Source of the DNA: Heterodontus francisci
Lineage: Eukaryota
Assembly: GCF_036365525.1 (NCBI RefSeq)
Contig: NC_090399.1
Span: 66,458,862-66,522,861, forward strand
Length of the DNA: 64,000 bases
Direction: 5' to 3'
Position numbers and translations under genes: made by a program. A model generated the notes under the pieces. It was given only the letters and a program-made list of their open reading frames with translations, had not been told where the DNA came from and made no database searches. Of this stretch, positions 1-64,000 are shown in pieces (positions within the stretch are counted from its first letter, which is position 1; every line of letters starts with the position of its first letter).

Positions 1-212
1 GCATACTTTGAATTTTACACTTCAATGTGATGTAGCAGAGAACTGAAAGTGACCACTGCCTCCAGTTTGAAGTCTTAACCATCATAAAAATACAAACACC
101 CAGGCCTGCACCTTTAAAAATAAATTGTCCTCTGAGAAGATACAACAGGTTTACCGTGAACCCCGAACACCTACCTCACTTCAACCCACTTATCCTTTTC
201 CTCTCTATCCAT

Positions 213-252
<40 letters not shown>

Positions 253-483
253 CCTTGGCATCCACAAGCGTGAGTGAATGTGTGCATATGTGTTTTTGCG
301 ACCATTTCGAGAATGAATAAATTGTTACTATTAATGTGAACCTACAAGGAAACCTGTCACTGTCTGTTTATTTGGCAAATAAAACACAAGGGGTTAAAAC
401 CCTAGTAACAGAAACACTTGCTGTGGTCAGTTGTGAGGTGAACAGTGGGAACAGGCCAGGCCATCCCCCACCTGACTGTAACA
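1..483 (+). mobile_element. LTR-like element 3' portion (possible solo LTR), truncated by window start
   Basis: Ends in ...CCCCACCTGACTGTAACA (TGTAACA at 477-483), has AATAAA at 316-321 downstream of a GT-rich tract, and shows the same layout as the minus-strand element at 7304-8066 (ends CTCACCTGGTCGTAACA). LTR identity is inferred. Confidence 0.4.
217..251. repeat. (GT)n microsatellite
   Basis: Uninterrupted GT run seen directly. Confidence 0.95.
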
Positions 484-785
484 CTTGATGTATTTAAGTG
501 GCACAATTTGATTAATAACAAAAGAATTTTAATCCCAGTGTTAAGTATAGATATAAACATATAGACATATACCACCTGTAAGTAAGACAAATTTAAATTA
601 CTGAAAGTGACTTTTAAAAACTCAACAGAAACATTTGTGTTTATATTGGGGTACAGTAGTTAGTTCCTTAATTAGATATACATTTATATTCTCAAGCTTT
701 TAAAATGTTCCTATTGGTGTTTTTGTTCTCAATGAAGCGGCTAAATTTTTACAGCCTCCTCAAAGGCCACAAACAAATGGAATTA

Positions 786-1030
786 GGGGAAATTCCCAAT
801 GGGGATAAATTCATTCTGGGGGTGGAGCTGTTTTGTGGGCGGGGCTGTTTGATGGGCAGGTCCTGATTTGTGGACGGGGCCTGATTTGTGGGCAGGGCCA
901 GCTACTAACCCAATGTTTATTAAACTGGTGCGAAAGATCACAGAGACTGAAGTAATTTATACTGAAAATTCTGCAATCTCTGGTGCTGGTTTCACTGACT
1001 TCCGGAAAATTGCACAGAGGAAAGCAGCAG
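786..1030. promoter_or_regulatory. Putative enhancer-like motif cluster (NF-kB site, GC boxes, STAT/ETS-like core), copy 1
   Basis: GGGGAAATTCCC at 786-797 (contains GGAAATTCCC, reverse complement GGGAATTTCC); about four TGGGC/ACGGGGC-type repeats at ~835-900; TTCCGGAA near 1000. Motif matches only. Confidence 0.3.
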
Positions 1031-1414
1031 AACTGAGCAGGAAGTCCAGCTGATAGAGATTAACAAGTGACAGAAAAAGGAGGATTATAACAAATGTAAA
1101 CTTCAGAATAGAGAAGCAAGAAATATAGTGGAGAGATAAAAAGGGAATAAGGAGGCAGAGAGAGAGGGTGAGAATCGATCAATGGTTAACATGAAAGGGA
1201 ATGATAAAGTCTTGAATAAACATATAAATTATAAAAGGGTTGTTAATGGAAAGGTGGGGCTGATTACGGACCACAAAGGAGATATTTTCGGGCAGCCACA
1301 CCTCCACCCAGATGTGTTGAGACAGGGCTGCAGGAGGTGAGGGGTTTACTGTCAATAAAAAACAAATGAAAAGATATGGAGTTGACACTGAGAAATGGAT
1401 GGGACTCACAGGGA

Positions 1415-1536
1415 TTTTTTTTATTCTTTCATGTGATGTGGGCACCACTGGCAAGGCCAGCATTTGTTGCCCATCCCTAATTGCCCTTGACAACTGAGTG
1501 GCTTGCTAGGTCATTTCAGAGGGCAGTTAAGAGTCA
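1415..1536 (-). mobile_element. SINE-like element 3' part (copy 1), split by CR1; remnant at 3217-3249
   Basis: T-rich tail, then CATGTGATGTGGGCACCACTGGCAAGGCCAGCATTTGTTGCCCATCCCTAATTGCCCTTGA, shared with the LINE 3' end at 8067-8140, followed by a non-LINE body matching 7085-7130. Confidence 0.7.
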
Positions 1537-3216
1537 TAGACTCAGAGAGTCATCGAGTCGTACAGCATAGAAACAGGCCCTTCGGCCCACCGCGTCCATG
1601 CCGACCATAATGCCTATCTATACTAATTCCACCTGCCTGCATTAATTCCATATCCCTCTGTGCCTTGCTCAATCAAATACCTGTCCAGATGCCTCTTAAA
1701 TGTTGCTGCTGTTCCTGCCTCCACCACCTCCTCAGGCAGCTCATTCCAGATACCCACAATTCTTTGTGTGAAAAATTTACCCCTTTGATCCCCTTTCAAC
1801 CTCCTTCTTAAATCTATGCCCCCTCGTTTTAGTCACCCCTACCATGGGAAACAGACTCTGGCTATCTACCCTATCTATGCCTCTCATAATTTTATATACC
1901 TCTATCATGTCCCCTCTCAGCCTCCTTCGCTCCAGGGATAACAGACCCAGCCTTTCCAATCTCTCTTTATAACTCAAGCCCTCCAAACCAGGCAACATCC
2001 TTGTGAATCTTTTCCGCACCCACTCTGCCTTAATCACATCTTTCCTGTAGTGCGGCAACCAGAACTGCACACATTACTCCACATGCGGTCTAACCAACGT
2101 TATGTACAACTGTAACATGACGTCCCAACTCTTGTCCTCAATGACTCGGCCGATGAAGGCAAGCATGCCATATGCCCTCTTCACCACCCTGTCTACCTGT
2201 GTTGCCACTTTCAGGGAACTATGTACTTGCCCCCCAAGGTCTCTCTGTTCAACAACACTCCCCAGGGCCCTGCCATTCACTGGATATGTCCTGCCCTAAT
2301 TTAACTTCCCAAAATGCGTCACTTCACACTTGTCTGCATTAAATTCCATTTGCCAATCCCTTGCCCACTTTCCCAGTTGATCTATATCCTGCTGTAACCT
2401 TCTTCACTGTCCACTATACCACCAATTTTGGTGTCATCTGCAAACTTACTAATCATGCCCCCTATATTCACATCCAGGTCATTAATATATATGACAAACA
2501 ACAGAGGACCCAGCACCGATCCCTGCGGCACACCACTGGTCACCAGCCTCCAATTGGAAAAACATGACCACCCTCTGCCTCCTATCACTAAGCCAATTTT
2601 GTATCCAATTGGCTAGCTGACCCTGGATCCCATGTGTTAAAACCTTCTGGATCAGCCTACCATGCGGGACCTTGTCAAAGGCTTTGCTAAAGTCCATGCA
2701 GACAACATCCACTGCCCTGCCCTCGTCAATCCTCTTGGTGACCTCCTCAAAAAACTCAATCAAATTCGTGAGACATGATTTCTCACACACCAAGCCATGC
2801 TGACTATCCCTAATCAGACCTTGCCTTTCCAAATGCATATAAATCCTGTCTCTCAGAATCCCTTCCAATAACTTTCCCACCACTGATGTAAGGCTCACCG
2901 GCCTGTAGGACCCTGGCTTATCCCTGCTGCCCTTCTTAAATAAAGGCACAACATTAGCTATCCTCCAATCTTCCGGTACCTCACCCGTGGCCTCTCCTTT
3001 ATCTTATCTGCCAGGGAAATCTCATGGCCCCTTTTCGCCCTGCTAATTTCCTTCTTAAGTGTGCTCCTGCATCCCTTATACTCCTCGAGGGACTCGCTCG
3101 ATCCCAGCTGCCTATACCTGACATATGCCTCCTTCTTTGTCCTGACCAGACCCTCAATATCCCTCTTCAGCCAGGGTTCCCTAAACTTGCCAGCCTTGCC
3201 CTTCCATCTAACAGGA
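1531..3216 (-). mobile_element. CR1-clade LINE (HER1-like), 5'-truncated, frameshifted ORF2 reverse transcriptase
   Basis: ORF fragments YRPVSLTSVVGKLLE, DFSKAFDKVPH, SGVPQGSVLGP, KFADDTK, RDLG, LERRRLRGDMIEVYKIM; 8-bp repeat tail GAGTCATA/GACTCAGA/GAGTCATC/GAGTCGTA at 1531-1562. Probable internal deletion near 2990 (inference). Confidence 0.93.
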
Positions 3217-3243
3217 ACATTATTGTGGGTCCAGAGTTACATG

Positions 3244-3830
3244 GCCAGAACTTCTAAACCACCACCAAGATGTAGCTTGGCTGGTGGTGAAAAGGGCCTT
3301 CACCCAGAGTCTCACCACCTCCACATACTGCCCTCGCGATGGCTGTGGTGAAGAGACCATCACCCACCTCCTTCTGGAATGTGCCTTTACAAAGCAGGTG
3401 TGGAAAGAGATGCAGTGGTTTTTCTCAAGGTTCATCCAGAGTAACTCCGTAATGCAGGACTGAGCACTCTACGGGCTGTTCCCAGGGATGCACACGGAGA
3501 TAAACATCAACTGCTACGGAGGACCATCAACACAGTGGAAGACGCTCCTTTGGTCTGCCTGAAACTTGCTAGTCTTCCAGTGTGAAGAGTTGTCCACGAC
3601 TGACTGTTGCAGACTGGCACATTCCACTGTCCAGGACTATATACTGAGGGACACACTAAAGCTTGGGGCAGCCGCAGCAAAGGCTCAATGGGGAAAGACC
3701 CCTGTGTAATGTCCTCCCACCATAGCGAACCGAGGGGCTGGAACCTGTATAAAACTCCTCGGGCTGGATACACCTGAGAATGTTTGACTTTGTGAATGTA
3801 ACCTGGAATGGTTTGACTCCTCCCTGTGAA
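3244..3830 (+). mobile_element. Tx1/L1-group LINE 3' fragment with CCHC zinc knuckle (zf-RVT-like), degraded
   Basis: Manual plus-strand translation from ~3327: YCPRDGCGEETITHLLLECAFTKQVWKEMQW, preceded by HQDVAWLVVKRA; stops and frameshifts present. Confidence 0.7.
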
Positions 3831-3926
3831 TCATCCAGAAATTCCCAGCTCCACACACTGTTTCCCTTTCACTTTAAACAGACAGGGGTTTATTTATGTA
3901 TAGGGACATTCAGCCTCCCCCTCCCC

Positions 3927-5575
3927 CTGACACACAACACTGTCACTCCCACAGTGTGAGCAGCTCACACCCACCCTGACACACGACACTGTCACTCCCA
4001 CAGTGTGAGCAGCTCACACCCACCCTGACACATGACACTGTCACCCCCACAGTGTGAGCAGCTCACACCCACCCTGACACACGACACTGTCACTCCCACA
4101 GTGTGAGCAGCTCACACCCACCCTGACACATGACACTGTCACTCCCACAGTGTGAGCAGCTCACACCCACCCTGACACATGACACTGTCACTCCCACAGT
4201 GTGAGCAGCTCACACCCACCCTGACACATGACACTGTCACTCCCACAGTGTGAGCAGCTCACACCCACCCTGACACATGACACTGTCACCCCCACAGTGT
4301 GAGCAGCTCACACCCACCCTGACACATGACACTGTCCCTCCCACAGTGCGAGCAGCTCACACCCACCCTGACACACGACACCGTCACTCCCACAGTGCGA
4401 GCAGCTCACACTCACCTGACACACGACACCGTCACTCCCACAGTGCGAGCAGCTCACACCCACCCTGACACACGAGACCGTCACTCCCACAGTGTGAGCA
4501 GCTCACACCCACCCTGACACACGACACCGTCACTCCCACAGTGCGAGCAGCTCACACCCACCCTGACACACGACACCGTCACTCCCACAGTGCGAGCAGC
4601 TCACACCCATCCTGACACACGACACTGTCACTCCCAGTGTGAGCAGCTCACACCCACCCTGACACCCGACACCGTGACGCCCACAGTGCGAGCAGCTCAC
4701 ACCCACCCTGACACACGACACCGTCACTCCCAGTGTGAGAAGCTCACACCCACCCTGACACCCGACACCGTGACGCCCACAGTGCGAGCAGCTCACACCC
4801 ACCCTGACACACGACACCGTCAGGCCCACAGTGTGAGCAGCTCCCCCCCACCCCAACACACGACACTGTCACTCCCAGTGTGAGAAGCTCACACCCACCC
4901 TGACACACGACACTGTCACTGCCACAGTGTGAGCAGCTCACACCCACCCTGACACACAATACTGTCACTCTCACAGTGTGAGCAGCTCACACCCACCCTG
5001 ACACTGTCACCCCCACAGTGTGAGCAGCTCACACCCACCCTGACACACGACACTGTCACTCTCACAGTGTGAGCAGCTCACACCCACCCTGACACACGAC
5101 ACTGTCACTCCCACAGTGTGAGCAGCTCACACCCAACCTGACACACGACAGCGTCACTCCCACAGTGTGAACAGCTCACACCCACCCTGACACACGACAC
5201 TGTCACTCCCACAGTGTGAGCAGCTCACACCCACCCTGACACACGACAGCGTCACTCCCACAATGTGAACAGCTCACACCCACCCTGACACACGACACTG
5301 TCACTCCCACAGTGTGAGCAGCTCACACCCACCCTGACACACGACACTGTCACTCCCACAGTGTGAGCAGCTCACACCCACCCTGACACACAACATTGTC
5401 ACTCCCAGTGTGAGCAGCTCACACCCACCCTGACACACAACACTGTCACTCCCACAGTGTGAGCAGCTCACACCCACCCTGACACACAACACTGTCACTC
5501 CCACAGTGTGAGCAGCTCACACCCACCCTGACACACGACACCGAGTGTGAGCAGCTCACACCCACCCTGACACAC
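3927..5575. repeat. 49-bp minisatellite, ~33 copies (CCCTGACACACGACACTGTCACTCCCACAGTGTGAGCAGCTCACACCCA)
   Basis: Period 49 (CAGCTCACAC at 3961 and 4010); blocks of variants (CATGAC, CACCGT/GTGCGA, 47-bp CCCAGTG units). Confidence 0.96.
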
Positions 5576-5851
5576 TCAGTCTGTTACTGCAGCTCAATAC
5601 AGCCCTGAGTGGAGAGAGACCAATCAGAATAAAGATCTGACTGTAATCATCTGTTGCTGGGCAGAGTGTGGGAATTCAGGTTTGTTCCAGACACACGAGC
5701 AGAGGAACAGCCTCCGGCTCCCCCTGTGGACAAAGGAGGATCTGCAGTGTGTCCTTTATTCATTGGGGGATAATGGGGAGGCAGTGCAGGGCTGATAGTG
5801 GGAGAGAGAGAGAGAGAGATCTCAGTGCATGGGGGGGTGGGTCCAGAGATC

Positions 5852-6026
5852 CCCACACTCACACCCACACCCAGCTCACACTCACATCCAGACCCAGACC
5901 CAGCTCACACCCAGATTCAGCCCACACTCACAACCAGACCCAGCTCACTCTCACGCCCATACGCAGCTCACACCCAGATCCAGCTCACACTCACGCTCAC
6001 ATGCAGCTCACTCACACCCTACACAG
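5852..6026. repeat. Degenerate CA-rich low-complexity repeat (CCAGCTCACAC / CCCAGA motifs)
   Basis: Repeated CAGCTCACAC, the same core as the 49-bp minisatellite. Confidence 0.6.
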
Positions 6027-6188
6027 ACATTGTTCCAAAATGTAATTTTGTTCAAACTTTTGCTTTAAATAATGTTCTGTCCTGATCTTAAATCAGTTTA
6101 AGTGTGATCACATGATGCTGTTTGATCAATAATGTTGAATATGGGTTTAATCATAAAAAAAATAATTTTTAATCACACTGTCAATCAC

Positions 6189-7160
6189 CCACCTGTGAAT
6201 AACCCAATTTAAAATTTCTGAAAATGACTCTTAAAAAGTCTATGGAGTCAGTTTCTTGCTGAATTAAAAATACATTTATATTCTAAAGATTTTAAAACAT
6301 TCCTATTGGTGTTCTTGTTCTTCATGAAGCAGCTACGTTTTTACAGCCTCCTTGAAGGCCGCAAACAAGTGGAATTAGTGGAAATTCCCAGTTGGGATAA
6401 ATTCAATCTGGAGGCGGCACCTGGTTTTGGGCGGGAACTGTTTGTGGGCGGGGCCAGACTCATTTATTAAACAGCTATGTTTAATGATAAGCTATGTTTA
6501 TGAAACTGGTGCTAAAGATCACAGAGACTCGATTTGTGCTGAATGTAATTTACACTGAAAATTCTGCAATCTCTGGCGCTGGTTTCACTGATTTCCGGAA
6601 AATTGCACAGAGGAAAGCAGCAGAACTGAGCAGGAAGTCCAGCTCATAGAGATTAACAAGAGACAGAAAAAGGAGGATTATAACAAATGTAATCTTCAGA
6701 ATAGAGAAGCAAGAAATATAGTGGAGTGATAAAAAGGGAATAAGGAGGCAGAGAGAGAGGGTGAGAATCGATCAATGGTTAACATGAAAGGGAATGATAA
6801 AGTCTTGAATAAACATATAAATTGGAAAAGGGTTGTTAAAGGAAAGGTGGGGCTGATTACGGACCACAAAGGAGATATTCTCGGGCAGCCACACCTACAG
6901 CCAGATGTGTTGAGACAGGGCTGTAGGAAGTGAGGGGTTTACTGTCAATAATAAACAAATGAAAAGATATGGAGCTGACACTGAGAAATGGATGGGACTC
7001 ACAGGGATTTTTTCTATTCTTTCATGGGATGTGGGCCCCACTGGCAAGGCCAGCATTTGTTGCCCATCCCTAATTGCCCATGACAGCTGAGTGGCTTGCT
7101 AGGTCATTTCAGAGGGCAGTTAAGAGTCAGTCACATTATTGTGGGTCCAGAGTTACATGT
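6189..7160 (+). repeat. Local duplication, copy 2 (retains the empty CR1 insertion site)
   Basis: Matches 570-1536 and continues without a break as AAGAGTCAGTCACATTATTGTGGGTCCAGAGTTACATG (7122-7159), which in copy 1 is split by the CR1. Confidence 0.92.
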
Positions 7161-7303
7161 AGGCCAGACCAGGTAAGGACAGCAGATTTCCTTCCCTAAA
7201 GGACATTAGTGAACCGGATGAGTTTTTACAACGATTGACAATAGTTTTATGGTACCATTACTGAGACTAGCTTCTAATTCCAGGTTTGATTAATCAATTG
7301 CCT
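7008..7303 (-). mobile_element. SINE-like element (copy 2) sharing its 3' tail with the LINE at 8067-10034
   Basis: T-rich tail, shared ~60-bp LINE tail, non-coding body (GATTTCCTTCCCTAAAGGACATTAGTGAACC...); cut off by the LTR-like element at 7304. Confidence 0.72.
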
Positions 7304-8066
7304 TGTTACGACCAGGTGAGAAAGATGTCGAGGGATCTTTTACTGTCTTCACCTGGTCTTATTGTAAAAGGGTTTAATTTTTAAACACACTGTGTTTTGA
7401 GCTCCCACTTTGGTGAATTCTTGTTCACCACTTTCCAATTATAAGGCAAAGAAATGAGCATAAACAGGCTTTCTTTGGTTTAAAGAAGAAAAGTGAAATT
7501 TATTAAAAACGTAAACTTAAACTCTAATACAGTTAGAGCCTCCAGATATACGTCGCACCCATGCAAGCATGCATATGCGATATGCACATGCAAATAGGGA
7601 CAGAAAAGAGAAGAAAAATAAAATGGAGAGGTCTGAGGCAATCTGTGAAGAGGGGTTTTTACTGTGCTTCGAGCTCGCTGTAGGGTCCTTGATTGTAGGT
7701 AGTTCTTGCTTTTCATTGGGGCCCAGTATTCTTCTTAAAACCTGTTCACCGTAGGAGACTTTTCTCTCTTGGGGTTCATATGTCTTCAATGGTTTCCGAA
7801 GCTGGTGAGAGTGAGATGGGAGCAGATGGGAGAGAGATCTTTTCCAGTCCAGGAGCAAACAGCTTTCTCATTTCAAGTTCCCTGTTGGAAGCTCAAATTC
7901 AAAAAACTCCAACAGTCAGTTAGCCATGTGACCCAAACCGGTCCGACCACGTCTGTTTGTGTATTCGGCCATCTTAACAGTTAACCTGGAATGCTAGCCT
8001 TTCCACCTTCAATGTCTGGTAATCAAAAGTCCATTGTGGGTTAAATTGGAGCAGGGAATAGCCCCC
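7304..8066 (-). mobile_element. LTR-like element, interrupted by the LINE at 8067
   Basis: Terminus TGTTACGACCAGGTGAG (minus strand ...GTAACA); internal inverted repeat GACCAGGTGA / TCACCTGGTC; minus-strand AATAAA at 7499-7504; no coding capacity. Confidence 0.45.
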
Positions 8067-10034
8067 TTTTTATACATTCATGGGACGTGGGCATCGCTGG
8101 CTAGGCCAGCATTGATTGCCCATCCCTAATTGCCCTTGAGAAGGTGGTGGTGAGCTGCCTTCTTGAACTGCTGCAGTCCATGTGGGGTAGGTACACCCAC
8201 AGTGCTGTGAGGAAGGGAGTTCCAGGATTTTGAAACAGCGACAGCGAAGGAACAGCAATATAGTTCCAAGTCAGGATGGTGTGCAACTTGGAGGGAACTT
8301 GCAGGTGGTGGTGTTCCCATGCATTTGCTGCCCTTGTCCTTCTAGTTGGTAGAGGTCGCGGGTTTGGAAGGTGCTGTCTAAGGAGCCTTGGTGCATTGCT
8401 GCAGTGCATCTTGCAGATGGTACACACTGCTGCCACTGTGCGTCGGTGGTGGAGAGAGTGAATGTTTGTAGATGGGGTGCCAATCAAGCGGGCTGCTTTG
8501 TCCTGGATGGTGTCGAGCTTCTTGAGTGTTGTTGGAGCTGCACCCATCAAGGCAAGTGGAGAGTATTCCATCACACTCCTGACTTGTGCCGTGTAGATCG
8601 TGGGCAGGCATTGGGGAGTCAGGAGGTGAGATACTCGTCGCAGGATTCCTAGCCTCTGACCTGCTCTTGTAGCCACGGTATTTATATGGCGACTCCAGTT
8701 CAGTTTCTTGTCAATGGTAACTTCCAGGATGTTGATAGTGAAGCATTCAGCGATGGCAATGCCACTGAATGTCAAGGGGAGATGGTTAGATTCTCTCTTG
8801 TTGGAGATGGTCATTGCCTGGCCCTTGTGTGGCGCAAATGTTACTTGCCACTTATCAGCCCAAGCCTGGATATTATCCATGTATTGTTACATTTCTACAC
8901 GGACTGCTTCAGTATCTGAGGAGTTGCGAATGGTGCTGAACATTGTGCAATCATCAGCGAATATCCCCACTTCTGAGCTGAAGATGGTTGGGCATAGGAC
9001 ACTACCCAGAGGAAGTCCTAGAGTGATGTCCTAGAGCTCAGATGATTGACCTCCAACAACCACAACCATCTTCCTTTGCGCTAGGTATGACTCCAGCCAG
9101 CGGAGGGTTTTCCCCCTGATTCCCATTGACTTCAGTTTTGCTAGGGCTCCTTGATGCCATACTCGGTCAAATGCTGCCTTGATGTCAAGGGCAGTCACTC
9201 TCACCTCACCTCTTGAATTCAGCTCTTTTGTCCATGTTTGAACCAAGGCTGTAATGAGGTCAGGAGCTGAGTGACCCTGGCGGAACCCAAACTGAGTGTC
9301 ACTGAGCAGGTTATTGCTCAGCAAGTGCTGCTTGATGGCACTGTTGATGACACCGTCCATCACTTTACTGATGATTGAGAGTAGACTGATGGGGCAGCAA
9401 TTGGCCAGTTGGACCTGTTCTGCTTTTTGTGTACAGGACATACCTGGGCAATTTTCCACATTGCGGGGTAGATGCCAGTGTTGTAGCTGTACTGGAACAG
9501 CTTGGCTAGGGGCGCGGCAAGTTCTGGAGCACAGGTCTTCAGTACTATTGCCGGAATACTGTCAGGGCCCATAGCCTTTGCAGTATCCAGTTCCTTCAGT
9601 CATTTCTTGATATCATGTGGAGTGAATCGAATTGGCTGAAGTCTGGCATCTGTGATGCTGGGGACTTCAGGAGGAGGCCGAGATGGATCATCAACTCGGC
9701 ACTTCTGGCTGAAGATTGTTGCAAATGCTTCAGTCTTATCTTTCGCACTGATGTGCTGGGCTCCACCATCATTGAGGATGGGGATATTTGTGGAGCCACC
9801 TCATCCAGTTAGTTGTTTAATTGTCCACCACCATTCACGACTGGATGTGGCGGGACTGCAGAGCTTAGATCTGATCTGTTGGTTAGGGGATTGCTTTGCT
9901 CTGTCTGTCGCATGCTGCTTATGCAGTTTGGCATGCAAGTAGTCCTGGGTTGTAGCTTCACCAGGTTGACACCTCATTTTGAGGTATGCCTGGTGCTGCT
10001 CCTGGCATGCCCTCCTGCACTCTTCATTGAACCA
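8067..10034 (-). mobile_element. CR1-group (L2/Crack-like) LINE, 5'-truncated, disrupted ORF2 RT
   Basis: GPDSIPAIVLKTCAPELAAPL, PISLLSIISKVM, QFGFRQGHS, DIKAAFDRVWH; FADD encoded at 8950-8961 (minus); W...WQVTFAP and RSVMEYS in the 259-aa ORF; frameshifts and a short deletion just before FADD. Confidence 0.9.
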
Positions 10035-10150
10035 TCAACACCTCCCCACACACACACACAGATCAGCACAGACCATTAAACTTGTACATTCTCCCTGGTA
10101 ACTGATGATATCTACATTGCCTTTCTCTGAATGGATAGTTGAATTTATTT

Positions 10151-10242
10151 GGAAAGTTTATTTCCACAACTCCAGGACTCTCCTACCCAGAGACCGATGA
10201 TTCACAGGCTATTTTTATTCTCATTGGCTCACTGGTATATTA
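10151..10242 (+). promoter_or_regulatory. MHC-type promoter module: ISRE-like, X1, X2, Y box, TATA-like
   Basis: X1 CCCAGAGACCGATG (10186-10199); X2 TGATTCA (10198-10204); exactly 20 nt to Y box CTCATTGG (10220-10227), as in the HLA-DRA X-Y arrangement; imperfect ISRE AGTTTATTTCC (10155-10165); TATATTA (10236-10242). Confidence 0.68.
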
Positions 10243-10385
10243 GTGTCCGATCAGTATGGAGATGTCTGAGTAATCCGGAACACTTCCTGGTTTGATACAA
10301 TCAGCACTGCAATGGGCACACAGGCAGTTTGATGGGAAAGGATTCCCGACAATCTGTTCAACCCAGCCTATCGTGGGATGCAGCA

Positions 10386-10434
10386 ATGATTGGACTGATA
10401 GAGCTGGTCCTGCTGTGTGGAGGGGTCTCTGCAG
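10386..10434 (+). CDS. Exon 1 (signal peptide) of a probable MHC class I heavy-chain gene or pseudogene: MIGLIELVLLCGGVSA + G (phase 1)
   Basis: ATG at 10386 (G at -3), 16 mostly hydrophobic codons ending in the cleavage-type V-S-A, then G|GTGGGT donor (phase 1, as in MHC leader exons). The peptide resembles shark class I leaders as recalled (…LVLLCGGVSA) and sits ~160 bp downstream of an X-Y module. Confidence 0.62.
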
Positions 10435-10539
10435 GTGGGTAATGGGGACTGAGGGGGTCTGAGTGCCAGGCTGGGTACTGGGGTATTAACCCTGTCAGTG
10501 GGTGATGAGGACTGAGATGATCTCAGTGCTCGGCTGGGT
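10435..10539. repeat. 65-bp minisatellite, left part (starts at the splice donor)
   Basis: GTGGGTAATGGGGACTGAG.GGGTCTGAGTGCCAGGCTGGGTACTGGGGTATTAACCCT(C)GTCA; continues at 11740-11925 after the RTE insertion. Confidence 0.85.
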
Positions 10540-11739
10540 CTCCTTTGGCCTCCTTATCTCGAAAGACACTGGGTAAGCGCCTAGAGGTGGTCAGTGGTTT
10601 GTGGAGCAGCGCCTGGAGTGGCTATAATGGCCAATTCTAGAGTGACAGACTGTTTTTATTTATTTATTTTGAGATACAGCACTGAAACAGGCCGTTCGGC
10701 CCACCGAGTCTGTGCCGACCATCAACCACACATTTATACTAATCCTACATTAATCCGATATTCCTACCACATCCCCACGATTCCCCTACCACCTACCGAT
10801 ACTAGGGGAAATTTATAATGGCCAATTTACCAATCAACCTGCAAGTCTTTGGCAAGTCTTCCACAGGCGCTGCAGATAAAATTGGTTGTCGGGGCTGTTG
10901 CACAGTTGGCTCTCTCCTTGCGCTTCTGTCTTTTTTTCCTGCCAACTGCTAAGTCTCTTCGACTCACCACTCTTTAGCCCCACCTTTATGGCTGCCCGCC
11001 AGCTCTGGCGATTACTGGCAACTGACTCCCACGACTTGTGATCAATGTCACAGGACTTCATGTCGCGTTTGCAGACGTCTTTAAAGCGGAGACAATGACG
11101 GCCGGTGGGTCTGATACCAGTGGCGAGCTCACTGTCCAATGCATCCTTGGGGATCCTGCCATCTTCCATGCAGCTCACATGGCCAAGCCATCTCAAGCGC
11201 CGCTGGCTCAGTAGGGTGTATATGCTGGGGGTGTTGGCTGCCTCGAGGACTTCTGTGTTGCAGATGCGGTCCTGCCACCTGATGCCAAGGATTCTCTGGA
11301 GGCAGCGAAGATGGAATGAATTGAGACGTTGCTCTTGGCTGACATACGTTGTCCAGGCCTCGCTGCCGTAGAGCAAGGTACTGAGGACACAGGCTTGATA
11401 CACTCGGACTTTTGTGTTCCGTGTCAGTGCGCCATTTTCCCACACTCTCTTGGCCAGTCTGGACATAGCAGTGGAAGCCTTTCCCATGCGCTTGTTGATT
11501 TCTGCATCGAGAGACAGGTTACTGGTGATAGTTGAGCCTCGGTAGGTGAACTCTTGAACCACTTCCAGAGCGTGGTCGCTGATATTGATGGATGGAGCAT
11601 TTCTGACATCCTGCCCCATGATGTTCGTTTTCTTGAGGCTGATGGTTAGGCCAAATTCGTTGCAGGCAGCCGCAAACCTGTCGATGAGTCTCTGCAGGCA
11701 CTCTTCAGTGTTGGATGTTAATGCAGCATCATTAGCATC
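10540..11739 (-). mobile_element. RTE-clade LINE, 5'-truncated at the RT catalytic motif
   Basis: VYQACVLSTLLYGSEAW, FHLRCLQRILGIRWQD, RLRWLGHV..MEDGRIPK, RFKDVCKRDMK (RTE signature); 5' end reads A-N-D-A-A-L (degenerate ADDAAL) at ~11720-11737. Confidence 0.92.
10652..10857 (-). mobile_element. HE1/V-SINE-like element, 5'-truncated, nested in the RTE 3' end
   Basis: (TTTA)n tail, then TACAGCACTGAAACAGGCCGTTCGGCCCACCGAGTC matching the CR1 3' end at 1561-1600; body AATTTATAATGGCCAATTTACC..AACCTGCAAGTCTTTGG; RTE sequence rejoins as GACAGACT|CTTCCACAGG. Confidence 0.72.
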
Positions 11740-11925
11740 GAGGACTGAGATGACCTCAATGCCAGGCTGGGTACTGGGGTGTTAACCCTCGGTCAGTGGG
11801 TAATGGGGACTGAGAGGGTCTGAGTGCCAGGCTGGGTACTGGGGTATTAACCCTCGGTCAGTGGGTAATGGGGACTAAGAGGGTCTCAGTGCCAGGCTGG
11901 GTACTGGGATGTTAACCCTCAGTCA
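11740..11925. repeat. 65-bp minisatellite, right part (~3 units)
   Basis: GTGGGTAATG at 11796 and 11861 (period 65). Confidence 0.88.
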
Positions 11926-14681
11926 CAAAAAACAAGAGCAGGAGACCATTCAGCCCCTTAAGCCTGCTCCGCCATTCGAGAAGATCATGACTGATCTGAT
12001 TATGGCCTTAACTCCACTTTCCAGTCTACCCCCAAATCCCTTGATTCCCTTGTGAATCTAAAACCTAACCCTGCCTTGAATATATTCAATGACCCAGCCT
12101 CCACTGCTCTCTGGGGAAAAGAACTCCATCGACTAACAACCCTCTGAGAGCAAAGAAATTCACATCTCTGTCTTAAATGGGAGACCCCTAATTTTTAAAC
12201 TGTGTCCCCTAGTTCTAGTCTCTCCCACAAGGGGAAACATCCTCTCAGTATCCACCCTGTCAAGTCCCCTCAGGATCTTATATGTTTCAATAAGATCACC
12301 TCTCATTCTTCTAAACTCCAATGGGTACAGACCCAACCTGCTCAACCTTTCCACATAAAACAACCCCTTCATCTCAGGAATCAGACAAGTTGAACCTTCT
12401 CTGAACTGCTTCCAATGCAATGATATCCTTTCTTAAGTAAGGAGACCAAAACTGTACACAGTACTCCAGATGTGGTCTCTCCAAGGCCCCGTACAGCTGC
12501 AGCAAAACTTCTCTACTTTTACACTTGAATCCTGTTGCAATAAATGCCAACATTTCATTTGCCTTTCTAATCACTTGCTGTACCTGCATACTAACTTTTT
12601 GTGATTCATGTACCAGGACACCCAGATCCCTCTGTACCACCGAGTTCTGGAATCTCTCCATTTAAATAATATTCTGCTTTTCTACTGTCCCTGCTAAAGT
12701 GACTAAGTTCACATTTTCCCACATTATACTCCATCTGCCATATTTTTGCTCACTCACTTCACCTATCTATATCCCTGCGTAGACTCTTTACGTCCTTTTC
12801 ACAAGTTACTTTCCTACCTATCTTTGTGTCATGAGCAAATTTAGCAACTGTACCTTCAGTTCCTTCATCCAAGTCATTGATATAAATTGTAAATAGTACA
12901 GATCCCTGTGGCACTCCATTAGGTAGTTAGCCAACCCGAAAAAGACCCATTTATCCTGTTAGCTAACCAATCCTCTATCCATGCTAATATGTTACCCCCT
13001 ACACCATGAGCTCTTATTTTGTGTAGTAACATTTGATGTGGGTCCTTTATTAAATGCCTTTTGGAAATCCAAGTACACCACATCTACAGGTTCCCCTATC
13101 TCCACATTGTTCGTTACTCCCTCAAACAACTCTAATAAACTCACGCACCAGCCTGACTTGGAACTATATCGCCATTCCCTCACTGTCGCTGGGTCAAAAT
13201 CCTGGAACTCCCTTCCTAACAGCACTGTGGGTTCAGGAAGGCAGCTCACCAAGAAGGAAATTAGGGATGGGTAATAAATGCTGGCCTAGCCAGTGACAAC
13301 CGCATCCCATAAATGAATAAAAAAATTAGTCAAACATGATTTCCCTTTCACAAAACCATGTTGACTCTGCCTTATTGTATTGTGATTTTCTAAATGTCAT
13401 GCTATCAGCTCCTTTATAATGGATTATGGCATTTTCCCCTGTGACAGATGTTAGGCTAACTGGCCCATAGTTTCCTGCTTTCTGTCTCCCTCCTTTCTTG
13501 AATAGAGATGACACATTTGCAATTTTCTAATCTGCTGGGACCTTTCCAGTATCGAAAGAATTTTGGAAGATCATAACCACTACTTTCTCTGCAACCACTT
13601 CTTTTAGGACCCTAGGATACAAGCCAACAGGTCCAGGGGACTTGTCAGCCTTTCATTCTGATAGTTTTCCCAGTACTTTTTCCCCTAGTGATTGGCATTG
13701 TTTTAAGTTCCTCCCTCACTTTTACCTCTTGATCTTAAACTATTTTGGGGATTTTTTTGTGTCTTCTACAGTGAAGACAGACACAAAATACCTGTTCAAC
13801 ACTTCTGCTATTTCCTCATTTCCCAGTATTAATTCCCCAGTCTCACCCTCTAAGGGACCACACTCACTTTAGTTACTCTTTTCCTTTTTAAATACTTGTG
13901 GAGACTCTGACTCTGTTTTTATATTTCTAACTACCTTTCTCTCATACTTCAATTTCTCCCTCATTAACCTTTTAGTTATTTTTTGCTGGTTTCTAAAATC
14001 TGTCCAATCTTTGACCTACCAGTAATCTTCACAGTACTGTTCACTTTTTCTTTCAATGTGATACTGTCCTTAACTTCCTTCATTAGCCATGGACGGTGCT
14101 TCCTTCTCATATATTAAAAGTCTGCCACTGCTTCTCTACTGTTCTATCCTTTCACCTAATTTCCCAGTTTACTTTCACCAACTCTGTCCTCAAACTCTTC
14201 ATAATTGTCTTCATTTATGTTTCAGACACGAGTCTTAGACCCGCACTTGTCACCCTCAAACTGAATGTGAAATTCTATAATGTTATGATCACTGTTGCCT
14301 AGAGACTCCCTTACTATTGATCAATTGGCAGATATCCATTCACCAATATCAGGAAGCAGGAGACAGTCTCTGATCCACAACTGTTTTAGTCTCAATCCAC
14401 AGTTCAGTACAAATACCAGTTTCTATTCTTCCCTCCTGGACTAACTCCCTGTCCAGAAGTAGCTGCCCAACTTGGGGGTGGGTGGGGGGGAGCAGGGTAA
14501 ACCCAGCCCTTAAATACAAACTGCAATGAGCATTACCTGCTCTCTATTAACTCTGAAGTAAGTCCTGGTTAATTAAAGGGACCAGCATTTTCAACATGGT
14601 TAACTATGAGGTCATTAATTAATTCTGTCTCATTGCACATTCCCAGCTCTGAAATAACCTGCTCCCTGGTTAGCTCCAGAA
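11926..14681 (-). mobile_element. Second, more decayed CR1 LINE (different subfamily) with nested insertions
   Basis: LFKKGGRQKAGNYGPVSLTSV, VDVVYLDFQKAFNK, QRDLGVLV, RPHLEYCVQFWSP, LEFRRMRGDLIETYKIL; interrupted at 13140-13325 and ~14318-14600. The assignment of 14600-14681 to this element is from recalled CR1 sequence. Confidence 0.88.
13140..13325 (+). mobile_element. 3'-end fragment of the 8067-10034 LINE family inserted antisense into CR1
   Basis: CCTGACTTGGAACTATATCGCC...AAATCCTGGAACTCCCTTCC...TTAGGGATGGGTAATAAATGCTGGCCTAGCCAG...AATAAAAAAA is the reverse complement of 8067-8280 with internal deletions; CR1 resumes TTAGTCAAACATG. Confidence 0.85.
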
Positions 14682-15005
14682 CAGTATTGTCTAACCCTTT
14701 CAATTGGGCGGGGGCATATTACAATTTATGTCTTTCTTGGGGGGCCGGTGAGACAATTTAAGAAAGATAAAGGCATCAAAAAGTTATCTTGCTATTAATC
14801 AAAACAACAGCAAATGTGCATTTTTCTGAAGAAGCTTTAAATGAGAAGATTAATTTATTGTCTTACTTTCTCATCACTATGTTGGATATTGATTTAGTGA
14901 GATACTTGGCATTTTGTTGCTTGCACAAGTAGTCAGTGTCTGCCTGCACACATGAGGCGATGCAGAGTATTCTGGACAGATGTCCATCTGTCAGGAGTGA
15001 TCTCT
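14682..15005 (-). mobile_element. hAT (Charlie/SPIN-like) DNA transposon 3' fragment with terminal TIR-like end
   Basis: Terminus CAGTATTGTCTAACCCTTT (Charlie-like CAG...CAACCTTT); minus strand encodes RSLLTDGHLSRILCIASCVQADTDYLCKQ then, after a frameshift, CQVSH-stop, typical of hAT/GTF2IRD2-type transposase C-termini. Confidence 0.6.
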
Positions 15006-15310
15006 CTCTCCCAGTCTGTCTCTCTCCCTGTGTTGCCACCCCCCCCCCCCCCCCCACCCACGGTGTTGTTCTCCCCCTCTCTGTGTCGTCCTCGCTCTCT
15101 GTATCGCCCCCCTCTGTCCCCCCCATTCTCTCTTTGTGCCTGCCTCTCTCTATATCTCTCTCTCTGTCCTCCTCTCGCTCTGTTTCTGTCCCCCCCTCTC
15201 TGTGTCTCCCTCTCTCTCTCTGTCCCCATCTCTGTCCTGCCTCTCTCTCTCCCTGTTTCCACTGCCCCTCTCTGTTCCCGCTCTCTCTCTTTTCCCTCTT
15301 TCTCTCTCTC
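15001..15310. repeat. Pyrimidine-rich low-complexity tract with a C17 run (15039-15055)
   Basis: Degenerate (TC)/(TCTG)/(CCCC) sequence leading directly into the satellite. Confidence 0.85.
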
Positions 15311-18300
15311 TGTGGGGTTGGTGTTTTGGGGTTCATGCCCTGATGTCTATCTCTCGCTCTGTGGGGTTGGAGTTTTGGGGTTCATGCCCTGATGTCTATC
15401 TCTCTCTTTGGGGTTCATGCCCTGATGTCTCTCTCTCTCTGGGGTTGATGTTTTGGGGTTCATGCCCTGAAGTCTCTCTCTCTCTGGGGTTGATGTTTTG
15501 GGGTTCATGCCCTGATGTCTCTCTCTCTCTCTGCGGTTGATGTTTTGGGGTTCATGCCCTGATGTCTCTCTCTCTCTGGGGTTGATGTTTTGGGGTTCAT
15601 GCCCTGATGTCTCTCTCTCTCTCTTTGAGGTTGATGTTTCGGGGTTCATGCCCTGATGTCTCTCTCTCTCTTTGGGGTTGATGTTTTGGGGTTCACGCCC
15701 TGATGTCTCTCTCTCTGGGGTTGATGTTTTGGGGTTCATGCCCTGATGTCTCTTGCTGTCTGTGGGGTTGATGTTTTGGGATTCATGCCCTGATGTCTCT
15801 CTCTCTGTGGGTTTGATGTTTTGGGGTTCATGCCCTGATGTCTCTCTCTCTGTGGGGTTGATGTTTTGGGGTTCATGCCCTGATGTCTCTGTCTCTGGGG
15901 TTGATGTTTTGGGGTTCATGCCCTGATGTCTCTCTCTGTGTGGGGTTGATGTTTTGGGGTTCATGCCCTGATGTCCATCTCTCTCTCTCTGGGGTTGATG
16001 TTTTGGGGTTCATGCCCTGATGTCTCTCTCTCTCTGGGGTTGGTGTTTTGGGGTTCATGCCCTGATGTCTCACTCTTTCGCTGGGGTTGATGTTTTGGGG
16101 TTCATGCCCTGATGTCTCTCTCTTTCTCTGGGGTTGATGTTTTGGGGTTCATGCCCTGATGTCTCTCTCTCTGGGGTTGATGTTTTGGGGTTCATGCCCT
16201 GATGTCTCTCTCTCTGGGGTTGATGTTTTGGGGTTCATGCCCTGATGTCTCTCTCTTAGGGGTTGATGTTTTGGGCTTCATGCCCTGATGTCTCTCTCTC
16301 TCTGGGGTTGATGTTTTGGGGTTCATGCCCTGATGTCTCTCTCTCTCTGGGGTTGATGTTTTGGGGTTCATGCCCTGATGTCTCTCTCTCTCTGGGGTTG
16401 ATGTTTTGGGCTTCATGCCCTGATGTCTCTCTCTCTCTGGGGTTGATGTTTTGGGGTTCATGCCCTGATGTCTCTCTCTCTCTGGGGTTGATGTTTTGGG
16501 GTTCATGCCCTGATGTCTCTCTCTCTCTGGGGTTGATGTTTTGGGGTTCATACCCTGATGTCTCTCTCTCTGGGGTTGATGTTTTGGGGTTCAGGCCCTG
16601 ATGTCTCTCTCTCTCTCTCTCTCGGGTTCATGCCCTGATGTCTCTCTCTCTGGGGTTGATGTTTTGGGGTTCATGCCCTGATGTCTCTCTCTCTGGGGTT
16701 GATGTTTTGGGGTTCATGCCCTGATGTCTCTCTCTCTGGGGTTGATGTTTTGGGCTTCATGCCCTGATGTCTCTCTCTCTCTGGGGTTGATGTTTTGGGG
16801 TTCATGCCCTGATGTCTCTCTCTCTCTCTGGGGCTGGTGTTTTGGGGTTCATGCCCTGATGTCTCTCTCTCTGGGGTTGATGTTTTGGGTTCATGCCCTG
16901 ATGTCTCTCTCTCTCTGGGGTTGATGTTTTGGGGTTCATGCCCTGATGTCTCTTGCTGTCTGTGGGGTTGATGTTTTGGGGTTCATGCCCTGATGTCTCT
17001 CTCTCTGTGGGTTTGATGTTTTGGGGTTCATGCCCTGATGTCTCTGTCTCTGGGGTTGATGTTTTGGGGTTCATGCCCTGATGTCTCTCTCTGTGTGGGG
17101 TTGATGTTTTGGGGTTCATGCCCTGATGTCTCTGTCTCTGGGGTTGATGTTTTGGGGTTCATGCCCTGATGTCTCTCTCTCTCTGTGTGGGGTTGATGTT
17201 TTGGGGTTCATGCCCTGATGTCTCTGTCTCTGGGGTTGATGTTTTGGGGTTCATGCCCTGATGTCTCTCTCTGTGTGGGGTTGATGTTTTGGGGTTCATG
17301 CCCTGATGTCCATCTCTCTCTCTCTGGGGTTGATGTTTTGGGGTTCATGCCCTGATGTCTCTCTCTCTCTGGGGTTGGTGTTTTGGGGTTCATGCCCTGA
17401 TGTCTCTCTCTTTCGCTGGGGTTGATGTTTTGGGGTTCATGCCCTGATGTCTCTCTCTTTCTCTGGGGTTGATGTTTTGGGGTTCATGCCCTGATGTCTC
17501 TCTCTCTGGGGTTGATGTTTTGGGGTTCATGCCCTGATGTCTCTCTCTCTGGGGTTGATGTTTTGGGGTTCATGCCCTGATGTCTCTCTCTCTCTGGGGT
17601 TGATGTTTTGGGCTTCATGCCCTGATGTCTCTCTCTCTCTGGGGTTGATGTTTTGGGGTTCATGCCCTGATGTCTCTCTCTCTCTGGGGTTGATGTTTTG
17701 GGGTTCATGCCCTGATGTCTCTCTCTCTCTGGGGTTGATGTTTTGGGGTTCATGCCCTGATGTCTCTCTCTCTGGGGTTGATGTTTTGGGGTTCAGGCCC
17801 TGATGTCTCTCTCTCTCTCTCTCTCGGGTTCATGCCCTGATGTCTCTCTCTCTGGGGTTGATGTTTTGGGGTTCATGCCCTGATGTCTCTCTCTCTGGGG
17901 TTGATGTTTTGGGGTTCATGCCCTGATGTCTCTCTCTCTCTGGGGTTGATGTTTTGGGGTTCATGCCCTGATGTCTCTCTCTCTCTCTGGGGCTGGTGTT
18001 TTGGGGTTCATGCCCTGATGTCTCTCTCTCTGGGGTTGATGTTTTGGGTTCATGCCCTGATGTCTCTCTCTCTGGGGTTGATGTTTTGGGGTTCATACCC
18101 TGATGTCTCTATCGCTGGCGTTGATGTTTTGGGGTTCATGCCCTGATGTCTCTCTCTCATTGGGGTTGATTTTTTGGGGTTCATGCCGATGTCTCTCTCT
18201 TTGGGGTTGATGTTTTGGGGTTCATGCCCTGATGTCTCTCTCTCACTCTGGGGTCGGTGTTTTGGGGTTCATGCCCTGATGTCTCTCTCTTTGGGGTTCA

Positions 18301-21300
18301 TGCCCTGATGTCTCTCTCTCTCTTTGGGGTTGATGTTTTGGGGTTCATGCCCTGATGTCTCTCTCTTTGGGGTTGATGTTTTGGGGTTCATTCCCTGATG
18401 TCTCTCTCTTTGGGGTTCATGCCCTGATGTCTCTCTCTGGGGTTGATGTTTTGGGGTTCATGCCCTGATGTCTCTCACTCTCTGGGGTTGATGTTTTGGG
18501 GTTCATGCCCTGATGTCTCTCTCTTTGGGGTTCATGCCCTGATGTCTCTCTCTCTTTGGGGTTGATGTTTTGGGGTTCATGCCCTGATGTCTCTCTCTTT
18601 GGGGTTCATGCCCTGATGTCTCTCTCTCTCTGGGGTTGATGTTTTGGGGTTCATGCCCTGATGTCTCTCTCTCACTCTGGGGTCGGTGTTTTGGGGTTCA
18701 TGCCCTGATGTCTCTCTCTCTCTCTGGGGTTGATGTTTTGGGGTTTTTGCCCTGATGTCTCTCTCTCTGGGGTTGATGTTTTGGGGTTCATGTCCTGATG
18801 TCTCTCTCTTTGGGGTTCATGCCCTGATGTCTCTCTCTCTTTGGGGTTGATGTTTTGGGGTTCATGCCCTGATGTCTCTCTCTTTGGGGTTGATGTTTTG
18901 GGGTTCATGCCCTGATGTCTCGCTATTTGGGGTTGATGTTTTGGGGTTCTTGCCGATGTCTCTATCTTTGGGGTTGATGTTTTGGGGTTCTTGCCGATGT
19001 CTCTATCTTTGGGGTTGATGTTTTGGGGTTCATGCCCTGATGTCTCTCTCTCTCTGGGGTTGATGTTTTGGGGTTAATGCCCTGATGTCTCTCTCTTTGG
19101 GGTTGATGTTTTGGGGTTCATGCCCTGATGTCTCTCTCTCTCTGGGGTTGATGTTTTGGGGTTCATGCCCTGATGTCTCTCTCTCTTTGGGGTTGATGTC
19201 TTGGGGTTCATGCCCTGATGTATCTCTCTTTGGGGTTCATGCCCTGATGTCTCTCTCTCTGTGGGGTTGATGTTTTGGGGTTCATGCCCTGATGTCTCTC
19301 TCTTTGGGATTCATGCGCTGATGTCTCTCTCTCTGTGGGGTTGATGTTTTGGGGTTCATGCCCTGATGTATCTCTCTTTGGGGTTCATGCCCTGATGTCT
19401 CTCTCTCTGTGGGGTTGATGTTTTGGGATTCATGCCCTGATGTCTCTCTCTCTTTGGGGTTGATGTTTTGGGGTTCATGCCCTGATGTCTCTCTCTCTTT
19501 GGGGTTGATGTTTTGGGGTTCATGCCCTGATGTCTCTCTCTCACTCTGGGGTTGATGTTTTGGGGTTCATGCCCTGATGTCTCTCTCTCTCTGGGGTTGA
19601 TGTTTTGGGGTTCATGCCCTGATGTCTCTCTCTCTTTGGGGTTGATGTTTTGGGGTTCATGCCCTGATGTCTCTCTCTTTGGGGTTCATGCCCTGATGTC
19701 TCTCTCTCTTTGGGGGTTGATGTTTTGGGGTTCATGCCCTGATGTCTCTCTCTTTGGGGTTTATGTTTTGGGGTTCATGCCCTGATGTCTCTCTCTCTGG
19801 GGTTGATGTTTTGGGGTTCATGCCCTGATGTCTCTCTCTTTGGGGTTGCTGTTTTGGGGTTCATGCGCTGATGTCTCTCTCACTTTGGGGTTGATGTTTT
19901 GGGGTTCATGCCCTGATGTCTCTCTCTTTGGGGTTGATGTTTTGGGGTTCATGCCCTGATGTCTCTCTCTGGGGTTGATGTTTTGGGGTTCATGCCCTGA
20001 TGTCTCTCTTTGGGGATGATATTTTGGGGTTCATGCCCTGATGTCTCTCTCTCTGTGGGGTTGATGTTTTGGGGTTCATGCCCTGATGTCTCTCTCTCTG
20101 TGGGGTTGATGTTTTGGGGTTCATGCCCTGATGTCTCTCTCTCTCTGGGGTTGATGTTTTGGGGTTCATGCCCTGATGTCTCTCTCTATGTGGGGTTGAT
20201 GTTTTGGGGTTCATGCCCTGATGTCCATCTCTCTCTCTCTGGGGTTGATGTTTTGGGGTTCATGCCCTGATGTCTCTCTCTCTCTGTGGGGTTGATGTTT
20301 TGGGGTTCATGCCCTGATGTCTCTCTCTCTCTGGGGTTGATGTTTTGGGGTTCATGCCCTGATGTCTCTCGCTGTCTGTGGGGTTGATGTTTTGGGATTC
20401 ATGCTCTGATGTCTCTCTCTCTCTGGGGTTGATGTTTTGGATTTCATGCCCTGATCTCTCTCTCTCTGGGGTTGATGTTTTGGGGTTCATGCACTGATGT
20501 CTCTCTCTCTCTGGGGTTGATGTTTTGGATTTCATGCCCTGATCTCTCTCTCTCTGGGGTTGATGTTTTGCGGTTCATGCCCTGATGTCTCTCTCTCTGG
20601 GGTTGATGTTTTGGGGTTCATGCCCTGATGTCTCTCTCTTTGGGGTTGATGTTTTGGGGTTCATGCCCTGATGTCTCTCTCTCTGGGGTTGATGTTTTGG
20701 GGTTCATGCCCTGATGTCTCTCTCTTTAGGGTTGATGTTTTGGGGTTCATGCCCTGAAGTCTCTCTCTCTTTGGGGTTGATGTTTTGGGGTTCATGCCCT
20801 GATGTCTCTCTCTTTGGGGTTGATGTTTTGGGGTTCATGCCCTGATGTCTCTCTCTCTCTGGGGTTGATGTTTTGGGGTTCATGCCCTGATGTCTCTCTC
20901 TTTGGGGTTGATGTTTTGGGGTTCATGCCCTGATGTCTCTCTCTCTTTGGGGTTGATGTTTTGGGGTTCATGCCCTGATGTCTCTCTCTTTGGGGTTGAT
21001 GTTTTGGGGTTCATGCCCTGATGTCTCTCTCTTTGGGATTGATGTTTTGGGGTTCATGCCCTGATGTCTCTCTCTCTCTGGGGTTGATGTTTTGGGGTTA
21101 ATGACCTGATGTCTCTCTCTTTGGGTTTGATGTTTTGGGGTTCATGCCCTGCTGTCTCTCTCTCTTTGGGGTTGATGTTTTGGGGTTCATGCTTGGATGT
21201 CTCTCTCTTTGGGGTTCATGTTTTGGGGTTCATGCCCTGATGTCTCTCTCTTTGGGGTTGATGTTTTGGGGTTCATGCCCTGATGTCTCTCTCTTTGGGG

Positions 21301-24300
21301 TTCATGTTTTGGGGTTCATGCCCTGATGTCTCTCTCTTTGGGGTTGATGTTTTGGGGTTCATGCCCTGATGTCTCTCTCTCTTTGGGGTTGATGTTTTGG
21401 GGTTCATGCCCTGATGTCTCTCTCTCTCTCTCTCTGGGGTTGATGTTTTGGGGTTTTTGCCCTGATGTCTCTCTCTCTGGGGTTCATGTCCTGATGTCTC
21501 TCTCTCTTTGGGGTTGATGTTTTGGGGTTCATGCCCTGATGTCTCTCTCTTTGGGATTGATGTTTTGGGGTTCATGCCCTGATGTCTCTCTCTCTCTGGG
21601 GTTGATGTTTTGGGGTTTTTGCCCTGATGTCTCTCTCTCTGGGGTTGATGTTTTGGGGTTTTTGTCCTGATGTCTCTCTCTCTGGGGTTGATGTTTTGCG
21701 GTTCATGCCCTGATGTCTCTCTCTCTTTGGGGTTGATGTTTTGGGATTCATGCCCTGATGTCTCTCTCTTTGGGGTTGATGTTTTGGGGTTCATGCCCTG
21801 ATGTCTCTCTCTCTTTGGGGTTGATGTTTTGGGGTTCATGCCCTGATGTATCTCTCTTTGGGGTTCATGCCCTGATGTCTCTCTCTTTGGGGTTGATGTT
21901 TTGGGGTACATGCCCTGATGTCGCTCTCTTTGGGGTTCATGCCCTGATGTCTCTCTCTCTTTGGGGTTGATGTTTTGCGGTTCATGCCCTGATGTCTCTC
22001 TCTCTCTGGGGTTGATGTTTTGGGGTTTTTGCCCTGATGTCTCTCTCTCTGGGGTTGATGTTTTGGGGTTCATGCCCTGATGTCTCTCTCTTTGGGGTTC
22101 ATGCCCTGATGTCTCTCTCTCTCTTTGGGGTTGATGTTTTGGGGTTCATGCCCTGATGTCTCTCTCTTTGGGGTTGATGTTTTGGGGTTCATTCCCTGAT
22201 GTCTCTCTCTGGGGTTGATGTTTTGGGGTTCATGCCCTGATGTCTCTCTCTTTGGGGTTGATGTTTTGGGGTTCATGCCCTGATGTCTCTCTCTCTTTGG
22301 GTTGATGTTTTGGGGTTCATGCCCTGATGTATCTCTCTTTGGGGTTCATGCCCTGATGTCTCTCTCTTTGGGGTTGATGTTTTGGTGTTCATGCCCTGAT
22401 GTCTCTCTCTTTGGGATTGATGTTTTGGGGTTCATGCCCTGATGTCTCTCTCTCTCTGGGGTTGATGTTTTGGGGTTCATGCCCTGATGTCTCTCTCTCT
22501 CTCTGGGGTTGTTATTTTGGGGTTCATGCCCTGATGTCTCTCTCTTTGGGGTTCATGCCCTGATGTCTCTCTCTCTTTGGGGGTTGATGTTTTGGGGTTC
22601 ATCCCCTGATGTCTCTCTCTTTGGGGTTTATGTTTTGGGGTTCATGCCCTGATGTCTCTCTCTCTGGGGTTGATGTTTTGGGGTTCATGCCCTGATGTCT
22701 CTCTCTTTGGGGTTGATGTTTTGGGGTTCATGCCCTGATGTCTCTCTCACTTTGGGGTTGATGTTTTGGGGTTCATGCACTGATGTCTCTCTCTTTGGGG
22801 TTGATGTTTTGGGGTTCATGCCCTGATGTCCCTCTCTGGGGTTGATGTTTTGGGGTTCATGCCCTGATGTCTCTCTTTGGGGATGATATTTTGGGGTTCA
22901 TGCCCTGATGTCTCTCTCTCTGGGGTTGACGTTTTGGGGTTCATGCCCTGATGTCTCTCTCTCTCTGTGGGGTTGATGTTTTGGGGTTCATGCCCTGATG
23001 TCCATCTCTCTCTCTCTGGGGTTGATGTTTTGGGGTTCATGCCCTGATGTCTCTCTCTCTGTGGGGTTGATGTTTTGGGGTTCATGCCCTGATGTCTCTC
23101 TCTCTCTGGGGTTGATGTTTTGGGGTTCACGCCCTGATGTCCATCTCTCTCTCTCTGGGGTTGTTGTTTTGGGGTTCATGCCCTGATGTCTCTCTCTCTC
23201 TGTGGGGTTGATGTTTTGGGGTTCATGCCCTGATGTCTCTCTCTCTCTGCAGTTAATGTTTTGGGGTTCATGCCCTGATGTCTCTCTCTCTCTGTGGGGT
23301 TGATGTTTTGGGGTTCATGCCCTGATGTCTCTCTCTCTCTGGGGTTGATGTTTTGGGGTTCAAGCCCTGATGTCTCTCGCTGTCTGTGGGGTTGGTGTTT
23401 TGGGGTTGATGCCCTGATGTCTCTCTCTTTGGGGTTGATGTTTTGGGGTTCATGCCCTGATGTCTCTCTCTCTGGGGTTGATGTTTTGGGGTTCATGCCC
23501 TGATGTCTCTCTCTTTGGGGTTGATGTTTTGGGGTTCATGCCCTGATGTCTCTCTCTCTTTGGGGTTGATGTTTTGGGGTTCATGCCCTGATGTCTCTCT
23601 CTTTGGGGTTGATGTTTTGGGGTTCATGCCCTGATGTCTATCTCTCTCTGGGGTTGATGTTTTGGGGTTCATGCCGATGTCTCTCTCTTTGGGGTTGATG
23701 TTTTGGGGTTCATGCCCTGATGTCTCTCTCTCTTTGGGGTTGATGTTTTGGGGTTCATGCCCTGATGTCTCTCTCTTTGGGGTTGATGTTTTGGGGTTCA
23801 TGCTCTGATGTCTCTCTCTCTGGGGTTGATGTTTTGGGGTTCATGCCCTGATGTCTCTCTCTCTCTGGGGTTGATGTTTTGGGGTTAATGCCCTTATGTC
23901 TCTCTCTTTGGGGTTGATGTTTTGGGGTTCATGCCCTGATGTCTCTCTCTTTCTCTGGGGTTGATGTTTTGGGGTTCATGCCCTGATGTCTCTCTCTCTG
24001 GGGTTGATGTTTTGGGGTTCATGCCCTGATGTCTCTCTCTTTGGGGTTGATGTTTTGGGGTTCATGCCCTGATGTCTCTCTCACTTTGGGGTTGATGTTT
24101 TGGGGTTCATGCACTGATGTCTCTCTCTTTGGGGTTGATGTTTTGGGGTTCATGCCCTGATGTCCCTCTCTGGGGTTGATGTTTTGGGGTTCATGCCCTG
24201 ATGTCTCTCTTTGGGGATGATATTTTGGGGTTCATGCCCTGATGTCTCTCTCTCTGGGGTTGACGTTTTGGGGTTCATGCCCTGATGTCTCTCTCTCTCT

Positions 24301-27300
24301 GTGGGGTTGATGTTTTGGGGTTCATGCCCTGATGTCCATCTCTCTCTCTCTGGGGTTGATGTTTTGGGGTTCATGCCCTGATGTCTCTCTCTCTGTGGGG
24401 TTGATGTTTTGGGGTTCATGCCCTGATGTCTCTCTCTCTCTGGGGTTGATGTTTTGGGGTTCACGCCCTGATGTCCATCTCTCTCTCTCTGGGGTTGTTG
24501 TTTTGGGGTTCATGCCCTGATGTCTCTCTCTCTCTGTGGGGTTGATGTTTTGGGGTTCATGCCCTGATGTCTCTCTCTCTCTGCAGTTAATGTTTTGGGG
24601 TTCATGCCCTGATGTCTCTCTCTCTCTGTGGGGTTGATGTTTTGGGGTTCATGCCCTGATGTCTCTCTCTCTCTGGGGTTGATGTTTTGGGGTTCAAGCC
24701 CTGATGTCTCTCGCTGTCTGTGGGGTTGGTGTTTTGGGGTTGATGCCCTGATGTCTCTCTCTTTGGGGTTGATGTTTTGGGGTTCATGCCCTGATGTCTC
24801 TCTCTCTGGGGTTGATGTTTTGGGGTTCATGCCCTGATGTCTCTCTCTTTGGGGTTGATGTTTTGGGGTTCATGCCCTGATGTCTCTCTCTCTTTGGGGT
24901 TGATGTTTTGGGGTTCATGCCCTGATGTCTCTCTCTTTGGGGTTGATGTTTTGGGGTTCATGCCCTGATGTCTATCTCTCTCTGGGGTTGATGTTTTGGG
25001 GTTCATGCCGATGTCTCTCTCTTTGGGGTTGATGTTTTGGGATTCATGCCCTGATGTCTCTCTCTCTTTGGGGTTGATGTTTTGGGGTTCATGCCCTGAT
25101 GTCTCTCTCTTTGGGGTTGATGTTTTGGGGTTCATGCTCTGATGTCTCTCTCTCTGGGGTTGATGTTTTGGGGTTCATGCCCTGATGTCTCTCTCTCTCT
25201 GGGGTTGATGTTTCGGGGTTAATGCCCTTATGTCTCTCTCTTTGGGGTTGATGTTTTGGGGTTCATGCCCTGATGTCTCTTTCTTTGGGTTTCATGTTTT
25301 GGGGTTCATGCCCTGATGTCTCTCTCTTTGGGGTTGATGTTTTGGGGTTCATACCCTGATGTCTCTGTCTCTCTGCAGTTAATGTTTTGGGGTTCATGCC
25401 CTGATGTCTCTCTCTCTCTGTGGGGTTGATGTTTTGGGATTCATGCCCTGATGTCTCTCTCTCTCTCTGGGGTTGATGTTTTGGGGTTCATGCCCTGATG
25501 TCTCTCTCTCTCTCTGGGGTTGATGTTTTGCGGTTCATGCCCTGATGTCTCTCTCTTTGGGGTTGATGTTTTGGGGTTCATGCCCTGATGTCTCTCTCTC
25601 TGGGGTTGATGTTTTGGGGTTCATGCCCTGATGTCTCTCTCTTTGGGGTTGATGTTTTGGGGTTCATGCCCTGATGTCTCTCTCTCTTTGGGGTTGATGT
25701 TTTGGGGTTCATGCCCTGATGTCTCTCTCTTTGGGATTGATGTTTTGGGGTTCATGCCCTGATGTCTCTCTCTCTCTGGGGTTGATGTTTTGGGATTCAT
25801 GCCCTGATTTCTCTCTCACACTCTGGGGTTGATGTTTTGGGGTTCATGCCCTGATGTCTCTCTCTCTCTGGGGTTGATGTTTTGGGGTTCATGCCCTGAT
25901 GTCTCTCTCTCTCTCTCTGGGGTTGTTATTTTGGGGTTCATGCCCTGATGTCTCTCTCTTTGGGGTTCATGCCCTGATGTCTCTCTCTCTTTGGGGGTTG
26001 ATGTTTTGGGGTTCATCCCCTGATGTCTCTCTCTTTGGGGTTTATGTTTTGGGGTTCATGCCCTGATGTCTCTCTCTCTGGGGTTGATGTTTTGGGGTTC
26101 ATGCCCTGATGTCTCTCTCTTTGGGGTTGATGTTTTGGGGTTCATGCCCTGATGTCTCTCTCACTTTGGGGTTGATGTTTTGGGGTTCATGCACTGATGT
26201 CTCTCTCTTTGGGGTTGATGTTTTGGGGTTCATGCCCTGATGTCCCTCTCTGGGGTTGATGTTTTGGGGTTCATGCCCTGATGTCTCTCTTTGGGGATGA
26301 TATTTTGGGGTTCATGCCCTGATGTCTCTCTCTCTGGGGTTGACGTTTTGGGGTTCATGCCCTGATGTCTCTCTCTCTCTGTGGGGTTGATGTTTTGGGG
26401 TTCATGCCCTGATGTCCATCTCTCTCTCTCTGGGTTTGATGTTTTGGGGTTCATGCCCTGATGTCTCTCTCTCTCTCTGGGGTTGATGTTTTGGGGTTCA
26501 TGCCCTGATGTCTCTCTCTCTGTGGGGTTGATGTTTTGGGGTTCATGCCCTGATGTCTCTCTCTCTCTGGGGTTGATGTTTTGGGGTTCACGCCCTGATG
26601 TCCATCTCTCTCTCTCTGGGGTTGATGTTTTGGGGTTCATGCCCTGATGTCTCTCTCTCTCTGTGCGGTTGATGTTTTGGGGTTCATGCCCTGATGTCTC
26701 TCTCTCTCTGCAGTTAATGTTTTGGGGTTCATGCCCTGATGTCTCTCTCTCTCTGTGGGGTCGATGTTTTGGGGTTCATGCCCTGATGTCTCTCTCTCTC
26801 TGGGGTTGATGTTTTGGGGTTCAAGCCCTGATGTCTCTCGCTGTCTGTGGGGTTGGTGATTTGGGGTTCATGCCCTGATGTCTCTCTCTTTGGGGTTGAT
26901 GTTTTGGGGTTCATGCCCTGATGTCTCTCTCTCTGGGGTTGATGTTTTGGGGTTCATGCCCTGATGTCTCTCTCTTTGGGGTTGATGTTTTGGGGTTCAT
27001 GCCCTGATGTCTCTCTCTCTTTGGGGTTGATGTTTTGGGGTTCATGCCCTGATGTCTCTCTCTCTCTGGGGTTGATGTTTTGGGGTTCATGCCGATGTCT
27101 CTCTCTTTGGGGTTGATGTTTTGGGGTTCATGCCCTGATGTCTCTCTCTCTTTGGGGTTGATGTTTTGGGGTTCATGCCCTGATGTCTCTCTCTTTGGGG
27201 TTGATGTTTTGTGGTTCATGCTCTGATGTCTCTCTCTTTGGGGTTGATGTTTTGGGGTTCATGCCCTGATGTCTCTCTCTCTCTGGGGTTGATGTTTTGG

Positions 27301-30300
27301 GGTTAATGCCCTTATGTCTCTCTCTTTGGGATTGATGTTTTGGGGTTCATGCCCTGATGTCTCTTTCTTTGGGTTTCATGTTTTGGGGTTCATGCCCTGA
27401 TGTCTCTCTCTTTGGGGTTGATGTTTTGGGGTTCATACCCTGATGTCTCTGTCCCTCTGCAGTTAATGTTTTGGGGTTCATGCCCTGATGTCTCTCTCTC
27501 TCTGTGGGGTCGATGTTTTGGGGTTCATGCCCTGATGTCTCTCTCTCTCTGGGGTTGATGTTTTGGGGTTCAAGCCCTGATGTCTCTCGCTGTCTGTGGG
27601 GTTGGTGATTTGGGGTTCATGCCCTGATGTCTCTCTCTTTGGGGTTGATGTTTTGGGGTTCATGCCCTGATGTCTCTCTCTCTGGGGTTGATGTTTTGGG
27701 GTTCATGCCCTGATGTCTCTCTCTTTGGGGTTGATGTTTTGGGGTTCATGCCCTGATGTCTCTCTCTCTTTGGGGTTGATGTTTTGGGGTTCATGCCCTG
27801 ATGTCTCTCTCTCTCTGGGGTTGATGTTTTGGGGTTCATGCCGATGTCTCTCTCTTTGGGGTTGATGTTTTGGGGTTCATGCCCTGATGTCTCTCTCTCT
27901 TTGGGGTTGATGTTTTGGGGTTCATGCCCTGATGTCTCTCTCTTTGGGGTTGATGTTTTGTGGTTCATGCTCTGATGTCTCTCTCTTTGGGGTTGATGTT
28001 TTGGGGTTCATGCCCTGATGTCTCTCTCTCTCTGGGGTTGATGTTTTGGGGTTAATGCCCTTATGTCTCTCTCTTTGGGATTGATGTTTTGGGGTTCATG
28101 CCCTGATGTCTCTTTCTTTGGGTTTCATGTTTTGGGGTTCATGCCCTGATGTCTCTCTCTTTGGGGTTGATGTTTTGGGGTTCATACCCTGATGTCTCTG
28201 TCCCTCTGCAGTTAATGTTTTGGGGTTCATGCCCTGATGTCTCTCTCTCTCTGTGGGGTTGATGTTTTGGGATTCATGCCCTGATGTCTCTCTCTCTCTC
28301 TGGGGTTGATGTTTTGCGGTTCATGCCCTGATGTCTCTCTCTTTGGGGTTGATGTTTTGGGGTTCATGCCCTGATGTCTCTCTCTCTGGGGTTGATGTTT
28401 TGGGGTTCATGCCCTGATGTCTCTCTCTTTGGGGTTGATGTTTTGGGGTTCATGCCCTGATGTCTCTCTCTCTTTGGGGTTGATGTTTTGGGGTTCATGC
28501 CCTGATGTCTCTCTCTTTGGGGTTGATGTTTTGGGGTTCATGCCCTGATGTCTCTCTCTCTCTGGGGTTGATGTTTTGGGGTTCATGCCGATGTCTCTCT
28601 CTTTGGGGTTGATGTTTTGGGGTTCATGCCCTGATGTCTCTCTCTCTTTGGGGTTGATGTTTTGGGGTTCATGCCCTGATGTCTCTTTCTCACTCTGGGG
28701 TTGATGTTTTGCGGTTCATGCCCTGATGTCTCTCTCTTTGGGGTTGATGTTTTGGGGTTCATGCCCTGATGTCTCTCTCTCTGGGGTTGATGTTTTGGGG
28801 TTCATGCCCTGATGTCTCTCTCTTTGGGGTTGATGTTTTGGGGTTCATGCCCTGATGTCTCTCTCTCTTTGGGGTTGATGTTTTGGGGTTCATGCCCTGA
28901 TGTCTCTCTCTTTGGGGTTGATGTTTTGGGGTTCATGCCCTGATGTCTCTCTCTCTCTGGGGTTGATGTTTTGGGGTTCATGCCGATGTCTCTCTCTTTG
29001 GGGTTGATGTTTTGGGGTTCATGCCCTGATGTCTCTCTCTCTTTGGGGTTGATGTTTTGGGGTTCATGCCCTGATGTCTCTCTCTTTGGGGTTGATGTTT
29101 TGGGGTTCATGCTCTGATGTCTCTCTCTTTGGGGTTGATGTTTTGGGGTTCATGCTCTGATGTCTCTCTCTCTGGGGTTGATGTTTTGGGTTAATGCCCT
29201 TATGTCTCTCTCTTTGGGGTTGATGTATTGGGGTTCATGCCCTGATGTCTCTCTCTCTTTGGGGTTGATGTTTTGGGGTTCATGCCCTGATCTCTCTTTC
29301 TTTGGGTTTCATGTTTTGGGGTTCATGCTCTGATGTCTCTCTCTTTGGGGTTGATGTTTTGGGGTTCATGCCCTGATGTCTCTCTCTCTCTGGGGTTGAT
29401 GTTTTGGGATTCATGCCCTGATGTCTCTTTCTCACTCTGGGGTTGATGTTTTGGGGTTTTTGCCCTGATGTATCTCTCTCTGGGGTTGATGTTTTGGGGT
29501 ACATGCCCTGATGTCTCTCTCTTTGGGGTTCATGCCCTGATGTCTCTCTCTCTTTGGGGTTGATGTTTTGGGGTTCATGCCCTGATGTCTCTCTCTTTGG
29601 GGTTGATGTTTTGGGGTTCATGCCCTGATGTCTCTCTCTCTTTGGGGTTGATGTTTTGGGGTTCATGCCCTGATGTATCTCTCTTTGGGGTTCATGCCCT
29701 GATGTCTCTATCTTTGGGATTGATATTTTGGGGTTCATGCCCTGATGTCTGTCTCTCTCTGGGGTTGATGTTTTGGGATTCATGCCCTGATGTCTCTCTC
29801 TCACTCTGGGGTTGATGTTTTGGGGTTCATGCCCTGATGTCTCTCTCTCTCTGGGGCTGATGTTTTGGGGTTCATGCCCTGATGTCTCTCTCTCTGGGGT
29901 TGATGTTTTGGGGTTCCTGCCCTGATGTCTCTCTCTTTGGGGTTGATGTTTTGGGGTTCATGCCCTGATGTCTCTCTCTCTTTGGGGTTGATGTTTTGGG
30001 GTTCATGCCCTGATGTCTCTGTCTTTGGGGTTGATGTTTTGGTGTTCATGCCCTGATGTCTCTCTCTGGGGTTGATGTTTTGGGGTTCATGCCCTGATGT
30101 CTCTCTTCGGGGATGATATTTTGGGGTTCATGCCCTGATGTCTCTCTCTCTGTGGGGTTGATGATTTGGGGTTCATGTCCTGATGCCCATCTCTCTCTCT
30201 CTGGGGTTGATGTTTTGGGGTTCATGCCCTGATGTCTCTCTATCTGGGGTTGATGTTTTGGGGTTCATGCCCTGATGTCTCTCTCTTTGGGGTTGATGTT

Positions 30301-33300
30301 TTGGGGTTCATGCCCTGATGTCTCTCTCTCTTTGGGGTTGATGTTTTGGGGTTCATGCCCTGATGTCTCTCTCTTTGGGGTTGGTGTTTTGGGGTTCATG
30401 CCCTGATGTCTCTCTCTGGGGTTGATGTTTTGGGGTTCATGCCCTGATGTCTCTCTTTGGGGATGATATTTTGGGGTTCATGCCCTGATGTCTCTCTCTT
30501 TGGGGTTGATGTTTTGGGGTTCATGCCCTGATGTCTCTCTCTCTTTGGGGTTGATGTTTTGGGGTTCATGCCCTGATGTCTCTGTCTTTGGGGTTGATGT
30601 TTTGGTGTTCATGCCCTGATGTCTCTCTCTGGGGTTGATGTTTTGGGGTTCATGCCCTGATGTCTCTCTTCGGGGATGATATTTTGGGGTTCATGCCCTG
30701 ATATCTCTCTCTCTGTGGGGTTGATGATTTGGGGTTCATGTCCTGATGCCCATCCTTCTCTCTCTGGGGTTGATGTTTTGGGGTTCATGCCCTGATGTCT
30801 CTCTATCTGGGGTTGATGTTTTGGGGTTCATGCCCTGATGTCTCTCTCTTTGGGGTTGATGTTTTGGGGTTCATGCCCTGATGTCTCTCTCTCTTTGGGG
30901 TTGATGTTTTGGGGTTCATGCCCTGATGTCTCTCTCTTTGGGGTTGGTGTTTTGGGGTTCATGCCCTGATGTCTCTCTCTGGGGTTGATGTTTTGGGGTT
31001 CATGCCCTGATGTCTCTCTTTGGGGATGATATTTTGGGGTTCATGCCCTGATGTCTCTCTCTCTCTGGGGTTGATGTTTTGGGGTTCATGCCCTGATGTC
31101 CATCTCTCTCTCTCTGGGGTTGATGTTTTGCGGTTCATGCCCTGATGTCTCTCTCTCTCTGTGGGGTTGATGTGTTGGGGTTCATGCCCTGATGTCCATC
31201 TCTCTCTCTCTGGGGTTGATGTTTTGGGGTTCATGTCCTGATGTCTCTCTCTGTGGGGTTGATGTTTTGGGGTTCATGCCCTGATGTCTCTCTCTCTCTC
31301 TGGGGTTGATGTTTTGGGGTTGATGCCCTGGTCTCTCTCTCTCTCTGTGGGGTTGATGTTTTGGGGTTCATGCCCTGATGTCTCTCTCTCTTTGGGGTTG
31401 ATGTTTTGGGGTTCATGCCCTGATGTCTCTGTCTCTGGGGTTGGTGTTTTGGGGTTCATGCCCTGATGTCTCTCTCTCTGTGCGGTTGATGTTTTGGGGT
31501 TCATGCCCTGATGTCCATCTCTCTCTCACTGGGGTTGATGTTTTGGGGTTCATGCCCTGATGTCTCTCTCTCTCTGTGGGGTTGATGTTTTGGGGTTCAT
31601 GCCCTGATGTCTTTCTCTCTGTGGGGTTGATGTTTTGGGGTTCATGCCCTCATGTCCATCTCTCTCTCTCTGGGGTTGATGTTTTGGGGTTCATGCCCTG
31701 ATGTCTCTCTTTGGGGTTGATGTTTTGGGGTTCATGCCCTGATGTCTCTCTTTGGGGATGATATTTTGGGGTTCATGCCCTGATGTCTCTCTCTCTCTCG
31801 GGTTGATGTTTTGGGGTTCATGCCCTGATATCTCTCTCTGGGGTTGATGTTTTGGGGTTCATGCCCTGATGTCTCTCTTTGGGGATGGTATTTTGGGGTT
31901 CATGCCCTGATGTCTCTGTCTCTGTGGGGTTGATGTTTTGGGGTTCATGCCCTGATGACTCTCTCTTTGGGATTGATGTTTTGGGGTTCATGCCCTGATG
32001 TCTCTCTCTCTCTGGGGTTGATGTTTTGGGATTCATGCCCTGATGTCTCTTTCTCACTCTGGGGTTGATGTTTTGGGGTTTTTGCCCTGATGTCTCTCTC
32101 TCTGGGGTTGATGTTTTGGGGTACATGCCCTGATGTCTCTCTCTTTGGGGTTCATGCCCTGATGTCTCTCTCTCTTTGGGGTTGATGTTTTGGGGTTCAT
32201 GCCCTGATGTCTCTCTCTTTGGGGTTGATGTTTTGGGGTTCATGCCCTGATGTCTCTCTCTCTTTGGGGTTGATGTTTTGGGATTCATGCCCTGATGTAT
32301 CTCTCTTTGGGGTTCATGCCCTGATGTCTCTATCTTTGGGATTGATATTTTGGGGTTCATGCCCTGATGTCTGTCTCTCTCTGTGGTTGATGTTTTGGGA
32401 TTCATGCCCTGATGTCTCTCTCTCACTCTGGGGTTGATGTTTTGGGGTTCATGCCCTGATGTCTCTCTCTCTCTGGGGCTGATGTTTTGGGGTTTTTGCC
32501 CTGATGTCTCTCTCTCTGGGGTTGATGTTTTGGGGTTCATGCCCTGATGTCTCTCTCTTTGGGGTTCATGCCCTGATGTCTCTCTCTCGTTGGGGTTGAT
32601 GTTTTGGGGTTCATGCCCTGATGTCTCTGTCTTTGGGGTTGATGTTTTGGGGTTCATGCCCTGATGTCTCTCTCTGGGGTTGATGTTTTGGGGTTCCTGC
32701 CCTGATGTCTCTCTCTTTGGGGTTGATGTTTTGGGGTTCATGCCCTGATGTCTCTCTCTCTTTGGGGTTGATGTTTTGGGGTTCATGCCCTGATGTCTCT
32801 GTTTTTGGGGTTGATGTTTTGGTGTTCATGCCCTGATGTCTCTCTTTGGGGATGATATTTTGGGGTTCATGCCCTGATGTCTCTCTCTCTGGGGTTGACG
32901 TTTTGGGGTTCATGCCCTGATGTCTCTCTCTCTCTGTGGGGTTGATGTTTTGGGGTTCATGCCCTGATGTCCATCTCTCTCTCTCTGGGGTTGATGTTTT
33001 GGGGTTCATGCCCTGATGTCTCTCTCTCTCTCTGGGGTTGATGTTTTGGGGTTCATGCCCTGATGTCTCTCTCTCTGTGGGGTTGATGTTTTGGGGTTCA
33101 TGCCCTGATGTCTCTCTCTCTCTGGGGTTGATGTTTTGGGGTTCACGCCCTGATGTCCATCTCTCTCTCTCTGGGGTTGATGTTTTGGGGTTCATGCCCT
33201 GATGTCTCTCTCTCTCTGTGGGGTTGATGTTTTGGGGTTCATGCCCTGATGTCTCTCTCTCTCTGCAGTTAATGCTTTGGGGTTCATGCCCTGATGTCTC

Positions 33301-36300
33301 TCTCTCTCTGTGGGGTTGATGTTTTGGGGTTCATGCCCTGATGTCTCTCTCTCTGGGGTTGCTGTTTTGGGGTTCAAGCCCTGATGTCTCTCGCTGTTTG
33401 TGGGGTTGGTGTTTTGGGGTTCATGCCCTGATGTCTCTCTCTTTGGGGTTGATGTTTTGGGGTTCATGCCCTGATGTCTCTCTCTCTGGGGTTGATGTTT
33501 TGGGGTTCATGCCCTGATGTCTCTCTCTTTGGGGTTGATGTTTTGGGGTTCATGCCCTGATGTCTCTCTCTCTTTGGGGTTGATGTTTTGGGGTTCATGC
33601 CCTGATGTCTCTCTCTCTCTGGGGTTGATGTTTTGGGGTTCATGCCGATGTCTCTCTCTTTGGGGTTGATGTTTTGGGGTTCATGCCCTGATGTCTCTCT
33701 CTCTTTGGGGTTGATGTTTTGGGGTTCATGCCCTGATGTCTCTCTCTTTGGGGTTGATGTTTTGGGGTTCATGCTCTGATGTCTCTCTCTTTGGGGTTGA
33801 TGTTTTGGGGTTCATGCCCTGATGTCTCTCTCTCTCTGGGGTTGATGTTTTGGGGTTAATGCCCTTATGTCTCTCTCTTTGGGGTTGATGTTTTGGGGTT
33901 CATGCCCTGATGTCTCTTTCTTTGGGTTTCATGTTTTGGGGTTCATGCCCTGATGTCTCTCTCTTTGGGGTTGATGTTTTGGGGTTCATACCCTGATGTC
34001 TCTGTCCCTCTGCAGTTAATGTTTTGGGGTTCATGCCCTGATGTCTCTCTCTCTCTGTGGGGTTGATGTTTTGGGATTCATGCCCTGATGTCTCTCTCTC
34101 TCTCTGGGGTTGATGTTTTGGGGTTCATGCCCTGATGTCTCTCTCTCTCTCTGGGGTTGATGTTTTGCGGTTCATGCCCTGATGTCTCTCTCTTTGGGGT
34201 TGATGTTGTGGGGTTCATGCCCTGATGTCTCTCTCTCTGGGGTTGATGTTTTGGGGTTCATGCCCTGATGTCTCTCTCTTTGGGGTTGATGTTTTGGGGT
34301 TCATGCCCTGATGTCTCTCTCTCTTTGGGGTTGATGTTTTGGGGTTCATGCCCTGATGTCTCTCTCTTTGGGGTTGATGTTTTGGGATTCATGCCCTGAT
34401 GTCTCTCTCTCTCTGGGGTTGATGTTTTGGGGTTCATGCCGATGTCTCTCTCTTTGGGGTTGATGTTTTGGGGTTCATGCCCTGATGTCTCTCTCTCTTT
34501 GGAGTTGATGTTTTGGGGTTCATGCCCTGATGTCTCTCTCTTTGGGGTTGATGTTTTGGGGTTCATGCTCTGATGTCTCTCTCTTTGGGGTTGATGTTTT
34601 GGGGTTCATGCTCTGATGTCTCTCTCTCTGGGGTTGATGTTTTGGGTTAATGCCCTTATGTCTCTCTCTTTGGGGTTGATGTATTGGGGTTCATGCCCTG
34701 ATGTCTCTCTCTCTTTGGGGTTGATGTTTTGGGGTTCATGCCCTGATCTCTCTTTCTTTGGGTTTCATGTTTTGGGGTTCATGCTCTGATGTCTCTCTCT
34801 TTGGGGTTGATGTTTTTGGGTTCATGCCCTGATGTCTCTCTCTCTCTGGGGTTGATGTTTTGGGATTCATGCCCTGATGTCTCTTTCTCACTCTGGGGTT
34901 GATGTTTTGGGGTTTTTGCCCTGATGTCTCTCTCTCTGGGGTTGATGTTTTGGGGTACATGCCCTGATGTCTCTCTCTTTGGGGTTCATGCCCTGATGTC
35001 TCTCTCTCTTTGGGGTTGATGTTTTGGGGTTCATGCCCTGATGTCTCTCTCTTTGGGGTTGATGTTTTGGGGTTCATGCCCTGATGTCTCTCTCTCTTTG
35101 GGGTTGATGTTTTGGGGTTCATGCCCTGATGTATCTCTCTTTGGGGTTCATGCCCTGATGTCTCTATCTTTGGGATTGATATTTTGGGGTTCATGCCCTG
35201 ATGTCTGTCTCTCTCTGGGGTTGATGTTTTGGGGTTCAAGCCCTGATGTCTCTCGCTGTCTGTGGGGTTGGTGTTTTGGGGTTCATGCCCTGATGTCTCT
35301 CTCTTTGGGGTTGATGTTTTGGGGTTCATGCCCTGATGTCTCTCTCTCTGGGGTTGATGTTTTGGGGTTCATGCCCTGATGTCTCTCTCTTTGGGGTTGA
35401 TGTTTTGGGGTTCATGCCCTGATGTCTCTCTCTCTTTGGGGTTGATGTTTTGGGGTTCATGCCCTGATGTCTCTCTCTCTCTGGGGTTGATGTTTTGGGG
35501 TTCATGCCGATGTCTCTCTCTTTGGGGTTGATGTTTTGGGGTTCATGCCCTGATGTCTCTCTCTCTTTGGGGTTGATGTTTTGGGGTTCATGCCCTGATG
35601 TCTCTCTCTTTGGGGTTGATGTTTTGGGGTTCATGCTCTGATGTCTCTCTCTTTGGGGTTGATGTTTTGGGGTTCATGCCCTGATGTCTCTCTCTCTCTG
35701 GGGTTGATGTTTTGGGGTTAATGCCCTTATGTCTCTCTCTTTGGGGTTGATGTTTTGGGGTTCATGCCCTGATGTCTCTTTCTTTGGGTTTCATGTTTTG
35801 GGGTTCATGCCCTGATGTCTCTCTCTTTGGGGTTGATGTTTTGGGGTTCATACCCTGATGTCTCTGTCCCTCTGCAGTTAATGTTTTGGGGTTCATGCCC
35901 TGATGTCTCTCTCTCTCTGTGGGGTTGATGTTTTGGGATTCATGCCCTGATGTCTCTCTCTCTCTCTGGGGTTGATGTTTTGGGGTTCATGCCCTGATGT
36001 CTCTCTCTCTCTCTGGGGTTGATGTTTTGCGGTTCATGCCCTGATGTCTCTCTCTTTGGGGTTGATGTTTTGGGGTTCATGCCCTGATGTCTCTCTCTCT
36101 GGGGTTGATGTTTTGGGGTTCATGCCCTGATGTCTCTCTCTTTGGGGTTGATGTTTTGGGGTTCATGCCCTGATGTCTCTCTCTCTTTGGGGTTGATGTT
36201 TTGGGGTTCATGCCCTGATGTCTCTCTCTTTGGGGTTGATATTTTGGGGTTCATGCCCTGATGTCTCTCTCTCTGGGGTTGATGTTTTGGGGTTCATGCC

Positions 36301-39300
36301 CTGATGTCTCTCTTTGGGGTTGATGTTTTGGGGTTCATGCCCTGATGTCTCTCTCTCTTTGGAGTTGATGTTTTGGGGTTCATGCCCTGATGTCTCTCTC
36401 TTTGGGGTTGATGTTTTGGGGTTCATGCTCTGATGTCTCTCTCTTTGGGGTTGATGTTTTGGGGTTCATGCTCTGATGTCTCTCTCTCTGGGGTTGATGT
36501 TTTGGGTTAATGCCCTTATGTCTCTCTCTTTGGGGTTGATGTATTGGGGTTCATGCCCTGATGTCTCTCTCTCTTTGGGGTTGATGTTTTGGGGTTCATG
36601 CCCTGATCTCTCTTTCTTTGGGTTTCATGTTTTGGGGTTCATGCTCTGATGTCTCTCTCTTTGGGGTTGATGTTTTGGGGTTCATGCCCTGATGTCTCTC
36701 TCTCTCTGGGGTTGATGTTTTGGGATTCATGCCCTGATGTCTCTTTCTCACTCTGGGGTTGATGTTTTGGGGTTTTTGCCCTGATGTCTCTCTCTCTGGG
36801 GTTGATGTTTTCGGGTACATGCCCTGATGTCTCTCTCTTTGGGGTTCATGCCCTGATGTCTCTCTCTCTTTGGGGTTGATGTTTTGGGGTTCATGCCCTG
36901 ATGTCTCTCTCTTTGGGGTTGATGTTTTGGGGTTCATGCCCTGATGTATCTCTCTTTGGGGTTCATGCCCTGATGTCTCTATCTTTGGGATTGATATTTT
37001 GGGGTTCATGCCCTGATGTCTGTCTCTCTCTGGGGTTGATGTTTTGGGATTCATGCCCTGATGTCTCTCTCTCACTCTGGGGTTGATGTTTTGGGGTTCA
37101 TGCCCTGATGTCTCTCTCTCTCTGGGGCTGATGTTTTGGGGTTTTTGCCCTGATGTCTCTCTCTCTGGGGTTGATGTTTTGGGGATCATGCCCTGATGTC
37201 TCTCTCTTTGGGGTTCATGCCCTGATGTCTCTCTCTCTTTGGGGTTGATGTTTTGGGGTTCATGCCCTGATGTCTCTCTCTCTTTGGGGTTGATGTTTTG
37301 GGGTTCATGCCCTGATGTCTCTCTCTCTGGGGTTGATGTTTTGGGGTTCCTGCCCTGATGTCTCTCTCTTTGGGGTTGATGTTTTGGGGTTCATGCTCTG
37401 ATGTCTCTCTCTCTGGGGTTGATGTTTTGGGTTAATGCCCTTATGTCTCTCTCTTTGGGGTTGATGTATTGGGGTTCATGCCCTGATGTCTCTCTCTCTT
37501 TGGGGTTGATGTTTTGGGGTTCATGCCCTGATCTCTCTTTCTTTGGGTTTCATGTTTTGGGGTTCATGCTCTGATGTCTCTCTCTTTGGGGTTGATGTTT
37601 TGGGGTTCATGCCCTGATGTCTCTCTCTCTCTGGGGTTGATGTTTTGGGATTCATGCCCTGATGTCTCTTTCTCACTCTGGGGTTGATGTTTTGGGGTTT
37701 TTGCCCTGATGTCTCTCTCTCTGGGGTTGATGTTTTGGGGTACATGCCCTGATGTCTCTCTCTTTGGGGTTCATGCCCTGATGTCTCTCTCTCTTTGGGG
37801 TTGATGTTTTGGGGTTCATGCCCTGATGTCTCTCTCTTTGGGGTTGATGTTTTGGGGTTCATGCCCTGATGTATCTCTCTTTGGGGTTCATGCCCTGATG
37901 TCTCTATCTTTGGGATTGATATTTTGGGGTTCATGCCCTGATGTCTGTCTCTCTCTGGGGTTGATGTTTTGGGATTCATGCCCTGATGTCTCTCTCTCAC
38001 TCTGGGGTTGATGTTTTGGGGTTCATGCCCTGATGTCTCTCTCTCTCTGGGGCTGATGTTTTGGGGTTTTTGCCCTGATGTCTCTCTCTCTGGGGTTGAT
38101 GTTTTGGGGATCATGCCCTGATGTCTCTCTCTTTGGGGTTCATGCCCTGATGTCTCTCTCTCTTTGGGGTTGATGTTTTGGGGTTCATGCCCTGATGTCT
38201 CTCTCTCTTTGGGGTTGATGTTTTGGGGTTCATGCCCTATGTCTCTCTCTCTGGGGTTGATGTTTTGGGGTTCATGCCCTGATGTCTCTCTCTTTGGGGT
38301 TGATGTTTTGGGGTTCATGCCCTGATGTCTCCCTCTCTTTGGGGTTGATGTTTTGGGGTTCATGCCCTGATGTCTCTGTCTTTGGGGTTGATGTTTTGGT
38401 GTTCATGCCCTGATGTCTCTCTCTGGGGTTGATGTTTTGGGGTTCATGCCCTGATGTCTCTCTTCGGGGATGATATTTTGGGGTTCATGCCCTGATGTCT
38501 CTCTCTCTGTGGGGTTGATGATTTGGGGTTCATGTCCTGATGCCCATCTCTCTCTCTCTGGGGTTGATGTTTTGGGGTTCATGCCCTGATGTCTCTCTAT
38601 CTGGGGTTGATGTTTTGGGGTTCATGCCCTGATGTCTCTCTCTTTGGGGTTGATGTTTTGGGGTTCATGCCCTGATGTCTCTCTCTCTTTGGGGTTGATG
38701 TTTTGGGGTTCATGCCCTGATGTCTCTCTCTTTGGGGTTGGTGTTTTGGGGTTCATGCCCTGATGTCTCTCTCTGGGGTTGATGTTTTGGGGTTCATGCC
38801 CTGATGTCTCTCTTTGGGGATGATATTTTGGGGTTCATGCCCTGATGTCTCTCTCTCTCTGGGGTTGATGTTCTGGGGTTCATGCCCTGATGTCCATCTC
38901 TCTCTCTCTGGGGTTGATGTTTTGGGGTTCATGCCCTGATGTCTCTCTCTCTCTGTGGGGTTGATGTGTTGGGGTTCATGCCCTGATGTCCATCTCTCTC
39001 TCTCTGGGGTTGATGTTTTGGGGTTCATGTCCTGATGTCTCTCTCTGTGGGGTTGATGTTTTGGGGTTCATGCCCTGATGTCTCTCTCTCTCTCTGGGGT
39101 TGATGTTTTGGGGTTCATGCCCTGGTCTCTCTCTCTCTCTGTGGGGTTGATGTTTTGGGGTTCGTGCCCTGATGTCTCTCTCTCTTTGGGGTTGATGTTT
39201 TGGGGTTCATGCCCTGATGTCTCTGTCTCTGGGGTTGGTGTTTTGGGGTTCATGCCCTGATGTCTCTCTCTCTGTGCGGTTGATGTTTTGGGGTTCATGC

Positions 39301-42300
39301 CCTGATGTCCATCTCTCTCTCACTGGGGTTGATGTTTTGGGGTTCATGCCCTGATGTCTCTCTCTCTCTGTGGGGTTGATGTTTTGGGGTTCATGCCCTG
39401 ATGTCTTTCTCTCTGTGGGGTTGATGTTTTGGGGTTCATGCCCTCATGTCCATCTCTCTCTCTCTGGGGTTGATGTTTTGGGGTTCATGCCCTGATGTCT
39501 CTCTTTGGGGTTGATGTTTTGGGGTTCATGCCCTGATGTCTCTCTTTGGGGATGATATTTTGGGGTTCATGCCCTGATGTCTCTCTCTCTCTGGGGTTGA
39601 TGTTTTGGGGTTCATGCCCTGATGTCTCTCTCTGGGGTTGATGTTTTGGGGTTCATGCCCTGATGTCTCTCTTCGGGGATGGTATTTTGGGGTTCATGCC
39701 CTGATGTCTCTGTCTCTGTGGGGTTGATGTTTTGGGGTTCATGCCCTGATGACTCTCTCTTTGGGATTGATGTTTTGGGGTTCATGCCCTGATGTCTCTC
39801 TCTCACTCTGGGGTTGATGTTTTGGGGTTCATGCCCTGATGTCTCTCTCTCTCTCGGGGCTGATGTTTTGGGGTTTTTGCCCTGATGTCTCTCTCTCTGG
39901 GGTTGATGTTTTGGGGTTCATGCCCTGATGTCTCTCTCTTTGGGGTTCATGCCCTGATGTCTCTCTCTCTTTGGGGTTGATATTTTGGGGTTCATGCCCT
40001 GATGTCTCTCTCTCTGGGGTTGATGTTTTGGGGTTCATGCCCTGATGTCTCTCTTTGGGGTTGATGTTTTGGGGTTCATGCCCTGATGTCTCTCTCTCTT
40101 TGGAGTTGATGTTTTGGGGTTCATGCCCTGATGTCTCTCTCTTTGGGGTTGATGTTTTGGGGTTCATGCTCTGATGTCTCTCTCTTTGGGGTTGATGTTT
40201 TGGGGTTCATGCTCTGATGTCTCTCTCTCTGGGGTTGATGTTTTGGGTTAATGCCCTTATGTCTCTCTCTTTGGGGTTGATGTATTGGGGTTCATGCCCT
40301 GATGTCTCTCTCTCTTTGGGGTTGATGTTTTGGGGTTCATGCCCTGATCTCTCTTTCTTTGGGTTTCATGTTTTGGGGTTCATGCTCTGATGTCTCTCTC
40401 TTTGGGGTTGATGTTTTGGGGTTCATGCCCTGATGTCTCTCTCTCTCTGGGGTTGATGTTTTGGGATTCATGCCCTGATGTCTCTTTCTCACTCTGGGGT
40501 TGATGTTTTGGGGTTTTTGCCCTGATGTCTCTCTCTCTGGGGTTGATGTTTTCGGGTACATGCCCTGATGTCTCTCTCTTTGGGGTTCATGCCCTGATGT
40601 CTCTCTCTCTTTGGGGTTGATGTTTTGGGGTTCATGCCCTGATGTCTCTCTCTTTGGGGTTGATGTTTTGGGGTTCATGCCCTGATGTATCTCTCTTTGG
40701 GGTTCATGCCCTGATGTCTCTATCTTTGGGATTGATATTTTGGGGTTCATGCCCTGATGTCTGTCTCTCTCTGGGGTTGATGTTTTGGGATTCATGCCCT
40801 GATGTCTCTCTCTCACTCTGGGGTTGATGTTTTGGGGTTCATGCCCTGATGTCTCTCTCTCTCTGGGGCTGATGTTTTGGGGTTTTTGCCCTGATGTCTC
40901 TCTCTCTGGGGTTGATGTTTTGGGGATCATGCCCTGATGTCTCTCTCTTTGGGGTTCATGCCCTGATGTCTCTCTCTCTTTGGGGTTGATGTTTTGGGGT
41001 TCATGCCCTGATGTCTCTCTCTCTTTGGGGTTGATGTTTTGGGGTTCATGCCCTGATGTCTCTCTCTCTGGGGTTGATGTTTTGGGGTTCCTGCCCTGAT
41101 GTCTCTCTCTTTGGGGTTGATGTTTTGGGGTTCATGCTCTGATGTCTCTCTCTCTGGGGTTGATGTTTTGGGTTAATGCCCTTATGTCTCTCTCTTTGGG
41201 GTTGATGTATTGGGGTTCATGCCCTGATGTCTCTCTCTCTTTGGGGTTGATGTTTTGGGGTTCATGCCCTGATCTCTCTTTCTTTGGGTTTCATGTTTTG
41301 GGGTTCATGCTCTGATGTCTCTCTCTTTGGGGTTGATGTTTTGGGGTTCATGCCCTGATGTCTCTCTCTCTCTGGGGTTGATGTTTTGGGATTCATGCCC
41401 TGATGTCTCTTTCTCACTCTGGGGTTGATGTTTTGGGGTTTTTGCCCTGATGTCTCTCTCTCTGGGGTTGATGTTTTGGGGTACATGCCCTGATGTCTCT
41501 CTCTTTGGGGTTCATGCCCTGATGTCTCTCTCTCTTTGGGGTTGATGTTTTGGGGTTCATGCCCTGATGTCTCTCTCTTTGGGGTTGATGTTTTGGGGTT
41601 CATGCCCTGATGTATCTCTCTTTGGGGTTCATGCCCTGATGTCTCTATCTTTGGGATTGATATTTTGGGGTTCATGCCCTGATGTCTGTCTCTCTCTGGG
41701 GTTGATGTTTTGGGATTCATGCCCTGATGTCTCTCTCTCACTCTGGGGTTGATGTTTTGGGGTTCATGCCCTGATGTCTCTCTCTCTCTGGGGCTGATGT
41801 TTTGGGGTTTTTGCCCTGATGTCTCTCTCTCTGGGGTTGATGTTTTGGGGATCATGCCCTGATGTCTCTCTCTTTGGGGTTCATGCCCTGATGTCTCTCT
41901 CTCTTTGGGGTTGATGTTTTGGGGTTCATGCCCTGATGTCTCTCTCTCTTTGGGGTTGATGTTTTGGGGTTCATGCCCTATGTCTCTCTCTCTGGGGTTG
42001 ATGTTTTGGGGTTCATGCCCTGATGTCTCTCTCTTTGGGGTTGATGTTTTGGGGTTCATGCCCTGATGTCTCCCTCTCTTTGGGGTTGATGTTTTGGGGT
42101 TCATGCCCTGATGTCTCTGTCTTTGGGGTTGATGTTTTGGTGTTCATGCCCTGATGTCTCTCTCTGGGGTTGATGTTTTGGGGTTCATGCCCTGATGTCT
42201 CTCTTCGGGGATGATATTTTGGGGTTCATGCCCTGATGTCTCTCTCTCTGTGGGGTTGATGATTTGGGGTTCATGTCCTGATGCCCATCTCTCTCTCTCT

Positions 42301-45300
42301 GGGGTTGATGTTTTGGGGTTCATGCCCTGATGTCTCTCTATCTGGGGTTGATGTTTTGGGGTTCATGCCCTGATGTCTCTCTCTTTGGGGTTGATGTTTT
42401 GGGGTTCATGCCCTGATGTCTCTCTCTCTTTGGGGTTGATGTTTTGGGGTTCATGCCCTGATGTCTCTCTCTTTGGGGTTGGTGTTTTGGGGTTCATGCC
42501 CTGATGTCTCTCTCTGGGGTTGATGTTTTGGGGTTCATGCCCTGATGTCTCTCTTTGGGGATGATATTTTGGGGTTCATGCCCTGATGTCTCTCTCTCTC
42601 TGGGGTTGATGTTCTGGGGTTCATGCCCTGATGTCCATCTCTCTCTCTCTGGGGTTGATGTTTTGGGGTTCATGCCCTGATGTCTCTCTCTCTCTGTGGG
42701 GTTGATGTGTTGGGGTTCATGCCCTGATGTCCATCTCTCTCTCTCTGGGGTTGATGTTTTGGGGTTCATGTCCTGATGTCTCTCTCTGTGGGGTTGATGT
42801 TTTGGGGTTCATGCCCTGATGTCTCTCTCTCTCTCTGGGGTTGATGTTTTGGGGTTCATGCCCTGGTCTCTCTCTCTCTCTGTGGGGTTGATGTTTTGGG
42901 GTTCGTGCCCTGATGTCTCTCTCTCTTTGGGGTTGATGTTTTGGGGTTCATGCCCTGATGTCTCTGTCTCTGGGGTTGGTGTTTTGGGGTTCATGCCCTG
43001 ATGTCTCTCTCTCTGTGCGGTTGATGTTTTGGGGTTCATGCCCTGATGTCCATCTCTCTCTCACTGGGGTTGATGTTTTGGGGTTCATGCCCTGATGTCT
43101 CTCTCTCTCTGTGGGGTTGATGTTTTGGGGTTCATGCCCTGATGTCTTTCTCTCTGTGGGGTTGATGTTTTGGGGTTCATGCCCTCATGTCCATCTCTCT
43201 CTCTCTGGGGTTGATGTTTTGGGGTTCATGCCCTGATGTCTCTCTTTGGGGTTGATGTTTTGGGGTTCATGCCCTGATGTCTCTCTTTGGGGATGATATT
43301 TTGGGGTTCATGCCCTGATGTCTCTCTCTCTCTGGGGTTGATGTTTTGGGGTTCATGCCCTGATGTCTCTCTCTGGGGTTGATGTTTTGGGGTTCATGCC
43401 CTGATGTCTCTCTTCGGGGATGGTATTTTGGGGTTCATGCCCTGATGTCTCTGTCTCTGTGGGGTTGATGTTTTGGGGTTCATGCCCTGATGACTCTCTC
43501 TTTGGGATTGATGTTTTGGGGTTCATGCCCTGATGTCTCTCTCTCACTCTGGGGTTGATGTTTTGGGGTTCATGCCCTGATGTCTCTCTCTCTCTCGGGG
43601 CTGATGTTTTGGGGTTTTTGCCCTGATGTCTCTCTCTCTGGGGTTGATGTTTTGGGGTTCATGCCCTGATGTCTCTCTCTTTGGGGTTCATGCCCTGATG
43701 TCTCTCTCTCTTTGGGGTTGATGTTTTGGGGTTCATGCCCTGATGTCTCTCTCTTTGGGGTTGATGTTTTGGGGTTCATGCCCTGATGTCTCTCTCTCTG
43801 GGGTTGATGTTTTGGGGTTCCTGCCCTGATGTCTCTCTCTTTGGGGTTGATGTTTTGGGGTTCATGCCCTGATGTCTCTCTCTCTTTGGGGTTGATGTTT
43901 TGGGGTTCATGCCCTGATGTCTCTGTCTTTGGGGTTGATGTTTTGGTGTTCATGCCCTGATGTCTCTCTCTGGGTTTGATGTTTTGGGGTTCATGCCCTG
44001 ATGTCTCTCTTCGGGGATGATATTTTGGGGTTCATGCCCTGATGTCTCTCTCTCTGTGGGGTTGATGATTTGGGGTTCATGTCCTGATGCCCATCTCTCT
44101 CTCTCTGGGGTTGATGTTTTGGGGTTCATGCCCTGATGTCTCTCTATCTGGGGTTGATGTTTTGGGGTTCATGCCCTGATGTCTCTCTCTTTGGGGTTGA
44201 TGTTTTGGGGTTCATGCCCTGATGTCTCTCTCTCTCTTTGGGGTTGATGTTTTGGGGTTCATGCCCTGATGTCTCTCTCTTTGGGGTTGGTGTTTTGGGG
44301 TTCATGCCCTGATGTCTCTCTCTGGGGTTGATGTTTTGGGGTTCATGCCCTGATGTCTCTCTTTGGGGATGATATTTTGGGGTTCATGCCCTGATGTCTC
44401 TCTCTCTCTGGGGTTGATGTTCTGGGGTTCATGCCCTGATGTCCATCTCTCTCTCTCTGGGGTTGATGTTTTGGGGTTCATGCCCTGATGTCTCTCTCTC
44501 TCTGTGGGGTTGATGTGTTGGGGTTCATGCCCTGATGTCCATCTCTCTCTCTCTGGGGTTGATGTTTTGGGGTTCATGCCCTGATGTCTCTCTCTCTTTG
44601 GGGTTGATGTTTTGGGGTTCATGCCCTGATGTCTCTGTCTCTGGGGTTGGTGTTTTGGGGTTCATGCCCTGATGTCTCTCTCTCTGTGCGGTTGATGTTT
44701 TGGGGTTCATGCCCTGATGTCCATCTCTCTCTCACTGGGGTTGATGTTTTGGGGTTCATGCCCTGATGTCTCTCTCTCTCTGTGGGGTTGATGTTTTGGG
44801 GTTCATGCCCTGATGTCTTTCTCTCTGTGGGGTTGATGTTTTGGGGTTCATGCCCTCATGTCCATCTCTCTCTCTCTGGGGTTGATGTTTTGGGGTTCAT
44901 GCCCTGATGTCTCTCTTTGGGGTTGATGTTTTGGGGTTCATGCCCTGATGTCTCTCTTTGGGGATGATATTTTGGGGTTCATGCCCTGATGTCTCTCTCT
45001 CTCTGGGGTTGATGTTTTGGGGTTCATGCCCTGATGTCTCTCTCTGGGGTTGATGTTTTGGGGTTCATGCCCTGATGTCTCTCTTCGGGGATGGTATTTT
45101 GGGGTTCATGCCCTGATGTCTCTGTCTCTGTGGGGTTGATGTTTTGGGGTTCATGCCCTGATGACTCTCTCTTTGGGATTGATGTTTTGGGGTTCATGCC
45201 CTGATGTCTCTCTCTCTCTGGGGTTGATGTTTTGGGATTCATGCCCTGATGTCTCTTTCTCACTCTGGGGTTGATGTTTTGGGGTTTTTGCCCTGATGTC

Positions 45301-48300
45301 TCTCTCTCTGGGGTTGATGTTTTGGGGTACATGCCCTGATGTCTCTCTCTTTGGGGTTCATGCCCTGATGTCTCTCTCTCTTTGGGGTTGATGTTTTGGG
45401 GTTCATGCCCTGATGTCTCTCTCTTTGGGGTTGATGTTTTGGGGTTCATGCCCTGATGTCTCTCTCTTTGGGGTTGATGTTTTGGGGTTCATGCCCTGAT
45501 GTCTCTCTCTCTTTGGGGTTGATGTTTTGCGGTTCATGCCCTGATGTCTCTCTCTTTGGGGTTGATGTTTTGGGGTTCATGCCCTGATGTCTCTCTCTCT
45601 GGGGTTGATGTTTTGGGGTTCCTGCCCTGATGTCTCTCTCTTTGGGGTTGATGTTTTGGGGTTCATGCCCTGATGTCTCTCTCTCTTTGGGGTTGATGTT
45701 TTGGGGTTCATGCCCTGATGTCTCTGTCTTTGGGGTTGATGTTTTGGTGTTCATGCCCTGATGTCTGTCTCTGGGGTTGATGTTTTGGGGTTCATGCCCT
45801 GATGTCTCTCTTCGGGGATGATATTTTGGGGTTCATGCCCTGATGTCTCTCTCTCTGTGGGGTTGATGATTTGGGGTTCATGTCCTGATGACCATCTCTC
45901 TCTCTCTGGGGTTGATGTTTTGGGGTTCATGCCCTGATGTCTCTCTATCTGGGGTTGATGTTTTGGGGTTCATGCCCTGATGTCTCTCTCTTTGGGGTTG
46001 ATGTTTTGGGGTTCATGCCCTGATGTCTCTCTCTCTTTGGGGTTGATGTTTTGGGGTTCATGCCCTGATGTCTCTCTCTTAGGGGTTGGTGTTTTGGGGT
46101 TCATGCCCTGATGTCTCTCTCTGGGGTTGATGTTTTGGGGTTCATGCCCTGATGTCTCTCTTTGGGGATGATATTTTGGGGTTCATGCCCTGATGTCTCT
46201 CTCTCTGTGGGGTTGATGTTTTGGGTTTCATGCCCTGATGTCCATCTCTCTCTCTCTGGGGTTGATGTTTTGGGGTTCATGCCCTGATGTCTCTCTCTCT
46301 CTGTGGGGTTGATGTGTTGGGGTTCATGCCCTGATGTCCATCTCTCTCTCTCTGGGGTTGATGTTTTGGGGTTCAAGTCCTGATGTCTCTCTCTGTGGGG
46401 TTGATGTTTTGGGGTTCATGCCCTGATGTCTCTCTCTCTCTCTCTGGGGTTGATGTTTTGCGGTTCATGCCCTGATCTCTCTCTCTCTCTGTGGGGTTGA
46501 TGTTTTGGGGTTCATGCCCTGATGTCTCTCTCTCTTTGGGGTTGATGTTTTGGGGTTCATGCCCTGATGTCTCTGTCTCTGGGGTTGGTGTTTTGGGGTT
46601 CATGCCCTGATGTCTCTCTCTCTGTGCGGTTGATGTTTTGGGGTTCATGCCCTGATGTCCATCTCTCTCTGTGGGGTTGATGTTTTGGGGTTCATGCCCT
46701 GATGTCTTTCTCTCTGTGGGGTTGATGTTTTGGGGTTCATGCCCTCATGTCCATCTCTCTCTCTCTGGGGGGTTGATGTTTTGGGGTTCATGCCCTGATG
46801 TCTCTCTTCGGGGATGATATTTTGGGGTTCATGCCCTGATGTCTCTGTCTCTGTGGGGTTGATGTTTTGGGGTTCATGCCCTGATGTCCATCTCTCTCTC
46901 TCTGGGGTTGATGTTTTTGGGTTCATGCCCTGATGTCTCTCTGTCTGGGGTTGATGTTTTGGGGTTCATGCCCTGATGTCTCTCTCTTTGGGGTTGATGT
47001 TTTGGGGTTCATGCCCTGATGTCTCTCTCTCTTTGGGGTTGATGTTTTGGGGTTCATGCCCTGATGTCTCTCTTTGGGGTTGATGTTTTGGGGTTCATGC
47101 CCTGATGTCTTTCTCTGGGGTTGATGTTTTGGGGTTCATGCCCTGATGTCTCTCTTTGGGGATGATATTTTGGGGTTCATGCCCTGATGTCTCTCTCTCT
47201 GGGGTTGATGTTTTGGGGTTCATGCCCTGATGTCTCTCTTCGGGGATGATATTTTGGGGTTCATGCCCTGATGTCTCTCTCTCTGTGGGGTTGATGATTT
47301 GGGGTTCATGTCCTGATGACCATCTCTCTCTCTCTGGGGTTGATGTTTTGGGGTTCATGCCCTGATGTCTCTCTATCTGGGGTTGATGTTTTGGGGTTCA
47401 TGCCCTGATGTCTCTCTCTTTGGGGTTGATGTTTTGGGGTTCATGCCCTGATGTCTCTCTCTCTTTGGGGTTGATGTTTTGGGGTTCATGCCCTGATGTC
47501 TCTCTCTTAGGGGTTGGTGTTTTGGGGTTCATGCCCTGATGTCTCTCTCTGGGGTTGATGTTTTGGGGTTCATGCCCTGATGTCTCTCTTTGGGGATGAT
47601 ATTTTGGGGTTCATGCCCTGATGTCTCTCTCTCTCTGGGGTTGATGTTTTGGGGTTCATGCCCTGATGTCCATCTCTCTCTCTCTGGGGTTGATGTTTTG
47701 GGGTTCATGCCCTGATGTCTCTCTCTCTCTGTGGGGTTGATGTGTTGGGGTTCATGCCCTGATGTCCATCTCTCTCTCTCTGGGGTTGATGTTTTGGGGT
47801 TCAAGTCCTGATGTCTCTCTCTGTGGGGTTGATGTTTTGGGGTTCATGCCCTGATGTCTCTCTCTCTCTCTCTGGGGTTGATGTTTTGCGGTTCATGCCC
47901 TGATCTCTCTCTCTCTCTGTGGGGTTGATGTTTTGGGGTTCATGCCCTGATGTCTCTCTCTCTTTGGGGTTGATGTTTTGGGGTTCATGCCCTGATGTCT
48001 CTGTCTCTGGGGTTGGTGTTTTGGGGTTCATGCCCTGATGTCTCTCTCTCTGTGCGGTTGATGTTTTGGGGTTCATGCCCTGATGTCCATCTCTCTCTCA
48101 CTGGGGTTGATGTTTTGGGGTTCATGCCCTGATGTCTCTCTCTCTCTGTGGGGTTGATGTTTTGGGGTTCATGCCCTGATGTCTTTCTCTCTGTGGGGTT
48201 GATGTTTTGGGGTTCATGCCCTCATGTCCATCTCTCTCTCTCTGGGGGGTTGATGTTTTGGGGTTCATGCCCTGATGTCTCTCTTCGGGGATGATATTTT

Positions 48301-51300
48301 GGGGTTCATGCCCTGATGTCTCTGTCTCTGTGGGGTTGATGTTTTGGGGTTCATGCCCTGATGTCCATCTCTCTCTCTCTGGGGTTGATGTTTTTGGGTT
48401 CATGCCCTGATGTCTCTCTGTCTGGGGTTGATGTTTTGGGGTTCATGCCCTGATGTCTCTCTCTTTGGGGTTGATGTTTTGGGGTTCATGCCCTGATGTC
48501 TCTCTCTCTTTGGGGTTGATGTTTTGGGGTTCATGCCCTGATGTCTCTCTTTGGGGTTGATGTTTTGGGGTTCATGCCCTGATGTCTTTCTCTGGGGTTG
48601 ATGTTTTGGGGTTCATGCCCTGATGTCTCTCTTTGGGGATGATATTTTGGGGTTCATGCCCTGATGTCTCTCTCTCTCTGGGGTTGATGTTTTGGGGTTC
48701 ATGCCCTGATGTCCATCTCTCTCTCTCTGGGGTTGATGTTTTGGGGTTCATGCCCTGATGTCTCTCTCTCTCTGTGGGGTTGATGTTTTGGGGTTCATGC
48801 CCTGATGTCCATCTCTCTCTCTCTGGGGTTGATGTTTTGGGGTTCATGTCCTGATGTCTCTCTCTCTCTGTGGGGTTGATGTTTTGGGGTTCATGCCCTG
48901 ATGTCTCTCTCTCTCTCTGGGGTTGATGTTTTGGGGTTCATGCCATGATGTCTCTCTCTCTCTCTGGGGTTGATGTTTTGGGGTTCATGCCCTGATGTCT
49001 CTCGCTGTCTGTGGGGTTGATGTTTTGGGATTCATGCCCTGATGTCTCTCTCTCTGTGGCGTTGATGTTTTGGGTTTCATGCCCTGATGTCTCTGTCTCT
49101 GGGGTTGGTGTTTTGGGTTTCATGCCCTGATGTCTCTCTCTCTCTCTGGGGTTGATGTTTTGGGGTTCATGCCCTGATGTCTCTCTCTCTCTGTGGGGTT
49201 GATGTTTTGGGGTTCATGCCCTGATGTCTCTCTCTCTGTGGCGTTGATGTTTTGGGGTTCATGCCCTGATGTCTCTGTCTCTGGGGTTGGTGTTTTGGGT
49301 TTCATGCCCTGCTGTCTCTCTCTCTGTGGGGTTGATGTTTTGGGGTTCATCCCCTGATGTCCATCTCTCTCTGCGGTTGGTGTTTTGGGGTTCATGCCCT
49401 GATGTCTCTCTCTCTCTGGGGTTGGTGTTTTGGGGTTCATGCCCTGATGTCTCTCTCTCTGGGGTTGATGTTTTGGGGTTCATGCCCTGATGTCTCTCTC
49501 TTTCTCTTGTGTTGATGTATTGGGGTTGATGCCCTGATGTCTCTCTCTCTCTGTGGGGTTGATGTTTTGGGGTTCATGCCCTGATGTCTTTCTCTCTGTG
49601 GGGTTGATGTTTTGGGGTTCATGCCCTGATGTCCATCTCTCTCTCTCTGGTGTTGATGTTTTGGGGTTCATGCCCTGATGTCTCTCTTTGGGGTTGATGT
49701 TTTGGGGTTCATGCCCTGATGTCTCTCTTTGGGGATGATATTTTGGGGTTCATGCCCTGATGTCTCTCTCTCTCTGGGGTTGATGTTTTGGGGTTCATGC
49801 CCTGATGTCTCTCTCTCTCTGTGGGGTTGATGTTTTGGGGTTCATGCCCTGATGTCCATCTCTCTCTCTCTGGGGTTGATGTTTTGGGGTTCATGCCCTG
49901 ATGTCTCTCTCTCTCTGGGGTTAATGTTTTGGGGTTCATGTCCTGATGTCTCTCTCTCTCTGTGGGGTTGATGTTTTGGGGTTCATGCCCTGATGTCTCT
50001 CTCTCTCTCTGGGGTTGATGTTTTGGGGTTCATGCCCTGATGTCTCTCGCTGTCTGTGGGGTTGATGTTTTGGGATTCATGCCCTGATGTCTCTCTCTCT
50101 CTCTGGGGTTGATGTTTTGGGGTTCATGCCCTGATGTCTCTCTCTCTCTCTGTGGGGTTGATGTTTTGGGGTTCATGCCCTGATGTCTCTGTCTCTGGGG
50201 TTGGTGTTTTGGGTTTCATGCCCTGCTGTCTCTCTCTCTGTGGGGTTGATGTTTTGGGGTTCATGCCCTGATGTCCATCTCTCTCTGCGGTTGGTGTTTT
50301 GGGGTTCATGCCCTGATGTCTCTCTCTCTCTGTGGGGTTGATGTTTTGGGGTTCATGCCCTGATGTCCATCTCTCTCTCTCTGGGGTTCATGTTTTGGGG
50401 TTCATGCCCTGATGTCTCTCTCTCTCTGGGGTTGGTGTTTTGGGGTTCATGCCCTGATGTCTCTCTCTCTGGGGTTGATGTTTTGGGGTTCATGCCCTGA
50501 TGTCTCTCCCTTTCTCTTGGGTTGATGTTTTGGGGTTCATGCCCTGATGTCTCTCTCTTTCTCTGGGGTTGATGTTTTGGGGTTCATGCCCTGATGTCTC
50601 TCTCTCTGTGGGGTTGATGTTTTGGGCTTCATGCCCTGATGTCTCTCTCTCTCTGGGGTTGATGTTTTGGGGTTCATGCCCAGATGTCTCTCTCTCTCTG
50701 GGGTTGGTGTTTTGGGGTTCATGCCCTGATGTCTCTCTCTCTCTGGGGTTGATGTTTTGGGGTTCATGCCCTGATGTCTCTCTCTCTCTGCGATTGATGT
50801 TTTGCGTTCATGCCCTGATGTCTCTCTCTCTGGGGTTGATGTTTTGGGGTTCATGCCCTGGTGTCTCCCTCTTTGGGGTTGATGTTTTGGGGTTCATGCC
50901 CTGATGTCTCTCTTTCATTGGGGTTGATGTTTTGGGGTTCATGCCGATGTCTCTCTCTTTGGGGTTGATGTTTTGGGGTTCATGCCCTGATGTCTCTCTC
51001 TCATTGGGGTTGATGTTTTGGGGTTCATGCACTGATGTCTCTCTCTTTGGGGTTGATGTTTTGGGGTTCATGCACTGATGTCTCTCTCTCTCTGGGGTTG
51101 ATGTTTTGGGGTTCATGCCCTGATGTCTCTCTCTCTCTGGGGTTAATGTTTTGGGGTTCATGTCCTGATGTCTCTCTCTCTCTGTGGGGTTGATGTTTTG
51201 GGGTTCATGCCCTGATGTCTCTCTCTCTGGGGTTGATGTTTTGGGGTTCATGCCCTGATGTCTCTCTCTTTCTCTTGTGTTGATGTTTTGGGGTTCATGC

Positions 51301-54300
51301 CCTGATGTCTCTCTCTCTCTGTGGGGTTGATGTTTTGGGGTTCATGCCCTGATGTCTTTCTCTCTGTGGGGTTGATGTTTTGGGGTTCATGCCCTGATGT
51401 CCATCTCTCTCTCTCTGGTGTTGATGTTTTGGGGTTCATGCCCTGATGTCTCTCTTTGGGGTTGATGTTTTGGGGTTCATGCCCTGATGTCTCTCTTTGG
51501 GGATGATATTTTGGGGTTCATGCCCTGATGTCTCTCTCTCTCTGGGGTTGATGTTTTGGGGTCCATGCCCTGATGTCTCTCTCTCTCTCTGGGGTTGATG
51601 TTTTGGGGTTCATGCCCTGATGTCTCTCGCTGTCTGTGGGGTTGATGTTTTGGGATTCATGCCCTGATGTCTCTCTCTCTCTCTGGGGTTGATGTTTTGG
51701 GGTTCATGCCCTGATGTCTCTCTCTCTCTCTGTGGGGTTGATGTTTTGGGGTTCATGCCCTGATGTCTCTGTCTCTGGGGTTGGTGTTTTGGGTTTCATG
51801 CCCTGCTGTCTCTCTCTCTGTGGGGTTGATGTTTTGGGGTTCATGCCCTGATGTCCATCTCTCTCTGCGGTTGGTGTTTTGGGGTTCATGCCCTGATGTC
51901 TCTCTCTCTCTGTGGGGTTGATGTTTTGGGGTTCATGCCCTGATGTCCATCTCTCTCTCTCTGGGGTTCATGTTTTGGGGTTCATGCCCTGATGTCTCTC
52001 TCTCTCTGGGGTTGGTGTTTTGGGGTTCATGCCCTGATGTCTCTCTCTCTGGGGTTGATGTTTTGGGGTTCATGCCCTGATGTCTCTCCCTTTCTCTTGG
52101 GTTGATGTTTTGGGGTTCATGCCCTGATGTCTCTCTCTTTCTCTGGGGTTGATGTTTTGGGGTTCATGCCCTGATGTCTCTCTCTCTGTGGGGTTGATGT
52201 TTTGGGCTTCATGCCCTGATGTCTCTCTCTCTCTGGGGTTGATGTTTTGGGGTTCATGCCCAGATGTCTCTCTCTCTCTGGGGTTGGTGTTTTGGGGTTC
52301 ATGCCCTGATGTCTCTCTCTCTCTGGGGTTGATGTTTTGGGGTTCATGCCCTGATGTCTCTCTCTCTCTGCGATTGATGTTTTGCGTTCATGCCCTGATG
52401 TCTCTCTCTCTGGGGTTGATGTTTTGGGGTTCATGCCCTGGTGTCTCCCTCTTTGGGGTTGATGTTTTGGGGTTCATGCCCTGATGTCTCTCTTTCATTG
52501 GGGTTGATGTTTTGGGGTTCATGCCGATGTCTCTCTCTTTGGGGTTGATGTTTTGGGGTTCATGCCCTGATGTCTCTCTCTCATTGGGGTTGATGTTTTG
52601 GGGTTCATGCACTGATGTCTCTCTCTTTGGGGTTGATGTTTTGGGGTTCATGCACTGATGTCTCTCTCTCTCTGGGGTTGATGTTTTGGGGTTCATGCCC
52701 TGATGTCTCTCTCTCTCTGGGGTTAATGTTTTGGGGTTCATGTCCTGATGTCTCTCTCTCTCTGTGGGGTTGATGTTTTGGGGTTCATGCCCTGATGTCT
52801 CTCTCTCTGGGGTTGATGTTTTGGGGTTCATGCCCTGATGTCTCTCTCTTTCTCTTGTGTTGATGTTTTGGGGTTCATGCCCTGATGTCTCTCTCTCTCT
52901 GTGGGGTTGATGTTTTGGGGTTCATGCCCTGATGTCTTTCTCTCTGTGGGGTTGATGTTTTGGGGTTCATGCCCTGATGTCCATCTCTCTCTCTCTGGTG
53001 TTGATGTTTTGGGGTTCATGCCCTGATGTCTCTCTTTGGGGTTGATGTTTTGGGGTTCATGCCCTGATGTCTCTCTTTGGGGATGATATTTTGGGGTTCA
53101 TGCCCTGATGTCTCTCTCTCTCTGGGGTTGATGTTTTGGGCTTCATGCCCTGATGTCTCTCTCTTTGGGGTTGATGTTTTGGGGTTCATGCCCTGATGTC
53201 TCTCTCTCTGGGGTTGATGTTTTGGGGTTCCTGCCCTGATGTCTCTCTCTTTGGGGTTGATGTTTTGGGGTTCATGCCCTGATGTCTCTCTCTCTTTGGG
53301 GTTGATGTTTTGGGGTTCATGCCCTGATGTCTCTGTCTTTGGGGTTGATGTTTTGGTGTTCATGCCCTGATGTCTCTCTTTCATTGGGGTTGATGTTTTG
53401 GGGTTCATGCCGATGTCTCTCTCTTTGGGGTTGATGTTTTGGGGTTCATGCCCTGATGTCTCTCTCTCATTGGGGTTGATGTTTTGGGGTTCATGCACTG
53501 ATGTCTCTCTCTTTGGGGTTGATGTTTTGGGGTTCATGCACTGATGTCTCTCTCTCTCTGGGGTTGATGTTTTGGGGTTCATGCCCTGATGTCTCTCTCT
53601 CTCTGGGGTTAATGTTTTGGGGTTCATGTCCTGATGTCTCTCTCTCTCTGTGGGGTTGATGTTTTGGGGTTCATGCCCTGATGTCTCTCTCTCTGGGGTT
53701 GATGTTTTGGGGTTCATGCCCTGATGTCTCTCTCTTTCTCTTGTGTTGATGTTTTGGGGTTCATGCCCTGATGTCTCTCTCTCTCTGTGGGGTTGATGTT
53801 TTGGGGTTCATGCCCTGATGTCTTTCTCTCTGTGGGGTTGATGTTTTGGGGTTCATGCCCTGATGTCCATCTCTCTCTCTCTGGTGTTGATGTTTTGGGG
53901 TTCATGCCCTGATGTCTCTCTTTGGGGTTGATGTTTTGGGGTTCATGCCCTGATGTCTCTCTTTGGGGATGATATTTTGGGGTTCATGCCCTGATGTCTC
54001 TCTCTCTCTGGGGTTGATGTTTTGGGCTTCATGCCCTGATGTCTCTCTCTTTGGGGTTGATGTTTTGGGGTTCATGCCCTGATGTCTCTCTCTCTGGGGT
54101 TGATGTTTTGGGGTTCCTGCCCTGATGTCTCTCTCTTTGGGGTTGATGTTTTGGGGTTCATGCCCTGATGTCTCTCTCTCTTTGGGGTTGATGTTTTGGG
54201 GTTCATGCCCTGATGTCTCTGTCTTTGGGGTTGATGTTTTGGTGTTCATGCCCTGATGTCTCTCTCTGGGGTTGATGTTTTGGGGTTCATGCCCTGATGT

Positions 54301-57300
54301 CTCTCTTCGGGGATGATATTTTGGGGTTCATGCCCTGATGTCTCTCTCTCTGTGGGGTTGATGATTTGGGGTTCATGTCCTGATGACCATCTCTCTCTCT
54401 CTGGGGTTGATGTTTTGGGGTTCATGCCCTGATGTCTCTCTATCTGGGGTTGATGTTTTGGGGTTCATGCCCTGATGTCTCTCTCTTTGGGGTTGATGTT
54501 TTGGGGTTCATGCCCTGATGTCTCTCTCTCTTTGGGGTTGATGTTTTGGGGTTCATGCCCTGATGTCTCTCTCTTAGGGGTTGGTGTTTTGGGGTTCATG
54601 CCCTGATGTCTCTCTCTGGGGTTGATGTTTTGGGGTTCATGCCCTGATGTCTCTCTTTGGGGATGATATTTTGGGGTTCATGCCCTGATGTCTCTCTCTC
54701 TCTGGGGTTGATGTTTTGGGGTTCATGCCCTGATGTCCATCTCTCTCTCTCTGGGGTTGATGTTTTGGGGTTCATGCCCTGATGTCTCTCTCTCTCTGTG
54801 GGGTTGATGTGTTGGGGTTCATGCCCTGATGTCCATCTCTCTCTCTCTGGGGTTGATGTTTTGGGGTTCAAGTCCTGATGTCTCTCTCTGTGGGGTTGAT
54901 GTTTTGGGGTTCATGCCCTGATGTCTCTCTCTCTCTCTCTGGGGTTGATGTTTTGCGGTTCATGCCCTGATCTCTCTCTCTCTCTGTGGGGTTGATGTTT
55001 TGGGGTTCATGCCCTGATGTCTCTCTCTCTTTGGGGTTGATGTTTTGGGGTTCATGCCCTGATGTCTCTGTCTCTGGGGTTGGTGTTTTGGGGTTCATGC
55101 CCTGATGTCTCTCTCTCTGTGCGGTTGATGTTTTGGGGTTCATGCCCTGATGTCCATCTCTCTCTCACTGGGGTTGATGTTTTGGGGTTCATGCCCTGAT
55201 GTCTCTCTCTCTCTGTGGGGTTGATGTTTTGGGGTTCATGCCCTGATGTCTTTCTCTCTGTGGGGTTGATGTTTTGGGGTTCATGCCCTCATGTCCATCT
55301 CTCTCTCTCTGGGGTTGATGTTTTGGGGTTCATGCCCTGATGTCTCTCTTTGGGGTTGATGTTTTGGGGTTCATGCCCTGATGTCTCTCTTTGGGGATGA
55401 TATTTTGGGGTTCATGCCCTGATGTCTCTCTCTCTCTGGGGTTGATGTTTTGGGGTTCATGCCCTGATGTCTCTCTCTGGGGTTGATGTTTTGGGGTTCA
55501 TGCCCTGATGTCTCTCTTCGGGGATGATATTTTGGGGTTCATGCCCTGATGTCTCTGTCTCTGTGGGGTTGATGTTTTGGGGTTCATGCCCTGATGTCCA
55601 TCTCTCTCTCTCTCTGGGGTTGATGTTTTTGGGTTCATGCCCTGATGTCTCTCTGTCTGGGGTTGATGTTTTGGGGTTCATGCCCTGATGTCTCTCTCTT
55701 TGGGGTTGATGTTTTGGGGTTCATGCCCTGATGTCTCTCTCTCTTTGGTGTTGATATTTTGGGGTTCATGCCCTGATGTCTCTCTTTGGGGTTGATGTTT
55801 TGGGGTTCATGCCCTGATGTCTTTCTCTGGGGTTGATGTTTTGGGGTTCATGCCCTGATGTCTCTCTTTGGGGATGATATTTTGGGGTTCATGCCCTGAT
55901 GTCTCTCTCTCTCTCTGGGGTTGATGTTTTGGGGTTCATGCCCTGATGTCCATCTCTCTCTCTCTGGGGTTGATGTTTTGGGGTTCATGCCCTGATGTCT
56001 CTCTCTCTCTGTGGGGTTGATGTTTTGGGGTTCATGCCCTGATGTCCATCTCTCTCTCTGTGGGGTTGATGTTTTGGGGTTCATGTCCTGATGTCTCTCT
56101 CTCTCTGTGGGGTTGATGTTTTGGGGTTCATGCCCTGATGTCTCTCTCTCTCTCTGGGGTTGATGTTTTGGGGTTCATGCCCTGATGTCTCTCTCTCTCT
56201 CTGGGGTTGATGTTTTGGGGTTCATGCCCTGATGTCTCTCGCTGTCTGTGGGGTTGATGTTTTGGGATTCATGCCCTGATGTCTCTCTCTCTGTGGCGTT
56301 GATGTTTTGGGGTTCATGCCCTGATGTCTCTGTCTCTGGGGTTGGTGTTTTGGGTTTCATGCCCTGATGTCTCTCTCTCTCTCTGGGGTTGATGTTTTGG
56401 GGTTCATGCCCTGATGTCTCTCTCTCTCTGTGGGGTTGATGTTTTGGGGTTCATGCCCTGATGTCTCTCTCTCTGTGGCGTTGATGTTTTGGGGTTCATG
56501 CCCTGATGTCTCTGTCTCTGGGGTTGGTGTTTTGGGTTTCATGCCCTGCTGTCTCTCTCTCTTTGGGGTTGATGTTTTGGGGTTCATGCCCTGATGTCTC
56601 TCTTTGGGGTTGATGTTTTGGGGTTCATGCCCTGATGTCTTTCTCTGGGGTTGATGTTTTGGGGTTCATGCCCTGATGTCTCTGTTTGGGGATGATATTT
56701 TGGGGTTCATGCCCTGATGTCTCTCTCTCTCTCTGGGGTTGATGTTTTGGGGTTCATGCCTGATGTCCATCTCTCTCTCTCTGGGGTTGATGTTTTGGGG
56801 TTCATGCCCTGATGTCTCTCTCTCTCTGTGGGGTTGATGTTTTGGGGTTCATGCCCTGATGTCCATCTCTCTCTCTCTGGGGTTGATGTTTTGGGGTTCA
56901 TGTCCTGATGTCTCTCTCTCTCTGTGGGGTTGATGTTTTGGGGTTCATGCCCTGATGTCTCTCTCTCTCTCTGGGGTTGATGTTTTGGGGTTCATGCCCT
57001 GATGTCTCTCTCTCTCTCTGGGGTTGATGTTTTGGGGTTCATGCCCTGATGTCTCTCGCTGTCTGTGGGGTTGATGTTTTGGGATTCATGCCCTGATGTC
57101 TCTCTCTCTGTGGCGTTGATGTTTTGGGGTTCATGCCCTGATGTCTCTGTCTCTGGGGTTGGTGTTTTGGGTTTCATGCCCTGATGTCTCTCTCTCTCTC
57201 TGGGGTTGATGTTTTGGGGTTCATGCCCTGATGTCTCTCTCTCTCTGTGGGGTTGATGTTTTGGGGTTCATGCCCTGATGTCTCTCTCTCTGTGGCGTTG

Positions 57301-60300
57301 ATGTTTTGGGGTTCATGCCCTGATGTCTCTGTCTCTGGGGTTGGTGTTTTGGGTTTCATGCCCTGCTGTCTCTCTCTCTGTGGGGTTGATGTTTTGGGGT
57401 TCATCCCCTGATGTCCATCTCTCTCAGCGGTTGGTGTTTTGGGGTTCATGCCCTGATGTCTCTCTCTCTCTGGGGTTGGTGTTTTGGGGTTCATGCCCTG
57501 ATGTCTCTCTGGGGTTGATGTTTTGGGGTTCATGCCCTGATGTCTCTCTCTTTCTCTTGTGTTGATGTTTTGGGGTTGATGCCCTGATGTCTCTCTCTCT
57601 CTGTGGGGTTGATGTTTTGGGGTTCATGCCCTGATGTCTTTCTCTCTGTGGGGTTGATGTTTTGGGGTTCATGCCCTGATGTCCATCTCTCTCTCTCTGG
57701 TGTTGATGTTTTGGGGTTCATGCCCTGATGTCTCTCTTTGGGGTTGATGTTTTGGGGTTCATGCCCTGATGTCTCTCTTTGGGGATGATATTTTGGGGTT
57801 CATGCCCTGATGTCTCTCTCTCTGGGGTTGATGTTTTGGGGTTCATGCCCTGATGTCTCTCTCTCTCTGTGGGGTTGATGTTTTGGGGTTCATGCCCTGA
57901 TGTCCATCTCTCTCTCTCTGGGGTTGATGTTTTGGGGTTCATGCCCTGATGTCTCTCTCTCTCTGGGGTTAATGTTTTGGGGTTCATGTCCTGATGTCTC
58001 TCTCTCTCTGTGGGGTTGATGTTTTGGGGTTCATGCCCTGATGTCTCTCTCTCTCTCTGGGGTTGATGTTTTGGGGTTCATGCCCTGATGTCTCTCTCTC
58101 TCTCTGGGGTTGATGTTTTGGGGTTCATGCCCTGATGTCTCTCGCTGTCTGTGGGGTTGATGTTTTGGGGTTCATGCCCTGATGTCTCTGTCTCTGGGGT
58201 TGGTGTTTTGGGTTTCATGCCCTGCTGTCTCTCTCTCTGTGGGGTTGATGTTTTGGGGTTCATGCCCTGATGTCCATCTCTCTCTGCGGTTGGTGTTTTG
58301 GGGTTCATGCCCTGATGTCTCTCTCTCTCTGTGGGGTTGATGTTTTGGGGTTCATGCCCTGATGTCCATCTCTCTCTCTCTGGGGTTCATGTTTTGGGGT
58401 TCATGCCCTGATGTCTCTCTCTCTCTGGGGTTGGTGTTTTGGGGTTCATGCCCTGATGTCTCTCTCTCTGGGGTTGATGTTTTGGGGTTCATGCCCTGAT
58501 GTCTCTCCCTTTCTCTTGGGTTGATGTTTTGGGGTTCATGCCCTGATGTCTCTCTCTTTCTCTGGGGTTGATGTTTTGGGGTTCATGCCCTGATGTCTCT
58601 CTCTCTGTGGGGTTGATGTTTTGGGCTTCATGCCCTGATGTCTCTCTCTCTCTGGGGTTGATGTTTTGGGGTTCATGCCCAGATGTCTCTCTCTCTCTGG
58701 GGTTGGTGTTTTGGGGTTCATGCCCTGATGTCTCTCTCTCTCTGGGGTTGATGTTTTGGGGTTCATGCCCTGATGTCTCTCTCTCTCTGCGATTGATGTT
58801 TTGCGTTCATGCCCTGATGTCTCTCTCTCTGGGGTTGATGTTTTGGGGTTCATGCCCTGGTGTCTCCCTCTTTGGGGTTGATGTTTTGGGGTTCATGCCC
58901 TGATGTCTCTCTTTCATTGGGGTTGATGTTTTGGGGTTCATGCCGATGTCTCTCTCTTTGGGGTTGATGTTTTGGGGTTCATGCCCTGATGTCTCTCTCT
59001 CATTGGGGTTGATGTTTTGGGGTTCATGCCGATGTCTCTCTCTTTGGGGTTGATGTTTTGGGGTTCATGCCCTGATGTCTCTCTCTCTCTGGGGTTAATG
59101 TTTTGGGGTTCATGTCCTGATGTCTCTCTCTCTCTGTGGGGTTGATGTTTTGGGGTTCATGCCCTGATGTCTCTCTCTCTGGGGTTGATGTTTTGGGGTT
59201 CATGCCCTGATGTCTCTCTCTTTCTCTTGTGTTGATGTTTTGGGGTTCATGCCCTGATGTCTCTCTCTCTCTGTGGGGTTGATGTTTTGGGGTTCATGCC
59301 CTGATGTCTTTCTCTCTGTGGGGTTGATGTTTTGGGGTTCATGCCCTGATGTCCATCTCTCTCTCTCTGGTGTTGATGTTTTGGGGTTCATGCCCTGATG
59401 TCTCTCTTTGGGGTTGATGTTTTGGGGTTCATGCCCTGATGTCTCTCTTTGGGGATGATATTTTGGGGTTCATGCCCTGATGTCTCTCTCTCTCTGGGGT
59501 TGATGTTTTGGGGTTCATGCCCTGATGTCTCTCTTTGGGGATGATATTTTGGGGTTCATGCCCTGATGTCTCTCTCTCTCTGTGGGGTTGATGTTTTGGG
59601 GTTCATGCCCTGATGTCCATCTCTCTCTCTCTGGGGTTGATGTTTTGGGGTTCATGCCCTGATGTCTCTCTCTCTGTGGGGTTGATGTTTTGGGCTTCAT
59701 GCCCTGATGTCTCTCTCTCTCTGGGGTTGATGTTTTGGGGTTCATGCCCAGATGTCTCTCTCTCTCTGGGGTTGGTGTTTTGGGGTTCATGCCCTGATGT
59801 CTCTCTCTCTCTGGGGTTGATGTTTTGGGGTTCATGCCCTGATGTCTCTCTCTCTCTGCGATTGATGTTTTGCGTTCATGCCCTGATGTCTCTCTCTCTG
59901 GGGTTGATGTTTTGGGGTTCATGCCCTGGTGTCTCCCTCTTTGGGGTTGATGTTTTGGGGTTCATGCCCTGATGTCTCTCTTTCATTGGGGTTGATGTTT
60001 TGGGGTTCATGCCGATGTCTCTCTCTTTGGGGTTGATGTTTTGGGGTTCATGCCCTGATGTCTCTCTCTCATTGGGGTTGATGTTTTGGGGTTCATGCCG
60101 ATGTCTCTCTCTTTGGGGTTGATGTTTTGGGGTTCATGCACTGATGTCTCTCTCTCTCTGGGGTTGATGTTTTGGGGTTCATGCCCTGATGTCTCTCTCT
60201 CTCTGGGGTTAATGTTTTGGGGTTCATGTCCTGATGTCTCTCTCTCTCTGTGGGGTTGATGTTTTGGGGTTCATGCCCTGATGTCTCTCTCTCTGGGGTT

Positions 60301-63300
60301 GATGTTTTGGGGTTCATGCCCTGATGTCTCTCTCTTTCTCTTGTGTTGATGTTTTGGGGTTCATGCCCTGATGTCTCTCTCTCTCTGTGGGGTTGATGTT
60401 TTGGGGTTCATGCCCTGATGTCTTTCTCTCTGTGGGGTTGATGTTTTGGGGTTCATGCCCTGATGTCCATCTCTCTCTCTCTGGTGTTGATGTTTTGGGG
60501 TTCATGCCCTGATGTCTCTCTTTGGGGTTGATGTTTTGGGGTTCATGCCCTGATGTCTCTCTTTGGGGATGATATTTTGGGGTTCATGCCCTGATGTCTC
60601 TCTCTCTCTGGGGTTGATGTTTTGGGGTTCATGCCCTGATGTCTCTCTTTGGGGATGATATTTTGGGGTTCATGCCCTGATGTCTCTCTCTCTCTGTGGG
60701 GTTGATGTTTTGGGGTTCATGCCCTGATGTCCATCTCTCTCTCTCTGGGGTTGATGTTTTGGGGTTCATGCCCTGATGTCTCTCTCTCTGGGGTTAATGT
60801 TTTGGGGTTCATGTCCTGATGTCTCTCTCTCTCTGTGGGGTTGATGTTTTGGGGTTCATGCCCTGATGTCTCTCTCTCTCTGTGGGGTTGATGTTTTGGG
60901 GTTCATGCCCTGATGTCTCTCTCTCTCTCTGGGGTTGATGTTTTGGGGTTCATGCCCTGATGTCTCTCTCTCTCTCTGGGGTTGATGTTTTGGGGTTCAT
61001 GCCCTGATGTCTCTCGCTGTCTGTGGGGTTGATGTTTTGGGATTCATGCCCTGATGTCTCTCTCTCTCTCTGGGGTTGATGTTTTGGGGTTCATGCCCTG
61101 ATGTCTCTCTCTCTCTGTGGGGTTGATGTTTTGGGGTTCATGCCCTGATGTCTCTGTCTCTGGGGTTGGTGTTTTGGGTTTCATGCCCTGCTGTCTCTCT
61201 CTCTGTGGGGTTGATGTTTTGGGGTTCATGCCCTGATGTCCATCTCTCTCTGCGGTTGGTGTTTTGGGGTTCATGCCCTGATGTCTCTCTCTCTCTGTGG
61301 GGTTGATGTTTTGGGGTTCATGCCCTGATGTCCATCTCTCTCTCTCTGGGGTTCATGTTTTGGGGTTCATGTACTGATGTCTCTCTCTCTCTGGGGTTGG
61401 TGTTTTGGGGTTCATGCCCTGATGTCTCTCTCTCTGGGGTTGATGTTTTGGGGTTCATGCCCTGATGTCTCTCCCTTTCTCTTGGGTTGATGTTTTGGGG
61501 TTCATGCCCTGATGTCTCTCTCTTTCTCTGGGGTTGATGTTTTGGGGTTCATGCCCTGATGTCTCTCTCTCTGTGGGGTTGATGTTTTGGGCTTCATGCC
61601 CTGATGTCTCTCTCTCTCTGGGGTTGATGTTTTGGGGTTCATGCCCAGATGTCTCTCTCTCTCTGGGGTTGGTGTTTTGGGGTTCATGCCCTGATGTCTC
61701 TCTCTCTCTGGGGTTGATGTTTTGGGGTTCATGCCCTGATGTCTCTCTCTTTCTCTGGGGTTGATGTTTTGGGGTTCATGCCCTGATGTCTCTCTCTCTG
61801 TGGGGTTGATGTTTTGGGGTTCATGCCCTGATGTCTCTCTGTCTCTTGGGTTGATGTTTTGGGGTTCATGCCCTGATGTCTCTCTCTTTCTCTGGGGTTG
61901 ATGTTTTGGGGTTCATGCCCTGATGTCTCTCTCTCTGTGGGGTTGATGTTTTGGGCTTCATGCCCTGATGTCTCTCTCTCTCTGGGGTTGATGTTTTGGG
62001 GTTCATGCCCAGATGTCTCTCTCTCTCTGGGGTTGGTGTTTTGGGGTTCATGCCCTGATGTCTCTCTCTCTGGGGTTGATGTTTTGGGGTTCATGCCCTG
62101 ATGTCTCCCTCTTTGGGGTTGATGTTTTGGGGTTCATGCCCTGATGTCTCTCTTTCATTGGGGTTGATGTTTTGGGGTTCATGCCGATGTCTCTCTCTTT
62201 GGGGTTGATGTTTTGGGGTTCATGCCCTGATGTCTCTCTCTCATTGGGGTTGATGTTTTGGGGTTCATGCCGATGTCTCTCTCTTTGGGGTTGATGTTTT
62301 GGGGTTCATGCACTGATGTCTCTCTCTCTCTGGGGTTGATGTTTTGGGGTTCATGCCCTGATGTCTCTCTCTCTCTGGGGTTAATGTTTTGGGGTTCATG
62401 TCCTGATGTCTCTCTCTCTCTGTGGGGTTGATGTTTTGGGGTTCATGCCCTGATGTCTCTCTCTCTCTCTGGGGTTGATGTTTTGGGGTTCATGCCCTGA
62501 TGTCTCTCTCTCACTCTGGGGTTGATGTTTTGGGGTTCATGCCCTGATGTCTCTCGCTGTCTGTGGGGTTGATGTTTTGGGATTCATGCCCTGATGTCTC
62601 TCTCTCTCTCTGGGGTTGATGTTTTGGGGTTCATGCCCTGATGTCTCTCTCTCTCTCTGTGGGGTTGATGTTTTGGGGTTCATGCCCTGATGTCTCTCTC
62701 TCTGTGGCGTTGATGTTTTGGGGTTCATGCCCTGATGTCTCTGTCTCTGGGGTTGGTGTTTTGGGTTTCATGCCCTGCTGTCTCTCTCTCTGTGGGGTTG
62801 ATGTTTTGGGGTTCATGCCCTGATGTCCATCTCTCTCTGCGGTTGGTGTTTTGGGGTTCATGCCCTGATGTCTCTCTCTCTGTGGGGTTGATGTTTTGGG
62901 GTTCATGCCCTGATGTCCATCTCTCTCTCTCTGGGGTTCATGTTTTGGGGTTCATGCCCTGATGTCTCTCTCTCTCTGGGGTTGGTGTTTTGGGGTTCAT
63001 GCCCTGATGTCTCTCTCTCTGGGGTTGATGTTTTGGGGTTCATGCCCTGATGTCTCTCTCTTTCTCTTGGGTTGATGTTTTGGGGTTCATGCCCTGATGT
63101 CTCTCTCTCTCTGTGGGGTTGATGTTTTGGGGTTCATGCCCTGATGTCTTTTTCTCTGTGGGGTTGATGTTTTGGGGTTCATGCCCTCATGTCCATCTCG
63201 CTCTCTCTGGGGTTGATGTTTTGGGGTTCATGCCCTGATGTCTCTCTTTGGGGATGATATTTTGGGGTTCATGCCCTGATGTCTCTCTCTCTGTGGGGTT

Positions 63301-64000
63301 GATGTTTTGGGGTTCATGCCCTGATGTCTCTCTCTGGGGTTGATGTTTTGGGGTTCATGCCCTGATGTCTCTCTTCGGGGATGATATTTTGGGGTTCATG
63401 CCCTGATGTCTCTGTCTCTGTGGGGTTGATGTTTTGGGGTTCATGCCCTGATGTCCATGTCTCTCTCTCTGGGGTTGATGTTTTGGGGTTCATGCCCTGA
63501 TGTCTCTCTGTCTGGGGTTGATGTTTTGGGGTTCATGCCCTGATGTCTCTCTCTTTGGGGTTGATGTTTTGGGGTTCATGCCCTGATGTCTCTCTCTCTT
63601 TGGGGTTGATGTTTTGGGGTTCATGCCCTGATGTCTTTCTCTGGGGTTGATGTTTTGGGGTTCATGCCCTGATGTCTGTCTTTGGGGATGATATTTTGGG
63701 GTTCATGCCCTGATGTCTCTCTCTCTCTGGGGTTGATGTTTTGGGGTTCATGCCCTGATGTCCATCTCTCTCTCTCTGGGGTTGATGTTTTGGGGTTCAT
63801 GCCCTGATGTCTCTCTCTCTCTGTGGGGTTGATGTTTTGGGGTTCATGCCCTGATGTCCATCTCTCTCTCTCTGGGGTTGATGTTTTGGGGTTCATGCCC
63901 TGATGTCTCTCTCTCATTGGGGTTGATGTTTTGGGGTTCATGCCGATGTCTCTCTCTTTGGGGTTGATGTTTTGGGGTTCATGCACTGATGTCTCTCTCT
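15311..64000. repeat. Large tandem satellite, ~43-49 bp unit TGGGGTTGATGTTTTGGGGTTCATGCCCTGATG(TC)n, roughly 1,100 units, with higher-order duplications; continues past the window end
   Basis: Continuous head-to-tail array on one strand with no interruption seen; unit length varies through the (TC)n tract; ~30-bp short units lack one GGGGTT sub-repeat. Copy number is 48.7 kb divided by ~44 bp. Confidence 0.99.

What the first reader, a model, noticed from the sequence alone, without database searches (positions are those of the whole stretch)
10141..10440. Hidden MHC-like gene start: SXY-type promoter plus a phase-1 leader exon in a 400-bp island between LINEs
Seen: X1 CCCAGAGACCGATG, overlapping X2 TGATTCA, a 20-nt spacer, Y box CTCATTGG, an upstream ISRE-like AGTTTATTTCC, then ATG...MIGLIELVLLCGGVSA G|GTGGGT. 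Established: the RFX/CREB/NF-Y X-Y module with this spacing marks MHC class I/II and B2M promoters (NLRC5/CIITA enhanceosome), and MHC leader exons end in phase 1. Inference: this is exon 1 of an elasmobranch MHC class I gene (classical or non-classical), too short for the ORF track and easily missed by annotation.
Basis: partly seen in the sequence, partly recalled or inferred. Interest (0 to 1): 0.85.

Follow-up and report, generated by a model that had tools for sequence, protein, structure and literature searches.

The report
Shark MHC class I first exon
This is the true promoter and first (signal-peptide) exon of a non-classical MHC class I gene of a horn shark. It is transcribed and spliced, but public annotation already includes it, so it is an ordinary gene start with an unusually large satellite-filled first intron.

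Summary
The X1, X2 and Y motifs and the short ATG-to-GT reading frame are in the sequence, with small coordinate corrections. The "ISRE-like" element fails a standard ISRE core test.

The class I interpretation is supported.
- A RefSeq protein of Heterodontus francisci, XP_067865031.1 ("MHC class I-related gene protein-like", isoforms X1-X4), begins with exactly the 35 residues encoded by window 10332-10436. It then continues into alpha1, alpha2, alpha3, the transmembrane segment and the tail.
- The 16-residue leader is the conserved elasmobranch class I leader. The classical horn-shark cDNA differs only by E6V.
- An RNA-type contig from the same animal matches 10298-10435 perfectly and then leaves the genome exactly at the predicted donor. 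DNA contigs read through the donor.

"Missed by annotation" is wrong.

No other exon of the gene lies in the window. Intron 1 is therefore at least 53.6 kb, of which 48.6 kb is a 43-45-bp satellite.

The gene falls in a non-classical clade, probably UBA, and has Phe in place of Tyr at pocket positions 7, 59 and 171.

A second X-Y module with identical spacing lies on the minus strand at 5620-5661. The scan had only this same note on this stretch.

Interest is low to moderate.

The parts
10186..10199 (+). X1-type (RFX-type) box CCCAGAGACCGATG
   Evidence: Sequence. It is an exact match to CCYAGNNACNGATG; there are 2 exact matches in the window against 0.27 expected. It agrees at 10 of 14 positions with the HLA-DRA X1 sequence printed as a probe in PMC4806502.
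10198..10204 (+). X2-like heptamer TGATTCA, overlapping X1 by TG. It is closer to an AP-1 site than to a CRE.
   Evidence: Sequence. It is part of the composite pattern found once against 0 expected.
10220..10227 (+). Y box CTCATTGG, an inverted CCAAT and an NF-Y-type site. ATTGG starts 37 nt after the start of X1.
   Evidence: The module at 5620-5661 has the same 37-nt offset.
10236..10242 (+). TATA-like TATATTA. The transcription start inferred from it lies at about 10265-10298.
   Evidence: Sequence. RNA-type runs have zero depth over 10096-10243, and their first contig starts at 10298. The transcription start itself is an inference.
10298..10434 (+). Minimum transcribed extent of exon 1: the 5' leader, which contains small upstream ORFs at 10312-10332 and 10378-10389, plus the signal-peptide coding part.
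   Evidence: X5 contig 26 (229 nt, depth 19) matches 10298-10435 with no differences. Its other 91 nt lie on nothing in the stretch laid, 9800-12000.
10332..10434 (+). Coding part as annotated in RefSeq. An in-frame upstream ATG adds 18 residues before the conserved leader.
   Evidence: tblastn of P0007 residues 1-35 against 10332-10436 gives 100% identity. Sequence of P0007.
10386..10434 (+). Conserved class I leader MIGLIELVLLCGGVSA plus the first base of a Gly codon. The exon ends in phase 1.
   Evidence: The leader matches 16 of 17 residues of the classical horn-shark cDNA O19480, and 13-16 of 17 in many sharks and rays.
10435..10440 (+). Splice donor GTGGGT
   Evidence: The RNA-type contig stops matching at 10435. 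The extra G fits the GGN Gly codon of the spliced form. DNA contig X1 no. 3 reads through to 10485.
10435..64000 (+). Intron 1, which is not complete within the window. It holds a 65-bp minisatellite (10437-10540 and 11742-11925) split by a retroelement insertion, further retroelement debris up to about 15300, and then the 43-45-bp satellite at 15407-64000.
   Evidence: No residue of P0007 beyond 35 is encoded anywhere in the window.
5620..5661 (-). Second X1-X2-Y module, in divergent orientation. Its X1 is CCCAGCAACAGATG and ATTGG lies at the same 37-nt offset. No exon was found behind it.
   Evidence: No leader was found on the minus strand.

Best explanation
Window 10186-10434 is the proximal promoter and first exon of a non-classical MHC class I heavy-chain gene. 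The species is most likely Heterodontus francisci, and the RefSeq proteins are XP_067865030 to XP_067865033.

Proposed mechanism:
- An X1-X2-Y module with a TATA-like box about 10 nt behind it directs transcription from roughly 10265-10298.
- Exon 1 carries a 5' leader with small upstream ORFs and the signal peptide. It ends in phase 1 at 10434.
- It is spliced from the GTGGGT donor, across an intron of at least 53.6 kb that is mostly a 43-45-bp satellite, to the alpha1 exon outside the window.

Shown here: the motifs and their non-random arrangement; the identity of the exon with the annotated protein's N-terminus; transcription of the exon; and the break of an RNA-type contig at the donor.

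Inferred: which factors bind the module (RFX, a CREB/ATF or AP-1-like factor, and NF-Y, recruiting NLRC5 or CIITA); the exact transcription start; which of the two in-frame ATGs is used; and the full intron length.
For: - P0007 begins with exactly the 35 residues of 10332-10436 and continues as a complete alpha1-alpha2-alpha3-TM-tail class I chain carrying PF00129 and PF07654.
- The unbiased HMMER search of 1.84 billion proteins returned a single hit. It is a horn-shark class I protein in which the homologous leader abuts GSHSLRYF.
- The leader is conserved across at least 40 shark and ray class I proteins.
- RNA-type runs from the same animal have zero depth on the promoter (10096-10243) and positive depth on the exon. 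Contig 26 matches 10298-10435 without a difference, and its other 91 nt lie on nothing in the laid stretch. The DNA contig reads through the donor.
- The X-Y composite is not expected by chance, and it recurs with identical spacing at 5620-5661.
- The tree places the protein in a clade supported at 100/99 with a Squalus sequence, apart from the classical sequences.
Against: - The 91 nt beyond the donor were not shown to me, so the acceptor and the alpha1 identity of that contig are inferred from the RefSeq model.
- The RNA nature of runs X5, X10 and X11 is the tool's guess, although the silent promoter supports it.
- Expression of this copy is low: depth 19, 0 and 35. Leader transcripts carrying V6 reach 980, 40,458 and 3,861.
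- The leader has a Glu in its hydrophobic core, and the 5' leader holds upstream ATGs.
- No S box could be identified at the expected distance, and the ISRE claim fails.
Confidence: 0.9

Rival explanations
1. This is an orphaned leader exon. It would be a relic first exon and promoter of a decayed class I copy, cut off from any body by satellite expansion. It would be only occasionally spliced to a downstream class I gene that normally uses its own leader, so the RefSeq model would be a low-level chimeric form.
For: - Intron 1 is at least 53.6 kb and almost wholly satellite.
- RNA depth for this allele is very low compared with V6-leader transcripts.
- The leader carries Glu at position 6, and the 5' leader has upstream ATGs.
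- A second X-Y module at 5620-5661 has no exon behind it, which shows that promoter relics do occur here.
Against: - All four RefSeq isoforms use this exon.
- The reading frame through the joint is intact and yields a complete class I chain.
- Leaders with E6 occur in apparently intact class I proteins of Mustelus and in another horn-shark gene.
- The RNA-type contig shows use of the donor.
Confidence: 0.08
2. This is a chance arrangement of motifs plus a chance short ATG-to-GT frame in non-genic DNA between repeats.
For: X1 alone with one mismatch is at chance level. The ISRE-like element is not real.
Against: - The stretch is 35 of 35 residues identical to an annotated class I protein.
- The leader is conserved across elasmobranchs.
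- There is RNA coverage with a break at the donor.
- The composite motif is never seen in shuffles.
Confidence: 0.01
3. The exon is real, but the X1-X2-Y look-alike is not a working enhanceosome site. Transcription would be driven by other elements.
For: - The X1 half-site AGAGAC departs from the RFX consensus RGYAAC (consensus from memory).
- X2 is TGATTCA rather than a CRE.
- No S box was found at about 16 nt, yet the S box is the specificity determinant for NLRC5 in mouse (PMC4374748).
- Expression is low.
Against: - The order X1-X2-Y, the TG overlap of X1 and X2, and the position about 100 nt upstream of the first transcribed base all fit the module as described in PMC7922096 and PMC4374748.
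- The same 42-nt architecture recurs at 5620-5661 with a near-perfect X1.
Confidence: 0.3

Closest known systems
Heterodontus francisci RefSeq gene encoding XP_067865030.1 to XP_067865033.1 ('major histocompatibility complex class I-related gene protein-like', isoforms X1-X4), on a 74,466,956-nt chromosome
   Same: The first 35 residues are identical to the translation of window 10332-10436, and the junction lies at the same phase-1 Gly codon. This is almost certainly the same locus.
   Different: RefSeq starts translation at the upstream in-frame ATG (10332). The rest of the gene lies outside the window and could not be read.
Shark non-classical class I clade containing Squalus acanthias Q8HWH7. 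From memory this is the UBA lineage; PMC12562908 and PMC10751288 describe UBA as an expanded, multicopy, MHC-linked family.
   Same: The protein groups inside this clade with 100/99 support. It shares the clade's 4-residue insertion at the start of alpha3 and its connecting-peptide and TM sequence. It lies on a chromosome with many class I genes.
   Different: It has a long branch (0.57). It carries Phe instead of Tyr at the positions aligned with Tyr7, Tyr59 and Tyr171 (numbering from HLA-A2, from memory). I did not verify the lineage name in a paper; the two Almeida papers were not held.
Classical horn-shark class I cDNA O19480 / AAC60348.1 and its genomic copies
   Same: The leader matches at 16 of 17 residues and is followed by the same GSHS start of alpha1.
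   Different: Position 6 is Val rather than Glu. These transcripts, or close paralogues, are 50 to over 1000 times more abundant in the RNA-type runs (variant 10402 A>T). They belong to a different clade.
[quoted passage not shown]
   Same: The order X1-X2-Y is the same, X1 and X2 overlap, and an inverted CCAAT serves as Y. The module lies upstream of the transcription start. X1+X2 agree at 13 of 19 positions with the HLA-DRA X box printed in PMC4806502. The module at 5620-5661 agrees at 13 of 14 positions in X1.
   Different: No S box was recognised at the expected distance. X2 is AP-1-like. No ISRE or enhancer A lies next to it. Factor binding is untested. That the X-Y distance equals that of HLA-DRA rests on my memory of that promoter, not on a tool result.

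Membership tests
MHC class I heavy-chain gene (first exon) | A signal-peptide exon ending in phase 1 and joined directly to an alpha1 domain (Pfam MHC_I) | tested here: met
   The exon ends after the first base of a Gly codon. P0007 continues with alpha1 and carries PF00129. The relative P0001 has MHC_I starting at the residue after the leader.
MHC class I heavy-chain gene (first exon) | The complete chain has the alpha2 disulfide, a C1-set alpha3 domain and a transmembrane segment | tested here: met
   Alignment A3 shows the invariant Cys pairs of alpha2 and alpha3 and a hydrophobic TM stretch. PF07654 is recorded for the protein. These exons lie outside the window.
MHC class I heavy-chain gene (first exon) | The exon is transcribed and its donor is used | tested here: met
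   The RNA-type contig matches 10298-10435 and then diverges, the DNA contig reads through, and the promoter is silent in the RNA-type runs. Caveat: these are contigs rather than reads, and the joined letters were not shown.
Classical (class Ia) MHC class I | Conserved Tyr residues that hold the peptide N-terminus (positions 7, 59 and 171 of HLA-A2; numbering from established knowledge) | tested here: not met
   P0007 has Phe at all three aligned positions. The classical shark sequences in the alignment keep Tyr, except one Ala at 59.
Classical (class Ia) MHC class I | High, broad expression | tested here: not met
   Depth is 19, 0 and 35 for this allele, against 980, 40,458 and 3,861 for V6-leader transcripts in three RNA-type runs. 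Contig depths are only a rough measure.
Shark UBA non-classical lineage | Monophyly with the founding Squalus acanthias sequence | tested here: inconclusive
   The clade with Q8HWH7 has 100/99 support. That Q8HWH7 is the UBA founder is from memory; the defining papers were not held.
SXY enhanceosome module | X1, X2 and Y boxes in this order with constrained spacing, upstream of the transcription start | tested here: met
   its position relative to the RNA comes. PMC4374748 gives Y at 20-22 bp from the X box for NLRC5 targets. Here the distance is 15-18 nt, depending on how the box edges are drawn.
SXY enhanceosome module | An S (W) box about 16 bp upstream of X | tested here: inconclusive
   No position matrix was available. 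GGACTCT at 10175-10181 resembles the class II S heptamer (from memory) but lies only 4 nt from X1.
SXY enhanceosome module | Occupancy by RFX, CREB/ATF and NF-Y, and dependence on NLRC5 or CIITA | not testable with these tools
   This needs ChIP, gel shift or reporter assays in shark cells.
Class I promoter ISRE | A match to the core GAAANNGAAAS next to the SXY module | tested here: not met
   There is no match with up to one mismatch between 10000 and 10400.

The most novel reading that the evidence does not exclude
A shark class I gene keeps working although its 49-nt leader-coding segment is separated from alpha1 by an intron of over 50 kb (perhaps over 100 kb) made almost wholly of one 43-45-bp satellite. 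Its promoter carries a class II-like X1-X2-Y module. That module is duplicated in divergent orientation 4.5 kb away, with exactly preserved spacing. [quoted passage not shown] Satellite expansion inside MHC-Ib genes would then be a tolerated, possibly expression-damping, feature of this genome.
Probability: 0.4. Interest if true: 0.5.

Novelty: already known. Interest (0 to 1): 0.27.

Why it matters
The gene start is real but already annotated, so nothing hidden was uncovered. Two by-products may interest comparative immunologists.

- **SXY module in a cartilaginous fish.** This is a concrete, testable X1-X2-Y module, with a second copy at identical spacing. Three full-text searches (SXY with shark; CIITA and NLRC5 with cartilaginous fish; and the 2023 elasmobranch MHC paper) found no description of shark MHC promoters.
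- **Giant satellite intron.** This is direct evidence that a class I gene with an intron 1 of at least 53.6 kb, filled with satellite, is still transcribed and spliced. It fits other first-stage notes on this chromosome about satellite-filled MHC introns.

Tried and rejected
- The search for homologous proteins with the 47-aa open frame 10296-10436 found no candidate in the allowed length range. That says nothing about longer proteins, and the representative search then found one.
- A full-text search for the leader peptide returned 0 papers.
I could fetch neither the rest of the gene nor the promoters of paralogues.
- The search of earlier findings does not accept places beyond 64000.
- Papers PMC8454915 and PMC7002201 are not held.
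- Rfam found nothing in the window.
- ISRE core: no match at the promoter.
- A candidate third module at about 3790-3880 on the minus strand has a perfect ISRE, a kappaB-like site and a 13-mer shared with the X2 region. It shows no wider homology to the promoter, and the shared 13-mer has roughly a 0.1 chance expectation. I left it as unexplained.
- Class II or beta2-microglobulin identity was considered, because the X box looks class II-like. It was rejected.
- An Ig or TCR V-gene split leader was considered. It was rejected because the exon encodes the whole signal peptide and the annotated continuation is alpha1.
- No signal-peptide predictor was available.
- The joined exon 1 plus exon 2 sequence was not built or searched. 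Exon 1 was searched by reference only.

Full report
**1. What is in the sequence**

- X1 CCCAGAGACCGATG lies at 10186-10199.
- X2-like TGATTCA lies at 10198-10204.
- Y box CTCATTGG lies at 10220-10227.
- A TATA-like TATATTA lies at 10236-10242.
- An ATG at 10386 opens MIGLIELVLLCGGVSA, followed by the first base of a Gly codon. The exon ends at 10434 and is followed by GTGGGT.
- The same frame is open upstream to an ATG at 10332.
- Two tiny upstream ORFs, at 10312-10332 and 10378-10389, overlap the two candidate start codons.

**2. Is it more than chance?**

- X1 alone with one mismatch is at chance level: 5 found, 5.5 expected.
- There are two exact matches against 0.27 expected.
- The composite X1-X2-gap-ATTGG pattern was never seen in 100 shuffles.
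- The looser pattern, X1 plus 19-27 nt plus ATTGG, gives two hits against none expected. Both span exactly 42 nt.
- The second hit is on the minus strand at 5620-5661. Its X1, CCCAGCAACAGATG, differs at one position from the HLA-DRA X1 printed as a probe in PMC4806502.
- The 'ISRE-like' element does not match the ISRE core even with one mismatch.

**3. Surroundings**

- The stretch is a single-copy island. DNA contig depth is 8-16 over 10096-10465 and 10^5-10^6 in the flanks.
- A reverse-transcriptase fragment lies upstream at 9034-9459 on the minus strand.
- Directly behind the donor starts a 65-bp minisatellite. It resumes at 11742-11925, so a retroelement has inserted into it.
- Retroelement debris follows. 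From 15407 to the window's end there is a 43-45-bp satellite.
- No class I exon other than the leader exists anywhere in the window.
- Rfam finds nothing.

**4. Expression**

Three runs from the same animal, which the tool guesses to be RNA, were compared with its DNA run.
- The RNA-type runs have zero depth on the promoter (10096-10243), where the DNA run has 10-16. This serves as a silent-stretch control.
- They have positive depth on the exon.
- Contig 26 of run X5 (229 nt) matches 10298-10435 without a difference. Its other 91 nt lie on nothing in the stretch laid (9800-12000).
- The DNA contig reads through to 10485.
- The one extra matching base, G at 10435, is what a spliced GGN Gly codon predicts.
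- I could not see the 91 letters.
- A variant, 10402 A>T (Glu6 to Val), is carried by far more abundant contigs: depth 980, 40,458 and 3,861, against 19, 0 and 35 for the window's own form.

**5. Identity**

- A search of the 47-aa open frame in the length-limited protein index found nothing.
- A search of the 35-aa frame against 1.84 billion representatives gave one hit (E = 5.8e-4). It is a horn-shark class I protein in which the homologous leader is followed at once by GSHSLRYF and a Pfam MHC_I domain.
- Searching with that protein returned 112 relatives.
- Among them, P0007 (XP_067865031.1, H. francisci, 380 aa, on a 74.47-Mb chromosome) starts with exactly the 35 residues of 10332-10436. 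It goes on through alpha1, alpha2, alpha3, the TM segment and the tail.
- Isoforms X1-X4 all share this start.
- The exon is therefore already part of a public gene model. The window most likely comes from that genome.
- The classical horn-shark cDNA O19480 has the same leader with Val6, which explains the abundant A>T contigs.
- The leader is conserved in at least 40 shark and ray class I proteins.

**6. Which kind of class I**

- In a maximum-likelihood tree the protein sits inside a clade supported at 100/99. The clade also holds Squalus acanthias Q8HWH7 and sequences from Heptranchias, Pristiophorus and catsharks. It is apart from the classical sequences.
- The protein shares that clade's alpha3 insertion and connecting peptide.
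- From memory this is the UBA lineage. PMC12562908 and PMC10751288 describe UBA as an expanded, multicopy, MHC-linked family. The defining papers were not held.
- The protein has Phe where classical molecules have Tyr7, Tyr59 and Tyr171 (numbering from established knowledge of HLA-A2).
- It is weakly expressed.
- It is therefore non-classical.

**7. Mechanism**

Shown:
- the motif architecture;
- transcription of the exon, but not of the promoter;
- use of the donor;
- continuity of the reading frame into a complete class I chain.

Inferred:
- The X1-X2-Y module is bound by RFX, a bZIP factor and NF-Y, and recruits NLRC5 or CIITA, as in mammals (PMC7922096, PMC4374748).
- Transcription starts about 25-60 nt behind the TATA-like box.
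- Intron 1 is at least 53,566 nt within the window and continues beyond it.

An earlier first-stage note (s1-872063) reports a class I-like gene about 61 kb beyond the window's end, with a 32.8-kb minisatellite intron before the cytoplasmic exon. Two features of the isoforms fit that description. Isoforms X1-X3 differ only by point changes in an unusual tail, and X4 has the canonical tail. I could not read that DNA, so the link is an inference. It would make intron 1 roughly 110 kb.

**8. Comparison and novelty**

The gene start is a known thing in a known family and is annotated. The claim that it was missed is wrong.

The library searches I ran found no description of the following points for sharks:
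- the explicit X1-X2-Y module in a cartilaginous fish;
- its exact duplicate spacing in a second, divergently oriented copy;
- the evidence that a satellite-filled giant first intron is still spliced.

These are modest additions of a known kind.

**9. Limits**

- The RNA evidence rests on contigs, not reads.
- That the X-Y distance equals that of HLA-DRA, and the S-box heptamer, rest on memory.
- The joined exon 1 plus exon 2 form was neither built nor searched.

Noticed in passing
window 5620-5661 (minus strand), context 5540-5770: A second X1-X2-Y module in divergent orientation, 4.5 kb from the first. Its X1 is CCCAGCAACAGATG, and ATTGG lies at the identical 37-nt offset. It shares TTTATTCT before ATTGG with the first module. 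It runs straight into the 49-bp minisatellite at 3925-5541. No leader exon was found behind it. It may be a relic promoter, or the promoter of a gene that leaves the window on the left.
   Followed up: partly
window 3790-3876 (minus strand): A perfect ISRE core (GAAAGGGAAAC, overlapped by AAAGTGAAAG) is followed by the kappaB-like GGGAATTTC and by the 13-mer GATGATTCACAGG, which is identical to the X2 region of the class I promoter. No wider homology was found. It may be chance or a promoter fragment.
   Followed up: partly
window 15407-64000: A single 43-45-bp satellite (also periodic at 88 bp, with sub-variants at 29, 72 and 74 bp) fills at least 48.6 kb. It has a strong strand asymmetry (AT skew about -0.7). 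It lies inside intron 1 of the class I gene.
   Followed up: partly
window 10437-10540 and 11742-11925: A 65-bp minisatellite begins right at the splice donor. Its unit contains a near-copy of the donor sequence with the GT destroyed. It is split by a 1.2-kb retroelement insertion.
   Followed up: partly
window 10402: The A>T variant (Glu6Val in the leader) is seen in about 40% of DNA depth and in nearly all RNA depth. The RNA signal is best explained by paralogous or classical class I transcripts that share the leader. Whether the DNA signal is the other allele or a paralogue is not settled.
   Followed up: partly
proteins P0007, P0113, P0114, P0115 (outside the window): RefSeq isoforms X1-X3 differ only by single residues in an unusual 34-residue tail. 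X4 has the canonical class I tail. This suggests repeated alternative tail exons, in line with first-stage note s1-872063.
   Followed up: partly
proteins P0001 and P0002 (horn-shark unplaced scaffold): Their annotated N-termini are translations of an 18-residue tandem repeat that has expanded inside the 5' leader homologous to window 10292-10385. This is another case of minisatellite growth inside these class I genes.
   Followed up: no
window 3925-5541: A 49-bp minisatellite of 33 copies at 92% identity lies between the minus-strand X-Y module and the ISRE-containing stretch.
   Followed up: no

What the first reader, a model, noticed from the sequence alone, without database searches (positions are those of the whole stretch)
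10435..64000. Putative intron 1 exceeds 53 kb and contains a >48 kb satellite, or the exon is an orphan
No alpha-1 exon (expected to begin roughly G|SHSLRY) was found between the donor at 10435 and the window end. That span is entirely minisatellite, RTE, SINE, CR1, hAT and satellite. Either an immune gene is transcribed through a very large satellite array, which could affect silencing, splicing and haplotype length, or the array and TEs have cut the promoter and leader off from the gene body.
Basis: inference. Interest (0 to 1): 0.7.

Follow-up and report, generated by a model that had tools for sequence, protein, structure and literature searches.

The report
Shark MHC gene, 59-kb satellite intron
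The first exon of this shark immune gene (MHC class I) is not an orphan: it is joined to the next exon 58,843 bases away, across about 1,200 tandem copies of the intron's own end sequence, and this repeat is likely harmless filler rather than a control switch.

Summary
The giant-intron branch is right and the orphan branch is refuted. The alpha-1 exon lies 5.3 kb beyond the window. Intron 1 is 58,843 bp, GT..AG, phase 1. A 229-nt contig from a probable RNA run joins leader to alpha-1 with no mismatch (one run, one sample). Seven exons give an open 351-aa class I heavy chain that NCBI already models. It lacks 4 of 8 classical peptide-anchoring residues. The 54-kb array holds about 1,220 copies of the intron's last ~43 nt (branch-point-like CTGAT plus CT tract, without the AG) and ends 15 nt before the acceptor. 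The same unit adjoins 21 of 27 class I alpha-1 acceptors examined, in 1 to 1,355 copies; 2 of 22 full introns are longer. Three arrays make up 88% of the 148-kb gene. AG is not consistently purged across arrays, so the array is likely a tolerated passenger. The scan reported the same unit earlier in a paralogue (e1-8657226). Array length is assembly-based; chromatin and effects on expression are untested.

The parts
10198..10227 (+). Promoter motifs: TGATTCA (X2/CRE-like, 10198) and ATTGG (Y-box-like, 10223); motif names recalled
   Evidence: similar pair and spacing seen by eye upstream of several paralogue leaders (42.52, 42.36, 32.79, 66.36 Mb); function untested
10386..10434 (+). Leader (signal peptide) exon, coding part, 49 nt, phase-1 donor GTGGGT
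   Evidence: transcript contig covers 10298-10435 with 0 mismatches; 100% match to NCBI models
10435..64000 (+). In-window part of intron 1 (58,843 bp in all, GT..AG, ending at extended coordinate 69277; C29 = coordinate + 66,458,861). Beyond the window follow alpha-1 (69278-69538), alpha-2 (71280-71552), a 47-bp array of 43.7 kb, alpha-3 (115822-116097), the transmembrane exon (125141-125266), a 64-bp array of 32.6 kb and two cytoplasmic exons (158087-158122, 158509-158543)
   Evidence: no N in 264 kb; intron 92% tandem repeat; spliced joints
10837..11781 (-). Retroelement fragment, 315-aa open stretch with a weak RT match
   Evidence: RVT_1 E 0.0033, below cut-off
11742..11925 (+). 65-bp minisatellite, 2.8 copies, similar to the first bases of the intron (donor-side unit)
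   Evidence: 63-65-bp arrays start at or near the donor in several paralogues
15320..64000 (+). In-window part (48.7 kb) of the 43-45-bp satellite; about 1,220 copies and 53.9 kb in all, ending at extended coordinate 69264; unit = last segment of intron 1 with CTGAT and CT tract, no AG

Best explanation
This is an intact shark MHC class I heavy-chain gene whose 58,843-bp first intron is spliced out leader-to-alpha-1, and 54 kb of that intron is about 1,220 tandem copies of the intron's own last segment, likely grown in place and tolerated as a passenger. Shown: exon chain, open frame, one spliced contig, identity of the unit with the single-copy pre-acceptor segment of paralogues, and copy numbers from 1 to 1,355. 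Inferred: growth by slippage and unequal crossing-over. Also inferred: the spliceosome picks the true acceptor by exon definition, because only the last copy is followed by YAG plus an exon with a strong donor, while the array has no GTRAG donor to close a pseudo-exon behind its 15 cryptic acceptors. The CTGAT is a predicted branch point. The protein is likely a non-classical, class Ia-derived molecule.
For: Alpha-1 and alpha-2 exons lie on + just beyond the window. Seven exons, AG..GT, 1,056 nt, no internal stop, equal to NCBI isoform X4 from its second Met. Contig of run X7, 229 nt: 10298-10435 with 0 mismatches and a 91-nt loose end that reads as alpha-1; a contig of the same run, length and depth lies on alpha-1 with 0 mismatches. 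The nearest alpha-1 paralogue differs at 4 places in that stretch and the nearest leaders are 86-88% alike, so the contig is gene-specific. The unit adjoins 21 of 27 alpha-1 acceptors: 5 in one copy, 16 in 9-1,355 copies; the TRF array ends 8-19 nt before the acceptor in 14 of those 16. All 21 have a YTRAY motif 18-28 nt before the acceptor. The 230 nt at the start of the array match the last 240 nt of intron 1 in a single-copy paralogue (72%, low complexity). Near-identical blocks up to 3.8 kb repeat inside the array. The array has 0 GTRAG and 15 pyrimidine-tract YAG sites. In 13 paralogous arrays, AG-making G>A changes run from about one third to several times the per-site rate of other G>A changes, so there is no consistent purge. 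The intron-3 and intron-5 arrays are AG-rich (66 and 73 per kb), and a 137-bp unit in two neighbours includes the acceptor AG.
Against: The leader joint rests on one contig in one run whose RNA status is a guess, from the same sample as the DNA runs; X5 and X6 contigs stop 26 nt inside alpha-1 and neither show nor contradict it. NCBI's models may use the same reads. In this array alone, G>A changes that create AG are about 7-fold fewer per site (18 over 6 sites, against 151 over 7), though the counts are not independent. A 98.6-kb array of the same unit lies before a TAP-like gene with no class I exon found in the 37 and 27 kb read around its two ends, so the unit also moves and in-place growth is not the whole story. 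1,098 of 2,235 exact genome matches lay outside the class I stretches counted. Neutrality is a default reading, not a measured one. Array length was not checked with long reads.
Confidence: 0.72

Rival explanations
1. The array is a working expression brake. About 1,200 branch-point and CT-tract copies in the nascent RNA would bind U2AF/SF1/PTB-type factors, and the 148-kb unit would delay or dampen output, so array length would tune each class I paralogue.
For: All 1,137 exact copies counted in the class I stretches are on the sense strand. AG is 0.8 per kb in the array against 50-73 per kb in four other intron stretches. Drosophila satellite introns need dedicated RNA-binding proteins (PMC6508621, abstract).
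Against: Sense orientation and lack of AG follow from the origin of the unit. There is no consistent AG purge across 14 arrays. Copy number runs 53-297 among near-identical paralogues and 14 v 1,223 between the closest pair. Other introns hold unrelated units. No expression level could be measured from contigs.
Confidence: 0.12
2. The array matters as shared homology between paralogues, promoting unequal exchange, leader/alpha-1 shuffling and fragment duplication in the MHC.
For: The closest relative (C29 66.836 Mb, minus strand; alpha-1 differs at 11 of 261 nt; alpha-2 has a stop) starts inside the array, after 14 units, with no match to the focal pre-array intron apart from the donor-side minisatellite. 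The unit also sits before a TAP-like gene.
Against: One breakpoint; it abuts a retroelement-like stretch (judged by eye) and may be a later deletion or insertion. No test of exchange rates was run. This can coexist with the passenger reading.
Confidence: 0.1
3. The intron is real, but the array is much shorter in vivo or misjoined; the 54 kb is inflated by assembly.
For: A 3,761-bp block is repeated almost exactly at offset 3,741. No long reads could be laid on the array.
Against: No N in 264 kb. Units vary (609 of 1,162 match the core exactly) with many different block periods. Both ends fit the paralogue layout and the spliced contig. Two other genes have arrays of similar size.
Confidence: 0.05
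4. The leader is an orphan, cut off from its gene body by the array and transposons.
For: None left for this gene. Two other leaders on C29 (64.12 and 55.88 Mb) had no alpha-1 within the 10 kb read.
Against: Alpha-1 exon in frame and in phase 58,843 bp downstream, spliced contig, and four NCBI models that include the leader.
Confidence: 0.01

Closest known systems
Human F7 intron 7 37-bp VNTR (PMC1557585; abstract and section list seen)
   Same: A minisatellite made of a splice-signal segment, giving repeated pseudo-sites that normally stay silent while the true site is used.
   Different: F7 repeats the donor; here the acceptor-side segment without its AG is repeated about 1,220 times over 54 kb, the true site is the last copy, and the unit recurs in 21 of 27 paralogue acceptors.
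Drosophila Y-loop genes kl-3 and kl-5, satellite-filled gigantic introns (PMC6508621; abstract seen)
   Same: A gene transcribed through introns that are mostly satellite.
   Different: Those are megabase simple satellites in testis genes with a dedicated expression programme; this is 54 kb of a 43-bp unit derived from the intron's own end, in an immune gene, with no programme shown.
Large, repeat-containing nurse shark MHC genes (PMC1513397; passages seen)
   Same: Shark MHC genes reported 3-5 times larger than mammalian ones, with simple repeats in a class I gene.
   Different: Here the gene spans 148 kb; the passages read do not describe units derived from splice signals. The primary paper (PMC7039333) was not held.
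Elasmobranch 'MHC-Ia-like' genes near the class Ia region (PMC10751288 section 5 read)
   Same: Class I gene 0.8-1.3 Mb from TAP-like genes; groups (SH-aLRT 99, quick tree) with 13 shark sequences, 8 of which keep all eight anchoring residues.
   Different: This protein has F7, F59, E146 and F171; no named lineage could be assigned.
Exons with long AG exclusion zones and distant branch points (PMC1431707; passages seen)
   Same: AG-poor, pyrimidine-rich sequence upstream of an acceptor, where scanning finds the first AG.
   Different: The strict AG-free zone here is only 125 nt, 44 AG occur in the array, and a branch-point motif lies 28 nt from the acceptor, so a distant branch point is not needed.

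Membership tests
MHC class I heavy chain | Alpha-1/alpha-2 (PF00129) plus C1-set alpha-3 domain | tested here: met
   PF00129 E 5.9e-43 and PF07654 E 7.6e-14, both over cut-off; best PDB match of alpha-2 is class I chain 6lup_A
MHC class I heavy chain | Leader, three domain exons, transmembrane and cytoplasmic exons in phase 1, open frame | tested here: met
MHC class I heavy chain | Spliced transcript | tested here: met
   leader/alpha-1 in 1 of 3 probable RNA runs of one sample; alpha-1/alpha-2 in X5, X6 and X8 of 4 runs laid; later joints not tested
Classical class Ia (UAA) | Eight conserved peptide-anchoring residues YYRTKWYY (numbering recalled) | tested here: not met
   FFRTEWYF, 4 of 8 kept
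Classical class Ia (UAA) | High polymorphism and broad expression | not testable with these tools
   one assembly, contig-level RNA only
Classical class Ia (UAA) | Tight linkage to TAP1/2 and PSMB8/9 | tested here: inconclusive
   ABC-membrane exons at C29 65.13-65.66 Mb, 0.8-1.3 Mb away, with another class I gene (66.35 Mb) between; PSMB not searched
Named shark non-classical lineages (UBA, UDA, UEA, UFA, UGA) | Clade membership with named reference sequences | tested here: inconclusive
   Quick tree only, 45 rows chosen from the proteins found, references not labelled by lineage; the lineage papers were not held
Splice-signal-derived minisatellite (F7 IVS7 kind) | Terminal unit forms part of a true splice signal | tested here: met
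   Last unit supplies the CT tract and a YTRAY motif 28 nt before the used acceptor; branch point predicted, not mapped
Splice-signal-derived minisatellite (F7 IVS7 kind) | Pseudo-sites are functional but silent | tested here: inconclusive
   15 cryptic acceptors; the one loose end seen at the donor in an RNA-like run goes to the true acceptor, too little to show silence
Splice-signal-derived minisatellite (F7 IVS7 kind) | Copy number varies between alleles (VNTR) | not testable with these tools
   Varies between paralogues; no second haplotype held
Intron gigantism with a dedicated expression programme (Drosophila Y-loop kind) | Megabase satellite introns, over 99% of the locus | tested here: not met
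   Largest intron 58.8 kb; arrays are 88% of 148 kb
Intron gigantism with a dedicated expression programme (Drosophila Y-loop kind) | Specific RNA-binding proteins needed for transcription or processing | not testable with these tools
   needs experiments

The most novel reading that the evidence does not exclude
Shark MHC genes carry a family of satellites born from their own splice signals, and the length of the branch-point/pyrimidine array in intron 1 (1 to 1,355 copies, also 98.6 kb before a TAP-like gene) acts as a heritable dial on expression or on exchange between class I paralogues.
Probability: 0.15. Interest if true: 0.75.

Novelty: new variant of a known kind. Interest (0 to 1): 0.4.

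Why it matters
It also gives a natural series, 1 to 1,355 copies of one branch-point-like and pyrimidine segment before homologous exons, in which to test how a vertebrate spliceosome picks one acceptor among about 1,200 decoy tracts and whether intron satellite length alters immune-gene output. In practice, such arrays would break short-read assemblies and could make whole shark MHC genes look like fragments (inference).

Tried and rejected
Orphan leader: rejected. Alpha-1 hidden inside the window: none. Retrocopy as source of the spliced contig: the leader region has one 100% match in the assembly among 39 candidates scored; not excluded beyond that. Selection against AG: a first count in this array suggested depletion, but 13 paralogous arrays did not repeat it consistently; T>A changes that make AG were fewer in most arrays, but those counts rest on few amplified variants in closely related copies. 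Distant-branch-point model: not needed. A cytoplasmic-like exon 93 nt after the transmembrane exon was first taken as the gene's end; NCBI isoform X4 and one search place the two cytoplasmic exons 32.8 kb further on. C1-set family search did not list this alpha-3 exon (150 of 626 candidates scored); it was found by reading. No listed run is on record as RNA: no RNA holder listed, no evidence either way. Both read-laying runs went to exon joints, so the array junction at 15.3 kb was not checked. The careful tree did not finish; the quick tree was used. Two of 29 stretches gave no alpha-1 and 5 more no leader, leaving 22 full introns; contigs C815 and C1655 may duplicate C29 copies. Literature searches listed no paper on shark MHC intron satellites derived from acceptor segments; three papers were not held and no supplements were read, so absence from print is not shown.
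Full report
Observation. The window is G000:C29:66458862-66522861. A 49-nt leader exon runs from ATG 10386 to 10434, followed by GTGGGT. From 15,320 to the window end lies one array of a 43-45-bp unit. tblastn with 123 class I proteins finds no domain exon in 10435-64000: 1 hit from a non-MHC N-terminal stretch, against 248 in the next 8 kb. The transposon class labels were not tested beyond a weak RT match and a dispersed repeat.

The missing exon. A PF00129 search of the own genome gave 64 matches from 74 candidates, among them alpha-1 and alpha-2 on + about 5.3 and 7.3 kb beyond the window. In extended coordinates (C29 = coordinate + 66,458,861) the exons are leader 10386-10434, alpha-1 69278-69538, alpha-2 71280-71552, alpha-3 115822-116097, transmembrane 125141-125266, and cytoplasmic 158087-158122 and 158509-158543. 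Introns 1 to 5 are 58,843, 1,741, 44,269, 9,043 and 32,820 bp. The 1,056-nt frame is open and equals NCBI isoform X4 from its second Met. NCBI holds four isoform models, labelled Heterodontus francisci by the source. So the gene is already annotated, and 264 kb read here hold no N.

Splicing. In run X7 (RNA by guess) a 229-nt contig covers 10298-10435 without mismatch and its 91-nt loose end reads as the alpha-1 exon. A contig of the same run, length and depth lies on alpha-1 without mismatch. The nearest paralogous alpha-1 differs at 4 places in that stretch, so the contig belongs to this gene. The alpha-1/alpha-2 joint (1,741 nt, GT..AG) appears in X5, X6 and, in another organism, X8. Limits: the leader joint is seen in 1 of 3 probable RNA runs, all one sample; contigs show presence, not level.

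The array. It spans 15,320-69,264 (53.9 kb, about 1,220 copies) and ends 15 nt before the acceptor by TRF. Its unit is the end of intron 1 itself. Of 27 alpha-1 acceptors found in 29 stretches, 21 have this unit directly upstream: 5 in one copy and 16 in 9 to 1,355 copies. All 21 have a YTRAY motif 18-28 nt before the acceptor, the usual place of a branch point (established knowledge; not mapped here). The start of the array matches the end of intron 1 in a single-copy paralogue (72% over 242 nt, low complexity), as expected if the array grew in place. Among 22 full first introns (6,138-66,815 bp, median about 14 kb from the list) this one is third; the two longer ones hold 1,198 and 1,355 copies. 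Introns 3 and 5 hold unrelated 47-bp and 64-bp arrays that also end shortly before their acceptors; the three arrays are 130,289 of 148,158 bp.

Is the lack of AG selected? The array has 44 AG in 53,955 bp, against 50-73 per kb in four other intron stretches. That follows from the unit. G>A changes that make AG are rarer here (18 over 6 sites, against 151 over 7), but in 13 paralogous arrays the ratio goes both ways (81 over 7 against 99 over 7; 43 over 6 against 10 over 7; 26 over 7 against 86 over 7), and counts are inflated by block duplication. Fifteen pyrimidine-tract YAG sites persist in the array, which has no GTRAG donor. Two neighbouring genes repeat a 137-bp unit that includes the acceptor AG. 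There is no consistent purge.

Against a purely local origin. An array of the same unit spans C29:65,681,535-65,780,178 on the minus strand (both ends read, 4 interior samples) and ends in TTTCAG about 100 nt before an ORF start upstream of ABC-membrane exons; no class I exon was found in the 37 and 27 kb read around its ends. This checks a lead from note e1-8657226. The unit can therefore move. Also, the closest relative of this gene is a broken alpha-1/alpha-2 fragment that begins inside the array after 14 units. Only 1,137 of 2,235 exact genome matches lay in the class I stretches counted, all on the sense strand.

Mechanism. Shown: intact gene, one spliced leader joint, the identity and spread of the unit. 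Inferred: tandem growth by slippage and unequal exchange; choice of the true acceptor by exon definition, since only the last copy is followed by YAG and an exon with a GTGAGT donor; no effect of note on output. I put this at 0.72, an expression brake at 0.12, a recombination role as the main significance at 0.10, assembly inflation at 0.05, and orphan at 0.01.

The protein. PF00129 and C1-set pass their cut-offs. It keeps 4 of 8 classical anchoring residues (FFRTEWYF; numbering recalled) and in a quick tree of 45 rows groups, at SH-aLRT 99, with 13 shark sequences of which 8 keep all eight. It lies 0.8-1.3 Mb from TAP-like exons. This fits the 'MHC-Ia-like' genes near the class Ia region mentioned in PMC10751288 (section 5 read; passages). 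It fails the residue test for classical class Ia, and no named lineage could be assigned (PMC12562908 passages, list the lineages).

What is known. Satellite-filled giant introns are known in Drosophila (PMC6508621, abstract). Minisatellites that repeat a splice signal are known from human F7 (PMC1557585, abstract). Large, repeat-containing shark MHC genes are known (PMC1513397, passages). AG exclusion zones are known (PMC1431707, passages). Eight searches listed no paper on acceptor-side arrays of this size in shark MHC, but key shark papers were not held and no supplements were read. The scan itself noted the same unit at the 42.46-Mb paralogue and similar introns elsewhere in this MHC; these notes are leads, not independent support.

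Verdict. Real, not an orphan, already annotated as a gene. It is a large acceptor-side variant of a known kind of repeat, and one of at least three such introns on this chromosome. Interest 0.4.

Noticed in passing
extended 125426-158068 (L057-L062; intron 5): The 64-bp unit holds an acceptor-like CAG overlapping a donor-like GTAAGT; the array has 441 GTRAGT matches. It could allow recursive or cryptic splicing.
   Followed up: no
L057:1360-1400 (extended 125360-125400): A second, cytoplasmic-like exon with an AG acceptor 93 nt after the transmembrane exon; read through, it ends the protein after about 13 more residues. Possible alternative tail.
   Followed up: partly
NCBI isoforms X1-X3 (P0001, P0008, P0010): These end in a different tail of about 34 residues in three slightly different versions; a roughly 6-kb periodic block with 33-bp arrays lies at extended 163-212 kb. 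Source exon not located.
   Followed up: no
G000:C29:65,681,535-65,780,178 (L141-L144, L150-L153), minus strand: 98.6-kb array of the same intron-1 unit ending in TTTCAG just before the first ORF of a TAP-like gene.
   Followed up: partly
L118 (C29:66.833-66.843 Mb): Minus-strand alpha-1/alpha-2 fragment, closest relative of this gene, alpha-2 with a stop, starting inside the repeat. Six variant letters in an X7 contig match it. It sits back to back with a + strand leader whose next + strand alpha-1 hit is about 196 kb away.
   Followed up: partly
C29:66.36 Mb (minus) and 66.70 Mb (plus) genes: Their first introns end in a 137-bp unit that includes the acceptor AG and the first exon bases, 14.5 and 136 copies.
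   Followed up: no
L126 (C29 64.12 Mb) and L127 (C29 55.88 Mb): Leader-like exons with no alpha-1 in the 10 kb read; the first has a stop and a non-GT donor, the second stretch has 200 N. Candidates for true orphans or further giant introns.
   Followed up: no
window 3925-5541: 49-bp minisatellite, 33 copies, 92% matches, 5 kb upstream of the promoter.
   Followed up: no
window about 560-1500 and 6200-7120: An apparent dispersed duplication of about 0.9 kb upstream of the gene, seen by eye.
   Followed up: no
C29 57.4-62.8 Mb, C815, C1655: At least nine near-identical class I copies that keep all eight classical anchoring residues in the one model checked (P0003), with intron 1 from 6.1 to 18.4 kb differing mainly in repeat number.
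   Followed up: partly
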